DNA of 63,748 nt, counting the filler, from Kipferlia bialata (Eukaryota), in the NCBI GenBank assembly GCA_003568945.1. It is 4 parts of 4 records of this genome, joined end to end, with 100 filler letters (N's around TTAATTAATTAA, not from the genome) between each part and the next. Parts side by side here need not be neighbours in the genome. Positions count along the whole stretch, not along the records: positions 1 to 20,061 come from BDIP01000398.1; positions 20,162 to 40,204 come from BDIP01000399.1; positions 40,305 to 60,345 come from BDIP01000400.1; positions 60,446 to 63,748 come from BDIP01000533.1. One strand, given 5' to 3'. The notes below the pieces were generated by a model. The model made no database searches, was not told the DNA's origin, and was given only the letters and a program-made list of their open reading frames with translations. A program made the translations under genes and the position numbers. Of this stretch, positions 1 through 63,748 are shown piece after piece (the stretch's first letter is position 1; the number at the start of each line of letters is the position of its first letter).

Positions 1-125
1 TGTCCCCCCAGGAATATTCATCCCCCCCCCCCCCCCCCTCTCTCTCTCTGTATGCATTTACTTCCAGGTGTGAGTGCTGTCTTTCTTTCTCTCTCTCTCT
101 CTCTTTCTATACTCTAACCCCCAGG

Positions 126-2730
126 TGTGAGTGCTGTCTCTGTCTCTGCGTCCCTTGGGTACAGGGACAACAGGCACATGGGCCACAGACCCACCCCACC
201 CAAGACACCCCATCCAACACCAGTGTGCAGTGTGAGTAGGTACACACCTCATATATATATATAGGAATATTCATCTATGTCTATATGGAACTGATACTGA
301 TACTGGTACAACTCCACCCAAGACACTACACCCAACACCAGTGTGCGGTATGAGTAGGTTCATATCATACTGTGTATTACTTGTGGACACAGAGAGAGAT
401 AGGAAGAGATCAGTTGTCTAACCCCAGGCTAGACCCCTCCTTCGACACCTCCAGCACCAGGGACGTGGATGCTACAAGACCAGTCAACAGGCATGTATTA
501 ATATACAGCTACATACTATTTCACTGTAATGCAGTGTCCGCACTATTCCGCACTATAGTCCGCACTATAGTGATATATAGTGTCTATGTATATATGTGTG
601 TGTTTGTTATTAACGACAGGCTGCCTGTCCTGAGGCCAGAGGGCAGGAGGGAGATGGAGAGGGAGAGGGAGAGAGAGCGACAGAGGGAGAGAGAGAGAGA
701 GAGGTCCAGTGGGGTTCTCTCCACTGTAGATGAGGGTGTGGAGGTACACTCTGCCAGGGAGGCAGAAGTGATTGAGTACGAGGTAAGCCCACTACCCTTT
801 TTTCTCGTACATTCATATAGTAGTCACTGGTGAGGGAGAGGCAGAGGTGATTGAGTACGAGGTATGGCAATGTGTATAAGCTTGACCCCTCTTCACTGTC
901 ACGAGAATACTAACTTACCACCCAGCCCCCCATACCCACTCTCCTTCTCCCCCTCTTCGCCATAATTACTATGACCCTCTTTCTCTCACCCACCAGCCCC
1001 CCACCCCCATCCCCGCCTCCTTAGTCCCTGCTGTCTCTCTCTCTCTCTCTCTCCCATAGTATTTTGTATCCTAATAGGATAATCCTATTATACATATGTA
1101 TCTCTATACCCCCTTAGCCTTCAGCCCCCCACCCCCATCCCCGCCTCCCTAGTACCCGCTGTCCTCCCAGCTGCCCTGGCCTGTCTGCACTATGATGACT
1201 GCTGCCTCATAGGGGACAATGATCCCCATCCGCAGGTAACCACAGTACTGTGTCTCTCTCACGCTCTCTCTTTCAAGCTCATTTCTAGCCGATCTATCTT
1301 ACTCTCTCACTCTCTCTCTGCGGACCCTTCTTACTCTAGATTGCCAGTCAGACCGGAGCCGACCTCCCAGTCTCCTTGGCAGGTAGGGTCTATATAGTCT
1401 AATACACAAATATGATATGTATTATACAGTACATGGTCTACACTTCACATATCTATTGTTACTATGTGTTGCCCTCTCATTTCCCTGTCCCCGTTATCTC
1501 CGTCTTACACTTCAGGCGAGGACCTTGCTGCCCTTGTGGTGCTGCTGGCCAGGTAATACATTGTCCAATGTATTAACACTATATATAGTCCATTACTCTT
1601 CTATCCATAGTCGATAGAGTATCTGTACAGTTTTTCTGTACAGTATTTTATTACCTCTCACCCCAGGGACAGGCACCGCCGACAGCAGGAGAAGGAGGCA
1701 GGGTATGCCTCTCCCGCTGTTCACAAGGGACAGGGAGGCAGTGAGGGGGGACAGCCCAGCGCACATGAGGAAGATGCAGTGCTGGGTGCGGTATCAGTAT
1801 ATATTCTATGTATATATATATATGTATACTACTGATACTGGGGCACATGAGGATGACGCGGTACTGGGTGCGGACTGTTCTCTCTCTCTCTCTCTGTGTG
1901 TGTCTGTGTGTGTATCTAATCCTCTCCATCCTAACCCCTCAGTCGTCCTGCACTTTCTGACCACCGTCATCCCATCCATGTCGCTCTCTCTCTCTCTCTC
2001 TCTCTCTCTCCAAGCCTTTCTAATTAACAGTTGTACTGCACTTCCTGACCACCGTCATCCCATCCATGTCCAGTGCTGCCCTGACATCTGCCCTGAATGT
2101 GTCAGTGTCAGTGCCTAGGTACTTAGCTCCCTATATGGTAGTGTATACATAGAAGTCCCCAGGACTATTCCTAATATAGTACTGGTCAGAGATGGTGGTT
2201 GTCAGTGCATGAGTACTATCTCATTCTCTCTCTCTCCCGGAACTATTCTAACAGTCAGGAAGCACTACTCTGCCACCAACACCCCCGACAGCGCTCTCTC
2301 CTCCTCCTCCCTAGCCTTCTACCCCGTGGCATCCCATCAGTCCCAGTCGGTGTCCCAGTCCCAATACTCCCAACACTCCCAACACTCCCAACACTCCCAA
2401 TACTCCCAACACTCCCCCGGCAACAGACTGCACCTAGACCACACTGTGGTATCAGAGTCAGAGAGTAGTACCAGTGATGATGAGGGTATAGGGTGTGCAC
2501 CCTGGATCATCACTGAGGGCCAGATCCAGAGGGAGATGAGTGTGATGGAGAAGGACGAGACGTGCACACTGCTGGGTGAGCTATGCTTCTTTGCTAACTC
2601 ATCTCCAAGGGAGAGGGAGAGGGGGGAGAGAGACGGAGGGGAGAGAGAGAGAGAGAGGCAGTGGGAGGCCAAGGAGCGGTACAGACAGGACGAGATTACT
2701 AACGCAGTCGGTGAGTAGTAGTGTTCTCTC

Positions 2731-2765
<35 letters not shown>

Positions 2766-4983
2766 TACCCTAGCCCTCCTCCGTTCCCTCCACTCCTCCT
2801 GCCGTGCCATGACCAAAACCCATGCCAGGCACCGCTTTGCAGTCAGACTCCTGCCCGTCATGCTAGGTACGAGATAGTATTATACACGATACTGAATTCC
2901 TGCAATTCCTTCACTAGATTATATCCACATATATTCTACACGTTATTGAGTGACCCTGATGTCAGGTTCCCTCTGCACCCGCATTGCCAGTGATACCATC
3001 CCACCCTTGCACACTGCTGCTGTGGCATCTGACCTGGTGTCAGACAAGTTCTCGGAGTTCATAGTGGAGGTCATGAACACGTGGCGTAGGTATGTACACT
3101 ATGTATCTTATATATACATTTATATATCCCTGTATAGCCTCTTACCCTCAGGGATAGACTCCCCAGTGCCCACAGTGAGTTACTCCACTCCCACGGTATA
3201 TGCGCCCTGCTACAGTCAGCATCCTCCTCTCTCTCTGCCCTTCTTTGCTGCACACTGCTTGACGCACCTCCCAAGGGCACCATCCCCAACACTTCCGGTA
3301 CCTCACTTCAACGTATATGCAGGCTATGTGGTGTACTGGGCGCTGTCGAGAGCTTCAGACACGGCTATGTCTCCTATGCGCGGGAGGAGTGTAGCACGCA
3401 CTGCCATGGGTATGGAGAGAGGAAGAGTAAGGGAGGGGATAGGAGAGAGGTGTATGGCAGGCTGGTGGTCGCACTGGCGGAGCGCATCGCCCACTATACC
3501 GCCACTACCAGTGTTAGTGCCGCTAGTGGTGCTTCTGCGCCTCCCTCGCCTGTCTGGGAGGTGGGCTCTTCCTGCACACCATCTGGGGAGTGTAAGGAGG
3601 CAGACTCTGCCCTTGGTGATGCGCATCGTGCACTTCTGTGCTGCGTGGGTGCACTCCGGAGGACAGACACCTTCACAGTGGCTAAGGTGCGTATGGACAC
3701 TCTCTATAGACACTCTATACGTATATATATTCAGATAACACACTATTAACTCCCAACTGCTGCTGATACTTTGGTATCCGATTGCTGTCCCTGGACACTT
3801 GACCTCTATTCTTCCTTATATCTCTCTCTATCTCTGTGTGTGTGTCTCCCTTCTTATCTTAGGATCCTGGCCAGCTTGTGCAGACCTTAGTACTATGGTG
3901 TCTGAGGGCATTGGTATACACAGCAAGGGGGGTTACGTCCACTACTAGTGTGTCTAGTGGGACTAGCGGTACTAGTGGGAGTGGTGTTTCTCTCAACAGA
4001 CATTCCTCCAGACCCGCCCTGCATGGGTCAAGTTCCACTACCCTACCCGGCCTTAGCCCCACTGCTACCCCTACCACACCCCCTGCCACATGCACTGCCA
4101 TACCCGTGTCGGTGTCTACACCGGCATCGCCTAGGTATATATAGTATATATAGAGAATAAGAGTATAGATAGAAGGGTGGATATACTATACGTGTTTAAT
4201 GTATAGTCCCTGACCCCAGGGTGTGTCTCACTGCCGACCTATCCTATAGTAGTAGACGTCCTGATTGTTCCATTCACTCACTGATACTATATGTATAATT
4301 CTGTTGTTACCGCCACTAATATCAGGGTGTGTCTCACTTTAGAGCCAGTGGGTAGAGAGCCCACACAGACTACCCCTGAGCTGCTAGAGTTACAGGCCCT
4401 CTCTCTCTCTCCCCCTGTCCTGTCTCCATCTGGGGTAGGGCTGGGTGTGGATGGGGAGGGGTCTGAGATGAGTGTGTCCAGAGTGAGGTATGAGTATATA
4501 GTGTAGTATGTATACTCTATATGAATATCTAACCTCCAGATACTCTAGATCCCGTTTCACCTCCAAGGACTCTCTCTCCCCATCTCCATATACATACCAT
4601 TTACTCAGTAACTGTAGAGTTGCTTCTTACCTATTGCTTACCTCCAGATACTCTAGATCCCGCTCCACCTCCAAGGGGTCTGTCCTGCCATGCCACGAGA
4701 AGGAGGCAGAGGGGGGGTTGGCATTGATGCAGGTATATATGTATGTGTATGTACTATATTATGATATACTTCATTAGACAGATACTATTGATTCCATGAC
4801 AGTATATATGTGTATGTTGATATCTGAAATGAGAAGGAGGGGGGGTTGGCATTGATGGAGGTTTGTCTACTCGCTCTCCCCAATAGATTATATTAATTAT
4901 ACAATATGGCGAAATCACGAGACTACCACATTACTGTCGATCTCACACTCAGACCCTCCACATGCTCCTCCACCTCACCGTGG

Positions 4984-5017
<34 letters not shown>

Positions 5018-6719
5018 GTAATTCTCTCTTTCTTCATTCCGGTCCCCTTACTCTCAGNNNNNNNNNNNNNNNNNNNNNNNNNNNNNNNNNNNNNNNNNNN
5101 NNNNACTCTCAGACCCTCCACATGCTCCTCCACCTCACAGTCGATGTCTCTCTCTCTCTCTATGTAATTCTCTCTTTCATTCTTCCGGTACCCCCTTACA
5201 CTCAGACCCTCCACATGCTCCTCCACCTCACCGTGGATGTGTCTGGCTTCTTCTCATCGGGTACCGTGTCTGGGTTTGACTGTGTCAGTGGCAGGATAGC
5301 AAAGGCAGTGGCCGTGTTGGCAAAGGTACTCATTCTTATTATACCATATAGACATGGTCTAGTGTTCATGTAAGCCATACAATGTATCATGTAAATATCA
5401 ATAGTATGACTATCATCTATTGTATCTGACTTTCCAGACCCAGCCAACTGTACCCTTTGTGGCACCAGCCAGGGAGCGCCGCCAGTCACGTAGGTAACAC
5501 ACGTTTATATACAGTGAATATTATTTGGTACATCTCTATCACCTGCAACTAGATCTCCATGTGTTAAGTCTGGAGCCTGTCAGTTCATATTTTGGTATGT
5601 TTACATATCCTTACTCCAGGCACTCCTTGATGACATCCCCCAGAGTGAGAAAGGGAGAGGTAGACAGGGAGAGGGAGAGAGGTACTAGGAAGAGTGACGC
5701 CTCTCCAGCCAGCCCCCGAAATGCTCTCTCTCCCCGAGGTGATAGTGAGGGAGAGAGAGAGGGTGTCGTGAGAGGTCACACCCGCAGGCGGTCCTCCTGT
5801 CCATCGGGGTCTAGGGTATCACAGGGCAGTGGGCCACGATTCAAGGTAGGAGAAAGTATATATATTCTATGGTATTAATAGGAAGCCAGAGAGGCCAAGT
5901 TAGATAGGGGTTCAAGAGGTATCTATGACTATACAATATGTTGCTATTTCATCCATTAACTCCTAGGTCTCCAAGCGCCCCTTCTCCCTCGATACCATAA
6001 TCACATATATAGACTATACACCATATACTATTATATATAATGTTATATATACTGTATTCTCACCCTCAGGTCTCCAAGCGCCCCTTCTCCCTCGATACCA
6101 TGAGGTGTCAGTTCAGAGAGTTTGCATCCTGTGAGTCCAAGGTCGAGACAGCATTCCTCAAGGTATACACCAGTATACTGCACATACTCATAGTCTATGT
6201 CACTGGATCATGTATCTACCGCCTCCTACACTCTTCATTGGAGTGGGGTCAGGGCTATTCCTTTTCTCCTTCTCTCTCCCTCTGCACCCCCTGTCTTACT
6301 CTCTCTCTCTCTCTCTCCCCCTCTACACCCTTATACCCAGGAGTGGGGCCAGCGCATGCTGAGGTGTGTGGGTGTGTCCTTGGAGGCTGGGTGCGAGGAG
6401 GCTCTACTCAAGGTAGGGGGTACACTCCACTTCTCTCCCCCTGCCTGTGTGTCTTGTTTACACTGAGACACAGTAATATACCTCTCTGTGTCTGTCTGTC
6501 TCTCGATCTCATCATAGGCTCTAGAGATTAGCTATCAGCTCTCACCATCTTACCCCCTCCTTCTTCCTCTCTAAGCCCAGGCCCTTGACACTGGCAATAA
6601 TATCTCTCTCTCTATATATCTTTCTCTGGGCCTGTATATATCTTCCTTCTCTATCTCTCCTCTAACCCTAGGCCCTTGACCCTGGCAAGAAGAGCTGGTG
6701 GGGGAAGATGAACAACTAG
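126..6719 (+). CDS. Multi-exon hypothetical protein, 5' partial (possibly more than one gene)
   Basis: Chain of GT-AG bounded exons. The last three splice in frame to ...VSKRPFSLDTMRCQFREFASCESKVETAFLK|EWGQRMLRCVGVSLEAGCEEALLK|ALDPGKKSWWGKMNN*, with TAG at 6717-6719. No family recognised. Confidence 0.6.
5058..5104. other. Internal assembly gap inside an echo array
   Basis: 47 N flanked by copies of CAGACCCTCCACATGCTCCTCCACCTCAC. Confidence 0.9.
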
Positions 6720-7720
6720 AGGCTCTGAATAGGAGAGAGAGAGAGAGAGAGAGAGAAAGGTGTGGTGACAGGCTACTGTGCACTGTTTGTGTGCCCATTG
6801 CTTGTCACCGTATGACTTGTGTAGAGTGTTTACACAGTTGTTTTGCCGTTTGCAGGTGTCTTTTTGACACTTGACAGTGTGTTTTGTGTTGGTGATTGAT
6901 CTTGATTGGTATGGTTTGGATGTCTTAGTGTGATGTGTCTGTTCACAACTTGAACGAATAGACTTTGATGATTGATTCCAAAGATTGATCGATTGATGAT
7001 ATTCATACTTGATTGATGTTCCGTTGATGGTGGCTGGAACTGTCGAGTGAAGATTTCACTCCACAGTTCCAATCGGGATCCTGGCTCAATTGATCTAAAG
7101 GTGCAGCCCTCATCCACCCTGAGAAGACCATCGCACAGGATGAACACGGCCACTGAATGTCTCTCCCTTCCTTTCACACACGGCATAGCTAAGCTTAGTC
7201 ATCTATGAGCATATACCATGGCAACAGTACAAAAGGGACATCAGGAAGAGACCCCCACCAAGCAGTGTACTACCCCTGCCTCACTGGGACAGGGGCTCAC
7301 TGCGAAAGTATCCAGAGTACAGTGTACACAGCACTGCCACTAGGTATAGACGTGGAGGAAGCACTGTAGACTCACTGTAGAGACTTGTTTACATATGATA
7401 CAGCATATTCACTAATGTGCCCTACTAACACAGATGGCCTGTGTCCCTTGCACCCAGTGCTAGAAGAGACATGTCCAGACGGCCAAGGGTGGACAAGCTG
7501 TAGAGGATGGAATTGATATTCGATAGAGTCAGACGAAGTGATCATCATATGTAAATCTGGGTGTAGTCGGCGCAAGATACCAACGACGGTGTGTACGGTT
7601 ATTATTGTGACTCCATTAGAGAGTAGTGACAATGAGTCTTTATGAGCGCGTTAGGGTTAATACAATACAAAAAAGAACCCTGATGGATATGTGGGTCCAT
7701 CTTACAGTCTGTCTTGGTAT

Positions 7721-10700
7721 CTATGGAGCTATATCCTCTCCCTCTCTATCTCTGCGAAGACATCCTCGACTGGGGGAACAGGGGGGATAGCAGGGCTGGT
7801 GTGAGGAACTTGCCTGAGTATATACGAAATTCTATAGAATATATATAGTGTCAATACCTCACGTGTGGGTCCCCCAGCTCTGTCTCCAGGAACAGGGATA
7901 GTACATCATATAAGTACACAACATGGTATATATACATATATAGTAAACACAGTGTATATACTATCCTAACCTTGCATGTACATCCCCCAGCTCTGTCTCC
8001 AGGAACAGGGACAGTCCATCACATGTGTATACTATATACTATATACTATGTAGTACATACATATCCATACCTTACATGTACATCCCCCAGCTCTGTCTCC
8101 AGGAACAGAGATAGTCTCTCGAGGAAGACCCTGGGGGTGAGGGAGAGAGTGTGCGTGTGTGAGAAAGAGAGAGACGGAGACAGGATATGTACATGTATAC
8201 CACTCACTACTGTACATTACTCTATTTACCTGAAGTGCCTGGCCTCTATGTCGTTGCGGTGCATATACTACTACCTAGAAATATATACAAGCACCACTCT
8301 ACACACTGTATATTCTATACCGTCTATAACATCTACCTGAAGTGCCTGGCCTCTATGTCGTTGTGATGTGCCCCCTTGAGCCATAAGGGTGTGACTGCTA
8401 GGGTGGGGACACTCCGGTACACAGGGGTAGGTCTAGCCTGTCTGGCACAGCTACTGCTAGATGCACCCATGGACATGCATGAGGTGGGTGCACTGTCCTC
8501 TCTCTCTATGGTGGGTGAGGAGTCACGCTCCTGTAGCCACTCGTCTGACCGCTGCTTCAGCCTGGTGGTCAGGGAGATATACATGAGATATACACTATAC
8601 ACCATATACATATATACAATAACAGACAGAGCTTCAGGCTGTAGAGTGAGTATGTGAGTAATGGAGGCATTGTGTGTATTGCTGACTGTAGGAACTATAG
8701 GAACTATACCTGTCATAGAGTAGCTCTGCGTTTCTGAATGCAATGATCTCGTCCTCTGTGCCATGGATAAGTAGGGTGGGGCAGGAGACCTGAGAGAGTC
8801 TAGGGTGAGAAACATAAATATAAATCTGAATATATATACAGAGAGAGAGAGAGAGAGAGTGCCATGGATCAACAGGGTGGGGCAGGATACTTTGGATAGT
8901 CTAGAATGAGAGGCAGAGAGTAAGGTAGAGAGAGACTATATGGCTGGAGACCAGGGACAGGCAGGAATGTGAGAGGCAGAGGCAGAGAGAGACCACCTGA
9001 TGTCGTTTCTGAACTGATCAAAGGGCAGGGACTTGGTAAAGAAATATATATATATATACTGATACGTACAAATATATATATAGACATACATATACATCTA
9101 GACATACATATCTGGAATACCTGATGTCGTTTCTGAACTGGTCAAAGGGCAGGGACTTGGTAAAAATTAATATATATATACTGATACGAACAATTAAAGA
9201 CATAGATATACATATAGATATACATATCTGGAATACCTGATGTCGTTTCTGAACTGGTCGAAGGGCAGGGACTTGGCACCCAGGGGGGAGAGCTTGGCAG
9301 CCACTCTAGAGTTAGACACATACTCATGAACATGTATATACATATGGAGTATATATCTGGTATATAATTACTCAGAGCAGAGATACAATAGTATCATTGC
9401 CCTGCTAATACACAAGTAAAAATATAGGATCTATATCCCCATACCTGTATGCCGATGCCAGTGGTGACTGCATGCTACATATTTATGTATATATTTATGT
9501 GTGAATGCATATCATATATAGACATCTCTATTAATACTGGATCAATCATATCACACCTGTATGCCGATGCCAGAGGTGACTGCATGATGAGACCAGCTAT
9601 CTGGGGGGTGAGAGGAGTAATACATAGAGAGAGAGAGACAGAGAGAGACATAGAGAGAGATAGATGACTGTATGATGAGACCGGATATCTTGGGGGTGAG
9701 AGGAGGAGATGTATAGACATGTAGGGAGTATAGAGAGAGAGTATCTGGGGGGGTGAGAGGAGGAAAGGTATAGTAATGCTTACCATATGGTCATGGTTAA
9801 TAGAGAGAGAGATAGGGGTAGTAGTACCTCCGGATACTCATGTGCTATGAGTGATGCGGGTGCTGTCCCTATGGACCTGCCCATGCACACAACATCAGAA
9901 ACAGACACACCAAGGTCAGAGACTGGTATAAGGGTGGGATATTTATATATATATAGAGAGAGAGAGTATATATATATATAGAGAGAGAGAGAGGGAGAGA
10001 GAGAGAGACAGAGAGAGAGAGACGCTCCACATACACGTACCTATGTACTCCATGACCTTCCTCACATCCCTGTAGAGTGTGACCTCGTTGGCGTCCCCTG
10101 TGCTCTGGCCAAACCCTTCATAGTCAAACAACACAACCTGGCAATAAGGGGGTAGAGGGAGAGAGAGAGAGAGAGAGAGAAAGAAAGATAGAGGGACAAG
10201 CCCTTCATAAACACGACATGACAATAATGGGTAGAGAGAGAGAGAGAAGACACTGTGAGTGTAAATGGGGAGGGGGGGGTCTATACTATATACAATATAG
10301 TAATGCCCACCTGCACATTCAGCTCATCCCTGAGGTAGATGGCCAGGCTGGTGCAGTCTGATATATCCTCTGCATTGCCATGGCAGTACAAGAGGGTGTA
10401 TCTGGCCTGATATAAGATTATTATTACAGAGAGAGAGAGTGTGTGTGAGCGACAGTCTGATATATCCTCAGCGTTGCCATGGCAGTACAGGAGAGTGTAT
10501 CTGACCTAGAATTAGTATAGGGGGAGGGGTGGAGAGAGAGAGGGGGGAGAGAGAGAGAGAGAGACCTCTGCGTTGCCATGGCAGTACAAAAGGGTGTATC
10601 TGGCCTGCAGTTAGTATAATATTGTCATTGTATGAGAGAGAGCGACAGAGAGGTAATGCCCACCTGTGCATTTGGGATGACCTTAACAGCGACCTTAATC

Positions 10701-11136
10701 TCCTCGTCACCCGGCACAGGGTGTCTAAGGGTTAGAGAGGTACATACATCCAGGGAGAATGGGGGAGAGAGAGAGATTATGACATTCATCACCTGGGACA
10801 GGGTGTCTGAGGGTTAGTATTACATACGTATATATATATACAGAGAGAGAGAGGGTGGGGGGGCGATTATGACATTCATCGCCGGCACTGGCAGAAGGTC
10901 TAAGGTAAAGAGGTACATACATCTAGGAAGGGGGGCGGGGGGGGAGAGAGAGAAGACCACCTGGGACAGGGTGTCTGGACTGTTCAGCTGAATCAGGTAC
11001 TATCAGACATACCTTGCAGGTGCACCACTTCCACGTCACTCTCCACATCACTCTCAACACCTGGTACGCGACATCCAACGTATGATGCGTGAGACGGGGT
11101 TAGGGTGCATGCTACTGTCTGGTGTGGTAGGGTCAT
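7721..11136 (-). CDS. ABHD17-like alpha/beta hydrolase (depalmitoylase family), multi-exon
   Basis: Spliced product contains YTLLYCHGNAEDI, VVLFDYEGFGQSTG, nucleophile motif GRSIG, GLIMQSPLAS, CPTLLIHGT and WLKGAHHNDIE, all matching the ABHD17 family. Start codon is approximate. Confidence 0.85.
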
Positions 11137-12025
11137 ATATGTACTGCCACAAGACCTAGGTGTACCCGAGTGTCTTGGAGTTCTAGGTGGAGAAGACAGT
11201 AGTGAATAGAATGAACTGCCTGACAGTGTACAGTTGAGTCAATACTGAACGTTTCCAGTAATTGTTGTGACATACACTGTCAGTGACAACTTGTCATTGA
11301 CTTGTCATACTTACAGTTTCATTGCTCGTCAGGACACTCAGTGATCCATGAGACTTGTACTACAAGTCTTGTAGTAACAGTAATTGGCAAAGTATTTGCA
11401 AAATATAGACGTATACAACCAGTGTTTCTGTAAGATACTCTTTGTATCCATGTTCCCGACTGATGACAGTGGATGCTGAATGAGCACTGCCCATCATGTA
11501 CTTTGGTCACTTGAGACTCTCTTCTCTCCTATAACCAGTGATACACGCATTGGCAGGGTCTGTCACTGCGTAAGTATATCGTGTAAGTGATGTGTAGAGT
11601 TGATGACTGCCCAGTAAGAACAACATCCAATCGCAAGACATAACCATGACTCTATGACTTTAATAGGTCAGAGTCTGACCGTCTGACATTCGAAGACCTC
11701 AGGTCTTACTCCGGTATACTAACGGCAGTAGTAGCTGACAGTGTGTCCAATTGTTGAGCCCCTTCAACAAGTCCACTATAGAAAGAAATGGATGAGGACT
11801 GCATCAAACAGTCAACGAGAGGGGATAGCCCTAGAAGGAGACATGGATGTGTCATCATTGTGATACTGGTCGAGGTATGCCGATTTATGGAAGTCAAGGA
11901 CAATGAATCCCGACGCGACACTAATACTAGATATACAGGATAACACACACACACACACACACCCAAAGCAGGGTCAGCAAAAACTACTACACTTCCGATG
12001 TTGGCACAATGCCTGGCAGAAGGGT

Positions 12026-13991
12026 CTAGAGGGATATGCCCATGTCGAAGGGGTCCAGCATCCCTGAGGCCAGGGCTGGGGGTGAGGTACAGGGGTGGGA
12101 TATGTCATACATATGATACTCATGGAGGTGTAGATATAGCCCGAGTCTGGTATCGTACACCAGGTATCTGAAACATGACAGCACTCGCACACACAAATAC
12201 CCCCACACCACTCCCTACCTGGGCTCTCTGTGCCGTCCACCCCCACAAACCTGGGCCCCTCCAAGTGTCTGGCCTTGGACTGACTGGGGTGGGACAGGGG
12301 ATAGGCTGTGTAGAAGGATAGAGGGGAGACCATACCTGGACGGGGGGCTGAATGTGTGTGAGAGCACGACCCACAGGGATGTCTCAACTACATTGGCCAG
12401 AGACAGGATCAGGTACAGGGTGTTCTGGGACATCTGGACAGTCAGTATAGAGGGAGGGGGGGGGAGAGAGAGAGAGAGAGTATGGTATGGTATGTGACTA
12501 TACTAGGACTACCATACCCTGCCGTTGTTCACTAGCATCAGTAACCCACACATATAGACACACTGCCATTGATACCTTTCCGTTGTCCTCCAGGACAGCA
12601 GACACACTGAGGGACACAAACAGTGGGAAGGACAGGAAGATGACATTCTCAACACGCCTCCTGGGGTGGGGGTACATAGGAAGTATATTCACTTAAACAC
12701 TATGCCCCACTATTATCAGTGACTAACTATAGCAGTAAAAACAATACCACATCAACTCACCGTGTCTTGTAGAGTGTCTCGTTCCCAGCGTAGTGTCTCT
12801 TGGCCAGCTCTGCGTTGACTTGGACCCTTGCAGACACAAACACAGCCATGAGCACAGTGACGGCAACGGCACCTGGCAGTAAGGGTCTATGTACACAGTG
12901 CAATATGGATATATATACACAACAACTATATACTATCCTATATTACCAAAATAGGGCCAAGGCATGTTCAATCTGTACTCACCTAACCAGATACCCACAG
13001 TCCAGTAGTGCTGGGACAACTCGAAAAGCCTGGAGGGAGGGAGAGCGAGAGTGTGTGAGAGAAGTCCTGGATAGAGAAGTTGGGAGAGTACGGGTACTTA
13101 CAAATATCCAATACAATACAAATAGTAGTATAGTAGACTACTATTAGTAGTATAGTCGAATGAAACGTACCATCCCTCCTCCACGTCTGTCATGATGGCT
13201 GTAAGGGCCAGTATGCCACCAACTGAGGGTGAGGGGTGGAGGGATAGTGATATGTATATATCTCTTGGGCACACAGGCATATCTCTCTCTAGTCATTCCA
13301 TAATGGAGGTGCGTACCTAGCAGGGCTGTGACCCCCAGGCCTATCACTACGGCAGACGATATCTGATGTGAGGACAGAGACTATAGACAACAGAGCCACA
13401 AGTGTCGACAGAAATACAAATGTTTAACAATAGATACTGGCAGCCCCACATACCGTGGCATGACGCGCCAGCCTATCGAACACCCTCTGCCCGATGAGGC
13501 CCCTCCATATCTGGATGTAGAGCAGAGGCAGCAGCTGGTACACACACACAGTCGACATGGGGATGAAGGTGTTGGCGATGGTGGTGATGACACCGTGCAC
13601 GTGCTCCTTGTCGAAGCTGTCTGGGAACTTGTGGATGTCAAAGGCATCCAGGGTGGCAAAGACGTCTCTCAGGAAGGAGGGCACAAAGTTGCATCCCAAT
13701 AGGATGTACAGGGCAGTCACCAGGAAGGTGTAGGCCCTGGGGTTCCAGGATGTCTCACCCCTCCTCTTCTTGGCCTTCATCACTGGCGGTAAGAGCCTCT
13801 CTTAAAGAGACAGAGAGAGAGGGGGGGATGGTGTGGGGGGGGGAGGAGTGTACACATACACACAAGGAGACTGTCATACCCAGTAGATTGAAGATGTGCG
13901 CTAAGAGGCAGACCAGGGCAACCCCTGTTGCAATCAGCACATATGTACGAGACCCCTCGTCACTCTCATGGGTATCCTCTATCTGGACCAT
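12026..13991 (-). CDS. Multi-pass membrane protein with about 7 TM helices (7TM/GPCR-like topology)
   Basis: Spliced exons give about seven hydrophobic segments, from YVLIATGVALVCLLAHIFNLL to TLYLILSLANVVETSLWVVL. Paralogous to the gene at 20526-22127. Confidence 0.65.
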
Positions 13992-14256
13992 CGGTATAGA
14001 GAGAGTAGTTGGGACTCTCGCTTGATCACGGTCAGAATTTTTGAAACCATAGAATCTAAGGGTTCAACGTCTCAACGGCGAAAGAGCTAACTTCAGAATG
14101 AATCTTGCATCACCTCTTCTCAATTGAGAGTCTCAAGGACTCAGAGAGAGCACAGTATATTGTGGGTGTTGTGCTTGCAGTGACCAGTGTCAGCGAGCGC
14201 TTCCTTTTCAGGAACCGAGAGTGACAACTTCTTTGCGGGGAGTTGTCCTCAGCAAC

Positions 14257-14914
14257 ATGTGTCACTCAATGATATCCTTAACCCTATTGTGTTTGATGGT
14301 GCTGCTTGGGGTCCTAGGGAGTGTAAAGGCTGGCTCTGAGGTGCTGACCGAGAGGTATGTTGTCCGGCTGACAGTGTCTATTCTTGCAGTCACCAGTTCA
14401 TTTTGTATTCATCCATCTGCAACAGTGTATGGCACTTCACATGTACATACATCTATATATGTCACTAATGCCTAGGTCAGGGACGGTGGCAGTGGACAAT
14501 GCCGAGTACACCGATCTGATGCATGACAAGGTACCTATAGCATACGAATACATCTCTCTCTTCAGTCCCCCTCACCCAGTGGTTCATCGACCCCACCCCC
14601 TGGCTGGGCATGCCCTTCCTGACCATGGCCACGCTCAGTCTGGAATGGTATGTGGGTGTCTGAACAGTATCCAGTGTATTGGTGTGTCCAGTGGCTGAGG
14701 TCTAATTATAGTATTCGACACCTATCATTCTCCATGATCTCTCCTCACTCCCAGTGAAGGTGCTCTGGAGACGGACTCGGACTATCTGTATGTATACTCT
14801 GCTGTGTGTTCCGAAGAAGAGGCCTCCTATATTACAGGTGGGTGTGTTCTGTTGGTTGTGGTTATATCAGCAATATTACCCTTTCTCTATGGCACCATGA
14901 TATCTATGCGCAAT

Positions 14915-14945
<31 letters not shown>

Positions 14946-16212
14946 CATATATATATATATGAGTATGTATATGTTGTACCCCTCGTACTGACCCTGACCC
15001 CAGAGACCCGTCTGTCCTCTCTGACTGGTGTCTTCTCCGTATCCACCACCCTCTCCATGTCAGACATGACAAGTGACGCACCTGATGTCAACTGTGTGGC
15101 TATAGTGTTCAAGAGGTGGGCGGACTCAAACTTGTGTACTATCTTGTTGTGTACATTGTGTGCATATTCACTCATTGTGTCTCCCTTGTCACAGCGTCTA
15201 TGGGTCTGTATTATTGGCTCTGATTTAGTGTCCGTTCTTGTGTATATATGTAACCGTCACATAATCTTGAGCTGCCCCTTCTACCCGTGGCCTCACCCCC
15301 AGTGACATGGCCAACAATGACTTCTCTGGGTTCTCGTGTACCTACCAGGCCAACCTGGCATCCACAGACACATACGTCACAATGGCAGGTGGGGGGTGAT
15401 GGGATCTCTCTCTCTATATATCTCTATACGAGATGTGTTCTTCAATACACTAGTTGTGTTTACGAATTATGTTTACGAGTATTTCTATACGTCAATGTTT
15501 GGCGGCGTTTATATGTCGATGGAGATACTGAGAAGATGGAGTGTCTCCTACTGCTCTGACCCCAGTTGTCCTGACCGTTGTGCTTGTGTTTGGTGCCGGT
15601 GTCTGCATGTGTAGGGAGTCTGCGACAGAGAAGAGAGAGTTCTTGGAGCAATGCGAGGTATGGCCAGTTCAGTCGGCATCGAAGGCTCTCTAGCAAATGA
15701 TATGGTGTGTATATATACCCTTCTCAAGACCCTCTGCCCGTATCACCCCAGGAGCCCATCATGCTGTCAGCTGTGCATACACACGAGACATACCCACTCA
15801 ACCAGGTGGGTACAAGTATATTATATGTGTGTCTGGGGTATCACAGTGATGCGTATGACGTATTGTGTTTTGGGTCTGTTGTGCCCGACCTCCCCCCTCC
15901 CCCCAGCCCCCCCTCCCGGACCTGTCCCTGTCCCTGGAGGACATGGCCCCCACCGCACCAGTGGCCATCCCGTCCCACCCCGTGGCATACCCCAAGGTGG
16001 GGTATGTGACCCATCAGACCCATCAGACAGATACAGAGGCCCAGGAGGCCAGTGACACAGAGTCAGACGATGTAAGGAAGATGGAGAGGGGCAAGGACAG
16101 AAACACCCTCTTTGCGCACACCTCCTCTGTCAACAAGGGGGGACCCAGTGGCAAGGCACTGCCTGGCTCTAGTAGGGCCACCCCCCTGCCCAGCCTCTAT
16201 CGCAAGGGGTAG
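14257..16212 (+). CDS. CUB-domain type I membrane protein
   Basis: Signal peptide (MCHSMISLTLLCLMVLLGVLG), CUB-like motifs LETDSDYLYVY and IVFKSDMANNDFSGFSCTY, one TM helix (VVLTVVLVFGAGVCMC) and a cytoplasmic tail ending LYRKG*. Confidence 0.7.
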
Positions 16213-16608
16213 GGGTTAGCCGGCGGTTGTCTACTATGTGGTATCCAGCCTAACCTGGTCTGTAGCTTCTTGTGGTGTGTACTTGTATTATTCTGCGATG
16301 CGTTTTGTGTTCATTTTTGTTTTCTGTTGTTTGTGTTGCCTGGCTTCTGTTCTCTACCGTGTTGGGACGTTTGTCTGTTCCTCACCCAGAGGGACAATTC
16401 ATATAGATTTCCACTTGTCAAGTCTATTTCGGATACTACACTTTGAAGATGTGATAGAAAGCGGGGGTCGTGGTATTGATGAATAATGGTTTCACATCAT
16501 GCAGCTATTCGTATGTATTGTTACTATATGTATTGTAGTTGTACTATTAGTTGGAGCGTGTGTGACAACAAGTAGACCTATCCCTCCTGTGGCTGAGTAC
16601 CCACTCCC

Positions 16609-19600
16609 TCACTCGAACCTGGCAATGTGTACGATGCTGTTCCTCCCGTGCGCACACTTGTATGCCGCCCCCCCCGCCACTGCACTCAGACCCCTCAGGA
16701 TGACGCAGAGTCTACCGTCAGAGACAGGGTCACCTGTCTTACAGGCCATGCGGCACGATCTGGACCGGAGGGCTGGGAGGAAGAGAGAGAGGGGGCAGGG
16801 GTGGGAGGCCACGGTAGCGGCAGTGTGTGGGAGCGACAGGCCACAGACACTGGCACGGTGGGTGACCTCATATCCCCCCTCCCTCCCGGCTGATGCCTCC
16901 AGCGCATACCCATGGAGCACGGCCTGTCTGCGCTGGGCATCTGTCTCCAGGGACCCACTCACATCAGGCCCATCCTCCACAGGGACAGCCCCCGATGCCT
17001 TCCGTCCCCTGCGGCGTCCCTCCCCATGTGAGTGCACGGGTGAGCATGTGAGTATGTGCCCTAGGTGGGTGAGAAGGTCAGGCAGGGTGGGGCATGATGG
17101 GAGGGGGGCTGAGAGGACAGGGCGGGACACCAGAGACGCCATGAACCCTGTCCACCCCTCAGGGGGGAGCAAGGCCTGGCGGTCAGGGGGAGAGGGACTT
17201 GAAGGCACAATGTATATATCGAGGAAGGAAGTCTCATTCTCATTAGAATGCATACCACCGCCTCACCTCCAGCCCTAGGTCCTGGGCATCGGGTGCCTGT
17301 CCCAGGTGTGTCCATACCCCAACCCCAAGGGAGGAGGCGTGGCACTCCCCCCCGTCCTCCCCATCAGACTCACTCTCACTGTCCACCCCAGCAGTGGCAC
17401 TCACTCTCCCAAGGCTGTCTGGGGGATAACGGCGTGCATACATACGGTCTGCATGATAGTACCTAATATATGTCTACACCGCACCCACCTGCTACCGGGT
17501 ACAGTGGCCCCATCCCCCCCTTGTGTCTGCGCGACCCCTGCCCTAGCACATGCCGCAACACACGCACCAGGGTGTTGTAGCACAGGCTCTCAGCTGCAGC
17601 ATGAACATCTACCGCCACCAGGTCGCCTTCCTGTGGGTCAGCGGAAGGGACAGAGAGAGGGAGACTGAGACATGGTATTAGCCACACATATCAATGAGAA
17701 ACCCACCCCCACCTGTGCATTGTAACACACTGCAAATGGACCAGACCGACACAGTGGGACCAGGCCCCCCACGGCCTCAGGCCCCAGCTTCACATGTCGA
17801 TGAGACACCCTCAGGGATGGGAGAGAGGAGAGAGAGGTGTTGAAGGGACTCTGGACACGCTGGAAGGCCAGAGGTACACCGTCTAGGGACAGAGAGGACC
17901 CTCCCTGTCGAAGCCGGGCCAGTGCACCCAGCAGTCCGTCGGTCCCAGTACTACCAGTACTGTGTGAGGGATTGTCCCGATGGGTTCTACCAACCCCCCT
18001 CAGCCGCTCTCTCTGTCGCTGGAAGTACCGCTGGGTCTCACCGTCTAGCCTGATCTCCCTCTCTCTATCTCCCTCTGTCCCTTCCTCCACCCCCCTGCGT
18101 GTCACCTTGCCCCTACCCAGCGTCAGTCTCAGCCCCTCGTTGACCGATCCCATCTGCATACGGGTGTAGAAGGGCAGCCCGGCATAAGGGTCATCTACTG
18201 ATGCTGATGCTGATGCTGATGCTGGCTGGGTACCCTCAGACACAGGCTCAGGCTGAGTGGCAGCAGTAGCAGTAGCAGTAGTAGTAGTGGTAGTGGAGGA
18301 TGAGGCCTCGGCATCACAGGTACTGTCAGCACCCCCATGGTCAGCAGCAGAGGCAGGGGCGGGAGTTTCCTTGGGGAACCCACTAGGGTGTCCTTGGGCA
18401 GTCGAGACGTCTGGAGGTGTGTCTCCAACCTCTTCACTTGTGGCCCCCGACTCCCTCTCCCTCTCTCTCTCCCTCTCAATCTCCTCCCTAAACGATATGA
18501 CTGACTCTAGTATGGACAGAGAGAGTGCCTTCCAAGCACCATGGGGCACATCTGCCTCTACCCCCTTGGGATGTACTGGGTACTGACGCAGACACACCCG
18601 GTAGGGCACACCGCCACCAACTGCACTAGTAGATCTAGACGCCGTGCCTTGTGTCTCAGTGTGGCTTTGCCGCTCAGAGAGGGGTAGGGCGGCAACGATG
18701 GAGAACTTCTTGCTGGGGTGGGTCATTATTAGAGGAAGGAAAGGACAAATACACATGGGTTGTAGGACCTCCACAAACAGTAAGACTTTGGTTTAGCAAT
18801 ATAAGTGTCAGGGCGTGTTCGTACCATGTGAGTACCCCCCGTATCTGTGTGAGTGCATCCTTGAGAGGCTCAGGGGGGATGGACACTGGGCTGCCACTAG
18901 ACACGATGTAGTGACCTGACATGAGACTGAAGGCGGTGTCCATGTATACAACAATCCCTCCTAACCATTAGTGACTAGATGACACTACACATACGCACCT
19001 GCATCCACCCCCCCTACGACCATACCCGCTGCAGCACCATCCTTAGTGTACAGGGGGATCAGCCCAACCCGACCCTCTCCATCTGTCACTCCCACCACTC
19101 TCTCCACCCCGCTCTGCAGCGGTGACTCCTTCCAGCCCTGGGTGCCATCTGTACCTGCCCTGACGTACAGGGACATAGACATGCACTCAGACACACCGGG
19201 GTCCAGCGACCCCTCCCCACTTACATAGCGGGCCAGGACCCAGGGGAGTAGGGCGGCCCTGACAGCGGCCATCACCTGCTGCAGAGGGGTGGAGACTAGA
19301 CACTGGCGCCTCACAGCCAGACCGACAAAAGGCACACATCTAAGTATGCACCCATACGCTGGACAAGGTAGGGGGGGACTGGACACCCCACCTCCCCCCC
19401 TGCCTGTACCCCTGCCTGGGGTGGAGACAAGAGAGCAGAGGGAAGGGGCCACGGGTATCCCCTCAGCCACAAGCCTAGACACAAACTTGGTCCCTGGGGT
19501 GAGATGGGAAGCACAGCATTGTACAATATCCCACTGAGTCTTTGACAAGAAGGAGCGTTGTGAAATGACATACACTCATATACGGTCGGTACACTATAAT

Positions 19601-19983
19601 GAATCTGCAACATGACTATATTATGGCAATATAGATCTAATGACAGAGGCACTAAATGAATGCGGGTGGGAAACAGAGTATAATACCCACCAGACACCTT
19701 CGGAGAGGGACCACCCACTGTGTGCACCGGAGTGACTCCCTGAGCCCATCACAGTACGAAGGGACCGGCCGGACGATATGGACAACACCTGTGTGTCTGA
19801 GTGGGAGAATGCCCTGAGAGGCAGGGCCCCGTCCTTGCCTGTGCCCTCTTCTGACTCTATGTCCTGCATCCTGCCTGGGGTGCCGCCCAAGGTGGCATAG
19901 AGGGTCAGAGGCGAGTGGCACAGATACACTGAGACGGAGTCTGCCCTTAGGACCCTGGCAGACAGACACAGACAGGAGACCAT
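16609..19983 (-). CDS. Hypothetical protein with long exons, 5' partial
   Basis: Long GC-rich minus-strand ORF segments (18985-19575, 17638-18774, 16609-17253) separated by short intron-like stretches. Low-complexity S/T/A/E tracts. No family recognised. Confidence 0.55.
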
Positions 19984-20006
19984 CTGGCCAATGTCACTGG
20001 GATCAG

Positions 20007-20059
<53 letters not shown>

Positions 20060-20061
20060 TG

Positions 20062-20161
20062 NNNNNNNNNNNNNNNNNNNNNNNNNNNNNNNNNNNNNNN
20101 NNNNNTTAATTAATTAANNNNNNNNNNNNNNNNNNNNNNNNNNNNNNNNNNNNNNNNNNNN
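20062..20161. other. Artificial scaffold-joining linker
   Basis: 100 nt of N with TTAATTAATTAA (stops in all frames) at 20106-20117. Confidence 0.95.
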
Positions 20162-20525
20162 TATACATATCCCATGACTAATGTCATAGCGGCATGGGGG
20201 CAAGGACTGACAGGAGATATAAACATATACATATATATATATATATATGTCTCTTTACATAATTATACATAAAGTATGGTTTGTTTTATAGACGTGGTGG
20301 CGGTATGGGGGCAAAGAGTGACAGGAGGTACCATATATCCCCCTTTCTTTCTCTCTCGCTGTTTATATGGCAAGGTATGGGCGACTGTAACCAATTTCAA
20401 GCCTTTCTGCCAACCATTAACTTTTCACTGTGTAACACAGTGTAATTACCAATACCCAGGAGTCACTTCACTCTGTTTCCCTCTCTCTCTGTCTCTGGGA
20501 CTGTTGGAGTGTCCCCCCACCCCAG

Positions 20526-22127
20526 GCATCACTTCACTTGGGTCTGTGCCACTGTGCTACCTATTCATTCAGGTATCATTATATATATATTACAAATATA
20601 TTGATATGAAACAAAGTAACTGCCCTCCCTCTCTCCCTCTCTCATCCTCTACTTATGTCACATACACATAGTTCATTCAGGGAAGTGGCCGCACTCTCTC
20701 CCTCTCTCATTCCCTCTCTTCAACGATGCATCATGTTGACTATCAGCTCTTCAAGGGTCTTGTACCGACCAGATCCTACAGAGCCATGATGAGGTATATA
20801 CATATATATATAGTCCATATAGTGAGCCATTGAGGAGCCGTAGTAATGCCACAGCTAAAATGCTATTTCTCTTAAGTATCTATGGACCAGATACTACAGA
20901 GCCATAATGAGATGAATGGTCTACTAATTTGTACTAATTAGTACTTTTAGTAATAAAGCATAAGTATTAGACACCATGCTATGATGAGGTAGATTGGCGT
21001 GGTGCAGGTTCTGTCCTCTTCCAATCTGACTCCAGAGTCACCTCTGTCATCTGCGTTGTCGGTTCAGTGGTAACATGCGCTAGGTAATGTATTCACTGTT
21101 TGATTATAGAACCACATATGCAACTTGTCATTAGGTAGTGGGGGAGGGGGAGATCTGAATGCAATTACATACGTTCGGTTACATACTAACCATCTAGCTT
21201 CCTTTGGGACATTCGGTATGCCTACACATACCCAGAGCCAGATCAGTTCAGTGGGGATCACTTCAATACAGGTTCGGATGATGTGATTGTATGTTAGTGT
21301 AGTCTACTATTTTGTGTTAATACCTTACTTTATAGTTCAAATGGTACTGGTCTTCAGTGGCTTTATCTGTACCTGTATATACATGATTGTTGGTGTTGGA
21401 GTTCCAATTATAGTAATCTCCCCAACACATTAACCGAAGAAGTGATTCATATGTATCTCATCTTCAGTGGCTGAGCTCTATCTCTATGTGTCAACTGGAC
21501 TGACTGCTCTTCTATGCATTATCCTGGTGGCCATGCTACAGTTCAAGAGAAGGGGGCAGAGGAGAATAGGTACACTAGCGTAGCCATACTATATCAATAT
21601 GATCTACATGTAGTTGTATATACGTCATCCTTATCCACACTCTAGTTCAAGAGAAGGCATATATATATGAGTGAATGGTAGCCAAGTCTGGAGTGCCTGG
21701 GTATTCTATAATTGTAGAATGACTTCCGGTAGGAACTGCCTAGATATGATAAACAAGACTGACCCATAGGGAAGATGACTGGAGTGGAAGGGTCTCCGGT
21801 AGCTCAACCTAAACGTGTCGATAAGCTATCCGTACTCCCAATAGTCCTTTGTGCTCAGGTAAAAGACTGTACAAGACCATATACATATTGCTAATTATAT
21901 ATATTCCTAACTCTCCGTGCAGTAGGATTACAACGATATATACTCGGCATTAGCCTCTCACACAGGTGTGTGTAATTGCCATCACCATCGTGGCCTCCTA
22001 CCTCTCCAGTCTCTGGACATACAGGTTACTGACATCACTGTCAAATGTAGTCGAATTCGCCTCGGTGTGCATCATTGTATACCCAGCTCAACAGAGGCGC
22101 CCAAAGAGCAAGAAGAGACCTATATAG
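20526..22127 (+). CDS. 7TM-like membrane protein, 5' partial, paralog of 12026-13991
   Basis: Spliced segments CYLFIQ|LFKGLV (paralog LLYIQIWRGLI) and YRLLTSLSNVVEFASVCIIVY (paralog YLILSLANVVETSLWVVL). Stop TAG at 22125-22127. Confidence 0.6.
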
Positions 22128-22336
22128 CAAGCAATGGACCAAACCAGGCCAAGTAGTGGGATTGTATAATAGACATTCAAGAATGCAATCGTCGATACTC
22201 CAATAACTACAATGCCTACTAATCTATCCAATTACATTACAACTGGTTCTCTTGAGAGACCACAACGCCCCTCATAGTGTTTCAGCTGCAGAACTACTCT
22301 TCTCCTGTCTCTCTCTCTCTCTCTCTCCCCCCCCCC

Positions 22337-23040
22337 TCAGACAGTCTCCTCAGGTACTCTCTGTGCAGGGGTGACAGCAAGGGGGTTGGAGACCTAGAAT
22401 CAGACATATATATATAGATATATACTAATATATATGTATATATTAATATCTGTGTACAGAGAGAGAGAAGATGGATTGAGTGACGGCAAGGGGGTTGGAG
22501 ACCTTAAATGAGAAGGATGAAGAGAGGGAGAGAGAGATAGAAATAGAAGAGAGCTGGGGCAAGTGACCTCTAATCAGAGAGAAGACAAGAGAGGAATGAG
22601 TTTGACTATAAAGATATCATCACAGAGAGAATGAGCACAAATAATTGATCTCCACAAGTTAGTAGTCAGATTATCCAATGTTACAATGTAAATGCATAGG
22701 ATTATATATACTTTCCATATCCCACCTTCTTGACCGGTCTCATCTTGCGTGTCTTCTTCTCGAGAGTGGCCTTGAGCTTGGTCTGAAGGAGTGAGAACAG
22801 TGTAGCAATATACCATGACTTGATTATAACCTTGTAAGACTACTAAGAGCTTACTACATTCATATTACATTGTGGAATTGAGCTTGGTCAAGAAGATACT
22901 TGAGTACATACCATGGCAATAATAGTAATTAGTAGTAAATGTACCTTTCTCTGCTGGAAGAAGTCCTCGATGTAGCCCATGATGAGAGAGAATGTGCCAC
23001 TGAGACCCATGACAGAACCTGGGGTAAAAGGGTGTGGGGG

Positions 23041-23074
<34 letters not shown>

Positions 23075-26000
23075 ATGTGCCACTGAGACCCATGACAGAA
23101 CCTGTGGTTAAAGGGTGTAGAGGGAGAGAGAGAGAGAGAGAGAGATAGATAGAGAGGCAGCACACTCCTACACTTGTAACTATAGGTTCAGTAGTATATA
23201 CACAACTTACCTAGCGCCACACCAACGAATGAGCCAATGGTGGTCTTCTTGGACAGAGTGGTGACAAGGGTGCTGTCTCTAGAGGGTCAGATACACAAGT
23301 AAAGAGATAAGAAGAAACTCAAACTACGGTGCTATCTGTAAGGGTGAGCATATATATGCATTATGAGTCTCTCCTGACCATAGACACCAGCTCAGTGCCG
23401 ACACCATCGACACATAATATAGTATATATCCACAATACAATATACAATATGGAATGTATACACTATCCTACTATACGACTATACCAATAGTTATCTCCTA
23501 ACCTGACCATAAACACCAGCTCTGTGCCGACTCCGTTCACGTAGGGGAACTTGGCAGGACCAGCCACATCGCCTTGGAGTCAGTATACGGATACGCCTCA
23601 TTGTGAAGAATTAGTTTTCTGCCACACAATGCACATAACTGTCGCCTGGGAGTCTTAACATATTCATATACATATATATATATATACATACCTGTCTCCT
23701 TTGAGTCCAGTTCAATGTGGTAGCCAGTGGTGAGCTGTCCACCTGGGGTAAGATACGTAAATAGAGAGACTTGCATAGAATAATACACATATATATGATG
23801 CAGATATACTAAGAAACTGTATTGATACAAAAGATGCCAGTGGTGAGCTGTCCAACTGGGGGGAGGGATAAGAACATATATTAATGTGAATAGAAGTTGG
23901 GGGGGAGAGAAATAGAGGGATGTAGCGGTGAGCTGTCCACCTGGGGTGATGTATGTATATGGAGAAAGACACTGAGTGAAAGTAGAATATGAGAGAAACA
24001 TAGTAAATATAGAGTAAATAATAAACATCTTATACCTCCTGTGGCGTCCTGGTAGAGTGACGGTGTGGCACCAATGGTGACAACAGAGGGGGCCATGCCC
24101 TACAATAAGAGACCGTAGAGGGAGGACGGGAGAGACAATAGCAATATACAACAGCGAGAGAATATATACACTGCACCTTGTAGACTGTCTCCACACTTGG
24201 TACTAGCTCAAGAGAATCCAATATAAGTCCATGCCAGTCAAACAGAATGTCATAGTCATACCTTGAAGACTGTCTCGACACTGGGCACTAGCTCAAGAGA
24301 GACAGTACTAGGTAGCTGGTCCGTGGTGATGTCTGACATAAGGGTGTAGAATGAGAGAGAGAAGGAGAAGGGGGGGAGATCACTTCACATAAGGCTGTAG
24401 AGAGAGAGAGAGGCAGAGGTACATTCAGGAGAGAGAGAGAGAGAGAGATTATCTGTTGTCTCTGTCAGGTATACTTGTATTAAGGGTGTAGAGAGAGAGA
24501 GAAAAGGGTGTAGAGGTAGAGAGATTACCTGTTGTCTCGTCGGGTATACTTGTATTAAGGGTGTAGAGAGAGAGAGATAAGGGTGTAGAGGTAGAGAGAT
24601 TACCTGTTGTCTCGTCAGGTTTACTTGTATTAAGGGTGTAGAGAGAGAGAGAAAACGGTGTAGAGGTAGAGAGATTACCTGTTGTCTCGTCAGGTACACT
24701 GGATCCGAAGCTGATATCCGCAGTGATGCCCTGGGAGTGTGCGGCAGTGCCTGACAATAAGGGTGTAGAGGGAGAGAGAGAACTCTGGCGGCAGTGCCTG
24801 ATATAAGGGTGTAGGGGAAAGAGAGAGAAATATCGTAATATGAAAGGATTAGAGCTATGGAAGTCCACTTGCAACAAATGGAAGCAGTCAAAGAGAGAGG
24901 ACTACATGTACAATACTTGAGAAGAATGTGGACTCGTATAATGGGTCCGATTGTATTTATGTATATTCCCAATTAATATATAAACACATGTAATATATAC
25001 CTGAGAAGAATGTGTAGACGTATGGATCCGTCTCACTGTCAGTCTCAAACACGCAGTCAGACATGGTGTACCTGGAATGAGAGTGTAGAGGAAGAGAGAG
25101 AGAGGGAGAGAGAGGGAGATGTCTCAAACACACAGTCAGATATGGTGTGCCTGGAATAAGGGTGTAAAGAGGGAGAGTAAGGGTGTAGAGACAGAGTAAC
25201 AACGGTGAGGAACTTTGGTGAGAGTTCTATCTATATATAAGAAATCTGTATTGTATCTATCTATCTATCTATACCCATACGTACTGTACATGGCAGGAGT
25301 ACCCAGCCGCTATGTAGTCTGTACCAGTAAGATCAGTCCTGATCCATGCGCACTGGAGTTAGGTTGCAGACGGAGGGAGGAATGAGTGATAAATATGTGG
25401 AGCGGGAGAGAGAAGAATCTTTGTTAGAGATAGGAATGTAATGACGTTCAGTTCCTCGTGGGCGTAGCGTGGATCGACAACACTATATATATACTACAGA
25501 GATATATAAATGAATAGAGAGAGAGATAACCAACCTGGTGGGCGTAGCATGCATCCGGTGTGATACCATCCTCATCTGCGACAGCTGGGGGTCAAGCAAT
25601 AATTAGTGATACTCCGGTTACAGTATAGAGTAATGACTATCATACATTTAGGCCATCCCCGGTGCTCGTCATAGTATCAGAGCCGGTGCCAAATTGAAGT
25701 GCAATACAATATATAAAATAATATACATAAGTATAAGAAATAATTACCATACAATCCATCCACACTGCTTGTCATGTATCAGAGCATGTGCCGAAATATA
25801 TAATACAGAGACAATACACTATAAGAATATATATACAGTATTCCTTACCATATAGTCCATCCACAGTGCTTGTCATTGTGTCAGAGCATGTGCCGAACTG
25901 ATCCACGTCATCCCTATCGGATACACAGTCAGACTCAGACCCGAAGAAGGAGAACTCAACGTTGATGGTGGCTGATATAAGGGTCTAGAGAGGGGGAGAG

Positions 26001-26395
26001 AGAGAGAGTCAGACTCAGACCCGAAGAAGGAGAACTCAACGTTGACAGTGGCTGACATAAGGGTCTAGGGAGAGAGAGAGAGAGAGAAACTCAACGTTGA
26101 CAGTGGCTGACATAAGGGTCTAGGGAGAGAGAGAGAGAGAGAGAGAGTCAGTCAGACTCAGATCAGAAGACGGAGAACTCAACGTTGATGGTTGCTGACA
26201 TATGGCGGTAGAGAGGGAGAGAGAGAGAGACACACACACAGTAAGACTCAGACCCGAAGAAGGAGAACTCAACGTTGATGGTTGCTGACATAAGGGGGTA
26301 GAGAGGAGGGGAGAGAGAGAGAGAGACACACACACAGTCAGACTCAGACCCGAAGAAGGAGAATTCAACATTGATGGTGGCTGATATAAGGGTCT

Positions 26396-26430
<35 letters not shown>

Positions 26431-29400
26431 CAGTCAGACTCAGACCCGAAGAAGGAATATTTAGAATTGACTCAAGGGTGTATTTGGAGAGAGAGGGAGC
26501 GAGCAAGAGAGAGAGATAGAGCCAGTCTTACCATTGAAGAGGATCTCTGTGGTGCTAGCGTCCCCGAGAGACAGAGTGGAGACCAGGAAGTTGGGGATGG
26601 TGGACTTGGTCTCCTAGGTGTTAAGGGTGTAGGGAGAGAGAGAGAGAGAGAGAGAGAGTGGAGACTAGGAAGTTGGGGATGGTGGACTTGGTCTCCTAGA
26701 GATTAAGGGTGGAGAGAGAGAGAGAGAGAGAGAGACAGGGTGGAGACCAGGAAGGGGTTTGTAGACTGTGTCTCTCTGGACTATAAGAGTGCAGAGAGCG
26801 ATAGAGAGAACCAGACGAAGATTGTGACAGTTAGCTGAGTATATACAATCCACACTATCAAGATAGTGTGTATACAGTGACATACAGTGAATACCTGAAC
26901 GTTATCCATCCAGAATGTCAGCACCAGGGATGTGCCCATGGCAAGGTATATACTATATGATATAAATAAATACATATATATATATATATACTATATACAT
27001 TTTGGTATATATAGTAGTGTAAGTACCTGTACGTTGTCCATCCAGAATGCCAGTACCAATGATGTGCCCATGGCAAGGGCAAACAGGTAGTAGATCAGGG
27101 TGAAGTAGCCACCAATCTTGGTTCTGATGTTAGAGAGTGCAAGATTGACAATAATGCAGTATATCATACCAGTATATCATACCAAGAGATGGTGTATAAT
27201 AAGTAGTCACTGCAGTAACTATGCCCAGTACAGAGAGGTAGTACAATATACATATATACGTACTGTCTGTTGATGGGTTCTGCCTTGTCTGTGGGTGGGT
27301 CAAGGGCGTATGTACTAATATATATAAGTATATACTTATATATATATATATTTATATATGTATATATTTATACATATACTCACTGTCTGTTGATTGGGGG
27401 TGCGTTGTCTGCGATGGGGTGGTCAAGGGTGAACCTATCCCATCTGGCCACATTGATCTGGGGTTGGTCTCCAATGAAATATATACAACTATATATTAGT
27501 ATATACATATATGTGTAGCACATTATGATATATCATGGGTGAACCTGTCACATCTGGCCACATTGATCTGATGGTATTAATTATCACATATTGATTCACT
27601 TAACACACAAAATTGCATTGATCCAGGTATAATTACATTGTAAACTAATGATACATATACCATATATAAATACTATATCCGTTATGTGTATACCTTGTGC
27701 CTTATGGGGTATGTGATGAGTAGCATCACAGCCAGGAGTACACACTCTGTGTACTAATGTACCATACTATATATACACTAGTATATATATACACTAGTAT
27801 ATATCATTGAATATGAATACCTTGTGTCTAATTGGGTATGTGATGAATAGCATCACAGCCAGGAGTACACACTCAAAGTACTAATGTACCACATAAGATA
27901 AACATCACTATATACATCTATCCAATAACGTATAAGTACCTTGTGTCTGATGGGGTATGTGATGAGTAGCATCACAGCCAGGAGTACACACTCAAAGTAC
28001 TAATGTACCATACTATATATACACTAGTAAAATATTTAGTAATGTGTATATACCTTGTGCCTAATGGGGTATGTGATGAGTAGCATCACAGCCAGGAGTA
28101 CACAGAGGAACCCAGCCAGGACATAACATACACGGGTCCATGTCTCAACCTGGCCTGGGGGTTAGGGAGATATATACTTATGTATCTCCACATATACACA
28201 AATACATATTCACATATGTATATTGTAGAATAACGATGAACATAAACGGGCCCAGGTCTCAACCTGGCCTAAGGGTGAGGTGGTTAGGGATATGCATGAA
28301 TACATGTATACTGGAATATGTATACAATGTGAACACATGATAATGTATACACTTTCCTGTCATCAATGACCTTGCGTCTGGCTGCACCTCTCTCTCCCTC
28401 CCCCTCTGTATATATATACGATCTACTACAAAGAATATACCTATCTATATTAGTATAACTATATATACATATTATATACCTGTCATCAATGACCTTGCAT
28501 CCGGCTGCACCTCAGTGTCACTCTCCAGGGTGGGCTTGGTGCCTAAAGGGGTGAGATAATGTTCTTATACCCATACTTAATCTATATAGGGAGAAAGTGT
28601 CACTCCCAATGGCTTGGTGCCCTAAGAGAGGACAGGATCACACTAGCTCACATATATGGATACCAATTGATAGAATGTCACATTATGTATATATTGTGTG
28701 TTGTGACAGTTGCTCACCTGCTGTGATGCTACCGATGGGACAGTACTCATCTTCGTCACAGTCCATGCACCTGACAATAAGGGTGTAGAGAGAGAGAGAG
28801 AGAGAGAGAGACTCAAGAATATATAGTCCAAATTGAGGCTATCCACTGTCCTTGTTGTGTCATATTGCACTTTGAGTGGTCGGTGAAGGGCCATTTATAG
28901 AATGAAGACAATAGATACAACATTATGGGAATGGTAACACCTTCGTTGACTGATGCATAGATGCATATCGTATATACATGATACATTTGCGTAAGTTACA
29001 TACTTTGAGTGGTCGATGGAGGACAGGTCCGCTGGGACTTACTTACAATTCACTAATCCTAATACGGAGAAAGTAGTTTGTCGCAATACATAGTAGTGTA
29101 TAGAATATATATCACTATGCACATATCAATATATCTTACTTTGAGTGGTCGATGGAGGAGAGATCTCCTGGGGTATCGAAGTATGCACGCTGGCCTAGTA
29201 TTAGTTATATATACATGGAGAGAGAGATATACAAATAAGTTGAAGAATTCCCGCTGGCCTAGTATTGCATATACTAGCAGGTTACTAGACAGAATTTACT
29301 ATATGCTATCTGTAGCATTCAAATACTTCCCATACAGGTACAAATATATATGTCTAACCATGCCTTCTGGGCATGGTGTACACCCTAGCAGGTTCCTGGC

Positions 29401-31481
29401 AGTGTATATGTTGTATATATAGTACAAATAGTACATATATAGTANNNNNNNNNNNNNNNNNNNNNNNNNNNNNNNNNNNNNNNNNNNNNNNATATAGTAT
29501 ATCATATATACACATATCTACAAGTACCTTCTGGGCAGGGTGTGCAGACAAGCAGGTTCCTGGCAGCAAGGGTCTCACTGGGGTGAGAGAGAGAAACAAA
29601 CATGGACTCTGTAGACTACATATATACATAGCTATATATATATATATATACCGATATACACATAGCTATATATAGACGTATCATATACCTGTAGTACCCG
29701 TCTGGACATGTGACACCTACTATAACACACAGTATCCATATGTACATATATATACTATAGGGGTATATACACATACCTGTAGTACCCGTCTGGGCATGTG
29801 ACACAAGATGACTCATCAAGGGACTTGTAGGTGCCTGTCATTAGATCACATAGTTATACAAATATATATATTATATAGTATATGTATTACAAATGTATTG
29901 TCATGGCTCGCCAAGGGACCTGAGCGTACCTGATATATAAGAGATATCAAGAGGTGCATATAGTAGGAGAGAGAGAGAGAGGGGAAGATGACATCAAGGG
30001 ACTTGTAGGTGCCTGATACTAAACCAATCACACCAATAACATGCATATGTACCGAGAGATAGAGGTGGAGAGTAAGATGGAGACAGAGAGAGAGAGAGAG
30101 ACACTTACCCATGGGACATGCTGCGCAGGTACGTATACATATGCGTATATATATATATATATGGAGAGAGAGAGAGAGAGAGAGAGACGTACCCATGGGA
30201 CATGCTGTGCAACTCTCGTACTCAGAGGAGTAGTAGGTGCCTGTGGGTAAGAGATATGAAAGGGGAGGATTTGAAGATATTGACTATGTAATGCACTACA
30301 TGCAACTGTTACGATATACGAGTACATACAAATGTATACGTATGTACATGTATTCATATACCTGGGCTGCATGAGTCATAGAGGATGGTGCCATTGGCTA
30401 TATAGGTATATATATATATATGCATATGTAAAAATATATATATACATATATACCTGGGCTGCATGAGTCGTACAGGATGGTGCCCTGTGATATAAATGAA
30501 TGAATCCATTCTGATATGCATATACATGTATACATGTATATATATGTATAAATAGATAGATATGTATATATATACCTGGGCTATATATACATATATACCT
30601 GGGCTGCATGAGTCGTACAGGATGGTACCCTATGCTATATATGAATACGTCCATTTTCCTATATTCCTATTATTACGTATATACGTATGTATGTATGTAT
30701 ATATATATGCATACCTGGGCTGCATGAGTCGTACAGGATGGTCCCCTCATAGGACTTGTGCACAGGGGTCAGGGTGGCCTGGGTTAACGCGAGATAGTAG
30801 AGAGACTTGTTTACAAGTAAATGTATATACATATAGAGAGAGAGAGGATTTTGGTCAGGGTGGGTTACGCGATACAGAGATATATAACTACACATAAATT
30901 TACTTTGTCCATATATTATTCATACACATGCATATTCATACACATACATATTCATACGCATGCATATTCATACACATGCATTTCAATGTGTGTATATATA
31001 AATATATACTACAACTATTTTCAAAATAACAAATTGACTACCTTGTAGAGATCGCTGGACCCACTGTCATCGATGATGAATGATACAGTACATATATATA
31101 TATATATATACTACTTTCTACCATATGTATACATATTACAATTTCTATTAGACGTAGGTTACCTTGTAGAGATCACTGGACCCACTGTCATCAATGATGC
31201 GTTCCAGGGCCTGAAGGACACCGCCATAGCTGGGATGTGAGAACATAAATATATGTATAACACACACACATATATATATATAAAGAGAGAGGGAGAGAGC
31301 GCGCAGGAGGCGCTCCAGGGCCTGAAGGAAACCTCCATAGCTAGTGGGTGAGAAATAGTTAGTAATGACAAGAAGACATACTGCAAGTTCTTGGACATCC
31401 TTAACCCGTTGTATTGATATTAACATGCTATGGTATATGTATATATGTATACACAACATACATAGAAACTAACTGCTGCAT

Positions 31482-31520
<39 letters not shown>

Positions 31521-32286
31521 CGTACATGTACATGGTTGACCCATGGTACTGGTATGCTGTGCCCGATGTGGCTGGCAGCATGTCATAGTCTGTGACAACC
31601 TCGGTGTTGATCTGGATGTCAGACATACTCTATTCTAATATATGCATATATATACATATAAGGAGAGACAGAGAGCGAGAGCGATGTGGCTGGAAGCATG
31701 TCATAGTCTGTGACAACCTCAGTGTTGATCTGAGGAGTAAGATAAATATATAGATAGAGAGAGAGCGAGAGAAAGAGAGAGTCTGTGACAACCTCGATGA
31801 TCTGAAGGGTAGACCAATATATCAATTGACTCATAACTATATAGCAACGTCAATGTTTGAATATATACACCCATACCTGTGTATCCACTGAGTGGTCTGT
31901 CACGCCAACTATCGTATCCTATATACATATATATCTGTATATCAATATCAATATCAATATCAATGTCAATATATATACATACACCCATACCTGTGTATCC
32001 ACTGAGTGGTCAGCCACGCCGAGAGTCGTGATGTACCTGGGGGTGAGTAAACATTGTACTATGCACTATATACATACACGGAGGGTGCCGTATGTACCAA
32101 CTCAGGAGTACAAATACATAAAAATATACATAAACAAATATGTACACATCCATATATACATATATATATATACATATACATACATATACACATAAACACA
32201 TATATACCTGTAGGCAAAGGCGGATGTCCACAGTCTACCACCTAGTGTCCACACACTCCACACAGAGTCATCCACAGAAGGGTCTA

Positions 32287-32325
<39 letters not shown>

Positions 32326-32488
32326 TGTCCACACACACCACACAGAGTCATCCACATAAATTTCTAGGGTGAGATACCTAAACATAGATAAGTATATACA
32401 ATTGTGCAATCATATACACAAAGAGTACCTTCACTCTCATCCACCACCCTCTGCACCACAAATGCTTACTATAGAACACTCCTACATA

Positions 32489-32525
<37 letters not shown>

Positions 32526-33227
32526 GTTAATGATAGTGAACCAATTCACCATACCCTCACTCTCATCGACCACTCTTTGTACCACAAAGGCCGCATTGTC
32601 TACAGAGGAGTGGACACCCGTGTAGTCGTTGTCTAAGGGTGAGACATAGTATAGTACACATAGTTCACTTGATATTGACAGTATACATATACATATATAT
32701 ACATATGCATATGTCCACAGAGGAGTGGATACCCGTGTGGTCGTTGTGTAAGGGTGAGACGAAGCAAGTATATCATTCACTCGAATTCTTCGGGGGGTGA
32801 AATCAGACAAGAGATCAGAACCATATGTATGTATTGATGTGTATATTACCGAACACAATACATATACATTACCTGGGTACTGGTAGCGCCTGTATGCCAC
32901 CTGGTCTTGCAATACATATATAAAGTACTAAATATACACATATAAAGTATAGACATTACTAAACAATATATATATTGTATATAGAAAATATAAATAGTAC
33001 ATATAGTGGGGTGATGTCGTGTTGTAAATCTATACATTATACAAACTGTACCAAAATGTATATAGCGAAGTATTAATATTGAACTATATATACAATACCT
33101 GGGTACTGGTAGCGCCTGTATGCCACCTGGTCAGTGCCAAGGGTGGGTACAGCGCCCTCGTCTCTGTCTGGGGTAAGTGTATATGTATTCACATATATAT
33201 ATATGTATATATATATAGAGAGAGAGG

Positions 33228-33258
<31 letters not shown>

Positions 33259-34233
33259 TATGTGTGTGTCAAGAGTCGGGACATCGCCCGCATATTTAGG
33301 GTCAGAATATTTATTCAATTATATTGATGCATATACTTACATGGTGTGGGAAAGAGGGAGTGGTGAGGAAAAATACAGAGAAATGAGGGCATTGCCTGCG
33401 TCCTGTCCCCCTGCCCCGTTCTCCTATACTATATACTATTCATACTATGTATATACTTCATATAATGTGTACACATGTATTATTACACTACAGTATAGAT
33501 ATTTCTATAGATGCATACCTGCGTCCTGTCCCCCTGCCCCGTTCTCTGCCTCTAATATACACACCACATATATAACATGCTATACAACTAACATATATCT
33601 GTATATATCTATCTGTATATATAGTCTTCTACTCATACCTGCGTCCTGTCCCCCTGCCCCGTTCTCTGCCTCGCCCCATCCCTTGACAGACACCTCGTAC
33701 CTAGTGGGTTAGTATATATACAAACACACATATATATATATATTTACTGATACATATATATATCTGTGGTGTCGTGTGCCACCCCTTGACTGACACCTCG
33801 TACCTAGGGTAAAGGTATGGTACACACATGAGTATACCTATATACTAACTGATATATTCGTATATATACAGTGTCGTTTACCATACCTTGAGAGACACCT
33901 GGTACTTGGGTTAAGTGTACATATATATGTAGAATCACAAAGAATATCTAAATATTATTCACTGCGAATGCGATACACATTACGTACCAGTCGTAGTTCT
34001 GTCCGTTGCTGGAGAGCTCTCCGCCATACAGGAACATCCGGCCACCCACATTGTCAACGTGACAGGCCATAAGGGCTTAAAGTTAGACATATATAGTATT
34101 GCAAATGACACACAAAGACACATAGACAGGGATGTAAACTCAATGTCCATATGAGGGTATCAGATATGTCAACTGATACTGTATCAAAGAGAGAGACAAG
34201 AACACCCTGCCACCCACCTGTAGAGTCACACAA

Positions 34234-34265
<32 letters not shown>

Positions 34266-34762
34266 ATAGATAAACATAATATATATAGATAGATGTATAC
34301 CTGGAGGAGTGTTGTCGGCCTGATACTCCTCGTACTCCTCAACTCTCTCTCTCTCTATCTATCTACATACATATATAAATACTATATATATATATATATG
34401 TACACCTGGGGGAGTGTTGTCTGTTTGGTACTCCTCGTACTCCTCAACTCTCTCTCTCTCTCTCTCTGTATGTATTCATACATATATATCCATACCTGGT
34501 GGTGTGTTGTCTGCCTGGTAATCCTCGTACTCCTCATCGGTGAAGGGAAGACCGGTGGAGGAGTCGGTGGGCCTAACAGTTAGTAGTATACAAATGGCAT
34601 GTAGACAATAAGTATGTCTGGATACACAATAATGTGTACTCAATGGAAAACATGTGGATGAGTCGGTGGGCCTGGTAGTGAGGTACATGAGTATTCACTT
34701 TTAGATATGTACATGCTCCAGTTGTGTCCAGGTACTTACCTACTCTCTCTCTCTCTCTCTGA

Positions 34763-34793
<31 letters not shown>

Positions 34794-35454
34794 TATATAT
34801 CTATATATATATGTATATATATATGTCATACTATACCTCTCTAGGGCCACATGCTCCAGCTGTGTCCAGGTACTCATCTACTCTCTCTCCCCCCCTCCCT
34901 CTCTCCCTCTCTGAGTATTTTATATATATATATACTATAATACCTTTCCAGAGCCACATGCTCCAGCTGTGTCCAGGTGTGTGTCAGCAGATCAAACCGC
35001 CACATCTCATCGGACATGGATGACACACGCTGGCCACCATAGACATAGCTGGTAATAAGGGTGTAGGTGGAGAGAGTAAAGGGTGTAGAGGAAGAGAAGA
35101 ATTGACATGGATGACACGCGCTGGCCACCGTAGACATACCTGGAAATGAGAGTGTAGCTAGTGGGAAATAGTGTAACTCTTCGTCCACAAACCAGTATAC
35201 CAGTATAGTTATTGTGTGGCATATAGTATTAACATATCGTACACGTAGTTGTCCTGGAACACGATAACATGCACAAAATATAAATATATATACTTATGAA
35301 TATATATCATTATCACTGTGCATGCACTATAAATATATAACACATCACATATTATACATCACGTACACGTAGTTGTCCTGGAGCACAGTGCATGCACCAC
35401 TGGTGGGGGGGTACTCGTCACCTGGGGGTAAGACATATATTACATTCATCTCTG

Positions 35455-35489
<35 letters not shown>

Positions 35490-38096
35490 CTATGGTACTC
35501 ATCACCTCATAGGTCAGATAGAGAGCAAGAGAGAGAAGGAGGGAGAGAGTGACTGATGGGAGACAATAATATATATACATATACATACCTGTTGAATCAT
35601 CATCTGTAGGGTAGACCTGCTCCCATGTCTGGGTATCCAGCCAGAATCAATAATTAATCTACTAAAATGTATAGTATATAATATTTCGTATATATATATA
35701 TATACATATACATACCTGTTGAATCGTCATCCGTGGGATAGACCTGCTCCCATGTCTGGGTATCGAGCCAGAAGACCCACACGTCGTTGAGGTAGGTGTC
35801 TGCAATAAGGGGCTAGAGAGAGAGAGAGAGAAGTGAATGCGCTGAGGTAGGTGTCTGATATAAGGGGCTAGAGAGAGAGAGAGAGAAGTGAATGCGTTGA
35901 GGTAGGTGTCTGATATAAGGGGCTAGAGAGAGAGAGAGAGAGAGTGAATGCGTTGAGGTAGGTGTCTGGTACTAGGGGTCCATAGAATACCTTTCTAGTA
36001 TATAGTAAGCAGTCCACATTTTTCTCTCAATATATAATATATATCCTCAATAATGATACCACACGTCGTTGAGGCAGGTTTCTGAGATAAGGGGCTAGAG
36101 AGGATGTATATACTAGAAAGGGTCTGGAAGATCTCGGAGCTGGATGGAGAGAGAGAGAACATAATACGCACACACGTCGTTGATGTAGGCGTCTGGTATA
36201 TATATCTGGAATATGGGGATAGGCAGCATATATATATGTGCAAATGTAAACACAAATACAATGTATACCTGTTGTTGTGTCACTTCCAAGCATAACCAGC
36301 AGGTTGCCTCCCCAGGCATGCATGTTGAGTCTCTCTCTGACGTGATAAAGGGTGTAGAGAGAGAGAGAGAGAGAGGTTGGGTCTCTCTCTGACGTGAATG
36401 AGGGTGTAGAGTGGGAGAGAGAGATGTTGAGTCTCTCTCTGACGTAAATAAGGGTGTAGAGGGGGAGAGAGAGAGATGTTCATTCAACTGAGTAACGACA
36501 TATTTTTGTATTTGTGGTCGAGAGAGAGAGAGTTTCTTGGAAGCCACAGTGATCATTATGAATGTATATATCTCATGACTACGTGTGAGAGAGAGGGTCC
36601 CTTGGGTCAGGGATCAGGTAGATAGTACATGTATATGTAGAGAGAGAGAGAGAGAGAGAGAGTACCTTGGGTCGGGGATCAGGTAGGACGATGTCTCAAC
36701 GACCTGGGTGATGAGTGACATATACTCTAGCCATAGAGAGTATCTCCCTGTCCCAGAAACATTACCGTCATCCATCACTCTCTCCTAAATAACTATAATA
36801 TAACATACCTCCCAGTTATCACTTGACGTTTCCTCTCCCTCATCCCCAGTGCCAGACACATCGCTAGAGAGGTCAAGGCTCCAGATCACAGAGGCCAAGG
36901 AAGCAGACTCAACCCTAGTGTGAAGATAGAGAAAGAGAGAGAGAGAGAGAGGGAGAGAGAGAGGGAGAGAGAGAGAGAGAGAGAAGTCAAGGCTCCAGAT
37001 GACAGAGGCGAGCGAGGCACACTCAACCCTGCTATTTAGGGTATGGAGAGACCGTGACACAGAGATATTAGCACTGAATTGATGTTATACAATAGTAGGA
37101 TACACATGCATACTATTTCTTACCTAGATCCACCGAAGATGTACATCTTGTCCCCCACCACAGCTGATGCCAGGAGAGAGGACTCGGGGGGGGAGAGCTG
37201 GTTGCTGACATGAGATGAATATGTATACACATATATTAGTGTGTGTGTGTGTATAGAGAGAGAGAGGGGGGGATGGGAGGAGAGAGACAGAGAGAGGACT
37301 CAGGGGGTGAAAGCTGGTTGCTGGGGTAAGATAGTAGTACATAAACATAGAGAGAGAGAGAGAGAGAGAGAGAGGACTAAGTGGGGGGCTGCGTATACAC
37401 GTACAGCAGGATGATGTCGTAGTCCGATGCAGTCACTGTCTGTCACAGAATAACTGTATATGTATACATCTAACTGAATATAGTAATAGCATATATATAG
37501 TATACACTACATACGTACTGTAGAATGATGTCATAGTCCGATGCCGTGACCGTCTGTTCATCCACAGTGACAGAGACAGTCTCACTCTTGGACATGCAGT
37601 TGGAGGCACCCTGGGAATTAAGGGTGTAGGGGGAGAGAATAAGGGTGTAGTAAGAGAGAGAATATGGGTGTAGAAGGGGGAGAGAGATATGATGATGTCA
37701 GAATAATCAAGGAAGACTGTTAATTTAAATATGTTGTGTAGAGAAAGAGAGAAAGAGAGAGAGAGAGAGAGTATGTCATGTACCTCGCTCTCCATGTATC
37801 CTCCGAAGAAGTACTGGGTGGCTGAGTCCTCTGACTCCAGGGGGGGAACCTACAGGTTAGATGTACATATATAGAAGATACACTATATATATTGATGTCA
37901 ATGCATTTCATCTGTGATGCTGAGTCCTCTGACTCGAGGGGGGGGACCTGATGGTAAGGGTATGCTAAAAAAACACCATATATGATAATACTGTATATAC
38001 TACAACACGTGAATACCTGACACATTGCCCCTCCGTCCGCTGCCACGTCTAGCTGACATACTATATACATATGCCTAATACATATAACTATATATG

Positions 38097-38130
<34 letters not shown>

Positions 38131-38964
38131 TAGTACCTGGCACATTGCCCCTCCGTCCACTGCCACATCTAAGGGTGATGGGATGTCATGGTCACCCACA
38201 GCCATGTCGCCCCAGGTCTGAAGTTAGAAATGCACAATAATAGATACAATTACAATATAGATATAGTGAACAAGAGCCATGTCGCCCCAGGTCTGAGAGG
38301 GTCAGATAAGCATAGAGGTATTCATAATGGTTCAATCAACACAAATGAATACAAATGCATGAGATAGATGACCAACCAGGTCTGGGAAAGATATACACAA
38401 CATGGATACTTCTATCTAGAGAAACTGTCCATGCATACATACCCAGTTTGTTGGGTCCTGGTAGTCGCCGTTGAAGTTGAGGATGATTGCATCGTCACGG
38501 TCCTTCTGAAGAGTTAGAATATGTAGTAAGACATAAATATATATGAATTACTATCAATATAAGTATAGACACTATCTTCATGAATATAGATATAGCTGAG
38601 GATTATGGCATCACCTCTGTCCTTCTGGAGGTTAGAATATGTGGGAATCCCTAAAGTATCACTAGTGTACACAATATACTTGACTAGAAGAATACCACTA
38701 TTACCTGTGCCAGTCTGTCCCATCCGTATAGTACCACGAATCCATCCCTGGAGAGGTACTTGAGCTGCACATCGTTGCCTGCTGTTACAAAGGATATTAT
38801 TGTAGTCCAATTGTGAATTGTAACAATTCAAACAGTATTACGGTAAAAGTACGGAAAAAGATATCAATAATTAACCCATCGATAGATAGCTACTTGAGCT
38901 GCACATCGTTGCCTGCTGTTACAAAGGATTAATAATACAATGCAAATACATGACAATGCCATTA

Positions 38965-39002
<38 letters not shown>

Positions 39003-40032
39003 CCATCTCTAGATAGCTACTTGAGCTGCACATCGTTACCTGCTGTTACATAGGATATTACTATGGTCCAATTGCACATTATAACATTTCAAACAGTATT
39101 ACGGTATAATTAAACCATCCCGCGACAGGTACTTGAGCTGCACATCGTTGCCTAAGGGGTGAGATATCGTATGTAACACAAATATGACCTATACAGAGTG
39201 CCCGTAGAGTAGGTAGCTCGAATACTATGTATGGTAGCATATATATACAGTAGATATGTTATTATACTGGTACCTGTCGAGTCCAGCTCCAGATCGGCAA
39301 TAACAAAGATAGTATATAGTATATATAATACATATAACAAAGATAGTATATAGTGCAGTAGAAGTTGTATTACACAACATACATACACTCTAAAATATAC
39401 TAAAATATACTATATATGTACTTGCACTGTTACCTGTGGAGTCCAGCTCCAGATCGGCATCGACGTAGAAGGTGCAGATGTATCTGGGGGTGAGCGAACA
39501 TATAGGGAAGAGATATATATAAGAGATAGACTAAGGAGAGAGAGTGTGTGTAGAAGGTGCAGATGTATCTGGGGGTGAGACTATCAGTATCAGGAGAGAC
39601 ACCCACACCCACACACACACATATATATATATATGTATAAATATTTACTAATAACAATGAATACTGGTGACAGATGTATCTGGGGGTGAGCAAAACATAC
39701 AAGGGAGAGATATACATATGATATAGAGTAAGGGGACATATCTTGGACCAGGACTCTCACACTCACCCGCATCCTCTGGCATATGTCAAGATATAAGGTA
39801 TATATATACATATGAAACTGTGGTAGATACCCACCTAGGTCCAGGATTCTCACACTCCACTGCATCCTCTGAGTCAACCTCTCTCTCCCTCCCTCTCTGA
39901 ATACATAAATTTATATATATCTATATATATATATATATGTATATGTATATATATAGTCATATGTTAATATACTATACATATACCTAGGTCCTGGCTTCTC
40001 ACATTCCACTGCATACTCTGGGACCAAGTGAG

Positions 40033-40075
<43 letters not shown>

Positions 40076-40149
40076 CATATATAATATACTACTAACTTGC
40101 CTAGGCCCAGGCTTCTCACACTCCACTGCATCCTCTGGGTCGATGTCAG

Positions 40150-40153
<4 letters not shown>
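22337..40153 (-). CDS. Giant membrane protein with Kelch repeats, Cys-rich (GCC2/GCC3 ephrin-receptor-like) repeats and a 3-TM C-terminal region; 5' partial
   Basis: Dozens of small exons. Kelch motifs: VVGDKMYIFGG, YVYVYGGQ...MWRFDLLTHTW, GRMFLYGGE. Cys motifs: CVTCPDGYY, CTPCPEG, CMDCDEDEYCPIGS. TMs: VCYVLAGFLCVLLAVMLLI, IGGYFTLIYYLFALAMG, IGSFVGVALGSVMGLSGTFSLIM. Last exon VSNPLAVTPAQRVPEETV*. A single gene is assumed but not every junction was checked. Confidence 0.7.
24445..24697 (-). repeat. 75-bp tandem array of exon end + donor + intron start
   Basis: GAGATTACCTGTTGTCTCGT at 24521, 24596 and 24671, with a degenerate copy near 24445. Confidence 0.9.
25926..26460 (-). repeat. Tandem array of acceptor + exon-start copies
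   Basis: CAGACTCAGACCCGAAGAAGGAGAACTCAACGTTGA-type unit about 7 times (some partial), separated by (GA)n. Confidence 0.9.
29445..29491. other. Internal assembly gap
   Basis: 47 N within an intron. Confidence 0.9.
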
Positions 40154-40204
<51 letters not shown>

Positions 40205-40304
40205 NNNNNNNNNNNNNNNNNNNNNNNNNNNNNNNNNNNNNNNNNNNNTTAATTAATTAANNNNNNNNNNNNNNNNNNNNNNNNNNNNNNNNNNNNNNNN
40301 NNNN
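40205..40304. other. Artificial scaffold-joining linker
   Basis: 100 nt of N with TTAATTAATTAA. Confidence 0.95.
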
Positions 40305-40384
40305 TATACTATGTATACTATATATATACTATATGTATACTATATATATGCTATATATAGATGTGTATATATATATATTCTACC

Positions 40385-41531
40385 TGCTCAATGACTGGTT
40401 CCAACTCTGACACGATGCTCTTGTAGTCCACACCACCTCTCTCCCTCTCTCTCTCTGGGGGTGTCTCGACAGAGGCCCCAGGGGGAGGGGGGGTGGAGGG
40501 GAGGACCTGGGGATTAGTAATACTAAGGCAGATAGTATATATAAATATATATAAGTATATATAGTATATGTAGATGCCCCAGGGGGAGGGCAGGACCTCG
40601 GTATGAGCATCAGCACAGAGTAGATATATATATATAAATATATATTTATACCTGTGCCGGCCCCTCCCTCCCTGCCAGTCTCTCCACCTCTATGCTATAC
40701 TATATATACATAATTATTCTAATTATAATACTATATATATATATCAATGTATACCTGTGCCGGCCCCTCCCTCCCTGTCACTGCCAGCCTCTCCACCTCT
40801 AGCTGCAGCCTATCAGCATACATCTGCTCAAAGTCAGCACGGGCCTGGAGGTCAGGGCGAGTCAAAGAACTATGAAGTGTCAAACATTAATATGCACACT
40901 ACATACCTGTGCCAGCCTGTGCTCGAACTGGCTCTTCACATTGGTACATCACTAAATACATATTCATTATAATACCTATATATATATATTACTATACATA
41001 TAGTATCATATACCTGTGCCAGCCTGTGCTCGAACTGGCTCTTGACCTTGGCAAGGCGGGTCTCGTACTCCTCCTTCTCAGCCTCTGAAGTGAGTGATAT
41101 ACACAGTCAAAACACACAATGCCTATATACATATATAGAGCACAACCTTAATACACATATATATGTAGGGGGGCTCATACTCCTCCTTCTCAGCCTCTGA
41201 AGTGAGTGCCAAATACTGTAAGAACACACATATATATATATATATATTGAGACCATAACCCCAATATATATACAGAGTCTCATACTCCTCCTTCTCAGCC
41301 TCTGATGTCAGTGTAAGATACATCTATAGACTGGGTAATGAATATATGTATTCCATCTCATCTGATGAAGTTCAATCACTTTGACTCTTACCTCTCTCCA
41401 CCTCCCGTTCCAGCTGTCTCTCCCTCTCCCTCTCCTCCTCCCTGGAGGAGAGTAGAGTCTGGCATTAGTCCTGGTGTGCAAATATTTAATATATATATTT
41501 AATATATATTTAATATATATTTAGTATATGA

Positions 41532-41562
<31 letters not shown>

Positions 41563-44500
41563 GGACAGTAGAGTCTGGCATTAGTAGCGGAAGGTGTGAG
41601 GCAAGAGAACGACTGTATGTGGTGGGGATACTGATACGGCAACCCTCACACCCACACAAGCACTCAGAGGACAAAACTGACCGAATATGAAATAGAAATG
41701 TATCTGTGCACATCTATACCTGATACTCCTGCTGGAGAGCGACGTTGCGAGCCTCAATGTCTGCCTGATGGTAAGTGGATAGATATCACTAGTGGAAATA
41801 TATCATAAATAAGAGACCTTTTCAGCCAATAGACTATATAGTATATAATAGGAGAATGTAGTTGTATCAGCGGAGCAAACGGGCCCAATCACAAAAATGA
41901 ATTAATAATCTACGAGAAACAATGATTCAAACCTTGAACTGGGCCTCCATCTCTGCGATCTTGACATAGTAATATGTTATAAACTATACACTATATCCTA
42001 TACACTATATCTTATACATTATTATATCTTATACACCATATCTAACCTTAAACTGGGCCTCCATCTCTGCGATCTTGTCGTTGAGCTGGGCCGGAATGGC
42101 AACGGTCTACAGTTAGAGCAAATGACATGATAGTAGGGTCTTTAATAGTACAGTGTGACGATATATATGTTACCTGCTCCACAATGCTGTCTCTGAGCCG
42201 CTCCTTCTCTCTCTCTCTCTCCTCCTCGACCTCCTCTAGCCGTGCAAGGGTCTCTCTCTCTCTCTCCTCATTGGCTAGCACCATGGCCTGGTATTATATA
42301 AAGGAATATATATATATATATATACATTGTATACCATATCCTGTTGTCAGGGGGAGAGGAAACACACAGGTCTACATACACATATATAGTACATATAATT
42401 AAGAATATATATGTATGAACAAATACATGCTGTATAGACCTCATTGGCTAGCACCATGGCCTGTTGTTAAAGAGCAATATACAAATGTATGTGTGTGTTA
42501 TCCGCACATTTGGCCCATATATATATGTCCCGGAAATATATACATACAATGTATATATATCCATATATTAACATACACACCTGGTACTTAACCTCCTGGT
42601 CCGCACATCTGGCCTGGAGTTCAGCTAGAGTGTCGGCACTGGCCTGCTCTCTCTCCCTGTCGGCCTCTCTCTCCCTCTCGAGGGCGGCCACTGCCTCTAG
42701 CGCTAGGTCTCTCTCTCTCTCCCTCTCCTTCAGCGCGTCCTGCTTCTCTCTCTCCACCTCTGACAGGGTATCGGCACTCTCTCTCTCAGCCTGCTCTCTC
42801 AGCCTAGCAGCCTCTGCGGCCCTGGCCTCTGCATCCTCTCTCTCTCTCTCAACCTGCTGCCTCTCACTCTCTGCCTCGGCCAAGGACACCTCGAGAGCCT
42901 CCTTCTCCCTCTCAGCCTCTCTCTCTCTCTCTCTCTGCCCCTCCAGCTCCTGAGCTAGGGCAGCAATCTTGGCCTCAGCTGCCGCCGCTGCGACCTCTCT
43001 CTCCCTCCCACCCTCTCTCTCGGCCTCGAAGGCGGTCTGGGATGCCTCGATCTGCATCTCCAGCTGGGAGTGCCTGTGCTTGGCATCTCTCAGGGCCTAG
43101 GGGGTCAGATATAATTAAAACTATATATGATATATGATATATAGATATAATGAGAGAGTGTGCCTGTGCTTGGCATCTCTCAGGGCCTACTTGGTTAGAT
43201 GTATATATATATAGAGAGAGAGATAGAACGAGAGAAAGAGAGAGAGGGTGTGTGCCTGTGCTTGGCATCTCTCAGTGCCCGGGTGAATAAGGGTGTAGAG
43301 AGAGAGAGAGAGAGAGAGAGACGGACCTGAGTGACAGCGGTGAGCTGGTCGGACAGAAGCTTCATATTGTGCTGATACTGACTGGGATCAGATAGGAAAG
43401 AAAGTGTGAGAGAGGGAGAGAGAGAGATAGCAGCTCTATATTGTGCTGATACTGATTGGGGTGAGGGTGAAAGATAATACCATATATAAAGGGAAACAAA
43501 GAAAGTGTGTGTGAGAGAGGAAGGGAGAGAGCTGTGCTCGATACTGACTAGAGTGAGGGAGAGAGAGGGAGAGAGGGAAAAGGCAAGGATGCAACGAAGG
43601 AGAGACATATTCATATATATATCAAAGAGACAAATAGACATAGAACAGAAAAAGAGAGAGAGAGAGGGCAGTAAGGCAACGAAGTAAGGATACACATATA
43701 TAACAGGACAAAGCAAGATATAAAGTATGTGCCAGAACGAGGGAGAGAGAGAGAGGGAGAGCGAGGGAGAGAGAGAGGGGGGGAGAGAGAGAGAGAGAGA
43801 GTACCTAGTCTGTTCCATGAGGAGGTGCTCGTATGTGGATGTCTGCCCCTCCTGTCCCTGTACCATGGTGAGGGGTGTGATGGGTGCAACACCTGGGGAC
43901 ACAGGCCTGGGGGGTAGACGGAGGTGGGTATAGTGTATACATTATGGAAGTCAGATGCCGTACGTGAGAGGGGCAGCAGTGCTCGTGAGGACTGGGAGAG
44001 GGAAGATATAGAATGGATGTAGAATATACAACATATATATACTAGTACAGCCGTACCTGATAGAGGCAGTGGTACAACATGGATGTAAAATACACTATGT
44101 ACAAATATATATCAGTACAGCAATATACAATATATATACATTAGTATAACCGTACCTGATAGAGGCAGTACTGCCAAGGACTGGGGACTGTGAGAGACTG
44201 CTGATGGGGAGTGGGAGGGAGGACACCGCTGGAGACTGCTCTGAGGGCTGCACAGGGGAAGGGGTGGAGGGAGAGACACTTGGTGGGGTGGGGACAGAAG
44301 CAGAAGTGGAGGGGCTAGTGACACTGGAGGGGCTAGACCCAGTGGGGGGAGGGGAGGGAAGAGACGCAACGGCAGGCTCACCCATGTCTGCCTCGCCCTC
44401 CTCCTTCTCAGGCTCTCTCTCTCTCTCTTCCTCCCTCTCTTCCTCCTTCTCAGCCTCAGACCCATCCGACTCATACATCTCAGAGTCACTGTAGGCACTG

Positions 44501-46027
44501 AGGGCATCGGTCTTGGTGGTTGCCTCTGTTAAGGGTGTAGCCTTGGTTAAGGGTGTAGTCCCTCTAGCCTCGGGAACCGGAGCGACCTCAGGTGTAAGGC
44601 CCTGGGCAGCAAACTTCTTGCGGAGGACAACGTCTGGATGTCAACTCACTTCATAATGTACCAAATGCATATACATACATGTATATACATATATATACAC
44701 CCACTCACCCTGCACCACCCCCTGGAGTATGCCATGCACCATGACGGCATAGGTACCCTCGGCCAGGAGCTGGGGTGAAAAGGGTAATCCATAAATATAT
44801 GTATATTATTCATATTCATTGCTGTACACTGCTAGAAACTGTCCCTATTTAGAGAGAAATGGTAAATTGATGGGAGAAATAGAGATAGAACACAGTATGT
44901 GAGAGAGGAGAAGGTAACACTACCTGGACTGGGAAGATTGAACACAATACGCAGTATGATAGGGTAATATACACTACATAACACTACCTGGACTGGGAGG
45001 ACACTGGCAATGTCCTCTGCCACTGCCACTTCAGAGTTAACTCTCTCTTCGTCTCTGGCTGTGGAGTAGAGTGCAGGGTCTACAGCAGTCTCTCTGCCTG
45101 CCAGCGTTGCCCCTCTCTCCCCCTCTGTAGAGAGAGCAGTAGTAGCAGGGCTGGTGGAGATGGCCGAGGCGTACATAGACTCTCTCTCTCTCTCTCTCTC
45201 CCTCTCCGCCTTGGGCACTGACTCTACTAGGGATAGGACACCAGGGTACGAGACAGGCTCACCAGAACTGGAATGAGAAGGAAGAGAAGCTAGCAGTAGA
45301 TGGAGAGATATACACTCACTTACACATGTATATAAAATGTATAAATACAAATATCTACCTCATCTGGAAGACAGTCAGGCAGAGCAGGACCAGATCGAGA
45401 GCAAAGAGTCCCCTGCTGTCCTCAGCCCCATCTGGACCAGTCAGGACCGGGTCCTCCGGGGTCAAGCCAAGGATGTGCATACAGACAGTCAGCGTCAGAG
45501 ACTGGGCACTTGGGAGGAAGGAGAATACATCGGCTGGGGTTAGACTATTCATTATATTATACAATACTCACAAAATGTATCTACTGGTGATATGTATACT
45601 GAGATATGTTATAGAACCCACCTAGTATCTCCTTGAAGTACTTGCCCTGCACCCTAACTATACAGTATAGGCATAGGTATGGTCTCTTTAACGATATGTT
45701 ACTAAACCATAGTCACCTAGGATCTCGTTGAGTTATTATATATATCCATACCTAGGATCTCCTTGAGGTGCTTGCCCTGCACCCTCACTATACAGTATAG
45801 GCATAGGTATGGCCTCTTTAATATATATATATAATATATATAACCAACCTAGGATCTCCTTGAGGTGCTTGCCCTGCACCCTCACTGTCTCAAGGCCCTC
45901 GTCCATCAGGAGGCGCCCCCCTCTCTCCCCCTCCCCACTTGGCATAAAGAGTCTAGAGGAGGGGCTCCCTGTGATGCCACTATCCCAGTCCTGGGGCTGG
46001 TACTGGAAGATGGAGTGCACAGCACGG
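40385..46027 (-). CDS. Hypothetical coiled-coil protein, multi-exon, both ends missing
   Basis: Long E/R/A-rich helical exon (about 42590-43100), a Pro/Ser-rich exon (about 44155-44635) and many small GT-AG exons. The first visible exon follows an acceptor at 46028-46030. Confidence 0.65.
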
Positions 46028-46123
46028 CTGACATAAGTCGGGGGGGGGGGGGGGGGAGATTAAAATGAGATCAAATATATACCCCCCCCCCCCCCCCACC
46101 CCTTCCACTTTCCCCACCCCTTG

Positions 46124-46961
46124 ATGTTGCTTACACACAGGGAGCACGCTCTGAAGAGGCCTGATACCTACATTGACAGTGTGGAGATCAGGACACAGGT
46201 ACATATATTGTTAATATTGTCTCTGTTTCCCTACATAATCCTTTGGGATACTCTACATATAGTATCTACTCTACATTGACAGTGTGGAGATCAGGACACA
46301 GGTATGCATATATTGTTATAATATTGATCTCTGTTTCCTTACTATATTCTCTGTCTAGATCTAATCCTCAATAATGTGCTTCCCTTTGTATACACATGTG
46401 GACACTCGCCTGTTGGATACTCAATATAGAGTATCTACTCACCTCAGCTTGCCTGGGTGTGGGAGAATGACACCCTGGTCCACAGGGAGACATCATTTGT
46501 GCCAGGTACCCTCTCTCTCTCTCTCTCTCTCTCTCACGCTCTCTTCAGATTTCACACACTCTCTCTCTCTTTAGACCTCTGTCCACACATCTAGTATGCC
46601 TCTGAAACAAGCATCATTATATATACACCCCGTCTGACCCAAGCCTTGTCAAGCTGTTCGATGAGGTCATTGTCAAGAAGAATTATGTTTTCTTTCTGTC
46701 TATCGATCTATATCTCTCTGTATATGAGTACAACTGTATCTGACCCAGGCCTTGTCAAGCTGTTCGATGAGGTCATTGTCAATAAGCACCATTATGTCTT
46801 TCTATCTATATAACTATCCACCTATATCTATCTATGTCTTCAATGTATATTATCTGACCCAGGCCTTGTCAAGCTGTTCGATGAGGTCATTGTCAATGCC
46901 AGTGACCACAGACAGAACCACATCAAGGTATACATATATATATATATATCCAGAGCTCATG

Positions 46962-47029
<68 letters not shown>

Positions 47030-47668
47030 TAGCTAATCATCAGGAGGTGAAGCACATCCAGGTCCACCTCTCTCTCTAATTATACATCTTTCTCTCTCTC
47101 TCTCTATGTATATATATGAGTATACCTGTCTCTAACTATCAGGAGGTGAAGCACATCCAGGTCCACCTCGACCAGGCAACTGGCAGGTATGCAGATATAT
47201 ATATGTATAATCCTGAGTACATATGAATGTATATCTATATGATATATATATATATATATATCATATAGAAATCTCGACCAGGCAACTGGCAGGTGTGATG
47301 ATGATAATTGTACCAGCCACACACTTAGAGTCCATTTGAGTATGTGATATATATATACATACATATATCTCTATGAGCATTACCCACCCACAGGATATCC
47401 GTCAAGAACGATGGACCTGGTATCAGGATCGAGATGCACAAGGTATTCTCATTCTATTGAATAATAGTATTCTAATCTCTCTCTCTAACTTCTCTCTCTT
47501 TCCCCCTTATATCTCAGGTCTCAGGCCTGGTGCTCAGCCAGCTCATCCTCCATTCTCTCTCTCTCTCTATATATATATGTATGTATTAATATACCCATTT
47601 GTATATGTATGTACCTAATACCCCAGGCCTCAGGCCTGATGCTCCCCCAGCTCATCTTCCTCGTTCTC

Positions 47669-47706
<38 letters not shown>

Positions 47707-49423
47707 ATCAGGCATCAGGCTTGATGCTCCCCCAGCTCATCTTTGGAGAGCTGAGGACATCCTCCAACTACGACGACACAGACGAGAGAGTCACAGGTAT
47801 TGGTGTATCTATACACTACTATAATGGGGAATGGTATATATGTATATATATATATACTACGACACGGACGATGGATCACAGGTACTGATAACTATCATTA
47901 TTATATAGTTGGGAATGACATATGTGTATGTATATATTCATGACGACACAGACGAGAGAGTCACAGATACATGATAGTGGAGAATGACATATCTATATAT
48001 AACCATATGTTTATATATATATATGGCGACACAGACGAGAGAGTCACAGATACTGATGTATGTATAGTGGGAAATTGCATATCCATTGTATTCTGAGCAT
48101 GTATGTTGTGTATATATTCCCGTGGATGTTGTTGAGTGTGTATGTATTATGTATTCATCATGGTGGTCTAACCCCCAGGTGGCCGTAATGGATACGGAGC
48201 CAAGCTGGCCAACATCTTCTCTCGGTATGTACATATATATAAATATATATATATAAGCATATATAGTAGTGCAGTAGTATAGTATACAAAAAAAAAAATA
48301 TATATACATAATGTGTTACGGAGCCAAGCTGGCCAACATCTTCTCCCGGTATGTATACAAGTGTTATGTTCTTTTCTACGATTCTATGCGATCTCGTATT
48401 GAATATCTAGTGTGTTTCTTTCTCTTTCCATTACCCCTTGTTGTTTGCCTCTGTTATCTCTCCCCCTCCACTGGCCTCTTAAGTACTCTGTTCATACAAG
48501 TGTGATATACACATATATATATATATATCAATATAATTATTATCTTCATACTAACACCAGTGAGTTCACTGTGGATGAAAGGTCCAAGAGACCGACCTAT
48601 CATATATATCTATATATATGTATATTGCATGTATCTCTCTCTCTCTCTCTCTCTGTCTGTCTCTACCCCCCTAACACCAGTGAGTTCACTGTGGAGACTG
48701 TGGATGGCAACAAGTCCAAGAGATACACCCAAGTGTGGACCAACAACATGAAGGACTGTGCTCCTGCCACAATCGAGAAGGTATCCCATGCATTATATAT
48801 ATATATATATATATACACGACTCACCCCAGGTCAGCAAGTCCACCAAGCCCTACACCAAGATCAGCTTCATCCCCGACTACCGCTACTTCAAGCTGTCAG
48901 GTACTACACACACACATATATATATATACATGAGTATGTACATATATTGACATGTATCTCTCCATATAAACCAGTTCATACTGCTGTGAGGGATATTATT
49001 GCCATTTTCCTGCTCTCTTCATCTCCACCCTCATATTCTCTCTTTCTCTCTCTTTCTCTAGACCCTTATGTCAGGCCTTGACAATGACCACATGGTCATG
49101 ATGACCTCTCTATCTCTCTCTCTCTCTCCCTCTAGACCCTTATTTCAGGCCTTGACAATGACCACATGGCCATGATGGCCAAGAGGACACTCGACATTGC
49201 TGGATGCAACGACAAGCTCAAGGTATACTACACGTGTGATGATGGATATTGTACACATATATATTAATATATGGTAATATATATATGATGCAACGACAAG
49301 CTCAAGGTATTGTATATGATTATACATATTAATGTATTTACATATGTATATGTAATGCCTCTAATGCCCTGGTATCCCTCAACGGTGTGCCCTTTGGTGC
49401 CGATGGATATTATCCCTCTCTCC

Positions 49424-49454
<31 letters not shown>

Positions 49455-50617
49455 CTTATACACATATATAATGCCTCTAATCACTAGGTCTCTCTCAACG
49501 GAGGTGCCTTGGGAGTCGATGAATATTATACAAAAATACATAAACATTGATACATGTATATGAATATATACATATATATATATATATATATACATATATA
49601 CGTTGTGAGTCTTATGCCTAGGTCTCCCTGAACGGTGTCCCCTTTGGTGTCGATGGCTTTGAGGACTACGTCAAGATGTTCTTCAGATCGGCATTCCCAG
49701 GTACATTGTTATATATGTAAGTATGAACATACATTATACATACATATTATTCTCGGCATTCCCAGGTACACTACTATCTGAACCGACTCTAATTGAATAT
49801 ATATATATCTGTTCTCTCAATCATATGAGTGTATGATATCCCCCCGCCCCCCCCCCCCACTAATAGTACCCATCAGACATATATATACATATATGTAAAT
49901 ATTAGTGTCTATCCATTCCTTAACCCCAGACCTCTGCCACGTGGATAGATACCTCTCTCTCTATATATATATATCTATCTATATATATATATATATATGC
50001 ATTGCCTCACCCCCAGACCTGTGCCACGTGGATGAGGACCCAGAGGAGGACAGTGATGTCATCGACGAGGTGAGGGGGCATAACAGTATATACACTGATG
50101 AAGCATATATAGTAGTATGTTGTATAATAGTATGCCCTCGAACCCCAGGACAGTGATGTCATCGATGAGGTGAGGGGTCATGACAGTATATATCATATTG
50201 TCATATACATCATACATGCCCTATGTATATATCAGTGTCACTCTCCATGTGGATTGATGTCATCGATGAGGTAATGGGTCATAACAGTATATACACTATA
50301 ATACCTGTGTATGTACTATCCCTGTTGTGAGTGTCAGAGACAGAGAGAAGGAGAGAGATAGGGAGAGAGAGATGATACTATCATCGGTGACTTTATCAAT
50401 ATGTACTGATGTCAGTATACGTAAGGGGTATAGGCTAGTATGCCATCTAACACTAGGACAGCATCAAGAAGAAGAAGCGTCAGTATCAATGTATATATAT
50501 GAATGGATATGTGTTTGCATATATATTATCTAACACTAGGACAGCACCAAGAAGAAGAAGAAGAAGCCTGCCAAGAAGGCCCCTGAGGACAAGTACATTG
50601 CATACGCTAAGGTACAT

Positions 50618-50650
<33 letters not shown>

Positions 50651-53600
50651 AATATATATGTCAACTGAATGCTAATCTCTGACACCTCATGTCCTATTGT
50701 ATCTCTTCTGAGTTGCGTCTACCTCCCCTCCCCCACTCATATATTCCAATTGATCTCATCTAACTCCCCCTCTCACCCTACCTCCCCTCCCCCACTCATG
50801 CATTCCAATGAATCTCATCTAACCCCCCCTCTCACCCTAGGTCTCTGACCGCTTCGAGGTTGCTGTCACCCAGACCCCCTCCGGTGCATTTGAGCAGATA
50901 TCATTCGTCAACAGCATCAACACATACGCAGGGTGGGTGTTGTTGTATCTCTCTCTATATATATATACACGCATATATGTATATAGTCCAATTGTCCCCA
51001 TGTGGACTGTGTGGCACATCTCCAACTCTCTCTCTCTCTATCTCTCTTTCTCTCTCTATATATACATTATTATGAATACATCTCACCCCAGTGGCTCCCA
51101 TGTGGACTGTGTGGCGGACCAGCTCATGAAGCCTATCCAGGACGAGGTATGGAGTATATATATGTATATATATATATGTGTATATGAATATATATGTGTG
51201 TACAATGTATTAGTATGACATCCCCCTCATTCCCGACGAGGTATATATATACCCTATTGTCAGTTCATGTGAATGTAGTTAAATACTTTTACATATGATT
51301 AGTAATTATAGTATTATGATAGTATTATAGTACTTAGTGTGACATCCCCCTCATTCCCAGGTCATGAAGAAGTCCAAGCTGGGCAAGGACGAGAAGCCAC
51401 CCTCCAAGGGACAGGTTGGTACTACCTGCATATGTGTATATGCCTGTATTAGTGCATGTATATGCATCTGCACTTTGCTGGTCTCGGTTTGTCACATGTT
51501 GCATCTATACTGGCACTCTCCTACTGTGAAGTCTTATTCTCTAGTGACTCACTTCCAGGTCAAGAGCAGGATCTGGCTCTTTGTGAGGTCCCTGGTCATC
51601 AACCCATCCTTCAACAGCCAGGTGCCCGCTTCTCTCTCTCCCTCTCTCTCTTAGTTTGATATATGCATTCTCTCTCTAGATTCGATACGGTGTCTGTCAC
51701 CTCCTGGCAAGCAACCCCTCCTTAAGCACCCCTCCCCTTTGCTCTATCGCAGTTTCCATCTCCTCAATACATGGTCCTACAGTATCTCTCTCTAGCCCCT
51801 TATTTTAGGCCAAGTCTGTACTTGGCACCACCACCTCCTCCTCTCTCTCTCTCTCTTTCTCTCTCCCTCTAGCCCCTTATTCCAGGCCAAGTCTGTGCTT
51901 GGCACCACCTCCTCCTCCTTTGCCATGGACTGCCAGATAGCACCTGCATTCCTCAAGGTGTGTCCATAAGTATATATGTCAATACACACATGTATATTGT
52001 TACGACAAGAATATGTGCTGAGTGAACACCCTCTCACTATGTTACTATTCCTTCCTCACCCTCTAGAAGATTGTCAAGCTCCCCCTCCTCGCTGACATTG
52101 TGGATCTGGCCATCGTCAACAGGTACTAATTAACATATATATACATATATGTATACATATATAGATATATACGCATATATATATATAGGATATTTACAGT
52201 TATATGCTGACATTGTGGATCTGGCCATCGTCAACAGGTATTTGAGTATAACCATAATAGTATTGTGTATATACATGTTTCTATACCCATTATCATACAC
52301 ATGCATATATATATATATGCTGACATTGTGGATCTGGCCATCGTCAACAGGTATGTGTGATGATAACACTATCATGTATCATATATCGTATATCATAAAT
52401 ACGAATATATATATTATGGATATGTACTTTTATATGCTGACATTGTGGATCTGGCCATCGTCAACAGGTATGTATATTTGAATGGACGCATATTATTTAA
52501 TGCATCACATATATATGATGCGAATTATTAGTATGTTTGATCGTGAATGGCTTTTCTATCTTGCGAATGTGTGTATATTTTACCACTCATCCCAGGTCCA
52601 AGGAGCTATCTGTGTATAATGCTCAATATTAATATGCCTATAATAATCTAGGTATTGAATGTATTATTATATATATCATTAATACTCACCCCAGGTCCAA
52701 GGAGCTGAAGACTCACTGAAGAAGAGTGACTCTCATTCATATGTATACTTTATGTATATTACACATATCTATATTTACTATATATATATATTTACTATAT
52801 ATTTATATATCAACTGTACTCACCCCAGGTCCAAGGAGCTGAGCAAGAGTGATGGCACTTTTCTAACTATTCTGTGTATAATGCTCAATATTATTATATC
52901 TATGATAATATATATATCATTTCTTACTTACCCCAGGTCCAAGGAGCTCAAGAAGAGTGACGGCACCAAGAAGGCCAGGGTGAGGGGCATTCCCAAGCTG
53001 GATGACGCAAACCACGCAGGACAGGTGGGTATCTACAATATATATATGAAGAGTGTATATATATATCATATATCAAAATTAATGTGCATTATACATATGT
53101 GCCAAGCTGGATGACGCCAACCACGCAGGACAGGTGGGTATGCATTTGTATTAACATATATACCCCCTCTCAACCGCTGTATCTCCTTTATGAATATATA
53201 TACACCCCATATGCACCTAACATCCAGGGCAATATCATTATACTATATATATATATATATATATATATTATTCTATACAATATAATATTGTATTGCATTA
53301 ACCCCCAGGGCAAGAAGGCCCAGCAGTGCACCCTTATAGTATATATCACTATAGTCATAATGTCTCTCTCTCTATATATATGTATGTATATACCCCCTAA
53401 TCCCCAGGGCAAGAAGGCCCAGCAGTGCACCCTCATTCTGACAGAGGGAGACTCTGCCAAGACACTCGCTGTGGCAGGTATATATATATACATACATATA
53501 TACATATATATTTACCCATACTCCCAACCATTTATGCATTTAGAGACTCTGTCAAGATACTCGCTGTGGCAGGTATGGTGTTGAGTATATACATCCTATT

Positions 53601-54936
53601 TCCCACCCAAACACCATACGCTCCTCTGTCCTTCCACTACTCTGACCCCCTAGGTCTTGAGAATGTGGGCATAGACCCAACCCACTCATACACATATATA
53701 TATGTACCTAAATATACTATATACATACAGTGCGTATTCCTTTCTGACCCCCTAGGCCTTGAGATTGTGGGCAGAGACAAGTACGGAGTGTTCCCACTCA
53801 GAGGTATGTGTATGGATATGTATAGGTATACAGAAAACACACACATATATATATCAAGTGCACAGTTTGACAAATATCTACTCTGAATATTTGGTTCATT
53901 TGTATTACTATGACAGTGTCTCACCTTCAGGCAAGATGCTGAATGTCAAGGGTTTTTCTGTATTACTTCAAGTGTATTTATATATTGTTTGTGAGTACCA
54001 ATCTATCTCACCCTCAGGCAAGATGCTGAATGTGAGGGGCGCCAAGGCCAAGCAGATTGCAGAGAACACTGAGATCTCGTACATCAAGCAGATCATGGGT
54101 GAGGACTGCAACCCACATGCTATTTATACCAGTTACTAGAGACCAGATGGTTAAGCATATCCTCCTCACACCTAGATCTCAAACAGGGCGTGGACTACTC
54201 TGATACAATGATTGATTGATCATACGTCTATATATATACGTGTGTAGATGTGTATGTGTATTCTCATCTATCAGGTCTCAAGCAGGGCGTGGACTACTCT
54301 GATGATGCCAACTTCGCCCGTCTCAGATACGGGCACATCATGATCATGGTATGTTGATATGTATTCAGATTTCCTTGATAAGTAAATACTCCTCCGGTAC
54401 TGTGTGCAGAACTCAATACCCATCTTGACTTTGCATACTGTATCATGTTCGTATCCCGCAATCCTGGTCGACCAGGATCCTATTGTATAGTAGAAGTGTA
54501 TATATAGCATCACAAAACCTTATGCCAGGTTGATCAGGATCACGATGGATCCACACATAAAGTATAATGTATATACAATGTATATATAGTATTCTATCCC
54601 CTCATTTCAGGTTGAGCAGGATCCAAACATAATAATGTATAATGTATATATAGTATTTCTTTAGTACATATATTGTACCAACCTCTCATGCTTGATATAT
54701 ATATATATTGTCTATATAGCATCATATCCCCTCATTTCAGGTTGATCAGGATCACGATGGATCCCACATCAAGGGCCTCGTCATCAACTTCATCCACAGG
54801 TGGGTAGGCCTGAATTCTTATGTTATAGGATACTTATGCACATGTGTATGTGTGCTTCCGCGTTGTAGTGTATCCATGCTTATTGTATACATATTGACGT
54901 TTCAGGTTCTGGCCCATCCTCCTCAAGAGGCTTGCC

Positions 54937-54989
<53 letters not shown>

Positions 54990-55605
54990 ATATATGTGTA
55001 TATGTATGAGTATATGGGTAGCACACATATACTCACCTTCAGGTTCTAGCCCACCCTGCTCAAGAGGCATGCCCCATTATATATACACCTATATATATAT
55101 GTATATATATATGTATGAATCTGATACCTATATCAGTCCTATATATGTATCTCACCATTAGGTTCTGGCCCACCCTGCTCAAGAGGCGTGGCTTCCTGGT
55201 TGAGTTCATCACTCCCATTGTGGTGGCCAAGAGGGGGACAGGCAGGAACCAGAGGTCGGATGTACGGGGACTTAATATATACAGTGTCTCTCTGTATTTT
55301 CTATTCTCACGGTCAGACCTTCGATACCAACCCCTTTTATACATGTTTACTCTATATATATAATAATGTATTGTATTCTTACTGTCAGACCTTCTATACC
55401 ATCCCCTAGTATATGTGTTATGTCTCTCTCTATATGTTGTATATATACTCTAATCACCACCAGACCTTCTACACCATCCCCGAGTACGAGGCCTGGCGTG
55501 ATGCCCTGAGCCAGACGGACAAGAGGGGGCTGGCCGTCAGATACTACAAGGTATGGGCATGTATATACTATATTATATATATATGCATATACTTTAATGA
55601 TTATG

Positions 55606-55636
<31 letters not shown>

Positions 55637-56555
55637 GGCGTGATGCCCTGAGCCAGACGGACAAGAGGGGTCTGGCAGTCAGATACTACAAGGTATGGGC
55701 ATGTATATACTATATATACTATATATAGATATATGTTAGTATGGGTATATATGAGTATGACAAAGGGGTCTGGCAGTCAGATACTACAAGGTGTGTATAA
55801 TGATATTCCGCACTGCAGTATGTCGCTGCGACACACAGTCTTATCCCAGGGACTTGGTACCTCCACACCAGCTGAGGGCAGGGCATACTTCAGGTACCGT
55901 TGAATGTATATGAGTATAAGGCTGTATACTATCTAGTTCATGGATACAGAATGAGTTCAGGACAACATTCGTCGTAGCAAATCTCCAGTTCCTGTTAGTC
56001 TGTAGTATCTATATTCTCTACAATGTTATCATTCCTATGAAGATCTGCCATCTCATCTCCAGGGCACTCACATCCAACAAGAAGCTGTTCAAGTTCGACC
56101 ACCAGACAGGTGAGGACATAGATAACGTTGACTTCCATCATCTAATTTACATTATAAAACAATTTACTGATCTGTCTGTGTATATATGAGTGTGGCACGA
56201 TGCTGTTCAAGGGTCGGCCACCAGATACTCGAGTTTCTATACACAAGATTGTCAATGTAGTGCACTCTTCCATTCACCTGATCTCCAGACCGCTCCATGG
56301 ATAGCTATAATACATTATCACACGTATACTCACCTAACTCCCAGACCGCTCCATCGAGCTGGCCTTTGCCAAGGGAGTGGGGGCAGCCGCCGCCAGAAAG
56401 GTATGTATACTATGTATATAATGTGTACATATATATATGTTGAATTAGTATTAAATATATATTTATGACATATGACTATCTTTGTATATACTAAGGGAGT
56501 GGGGCCAGCAGCTGCCAGAAAGGTATCATCATCAATTTGATTGTGTATTCTAATA

Positions 56556-56586
<31 letters not shown>

Positions 56587-57211
56587 TCCTCAGGGCTGGC
56601 TGGCCAACACTGACCCCAACGTCTACCTGGACCAGAGTGCCAAGCAGATCTCATACTCAGACTTCGTCAACAAGGTAGAGTTATATATATGGGAGTATAT
56701 GCACATGTATCAGCATTTCAACGTTAACCTTCCTCTGATATCTCTCTGCTCTGACAGACTCGTACAATTCTTTAGACCTTCTCTCTCATCATCAGGAGCT
56801 TGTTCTCTTCTCCAGTCTATGCACATTAGTATATAATAGATGTACATGTATTATTCATTAGTATAACTCATCATCAGGAGCTTGTCCTCTTCTCCATCGC
56901 TGACAACCTGCGTTCCATCCCCAACATCATGGACGGTACGTGTATGTATATATTAGTATATATGTCATTGACTGCTATTCGTGCGTCTCACACCAATATC
57001 TGTTCGTACATATATATTACATGTATCACTCTCTGCCTGACCCCCCAGGTCTCAAGACTGGCCAGAGGAAGATCATCTTCTGCTGCTTCAAGCGCAACCT
57101 GACCACAAGGTGGGTCTTATCTCAATTTCTAGTTGTGAGATGATGTCCTCTCTTCCGATATTTTCTAGTAAACATAAGTGTTATGTCACAACCTTGGGTC
57201 TCTATCTCCCC

Positions 57212-57252
<41 letters not shown>

Positions 57253-57306
57253 TGTGTGTGTATACCCTTGTTCTGACCCAGCATCAAGGTTGCCCAGTTC
57301 AGTGGG

Positions 57307-57337
<31 letters not shown>

Positions 57338-60178
57338 ATGCATGTATATATACACTTTCTCTAACCCAGCATCAAGGTTGCCCAGTTCAGTGGGTATGTG
57401 TCTGAGCATGCCTCGTACCACCACGGAGAGCAGTCCCTGGGAGGGGCCATTGTGGGAATGGCTCAGGTATGGATGTGTCGTGATAGTATACATACATGTA
57501 TGTATACTATTGGTTAATAGGTTATACAGTCACTGGGAGGGGCCACTATATATCTGTAGACTCTGTGTTGCAGTATCATTATCAGTATCAGTGTTTCAAT
57601 TGTATGTTATTGTGAGCATGGTCCCGTATGAGTATATGTGTACATGAGTGTATATTCCAATGTACGGCACAGTGTATGTTTCCGCTCTCTCCCCCTCTCC
57701 CCCTCAGACCTTTGTGGGCAGCAACAACCTCAACCTCCTGGTGCCAGATGGGCAGTTTGGAACAAGGTACTTACTGTGTAGTTAACAATATACATATAGT
57801 ATATATGTACCAATATATATAGTATTGTATATGTATCAAGGGTCCTGGTGCCAGATGGGCAGTTTGGAACAAGGTACTTTCTGTGTATATATATTATATT
57901 TCACTTTTACACTAAATGTGTACTGTGTGTAATGATGCGCCAGATGGACAGTTTGGAACAAGGTAACTAATACATTCCATGCTACGAGAGCCATATATAT
58001 ATAGTAGAAGTGAATGGGGTTGTAAAACACTCTACAAGTCCTATAATTGTATATCTATTGTATTATATGTATATTAATGACTCTCACCCCAGGCTGCACG
58101 GAGGAAAGGACGCTGCCTCCCCAAGATACATCCACACACGCCTCAACCCCCTCACTCGGTACGTGTAGAATACTAAAGTAATTCATAGGATTTGTATATA
58201 TGCACGCTATTATGTATATGATCAATATGTAGAGTATGATCTGTCTGACCCTTAGCCTTGTGTTCCCTGCTGCCGATGACCCCCTGCTGCACTACCTCAA
58301 CGATGACGGACAGTCCATCGAGGTGTGTGTCGTACAAGTTCATTTGTTTCATATATACCATCATCTTACCCATCACGAGTACTACATGCCCATCATACCC
58401 ATTCAGTATATATATGTATAGTATATGTAGAATATATACATATATATCTAGTGTATCATGATCATCTTACCCAGCCCGAGTACTACATGCCCATCATCCC
58501 CATGGTCCTGGCCAACGGGGCAGACGGTATCGGCACAGGTATGGGAGTATTTTAGTAGATATATATATTAGTAGATATATATATTAGTAGATATATATAT
58601 TAGTAGATATATACCTTCCACTATACCCAGTGCCCTGAGCCAGTACATGTTAGTCACTGAATGAACTCTAACACCAGGCTATGCCACGTCCATCCCCACC
58701 TACTATGTATCACTATAGACTCATCCCTATATATATTGTCTTTATGTACCCTGACATTCTAGGCTATGCCACGTCCATCCCCACCTACGACGTGTCTGAT
58801 CTCATCAGGGCAGTCAGAAGGAGACTCCTGGGAAGGTATTATATACACATTATATATACATAGTATACACATTATATATATTGACTGACTATATATACTA
58901 GTGTGTCTGAGCTGATCAGGACAGTCAGAAGGACACTCCTCGGGAGTTGTGTTTAGTATGGAGTATTCTATCCTATATACCTCCACTCTGGAGTATATGA
59001 ATGTCAACCAATCTTTCTCTCTGTTGTCTGTGTATATATGATAATGTGTATACCTGTCACCTTAGGAGCACTGTGGAGGAGGTCACTGATACAAGTATTC
59101 ATATGCTAATTCGTTAATATGTATATATACTAATGTATATGTATACATACACTAACATCCCAGGAGTACTGTGGAGGAGGCCACCGACATACATCCATGT
59201 TAATGTATATATATGTATATTACGTATTTCTCTGTATTCATAGTATGTGTGCCTTAGGTATGTCTAACGCCTCAGTAGTATATATATACTAAAGTGTATA
59301 CATCTTACTTCTCAGGAGCACTGTGGAGGAGGCCACCGACATGCACCCCTCCTGGAACAAGTGGACGGGGGTATCCACTGCAAAGAGGAACAAGAAGGGT
59401 GAGAAGAGTGTGCTCTGTATATAAGGAATGTCTCTGTATATAAGGAACAAGAAGGGTACGTCGCAGCATCTGCCTCTAAACTAACACTCTTCTGTGTATA
59501 TATGTAAGGCATATGTAAGACAGGAGTGTCTAGTGCCAAGAGGAACAAGAAGGGTGAGGGAGTGCATCTACCACCATGAATCCAACACTCTTCAGATCAC
59601 AATGTACATATATGTGTTTACATGTCTCATTCTATGCCAGGTCTCTGGTTTCTCTGTCAAGGCCCATATAGTAGTGTGATGTATTTACGTATATATACAT
59701 ATGTATTCCTACATCTTACATCAGACCAGGTGTCTGGTTTCTCCGTCAAGTGTGATGTACTAATGCAAATATAATGAATCATATACAAGTAGAATCTTAT
59801 TGTCTCACTGTAGGCCAGGTGTCTGGTTTCTCCGTCAATGGTCTCATTGTAGTGTATGTAAATAGTTTTATGTATTAATGTCTCATACCAGGCCAGGTGT
59901 CTGGTTTCTATGTCAAGTGCCTCATATAGCTATGTATATATGTATTTGTATAGTTATGCTTATACACATATCTAATACTAGGCCAGGTGTCTGGTTTCTC
60001 TGTCAAGGGCCTTATTGTAGTGTGATATAATAGTGTATATGCAAATAGTTTTATGTATTAATGTCTCATTCTAGGCCAGGTCTCTGGTTTCTCTGTCAAG
60101 GGCTCCTGGAGAGAGACTGGCCAGGACGAGATCCTCATCCACGAGCTGCCCATCAGAGTGTGGACACAGGCCTACAAG
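46124..60178 (+). CDS. TOP2: DNA topoisomerase II (type IIA), about 40 exons, 3' truncated at scaffold end
   Basis: Spliced motifs: EHALKRPDTYI, LFDEVIVNA, NDGPGI, TSSNYDD, GGRNGYGAKLANIFS, IPKLDDAN, LILTEGDSAK, YGVFPLRGKMLNV, MVDQDHDGSHIKGL, YYKGLGTS, RSIPNIMDGLKTGQRK, YHHGEQSL, active site GGKDAASPRYI, and ELPIRVWTQAYK. Confidence 0.97.
52091..52470 (+). repeat. Four identical 35-nt copies of a TOP2 exon end + donor with unique spacers
   Basis: GCTGACATTGTGGATCTGGCCATCGTCAACAGGTA at 52091, 52206, 52319 and 52436. Confidence 0.95.
59636..60100 (+). repeat. Six copies of a TOP2 exon start
   Basis: CCAGGT(C/G)TCTGGTTTCT..GTCAA about every 80-95 nt. The last copy is the complete exon. Confidence 0.9.
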
Positions 60179-60290
60179 GTATGGGTATATATGATTATAT
60201 ATATGTATATATATATATATTGAGTGTCTCTCTCTCTATATATATGTTTGTTTATATGTTGTATCAGAGTGTGAACACAGGCCTACAAGG

Positions 60291-60345
<55 letters not shown>

Positions 60346-60445
60346 NNNNNNNNNNNNNNNNNNNNNNNNNNNNNNNNNNNNNNNNNNNNTTAATTAATTA
60401 ANNNNNNNNNNNNNNNNNNNNNNNNNNNNNNNNNNNNNNNNNNNN
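60346..60445. other. Artificial scaffold-joining linker
   Basis: 100 nt of N with TTAATTAATTAA. Segment lengths 20061, 20043 and 20041 fit concatenation of size-sorted scaffolds. Confidence 0.95.
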
Positions 60446-60509
60446 TGGTTCCTCGGGGGGTCTCTCCCCCCCCCCCCCCCCCCACGTACTCCCATTCCTT
60501 ACTCTACAG

Positions 60510-60895
60510 GCCTTTGTCCGTGGCACTGTGTACTCCCAGCAGTTCGTGCTTGAGACCACCGAGGGCGGCACCAATGTCACCTACATCACACACTCCTCCC
60601 CCGAGGGCAGGATCCCCGCCGGACTCTACAACAAGTGAGTACTGCTCTCTCTCTCTCTCTCTCCACACATATTGTCACTGGAGACTCTACAACAAGTGAG
60701 TGTACTACCCTCTCTCTCTCTCTCCCCCTACACCCCTAATGCCAGGCTCCTCAAGAACCAGGCCATGACCATCTCTCTCTCTCTCTCCCTCTCTCCCTCT
60801 CTCTATCTCTCTCTCCCTACACCCTTATTGTCAGGCTCCTCAAGAACCAGGCCATGACCATCGACAGGATCAGGCAGGACATCGTCAAGGCCTAA
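60510..60895 (+). CDS. START (StAR-related lipid transfer) domain protein, last two exons
   Basis: Exons 60510-60634 and 60835-60895 give AFVRGTVYSQQFVLETTEGGTNVTYITHSSPEGRIPAGLYNKLLKNQAMTIDRIRQDIVKA*, matching the START C-terminal pattern (VRG...T.VTY..H..P.G.IP...N). Confidence 0.75.
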
Positions 60896-62225
60896 GTCTC
60901 GCAAAGTCTCCCATTGACCATGTGTGACCTTGGGATTGACTGAGTGAACTAAGACTCGATATTTGCATATGTAATCACCTGTTTTAACTTGAGAGTGCAC
61001 CCTGTGTGTACTCTATGTTGATGGGTGTGTGTGTGGATAGAGTAAATCGTAGCTGTAAGTGTTATTCGAATGTATGTGGAGGACTATGATATCTTGTATT
61101 TATGGTTCTAGGATGCAAGACATTGTTGCTATTGCCTAATGGACACACTGCATCTCTGTGTTCTCGATACATAGTGAATAGAAAGGTGTCTTTCCCATTA
61201 TCACGACGTGTTAGGATAGTAGCCCGTTGTGACCGCAGGTTGACGACACTGTGTCGGACACAAACCCACATACACACTAATACATTTATATATATACAGG
61301 GTGTATATACACAGGGTATATATATATATATATATATATATAGGGGACACTCCTTGAATGACTACTTGACACAGAGTCATTGTCTCCTTTGGAGACTCTC
61401 CACTCATATATCACTCCCAGTCACACATATCAAAAGTCTCATAATCTATTTCAGGCCTGGACAACGACTACCAATGAGTGGATATCCCATATGTTCCATT
61501 GCCACAGAGGCATTCCTCCTCTATGGTGAGGTAGACAGATACCTCGAGGTGCTTGTAACAGATGTACCACGGCAGCAAGGGAGTCTCATCTGTGATAGAC
61601 TCGATGAGAACACGCAGCCATCCCACGTGTATCAAGGCAACAAGGGAGTAACCATCTGAGAGAGGATGGCGTCTGACGTCGGGCAGATCTAGCGTGTCCT
61701 ACCACTTCACTGAGTGTGAGCAGAGGGTGTCGAGGATATAGAGAGAGAGATAGAGAAGGAGTATACTATACTCAGTATAGCAGCCCACGAATTGCACGCC
61801 ACTCCCAAAACAACCTAATGGATAAGAGAGAGAGAACGGGTTTAGTGTAGAGACCGAGAGAGAGAGATAGAGGGAGAGAGACGAAATCATTATAATGTCC
61901 ACGGTGGAACAAGTTTGTGGGGAGTCTAGAGAACAGGTGTGTACACATACTGATGTGCTATGCGTGAAGGGAACGTCAATGTTACGCTCACACCCATGTG
62001 CCTTGGCCTATACATATGTCCAAAAGCGCATAAGAGGGAGTGTGTAGCAGAGCGATATGAATCACCCAACAAGTATACATGTGATTACATACCTAGACCA
62101 CCGCGAGATGCTCTCTGTTGCCTACGCCCTCTGGCTGTGTCGATACCATCACGACTTGGGTGAGTAGGGTATATAGAGAGATTTGCAGGTGTAAGTAACA
62201 CTTATGAGCCTTGAGGGTTAGCCAC

Positions 62226-62259
<34 letters not shown>

Positions 62260-63280
62260 CAGGAGTGGCAATGACAGTCTACAGTAGAACAGGACACGAG
62301 GGAGCCACGGGTAGTGTATACACATGCATAGTAATACTATTAGTAATACATACATAGTAATACTATTAGTATTCCATACTGATGTAGTCAATGTATGATG
62401 GGATCAAAAATGCACACACACACACACACATGTTACTGGGCCTTTCCAAATACACACGGCGCACTATAGAGCAGAGTGTATAGCTACTGCACTATGACTA
62501 ACACGTTACATGGATGCTCACAACATTACACATACCTATGAGACCATTGTTTGTTTGTTTTGGACTGGTGGGCAGGCACGACTAGGAATGTTCTCTACGT
62601 ATCCATGTAGATTAGCGTTCCCAATGGTACCTACCCCCAGCAAAGAGAGAGGGGGGGTTGGCGCCTCTGATAACTGAGCTCTACAGTCTGTTACAGTGAC
62701 ACCATCTATGTACACTCTGTGGAGTTACATGGTATGTACAGTGTGTTACAGTGTGAGGTTATCTATATACTTTGTAAGTAGACTACATTGTAGTTGCAAT
62801 CATAGATTGTGACTATATGTATGTTCTGACTCAATATATAGAGTATTTATTATATACCCTGATATGAACGGTTCAGGATGTATATTCACATTCCAAAACT
62901 CTATACCGTGGTGTTCGTGTATATATGTTACTGAATAGCATCAGTGTTACTCTCACTCACGTCGCTTCGTCACATCTACATATTCTCTCTGCCATGAGTC
63001 TTATTAAGACTCATAATTGAAGACGTGCAAGGATTGAGAGCGAGAGAAAGATGGAGAGAGAGGGAAAGCGAGAGAGTCAATGTACAGGGCCAAGAGGCAT
63101 TCCGGTGAGACTTCTCCACAGAGGTATAATACCCTGCGATGTAGCCTCTGCGTCTCAGAGTCTCTCCGACACTAGATGAACCCTTGAGCTGCAGTCTCAG
63201 TGAGAGTCTCATTGATGCAGAGACTTGTAAACGTATGCTTATCTGGAACAAGAACGCCACCGCATGCAGTACCCCCCCGG

Positions 63281-63461
63281 TCAAAGAGAGGTATTGCCTT
63301 GTGGCTCACTATTAGGAGACAACTGGGGTGCAAAGCTAGCCTCGTAGTGAATCTGGATGTGGGGTATCAGATACTTGTACTGGGCCCTGAAGAACGCGTC
63401 GGAGGCAGGGTGGTGCTCGCAGGGCTCCCGCATACCCTTCTGCATAAGTAGCCAGAACTCC
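63281..63461 (-). CDS. Probable exon of an unidentified gene
   Basis: Typical acceptor (ctacacccttatcgtcag) with two upstream echo copies near 63522 and 63585, followed by a GC-rich open stretch. Reading frame uncertain. Confidence 0.35.
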
Positions 63462-63476
63462 TGACGATAAGGGTGT

Positions 63477-63510
<34 letters not shown>

Positions 63511-63748
63511 GTGTATCAGGCTCCAGAACTCCTGACGATAAGGGTGTAGGGAGAGAGAGAGAAAGAAGTAGAGAGAGAGATGTATAAGTAGCCAGAACTC
63601 CTGGTATTAAGGGTGTAGGGAGAGAGAGTGAGAGTGCGAGAGAGAGATATGTGTTCCAGATCTGGGTGAAGTTTCCTGCTAGTAAGTACAAGGACAGGTA
63701 GAGTTGGGGGGGGGGGGGGGAAGAGAGGGTATTGAAACATGGCTGACC

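What the first reader, a model, noticed from the sequence alone, without database searches (positions are those of the whole stretch)
63..63604. Pervasive polar 'exon-boundary echoes' inside introns
Seen: on all four scaffolds and both strands, introns hold partial copies (about 15-60 nt) of the adjacent exons, usually with the splice site intact. Polarity held in every case I traced: exon-3'-end+GT copies follow the real donor, and branch+AG+exon-5'-start copies precede the real acceptor. Examples: 63 vs 121; 8995/9119/9236; the 30358-30740 cluster; 38758-39152 x4; 46640/46745/46860; 57735-57965 x3; 60683 and 60742. Copies are typically about 75-130 nt apart, similar to an ordinary intron here. 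Inference: an intact protein needs the outermost donor/acceptor pair despite near-perfect inner decoys. That points to an unusual splice-site selection rule or stepwise (nested/recursive) splicing, plus an ongoing junction-duplication process. I know of no description of this as a genome-wide architecture.
Basis: partly seen in the sequence, partly recalled or inferred. Interest (0 to 1): 0.92.

Follow-up and report, generated by a model that had tools for sequence, protein, structure and literature searches.

The report
Half-exon echoes fill protist introns
In this stretch of the free-living protist Kipferlia bialata, most introns of several genes hold roughly half-exon copies with working-looking splice signals that the one mRNA checked skips, and because the copies differ from the real exon mostly at silent codon positions they are likely leftover ends of other functional alleles that DNA repair stacked into the introns.

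Summary
Real, and stranger than reported. In 150 modelled introns I found 88 acceptor and 79 donor echoes and none of wrong polarity (control 7 of 4,034); 93 introns carry one, three genes carry none. Contigs from a DNA run reproduce the arrays letter for letter, so they are not joined haplotypes. A probable RNA contig of topoisomerase II is spliced at the outermost sites. Polarity is the automatic result of head-to-tail units crossing one splice site. Recursive and nested splicing fail for most introns; 'outermost across the intron' equals 'nearest across each exon', so exon definition is the likely rule, although the inner pair spans a normal 120-nt intron with equally strong sites. New here: echoes differ from their exon mainly at synonymous sites (pN/pS 0.19; plain copy-and-drift gives about 0.47), keep branch signals and stop near mid-exon, yet their spacers are mostly unalignable. 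They look like ends of other functional alleles captured by recombination; no second strain was available to test this. Precedent: the human F7 minisatellite. This scan noted junction copies before, in one sea-urchin gene.

The parts
46141..60178 (+). DNA topoisomerase II gene, 41 modelled exons; 58 echoes in 31 of 40 introns
   Evidence: open 937-aa frame; database name of P0002; offsets of 8 listed X2 pieces match the model up to exon 34
22726..39483 (-). large gene (kelch-like repeats, weak Pfam hit), 45 modelled exons; 73 echoes in 38 of 44 introns
   Evidence: stop-free 1,059-aa model; Kelch_3 E 0.003, below cut-off
40384..46027 (-). coiled-coil-like gene, 16 exons; 13 echoes in 9 of 15 introns
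   Evidence: stop-free model
125..6720 (+). gene of unknown family, 21 exons; 12 echoes in 8 of 20 introns
8082..10724 (-). gene with hydrolase-like motifs (label recalled; no Pfam hit for one exon); 7 echoes beyond the uncertain first intron
12219..19874 (.). three echo-free genes with short introns (median 100-107 nt): internal contrast
64..82 (+). acceptor echo of the exon starting at 125
   Evidence: print
8997..9160 (-). two 40-nt donor echoes of exon 9305-9237
27694..27990 (-). three 51-nt donor echoes; with the exon they show three different Ile codons at one site
30362..30631 (-). three donor echoes of exon 30778-30715; three different Gly codons at one site
38873..39151 (-). three acceptor echoes of exon 38778-38705
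46643..46783 (+). two acceptor echoes of TOP2 exon 46863 (first has lost AG)
47044..47292 (+). split-exon case: acceptor echo (27 nt) and donor echo (20 nt) together rebuild exon 47143-47186 with 3 nt overlap
52206..52467 (+). three 32-nt donor echoes identical to the exon, with strongly diverged spacers
57843..57962 (+). two donor echoes of exon 57708-57766
59636..60010 (+). five acceptor echoes of exon 60075; the public protein model ends in one of them
60683..60773 (+). donor echo and acceptor echo in one 200-nt intron (scaffold 4)

Best explanation
The introns contain real head-to-tail units of about 100 nt, each holding about half an exon with its splice signal plus about 70 nt of intron; the TOP2 mRNA skips them, likely because splice sites are paired across each short exon, and the units are likely ends of other functional alleles added by imprecise recombination. 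Step 1 (shown): the arrays exist in DNA. Step 2 (shown for the dominant TOP2 contig): splicing joins the outermost sites. Step 3 (inferred): the GT and AG nearest to the full exon win, as in exon definition; inner-site products mostly carry stops and would be removed by decay. Step 4 (pattern shown, cause inferred): echoes evolved under coding and splice-signal constraint after parting from the exon, so their lineages were working exon ends on other chromosomes. Step 5 (inferred): exons are the only good homology between alleles whose slippage-rich introns diverge fast, so repair or crossing-over that starts inside an exon and resolves out of register leaves a half exon plus part of an intron; unequal exchange within the echo then grows, shrinks and refreshes arrays.
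For: DNA: 8 listed X1 contig pieces match with 0 differences and 0 gaps at depth 320-414 and bridge 14 of 48 echoes in the laid stretch by 31 nt or more on both sides. RNA: all 7 listed X2 joints are GT..AG at outermost sites, 5 of them over echoes; 8 listed pieces keep a constant offset to the model, and carry the exon letter at 25 diagnostic sites of 13 echoes. Decoys are strong: best echo scores at least as high as the real site in 31 of 60 acceptor and 29 of 57 donor families; innermost GT..AG span median 120 nt (n=90) versus 119 for echo-free introns (n=51); no folding difference at echo sites. Inner-site use gives a stop by the next exon in 128 of 152 cases. Coding constraint: differences by codon position 68:52:236, 220 synonymous to 136 non-synonymous, pN/pS 0.19 (bootstrap 0.15-0.23, 115 families), similar in 5 genes; simulations through the same detector give 0.94 (neutral) and 0.46-0.49 (copy, then exon and echo drift); changes on the echo lineage alone are 56:47 synonymous against 27% expected; arrays hold 3 synonymous codons at one site. 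Branch motif kept in 61 of 87 echoes versus 67 of 1,308 other intronic AGs, often as a different variant. Spacers: 23 of 215 pairs related, 6 of 82 single-echo cases (about 4 by chance). Acceptor echoes never exceed 61% of exons under 130 nt. Metamonads lack NHEJ and fornicates Rad51A (PMC8516963 section 8).
Against: No second allele was seen: X1 shows no heterozygous or paralogous letters in the laid stretch, two metagenome scans found nothing, both protein clusters have one member. In the RNA-checked part of TOP2 alone the excess (36:31) beats neutrality (P 6e-6) but not the copy-and-drift expectation (P 0.08). Spacers need 0.4-0.6 substitutions per site or more plus indels to lose their signal, well above synonymous divergence (0.19), which demands very fast intron change or old spacers with refreshed echoes. 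Synonymous counts are Poisson (dispersion 0.94), not the geometric spread of a neutral coalescent. U1-70K, U2AF35 and SF1, usual cross-exon bridging factors, were not detected in K. bialata (PMC6679479 supplement 9). Fewer echoes beside exons over 200 nt (1 of 14 versus 114 of 242) is confounded by gene (4 of 21 versus 16 of 49 within g1+g8). One X2 row lands on an echo (53025 to 53543) and one loose end resembles echo plus spacer at 49177. X2 is only guessed to be RNA and contigs drop rare isoforms.
Confidence: 0.5

Rival explanations
1. Plain tandem duplication from the sister chromatid, then neutral drift, with slippage erasing the intron part; splicing as in the best explanation.
For: 24 of 161 echoes have an alignable intron flank; related spacers within arrays show 5 gaps per 100 nt; 14 indels and 4 stops show decay; splice-proximal intron positions are more alike than unrelated sites.
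Against: Predicts pN/pS near 0.47; observed 0.19, and 0.15 even in the alignable class. Does not explain 56:47 on echo lineages or kept branch motifs. By my own reasoning (not simulated), conversion within one chromosome also gives about 0.5.
Confidence: 0.15
2. Echoes are under present-day selection because they are translated at times, through repeat-guided RNA joining or DNA deletion between exon and echo in some cells or stages.
For: Explains coding constraint, Poisson synonymous counts, several codons per array and saturated spacers at once; two X2 rows touch echoes.
Against: Dominant X2 contig has exon letters at 25 of 25 diagnostic sites; no echo-to-exon deletion joint among the listed X1 joints (18 joints not shown); no GT follows the acceptor echoes consistently (sample).
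Confidence: 0.15
3. Recursive or nested splicing removes these introns stepwise through the echo sites.
For: Inner pair spans a normal-sized intron with strong sites; 53 of 78 donor echoes read AG|GT.
Against: AG|GT is background: exons end in AG in 46 of 57 echoed versus 67 of 86 others, and start with GT in 11 of 60 versus 14 of 83. A usable regenerated site exists for 9 of 78 donor and 8 of 87 acceptor echoes. Inner-first nesting needs both echo types, present in 24 of 91 echoed introns, with no association. Does not explain codon bias.
Confidence: 0.08
4. Assembly artefact: two haplotypes joined head to tail.
For: Predicts exactly the synonymous excess and unalignable introns; the published draft of this species is a short-read assembly (PMC5874029 section 7); one array flanks a gap (5058-5104).
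Against: Separately built X1 contigs run through spacer-echo joins with no difference at even depth; such joins exist in neither haplotype. Echoes hold frameshifts and stops. X1 may be the same sample as the window, and only 14 of 48 echoes were bridged in the pieces shown.
Confidence: 0.04

Closest known systems
Human F7 intron 7 37-bp minisatellite (PMC1557585; abstract and Discussion read)
   Same: Head-to-tail copies span the exon-intron border; five to nine equal donors follow, only the most upstream is used, and the silent ones are functional.
   Different: One locus, donor side only, homogeneous units. Here both sides, 93 of 150 introns, units with unrelated spacers and codon-biased differences.
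Cross-exon proximity rule of exon definition (PMC9225289; abstract and first part of Results read)
   Same: With equal competing sites, those nearest across the exon win.
   Different: That paper finds the opposite (cross-intron) preference for short introns in human; here the inner pair spans about 120 nt and still loses, in a protist with a reduced spliceosome.
Intron gain by tandem genomic duplication or break repair with direct repeats (search listing only: PMC3443670, PMC4202315; details recalled)
   Same: Exon sequence duplicated at intron borders by local duplication or repair.
   Different: Those create new introns; here existing introns lengthen by about 97 nt per event and the repeat is half an exon.
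Recursive splicing and stwintrons (recalled; PMC8469720 seen as listing only)
   Same: Extra splice sites inside an intron.
   Different: AG|GT ratchets are not enriched and most introns have echoes on one side only.
Junction copies in one sea-urchin gene
   Same: Exon ends copied head to tail into introns.
   Different: One gene, about one end in six by that note; here 119 of 300 ends, with RNA, DNA-read and codon evidence.

Membership tests
Splice-site-spanning tandem repeat with silent pseudo-sites (F7 type) | head-to-tail copies that include the splice site | tested here: met
   167 polar copies, 0 wrong
Splice-site-spanning tandem repeat with silent pseudo-sites (F7 type) | only the site attached to the full exon is used | tested here: met
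   dominant TOP2 contig only
Splice-site-spanning tandem repeat with silent pseudo-sites (F7 type) | whole unit is homogeneous (minisatellite) | tested here: not met
   23 of 215 spacer pairs related
Splice-site-spanning tandem repeat with silent pseudo-sites (F7 type) | pseudo-sites work when the real site is mutated | not testable with these tools
   only matrix scores
Exon definition | nearest sites across the exon are chosen | tested here: met
   holds for both donor and acceptor side
Exon definition | cross-exon bridging factors present | tested here: inconclusive
   published table: SR proteins, U2AF65, U1A, U1C present; U1-70K, U2AF35, SF1 not detected
Exon definition | site mutation causes exon skipping; fails on long exons | tested here: inconclusive
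   echo rarity beside long exons is confounded; skipping not testable
Recursive splicing | AG|GT ratchet with usable regenerated site | tested here: not met
Nested (inner-first) introns | inner intron with its own donor and acceptor | tested here: not met
   both echo types in 24 of 91 echoed introns
Neutral tandem duplication | copy decays without codon bias beyond exon drift (pN/pS about 0.5-1) | tested here: not met
   0.19, CI 0.15-0.23
Inter-allelic ectopic recombination product | echo and spacer match another allele | not testable with these tools
   no second strain found
Introner or other transposon | spacers form a dispersed family | tested here: not met
   spacers of different introns served as the null and resemble each other only in simple repeats; window only

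The most novel reading that the evidence does not exclude
Kipferlia replaces exons in place: a whole exon with about 70 nt of flanking intron on each side, taken from another allele, lands in the middle of the resident exon, and the two halves of the old exon stay behind as the echoes. Introns would then be layered records of past alleles, grown exon by exon, and tolerated only because a reduced spliceosome defines exons. Acceptor and donor echoes meet within 7 nt in 11 of 25 doubly echoed exons (P 0.011-0.20 by null).
Probability: 0.25. Interest if true: 0.95.

Novelty: new variant of a known kind. Interest (0 to 1): 0.84.

Why it matters
It is a natural, many-locus version of the duplicated-splice-site experiment in a lineage whose relatives have almost no introns, and it comes out against the short-intron rule; that makes exon versus intron definition testable in a reduced spliceosome. 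It suggests a route of intron growth driven by recombination between alleles, and a single haplotype that stores synonymous variants of other alleles. It also corrupts annotation: the public TOP2 protein has two echo-derived insertions and ends in an echo, so intron counts, protein lengths and gene absences reported for this species may be off.

Tried and rejected
No whole genome was held, so 'genome-wide' rests on four scaffold pieces. Metagenome scans by an acceptor motif (0 matches) and by TOP2 (14 pattern hits, none confirmed) gave no relative. No run is on record as RNA; X2 is a guess. Reads were laid on 46100-58800 only. RNA folding does not hide echo sites (59 donor, 59 acceptor echoes in three genes, introns up to 500 nt). 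Echo and spacer lengths are uncorrelated, so no fixed unit length. No clear age gradient along arrays (33 arrays, P 0.17). Junction microhomology could not be separated from erosion. A hard 35-nt cap seen in TOP2 did not hold in other genes (up to 58 nt). Pfam on single exons gave only weak kelch and DUF3382 hits. Rows dropped before counts: g2 first intron, g5, and introns with N. Literature: nine searches listed no description of this architecture; in PMC5874029 the passages for intron, repeat and splic do not mention it and 'duplicat' does not occur (section 7 read, whole text not read; its supplements not opened); PMC6679479 and PMC9933649 seen as passages. Subscription journals and preprint supplements were not searchable.
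Full report
Source. The window is four scaffold pieces of an intron-rich eukaryote. Two window exons match database proteins named Kipferlia bialata, one at 100% identity, the other a DNA topoisomerase II. No whole genome was held.

Observation. I built a 41-exon TOP2 model with an open frame and eight further models with a small gene finder and hand edits. Aligning each exon to its two neighbouring introns gave 88 acceptor echoes, 79 donor echoes, 6 internal hits and none of wrong polarity in 150 introns; non-adjacent pairs passed in 7 of 4,034. 93 introns are echoed; three genes with 20 introns have none. Each echo adds 97 nt (r 0.89, 141 introns), copies lie about 100 nt apart, and echoes are about 30 nt, at most 58, even beside a 516-nt exon. 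Polarity follows from geometry: if a head-to-tail unit crosses one splice site, the copy joined to the rest of the exon is always the outer one.

Not an artefact where tested. On 46100-58800 the eight listed contig pieces of DNA run X1 match the window with no difference or gap at depth 320-414 and bridge 14 of the 48 echoes there by at least 31 nt on both sides (481 pieces were not shown). Such spacer-to-echo joins exist in no single allele, so joined haplotypes cannot make them. X1 may be the window's own sample.

Splicing outcome. One 5,175-nt contig of run X2 (guessed to be RNA) is the spliced TOP2 message. Its 7 listed joints are GT..AG at the outermost sites, 5 of them across echoes, and its 8 listed pieces keep a constant offset to my model up to exon 34. 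At 25 positions where 13 echoes differ from the exon it has the exon letter. Against: one row places part of exon 21 on an echo, which I read as an aligner choice, and one loose end resembles echo plus spacer; contigs hide rare isoforms.

How the right sites are chosen. The decoys are good: the best echo scores at least as well as the real site in 31 of 60 acceptor and 29 of 57 donor families, and the innermost pair spans a median 120 nt, like echo-free introns at 119. Recursive splicing fails: AG|GT is not enriched and a usable regenerated site exists for 8 of 87 and 9 of 78 echoes. Inner-first nesting needs both echo types, found in 24 of 91 echoed introns. Folding does not hide echo sites. 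What remains is that the outer pair of each intron is the inner pair of each exon. In human, exon-defined competing sites follow cross-exon proximity and short introns follow cross-intron proximity (PMC9225289); the F7 minisatellite shows the donor-side case (PMC1557585). I infer exon definition, helped by decay of errors (128 of 152 inner-site products meet a stop by the next exon). The published protein table lists SR proteins and U2AF65 but not U1-70K, U2AF35 or SF1 for this species, which weighs against the classical bridge, though echo-broken gene models could hide them.

The unexpected part. Echo-versus-exon differences fall 68:52:236 on codon positions; 220 are synonymous and 136 not. 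pN/pS is 0.19 (0.15-0.23 over 115 families), alike in five genes and across substitution types. Simulated neutral echoes give 0.94 and copy-plus-drift 0.46-0.49 in the same detector. Where the exon and a second echo agree, the changed echo still shows 56 synonymous to 47 other, against 27% expected, and single arrays hold three codons for one residue. The RNA-checked part of TOP2 alone (36:31) rejects neutrality but not copy-plus-drift (P 0.08). Echo acceptors keep a branch motif in 61 of 87 cases versus 67 of 1,308 other intronic AGs, often in a different variant from the real site. Yet spacers are mostly unrelated: 23 of 215 pairs, and 6 of 82 single-echo cases; simulation shows this needs at least 0.4-0.6 substitutions per site plus indels. 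Decay also exists: 14 indels, 4 stops, and non-synonymous counts are overdispersed while synonymous counts are Poisson. Echoes end near mid-exon, and in 11 of 25 doubly echoed exons the two halves meet within 7 nt, which is suggestive only.

Mechanism. On one chromosome only one copy can be the working exon end, so by my reasoning copying or conversion in place cannot push the ratio much below 0.5. Lineages that were both under selection must have sat on different chromosomes, or the echo is still used. The mRNA evidence argues against regular use, so I favour capture from other alleles: exons are the shared homology, recombination starts inside them, and out-of-register resolution leaves half an exon with part of an intron; unequal exchange then builds and refreshes arrays. 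Metamonads lack NHEJ and fornicates lack Rad51A (PMC8516963), which makes unusual homologous repair plausible but does not show it. No second allele was found, so this step is untested.

Novelty and verdict. The elements are known; the density, the two-sided form in a short-intron protist and the coding imprint were not found in nine literature searches. The scan holds an unchecked note of similar copies in one sea-urchin gene. The public TOP2 protein is misled by echoes at three places. Observation confirmed; first reading partly supported; new variant of a known kind; interest 0.84.

Noticed in passing
46030-46140: A minus-strand gene and TOP2 both lose their 5' ends at a short G-run/C-run segment; the X2 contig has 134 further 5' letters that do not lie next to 46139. 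Possible misjoin.
   Followed up: partly
12219-13960: The echo-free membrane-protein gene P0001 is on record under three accessions on three contigs, so the echo-free block may be a recent multi-copy segment.
   Followed up: no
55657, 57283, 59897: The public TOP2 model includes two echoes as exon sequence and terminates in a third.
   Followed up: yes
428-620: Likely GC-AG intron (donor GC at 491) keeps the frame of the first gene.
   Followed up: partly
all modelled introns: Branch motif sits fused to the acceptor, a few bases before AG, as described for diplomonad introns (PMC6679479 passages).
   Followed up: partly
46141-60178 versus 12219-19874: Echo-rich genes have more AT-rich introns and more TA runs (36-38% GC, 9-12% TA runs) than echo-free genes (44-49% GC, 1-5%).
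   Followed up: partly
24436-24700: Near-perfect 76-nt whole-unit tandem copies: a recent expansion of an echo array.
   Followed up: partly
49075-49177: One X2 loose end looks like acceptor echo plus spacer: possible leaky use of an echo acceptor or retained intron.
   Followed up: no
4942-5205: An echo pair flanks a 47-N gap; this one array may be partly a scaffolding duplicate.
   Followed up: no

Follow-up and report, generated by a model that had tools for sequence, protein, structure and literature searches.

Partial exon copies in the introns of Kipferlia bialata carry an excess of silent differences

Introduction

Duplications of exon-intron boundaries are already known. In such tandem repeats, an exon end and the start of its intron are repeated head to tail, extra splice sites are left in the intron and the first donor is presumably used. 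Gao and Lynch reportedly dealt with internal gene duplication in 2009. In silent-cassette conversion systems (trypanosome VSG, Borrelia vls, Neisseria pilS and chicken Ig pseudo-V) partial, non-expressed variant copies adjoin the expressed sequence. One-sided invasion finished by end joining, or aborted SDSA, gives a net templated duplication that is homologous at one end and has a sharp, non-homologous junction at the other. It is known from induced breaks and gene targeting; no standing, genome-wide case at splice sites was found in the literature searched. The SDSA and MMBIR repair pathways have been described (PMC4888836). Duplicated mutually exclusive exons are a further system, in which exon/intron units are multiplied through unequal exchange. 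The 90-bp-exon arrays of Tetrahymena LRR genes were built by unequal crossing over (PMC6564038).

The genome of Kipferlia bialata has 124,912 annotated introns (PMC5874029) and the spliceosome is reduced, with 87 of 174 proteins (PMC6679479). The published draft is a SPAdes assembly, with one depth peak once bacterial scaffolds were removed (PMC5874029). The main text of the draft-genome paper makes no mention of duplication, heterozygosity, ploidy or polymorphism. Here we describe partial copies of exon ends, which we call echoes, in the introns of this organism. The full-text literature searched gave no description of echoes in Kipferlia and no account of such copies with a silent excess at the level of alleles.

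Results

The window is a stretch of 63,748 nucleotides, in which four contig pieces, from contigs of about 20 kb, are separated by N linkers with a short stop-rich core (20062-20161, 40205-40304 and 60346-60445). Contigs across a linker are not necessarily genomic neighbours. Two gaps of 47 N (5058-5104 and 29445-29491) resemble scaffold gaps. Echoes were counted in 107 introns of four curated genes on three contigs. The gene models were curated by coordinates; all are open and all introns are GT-AG. A first automatic gene model was rejected because it absorbed echoes as exons. Genes at about 1-6900, 12040-13991 and 14296-16212, and the fragment after 60446, are outside all echo counts.

The gene that hosts the array described below (22337..39483, minus strand) is 5'-partial, with 46 exons modelled and 69 echoes in 45 introns. 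Domain annotation gave a Kelch propeller, an ephrin-receptor-like Cys repeat and predicted membrane segments. Our model agrees with P0002, a deposited protein, at all but one of 1082 residues (1081). P0002 takes in an acceptor echo (39116-39151, minus strand) as an extra 12-residue exon, duplicating GNDVQLKYLSRD. In protein searches, two exon queries each led to a single protein at 100% identity, labelled Kipferlia bialata.

The same pattern was found on separate contigs. A plus-strand gene (46141..60178) with 41 exons modelled has 54 echoes in 40 introns. From its motifs, we take this gene to encode topoisomerase II. It has at least 41 exons in 14 kb, is cut off by the contig end and has a clean reading frame only when echoes are excluded. 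On a third contig, the pattern was repeated over the 9 introns, echo-bearing or plain, of a gene with a GRSIG motif (8071-10724, minus strand), which is presumably alpha/beta-hydrolase-like. In a coiled-coil-like gene (40384-45945, minus strand) GA microsatellites encode Glu-Arg runs.

The echo search was ungapped and anchored at splice sites. Exon ends were compared with the following intron, for donor echoes, and exon starts with the preceding intron, for acceptor echoes. We found 144 echoes, 68 on the donor side and 76 on the acceptor side, in 80 of the 107 introns. Known boundary repeats do not resemble this density, of 1.35 echoes per intron and 75% of introns examined, nor the use of both sides. 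Control pairings of exons with foreign introns gave 0 echoes in 535, and wrong-side echoes numbered 0 in 107 introns. Comparable repeats were limited to 3 weak pairs in 5,975 nt of intergenic DNA and 1 in 3,121 nt of long exons. In each of the 23 introns carrying both kinds, every donor echo came before every acceptor echo.

Echoes are 13-58 nt long, in units of about 100-110 nt, and spacers fell below 40 nt in just 4 of 144 cases. None of the 144 is a whole exon, or exceeds 80% of its exon. Even beside exons of at least 90 nt, echoes were never longer than 58 nt. Short echoes and long spacers may come from the mechanism itself, from competition in splicing or from long copies being deleted faster. 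A constant unit length was considered and rejected; echo length and spacer were anti-correlated in acceptors only. The length of these introns is explained by the echoes, each of which adds about 93 nt (r=0.87). Two echoes ended within 2 nt of each other in 16 of 28 multi-echo arrays. The repeated unit, an exon end with its adjoining intron arranged head to tail, is that of an exon-intron boundary tandem duplication.

Three other arrays can be set beside the one described below. At 26007..26380 (minus strand) a single exon has five acceptor echoes, of which one contains a stop codon; a topoisomerase II exon also has five, at 59636..60010 (plus strand). At 52206..52467 (plus strand), three donor echoes equal the exon over 32 nt, with spacers that are poorly alignable and of nearly equal length.

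The array at 27692..28156 was examined on the minus strand. The true exon (28054..28154; 101 nt) encodes QVETW...YPIRHK, a predicted transmembrane segment, and is open in the curated model with AG before and GT after. The true donor GT opens a first spacer of 63 nt (27991..28053). There follow donor echo 1 (27940..27990), a second spacer of 68 nt (27872..27939), donor echo 2 (27821..27871), a third spacer of 76 nt (27745..27820) and donor echo 3 (27694..27744). Each echo is 51 nt long and is followed by GT. Further on are an acceptor echo of the next exon's start (27533..27567; 35 nt, AG intact, 3 differences) and that exon itself (27384..27457; INVARWDRF...). An AG 9 nt upstream of each of the three donor echoes would yield in-frame 60-nt exons.

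The unit lengths are 114, 119 and 127 nt. Spacers differ strongly right after the donor and are a mosaic further on. The 5' part of spacer 2 is unlike spacer 1 and its 3' part is shared, and the 3' part of spacer 3 resembles spacer 1. All three echoes begin at the same exon position, with common spacer sequence upstream of it. Hence, the array is built of tandem units, each 114-127 nt long.

The codons are as originally predicted. Where the exon reads CCC ATT AGG, the echoes read CCC ATC AGA, CCA ATT AGA and CCC ATA AGG. Echo 1 has two silent differences (ATT>ATC and AGG>AGA), and echo 3 has one (ATT>ATA). Echo 2 has CCC>CCA, AGG>AGA and, further upstream, the predicted L>F change (CTC>TTC). 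The echoes therefore differ silently from each other, not from the exon alone, and all three Ile codons are present across exon and echoes, as the result of a single site changed twice. The array contains 5 distinct changes, of which 4 are silent (p=0.026 versus neutral decay; p=0.13 versus a dead-copy model). By itself the array is weak statistically, and the strength lies in the window-wide set.

For that set, the 3 exon bases nearest a donor and the 2 nearest an acceptor were excluded from silent counts. Neutral decay would give 23-28% silent differences, and a dead copy next to a protected exon 37-44%; of 248 exon-echo differences, 168 were silent. Four-fold sites differed at 113 of 637 positions and zero-fold sites at 71 of 2588, a ratio of 6.4-6.5 (bootstrap 4.7-9.0 over 103 arrays). 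The ratio was 5.1-11 across each of the four genes. With base context matched it was 5.8-7.2, and without CpG it was 5.9; mutation bias, CpG and AT drift were rejected as the source of the silent excess.

We passed simulations through the same echo detector as the real data. Dead copies of one lineage gave ratios of 2.2-2.4 at any age tried, with a maximum of 3.5, and none of 600 runs reached 4.7. Conversely, a template already 10-15% divergent at silent sites gave 6.2-7.9. These simulations also led us to reject detector bias as the origin of the excess. Since the observed 6.4-6.5 exceeds the simulated maximum of 3.5, the sources of the echoes must be alleles that diverged side by side. Known boundary repeats do not compare in this respect either; the silent excess is three times what a dead copy allows.

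Echo-echo differences were collected from the 28 multi-echo arrays. Here 40 of 68 events were silent, versus 22-28% expected, with a four-fold/zero-fold ratio of 3.9 (bootstrap 2.2-7.5). This bias is clearly above neutral and marginally above one-lineage snapshots, as the lower bound of 2.2 touches the one-lineage value. Absence of such a bias had been set beforehand as grounds for abandoning the original prediction. The bias indicates that copies come from different functional versions of the exon, and supports the prediction's description of them as snapshots.

The same prediction held that an array may be an ordered record of past alleles. This part was not supported. The farthest echo was more diverged than the nearest in 11 arrays, less diverged in 5 and tied in 12 (p=0.21), and the rise with rank was not significant for silent differences (27 versus 22; p=0.57) or replacements (14 versus 8; p=0.29). 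Across the 28 multi-echo arrays the direction of the trend favours an ordered record without reaching significance. The array at 27692..28156 goes against that trend: echoes 1, 2 and 3 have 2, 3 and 1 differences, so the most distant of them resembles the exon best. Moreover, succession in one lineage cannot give the exon-echo excess.

Echoes look non-coding and under no selection. Stop codons are present in 4 echoes, and the GT or AG is broken in 18 of 144. Unit lengths are random modulo 3. Replacements in echoes are no milder than random (mean BLOSUM -0.29 versus -0.44, p=0.22) and the nonsense share fits the neutral expectation of 4.3%. Splice dinucleotides were altered in 6.6% of cases versus 2.7% for zero-fold sites (p=0.002). 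Judging from the topoisomerase II frame and the deposited gene model, echo splice sites would be skipped and the echoes left untranslated. A run guessed to be RNA (X2, word share 0.12) gave no evidence on splicing. The signs of unselected decay, together with the silent excess, divide the differences into two layers. One is unselected decay of about 2-3%. The other consists of silent differences gained while both sequences were working exons.

Discussion

Divergent alleles and recombination are needed both by templating of echoes from other alleles and by duplication in cis with later overwriting of the exon. We consider it probable that one of these two accounts is right. We lean towards the former. 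In that account, divergent homologous chromosomes recombine or serve to repair breaks, and a different functional allele acts as the template for each echo. Template alleles were then likely 10-15% divergent at silent sites, with a further 2-3% per site of neutral decay in the echoes so far. One genome would then likely hold a scattered sample of the population's alleles.

We infer the repair route from echo geometry. Allelic TA/CT-rich introns would be too unlike to pair, leaving exons of about 70 nt as the sole islands of homology. A broken end would invade the homolog at an exon, then copy through the intron and on into 13-58 nt of the following exon. The copied end would be joined, with no annealing, to the other broken end, as in one-sided invasion or aborted SDSA with alternative end joining. 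The product would consist of the exon, a stub of its own intron, and then part of an exon from the other allele, followed by that allele's intron. Which end invades would set whether a donor or an acceptor echo results. After a first junction has formed, an echo and the homolog's exon could undergo unequal crossover or conversion, which would add or refresh units. Such exchange would produce units with the same junction, as in the array at 27692..28156. Exon definition would let the spliceosome ignore the half-exons.

Several observations bear on templating from other alleles. Beside echoes the intron side is homologous, with donor +4..+10 identity of 0.51 versus 0.31 for unrelated introns, yet it is far more diverged than the exon part and so is hard to derive from a fresh sister copy. 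Within about 5 nt past the echo junction, identity has dropped to background. A sharp junction of this kind, non-homologous and with homology at the other end, is what characterises one-sided invasion. The intron side fits a homolog template, putatively with exons about 94% identical and introns barely alignable. A weak search for a paralogous donor gave one protein only among 3 candidates and none among 1,256 shorter candidates. Against the proposed route, microsatellites were not enriched at donor-echo junctions (7 of 68 versus 13.6% background). All Fornicata covered by the survey in PMC8516963 lack Rad51A and Ku/DNA-PKcs and have two Dmc1 paralogs; Dmc1 stabilises mismatched heteroduplex (PMC6719624). 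This gene content is context for the mechanism, not a test of it.

Two further results count against an allelic origin. Intron-side divergence is about three times the silent divergence, a gap that would require introns to mutate faster, silent sites to be constrained or conversion to have refreshed old echoes. Furthermore, similarity of the exon part and of the intron side was uncorrelated across echoes (rho -0.14 and 0.05), and a linked allele origin predicts some correlation.

The uncoupling of exon and intron-side similarity favours the account in cis, which we regard as unlikely but as the main alternative. It says that echoes are sister-chromatid duplications of the resident exon end, and that the working exon was later overwritten by short conversion tracts from divergent alleles. 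Echoes would then be true past residents of the chromosome, unordered, which comes closest to the original prediction. The same silent excess and unselected decay are expected, and 38 of 144 echoes are identical to their exon versus 26.5 expected. However, a copy made in cis would start with an identical intron side. The observed identity is about 50% even beside the donor, while zero-fold sites differ by 2.7%, and only a handful of the 38 echoes that equal their exon are also near-identical on the intron side. Nor is there a significant age gradient with rank.

Selection acting indirectly is quite unlikely. In this account, echoes serve as a silent-cassette means of repair or a reservoir of diversity, and they convert back into the exon so frequently that damage to them carries a cost and they stay coding-like. 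The silent bias among the echoes themselves is in its favour, as are changes common to several echoes, which divide into 12 silent and 2 replacement versus 40 and 27 for private changes (p=0.07). The most harmful changes should then be depleted and they are not, as the 4 echoes with stops and the altered splice dinucleotides make plain; replacements are not conservative.

An assembly artefact, with culture haplotypes or strains written head to tail at exon boundaries, would jointly explain the silent bias, the divergent intron sides and the concentration at exon ends, and the source sequence is a fragmented draft. We think it very doubtful all the same. Echo junctions sit within gap-free sequence and are shared in tandem. 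Working haplotypes should carry neither stops nor broken splice sites. If intron alleles had been concatenated, acceptor copies would come first and donor copies second, opposite to what all 23 introns with both show. Run X1 contains 0.93 of sampled 31-mers from 22000-31900, a region in which 9-11% of 31-mers straddle a junction; this is weak evidence, and the reads may be those of the assembly.

Ordinary dead tandem duplications of one lineage, with the silent bias due to the protected working exon alone, explain the geometry and decay and are compatible with the array at 27692..28156 taken singly. Window-wide they are contradicted by the simulated ratios given above, and we hold them to be highly improbable. 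That echoes are alternative coding exons or splice sites under direct protein-level selection is the least credible account, for although 126 of 144 keep GT or AG and the upstream AGs in the array would give in-frame exons, echoes are partial, random in frame and in some cases stopped, inclusion would put repeats into conserved topoisomerase II motifs, and the array's exon segment occurs once in P0002.

Echoes also differ from the systems they most resemble. Tetrahymena arrays and mutually exclusive exons are whole, translated and confined to special families, whereas echoes are half exons, presumably untranslated, in housekeeping genes such as that for topoisomerase II. Mutually exclusive exons are whole copies with both splice sites, stop-free and selected; echoes are neither. 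Unlike silent cassettes, which diversify proteins at a dedicated locus, echoes have no such locus, differ mostly silently rather than antigenically in all four genes counted, and show no sign, within the window, of transfer back into the exon. A bolder form of the allelic account is unlikely. It holds that under Dmc1-only recombination Kipferlia exons act as homology islands, and that pieces of other alleles are written into almost every intron and also read back by conversion, a two-way allele reservoir. If true, a record of outcrossing and population diversity would be legible from a single genome.

If echoes are allele-templated, a single assembly would hold tens of thousands of samples of other alleles, extrapolating from the frequency per intron, and silent-site diversity in Kipferlia would be about 10-15%. 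The echoes would be evidence that divergent lineages of a free-living fornicate exchange genetic material, in a group for which it is an open question whether sex occurs. They would also offer a natural view of how cells that lack Rad51A and Ku repair their DNA. The reduced spliceosome would be choosing among near-perfect decoy sites in most introns. Echoes mislead gene prediction and can inflate exon and intron counts, one having been taken as an exon in the deposited model.

Some minor observations were made. The intron motif was also looked for in metagenomes; one scan gave 0 loci and another 7, which lack the TA/CT intron style and were rejected as chance matches. Four divergent donor echoes at 39720-40150 (minus strand) belong to an exon beyond the contig end, and a gene fragment on the fourth contig has, by eye, one donor and one acceptor echo (60510-60895, plus strand); both are outside the counts. 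Window-wide, as at 24336-24700, introns have a branch-point-like CCCTTA, CTCAC or CTAAC that sits only 7-12 nt from the AG and is preceded by CT tracts. Where bare branch and acceptor motifs recur, they resemble acceptor echoes that are older and have decayed. At 26811-26834 (minus strand) an acceptor-like site is followed by some 24 nt that look coding and correspond to none of the modelled exons, possibly the echo of a lost or replaced exon.

Follow-up and report, generated by a model that had tools for sequence, protein, structure and literature searches.

Why should non-coding copies of exon halves differ from their exons mostly at silent sites? The question is raised by exon 18 of a kelch-repeat gene of Kipferlia bialata (32555..32632, minus strand, AG...GT; NDYTGVHSSVDNAAFVVQRVVDESE), an exon contained both in the deposited model P0003 and in an RNA-type contig. 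A copy of its 3' half followed by GT, here called a donor-side echo, lies downstream at 32429..32465 (−), and comparison of 32591–32555 with 32465–32429 confirms letter by letter the six silent and zero replacement differences reported in the first-pass annotation. The intron flank past the GTA of this echo is unrelated to the flank of the real exon. A copy of the 5' half, the acceptor-side echo (32712..32747, −), has its AG mutated to AC and carries one silent and two replacement differences. The donor-side echo of exon 17 (33167–33099) at 32873..32906 (−) is identical at 34 of 34 letters, and the acceptor-side echo of exon 19 (32283–32208) at 32324..32359 (−) has two replacement differences.

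The window, that is, the whole stretch of 63,748 nt of K. bialata DNA that was analysed (assembly GCA_003568945.1, filler included), contains the two genes from which the echo statistics were drawn. Protein searches with the exons led to two deposited K. bialata proteins, topoisomerase II (P0001) and a kelch-repeat, Cys-rich membrane protein (P0003), and mapping of both back onto the window gave exons with AG/GT ends and open frames. The kelch gene KIPB_002419 (22340..39483, −) is modelled with 46 exons and has 78 echoes; the topoisomerase II gene TOP2 (46124..60178, +, up to an assembly gap) is modelled with 41 exons and has 56. The exons of further genes (B, C, H, D, E, G and A) come from our own exon predictor, which recovered 20/25 and 14/16 on its training genes. 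One predicted gene (8071–10724, −), which we take to be of an alpha/beta-hydrolase-like family, has eight echoes with 17 silent and five replacement differences. A homolog search for a coiled-coil gene gave no match at E<=1e-20.

The sequence TTAATTAATTAA lies between runs of N at 20106–20117, 40249–40260 and 60390–60401 and resembles an artificial contig-joining linker; this suggests that the window consists of several joined contigs, and the TOP2 model ends at one such linker. Across the window, acceptors contain a branch-point-like CT(A/C/G)AC motif a few bases before CAG/TAG, a second acceptor type being (CT)n-ACACCCTTAT...CAG. Diplomonads have fused branch point–acceptor signals similar to the CT(A/C/G)AC acceptors found here. 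In the deposited TOP2 protein P0001, TDKRGLAVRYYK and IKVAQFSG are repeated (55755–55790 and 57282–57306, +), and the protein terminates on an echo; in the deposited kelch protein P0003, GNDVQLKYLSRD is repeated. These repeats apparently exist because echoes were called as exons, and the two echoes taken as exons in the TOP2 model are probably prediction errors. Caution is needed with deposited gene models, in which false exons can stem from absorbed echoes.

The remaining examples of the first-pass annotation were also recovered. The donor echo of kelch exon 27123–27027 (26895..26946, −) has the five silent and one replacement differences claimed (27077–27027 compared with 26945–26895). Two donor echoes of TOP2 exon 55464–55550, at 55636–55692 and 55764–55790 (55636..55790, +), each have two silent and no replacement differences, as claimed for the first of them against 55494–55550. 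TOP2 exon 49622–49700 has acceptor echoes at 49372–49406 and 49488–49521 (49372..49521, +); comparison of 49622 with 49372 gives four silent differences and one replacement over the span first considered, and a second replacement at 39 nt. These examples had been picked by eye and are indeed favourable, as the acceptor-side echo of exon 18 illustrates. Other families show repeated copying: TOP2 exon 19 is followed by three donor echoes (52067..52467 with the exon, +), each identical to it at 32/32 letters and all with one breakpoint, with junction-side intron flanks not above background likeness, and kelch exon 30 has three 51-nt donor echoes (27694..28154, −) with a common breakpoint and one silent site with three states. 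In addition, near-identical whole units including the intron part occur at 24453–24700 (−), 25900–26535 (−), 35781–35966 (−) and 63441–63659; these arrays are taken to be recent plain tandem duplications beside the diverged type.

A systematic scan was carried out in which every exon was aligned as DNA to its two neighbouring introns, blind to codon position. Scores of at least 15 were reached by 45/85 and 49/85 adjacent exon–intron pairs, compared with 1/6978 non-adjacent pairs. The two genes contain 134 half-exon echoes with 196 silent, 127 replacement and four stop differences, and a junction-anchored echo is present in 66 of their 85 introns. For the statistics, 14 of the 134 echoes were dropped (seven gapped, seven short of the junction), 6 nt were trimmed at the far end, and the pooled ratio was taken from one echo per exon side in 86 families. 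Differences occur at 58/1465 0-fold and 90/374 4-fold sites, a JC ratio of 0.14 (bootstrap 95% 0.10–0.20; p=2e-11 against 0.5). One neutral and one constrained copy, simulated through the same detector, give 0.46–0.58. The silent bias, first noticed in chosen cases, thus survives codon-blind sampling, and the pooled dN/dS comparison proposed at that time, run here on two genes, falls well below the one-neutral-copy expectation; the silent excess over this null is real.

By gene, the ratio comes to 0.18 for TOP2 and 0.13 for the kelch gene; by side, donor echoes give 0.10 and acceptor echoes 0.20; it is also low when each base is taken separately. At third positions, transversions are found at 11/316 sites where the amino acid changes and at 55/374 where the change is silent (p=2e-7); transitions are equal at replacement and silent sites. 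Three further predicted genes give 9/329 against 12/61, a ratio of 0.12 (p=0.003). Genes A and G were excluded from this replicate as unreliable models; alone, gene A, the least reliable, gives a weaker signal (10/158 against 8/51) and gene G gives 2/14 against 0/2. The first-pass annotation had also noted more G/C-ending codons in echoes, which does not hold generally: silent differences are nearly symmetric in GC (GC to AT 54, AT to GC 40). No echo was found in the 16 introns of two predicted short-intron genes (12026–13782, −, and 14296–16208, +; median intron length 111–114 nt), and their neighbours carry echoes in most introns, so that echo load varies by gene.

Several other causes of the low ratio were rejected. 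The simulated null passes through the same detector and still gives 0.46–0.58, which excludes detector bias; third-position or base-specific mutability is excluded by the contrast between transversions and transitions and by the per-base ratios; and saturation under codon bias would give 0.61–0.69, compared with the 0.24 seen. A dead neutral duplicate should give approximately 0.5 against a live exon, and two dead copies approximately 1 against each other. The values found are 0.14 and, for echo–echo pairs, 0.32 (33/556 against 26/151). Whatever its cause, the silent bias indicates that echoes are not plain dead copies.

The echoes have a regular architecture. A donor echo consists of the 3' part of the exon plus GT and lies downstream, an acceptor echo of AG plus the 5' part and lies upstream, and in introns with both types the donor echoes precede the acceptor echoes in 20/20 cases. 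Echoes are 15–58 nt long, approximately half of the exon, and more than 65% of the exon is covered in only 6 of the 86 families, compared with 36 expected with uniform breakpoints. Units of approximately 105 nt are spaced at 107 nt, 90% of the spacings being 70–140 nt, and each echo adds 95 nt to a base intron length of 145 (r=0.88); only 15 repeats consist of intron sequence alone, and 11 of these are tied to echoes. Where an exon has both echo types (19 exons), acceptor and donor echo overlap by no more than 5 nt, as though the exon were split near its middle. Almost all echoes (127/134) reach the splice junction or are gapped; seven do not. Identity is approximately 93% up to the junction and 50% just past the splice dinucleotide, against a background of approximately 32%; echoes were detected from the exon side alone.

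Neighbouring echoes have a common breakpoint in 22/34 pairs (chance 0.17), and neighbours agree at 90% of letters in their exon parts but at 48% in the flank on the junction side. Shared breakpoints together with alike exon parts and unlike flanks suggest that echo positions are old and the exon-derived sequence young. Independent birth of each unit is ruled out by the same shared breakpoints. Introns with both donor and acceptor echoes number 20, against 21.7 expected under independence, which gives no indication of a single paired insertion event; paired insertion of a whole foreign intron was rejected on these numbers.

The differences themselves show a mixed pattern. Silent divergence is near-uniform at approximately 0.24, and silent counts fit one constant rate, exponential ages being 13 log units worse, while replacement counts fit variable ages. 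Replacements score in BLOSUM much like single-base changes drawn at random (−0.53 vs −0.66, n=68, p=0.28); they include three distinct stops, and five of seven indels shift the frame. Had the echo stayed under selection at the protein level, a uniform silent rate combined with random, age-like replacements would not be expected. Three states occur in 5 of the 27 4-fold columns that vary among echoes. Echoes that have lost GT/AG carry more replacements than the others (0.072 vs 0.033) at an equal silent level, which age and release from selection explain equally well. The donor GT is lost at a higher rate (11/102) than 0-fold sites change (29/966), and loss of the acceptor AG (6/130) is no more frequent than change at 0-fold sites (49/1043).

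Read contigs were aligned to one 983-nt stretch, 32203–33185, at 85% likeness, with repeats inside skipped. The RNA label of the RNA-type run is a guess, although its contig is spliced. This 4397-nt contig joins exon 33099–33167 to 32555–32632 with no other letters, skipping the donor echo, and uses the real donor of exon 18 at 32555; the joint between exon 18 and the real exon 19 is visible only as seven in-between letters, and the contig differs at one letter from the acceptor echo 32324..32359 over the aligned part. A DNA contig with the donor echo and its upstream intronic joint has a depth of 331, and another (32532–32899, depth 345) contains the acceptor echo and the real exon 18 in cis, so echo variants are not confined to a separate haplotype. 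No contig crosses the TA repeat between exon 18 and its donor echo. At 85% likeness, the DNA contigs on 32203–33185 show no other letters and hence no second allele, and the culture looks homozygous at that locus. The DNA run is possibly the source of the window, in which case it checks the assembly rather than another strain. Two metagenome scans for relatives found none.

These contigs bear on two of the explanations that can be offered. It is extremely unlikely that echoes are an assembly artefact in which two diploid haplotypes were stitched in tandem. The genome is a short-read assembly, reported as probably diploid from k-mers (PMC5874029), and the unbridged TA repeat would suit such an error; the independent contigs, however, hold the intron-to-mid-exon joint of the donor echo at a depth like that of the exon contig, as the proposed read-depth check at this one locus also found (331 vs 345), the three independent depths are equal (331, 345 and 400), the acceptor echo and real exon are in cis, and 7/86 families have three to five echoes. 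Very unlikely, too, is the non-canonical route into mRNA suggested in the first-pass annotation, with echoes also reaching protein and under direct selection there. The proposed search of RNA for echo letters, which covered one locus and one RNA-type contig, found only real exon letters and junctions, rare forms being dropped from and invisible in contigs. An AG stands just before 16/55 donor-echo starts against 22/165 controls (p=0.012, not independent), and the two deposited TOP2 exons that are probably prediction errors could also be cited for this route, but the upstream AG scores inside the real acceptor range for only 6/55 donor echoes, the frames of candidate mini-exons are random, and echoes contain stops and frameshifts. 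The TOP2 donor echo 50149–50169 (+), which has a strong acceptor upstream, is a well-formed 21-nt in-frame mini-exon (DSDVIDE) that could enter mRNA.

Differences in rate alone would require plain sister-templated duplications, an intron turnover far above that of echoes and, at silent sites, a rate of change in the real exon several times that of the same letters in the echo. Introns rich in microsatellites are consistent with this, and so are the 41/120 echoes with flanks above background, as for plain duplications, the other 79 being no better than other introns. It is nevertheless improbable: two ad hoc rate differences are required, the 41 echoes with better flanks still give a ratio of 0.23, silent counts do not track ages, and the 4-fold differences lack the base or transition preference that a targeted mutagen would leave. 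Selection through swapping-in within one lineage, where deletion or conversion between direct repeats moves the echo into the coding position, is also unlikely, if less so. Were swaps frequent, replacements in the echo would be indirectly selected against and diverged alleles would be unneeded. Shared breakpoints and arrays do show exchange among units, and both the excess of replacements in echoes without GT/AG and the retention of the acceptor AG fit. However, a simulation limited to clonal exon–echo conversion with lethal back-conversion, without exchange between alleles, gives ratios of 0.50–0.74; replacements are not conservative, and stops and frameshifts occur; the ratio does not clearly rise or fall away from the junction (0.13, 0.15, 0.20, 0.10); and the rate of donor GT loss is above, not below, the rate of change at 0-fold sites.

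The explanation that we prefer, and consider somewhat probable, is that junction-spanning duplications of approximately 105 nt are refreshed by exchange with functional exons, some of which belong to strongly diverged alleles. What is observed directly is the architecture, the size of the units, the excess of silent changes, the randomness of the replacements, the drop in identity at the junction and, for the exon tested, canonical splicing; the steps that follow are proposed, the birth of the units by analogy. Units may be born when synthesis-dependent strand annealing aborts and polymerase-theta end joining completes the repair, and they may multiply by unequal exchange; splicing at the first donor and the last acceptor would make them tolerable, and exchange would be confined to the exon part because only that part is still alignable between alleles. 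Silent differences would then have been inherited from alleles, and replacements would have accumulated later by neutral decay, a division expected if the silent differences predate the last contact of the echo with a functional exon. An allelic silent divergence of approximately 0.2–0.25 could reflect an outcrossing, hyperdiverse population or two long-diverged homologs (a hybrid or old diploid); the uniform silent divergence fits the homologs and the three-state sites fit the outcrossing population. The silent diversity that this reading requires, approximately 20%, would be extreme among known eukaryotes.

This reading was chosen because the simulation approaches the observed values only with inter-allelic exchange. 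The simulation is a single-site Wright–Fisher model whose parameters were tuned to the data, and at low theta it may not have reached equilibrium. At theta 0.15–0.2, inter-allelic exchange gives pS 0.21–0.22, pN 0.039, a ratio of 0.17–0.19 and an exon diversity of 0.20–0.23, compared with observed values of pS 0.24 and pN 0.04. Of the options raised in the first-pass annotation, capture from divergent alleles therefore fits best, probably jointly with the DNA exchange of its swapping option; that exchange probably stands, and its confinement to one clonal lineage does not, since the clonal simulation never falls below 0.5 and replacements are not conservative. Exchange with diverged alleles needs two additions, later loss of heterozygosity or selfing for the homozygous-looking locus, and selection against competing donors for the rapid loss of GT. 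Neither the narrow unit size (90% of spacings at 70–140 nt) nor the limit of echoes to about half an exon (58 nt at most) follows from it.

Background on repair is compatible with such a mechanism. K. bialata is listed with PolQ, Spo11, Dmc1, XPF and Rad52, and without Ku70, Rad51A and BRCA1; HELQ does not appear as a row in the supplement (PMC8516963). The same source describes metamonads without Ku and fornicates without Rad51A but with Dmc1 paralogs (PMC8516963). Dmc1 is reported to stabilise mismatched triplets (PMC6719624), and the K. bialata spliceosome is described as reduced (PMC6679479). A more tentative proposal is that long introns are nearly all rebuilt from ~105-nt units by mismatch-tolerant, Dmc1-type repair between highly diverged homologs. 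The introns might then form an archive of allelic exon halves that feeds silent variation back to genes, and one genome might reveal both a silent diversity of approximately 20% and cryptic recombination.

Several known systems share parts of this arrangement. In interlocus gene conversion and concerted evolution, two-locus theory holds that recombination lifts the difference between duplicates towards allelic diversity. As there, exchange keeps copies alike, but the partner in concerted evolution is a paralogous gene, and here it is a non-coding half-exon approximately 100 nt away in the same pre-mRNA. Dscam has arrays of duplicated, mutually exclusive exons. These resemble echoes as tandem exon-like copies with low dN/dS and unalignable introns between them; unlike a Dscam exon, an echo has one splice site and roughly half the length of an exon; echoes also include stops and frameshifts and are absent from the RNA-type contig tested at one locus. 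An acceptor and a donor per copy, as in mutually exclusive exons, are not found: an acceptor-like AG precedes 6/55 donor echoes, and GT follows 14/65 acceptor echoes against 43/195 controls.

In human F7 IVS7, a 37-bp VNTR lies across an exon–intron boundary and only the most upstream donor is used (PMC1557585). There, as in K. bialata, tandem units carry the exon end and donor into the intron, the first unit spans the boundary and downstream pseudo-donors are silent, the real donor at 32555 being the one used here. IVS7 is one locus with homogeneous units, whereas in the measured Kipferlia genes most introns have units, next to donors as well as acceptors, whose intron parts cannot be aligned and whose exon parts differ mainly at silent sites; the whole-length likeness of F7 units is not seen (0.90 in the exon part, 0.48 in the flank). 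In Caenorhabditis elegans helq-1 and brc-1 mutants, aborted SDSA with polymerase-theta end joining generates head-to-tail duplications from approximately 100 bp upward (PMC8654963). The Kipferlia units are likewise tandem, in an organism listed with PolQ and without Ku70, Rad51A and BRCA1. The C. elegans copies are identical, sister-templated and of median size ~1 kb, and those of Kipferlia are ~105 nt, in a wild genome, with allele-like divergence. In the open-licence literature searched, no description was found of introns in which half-exon units are stacked so densely and diverge like alleles, and the main text of the K. bialata genome paper has no matches to 'exon' or 'duplicat' (PMC5874029). 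The individual parts are known; it is their combination at this density and with allele-like divergence that those searches did not find.

If exchange with diverged alleles is the correct explanation, one genome would yield tens of thousands of allele pairs, a figure extrapolated from 1.6 echoes per intron in two genes. Introns of this kind would also provide a natural assay for how splicing settles on the first donor and the last acceptor. Direct tests of sex, recombination and allelic diversity would become possible in a Giardia relative that is free-living and has neither Ku nor Rad51A, and a single genome of this free-living fornicate would document genetic diversity and recombination that are otherwise hidden.
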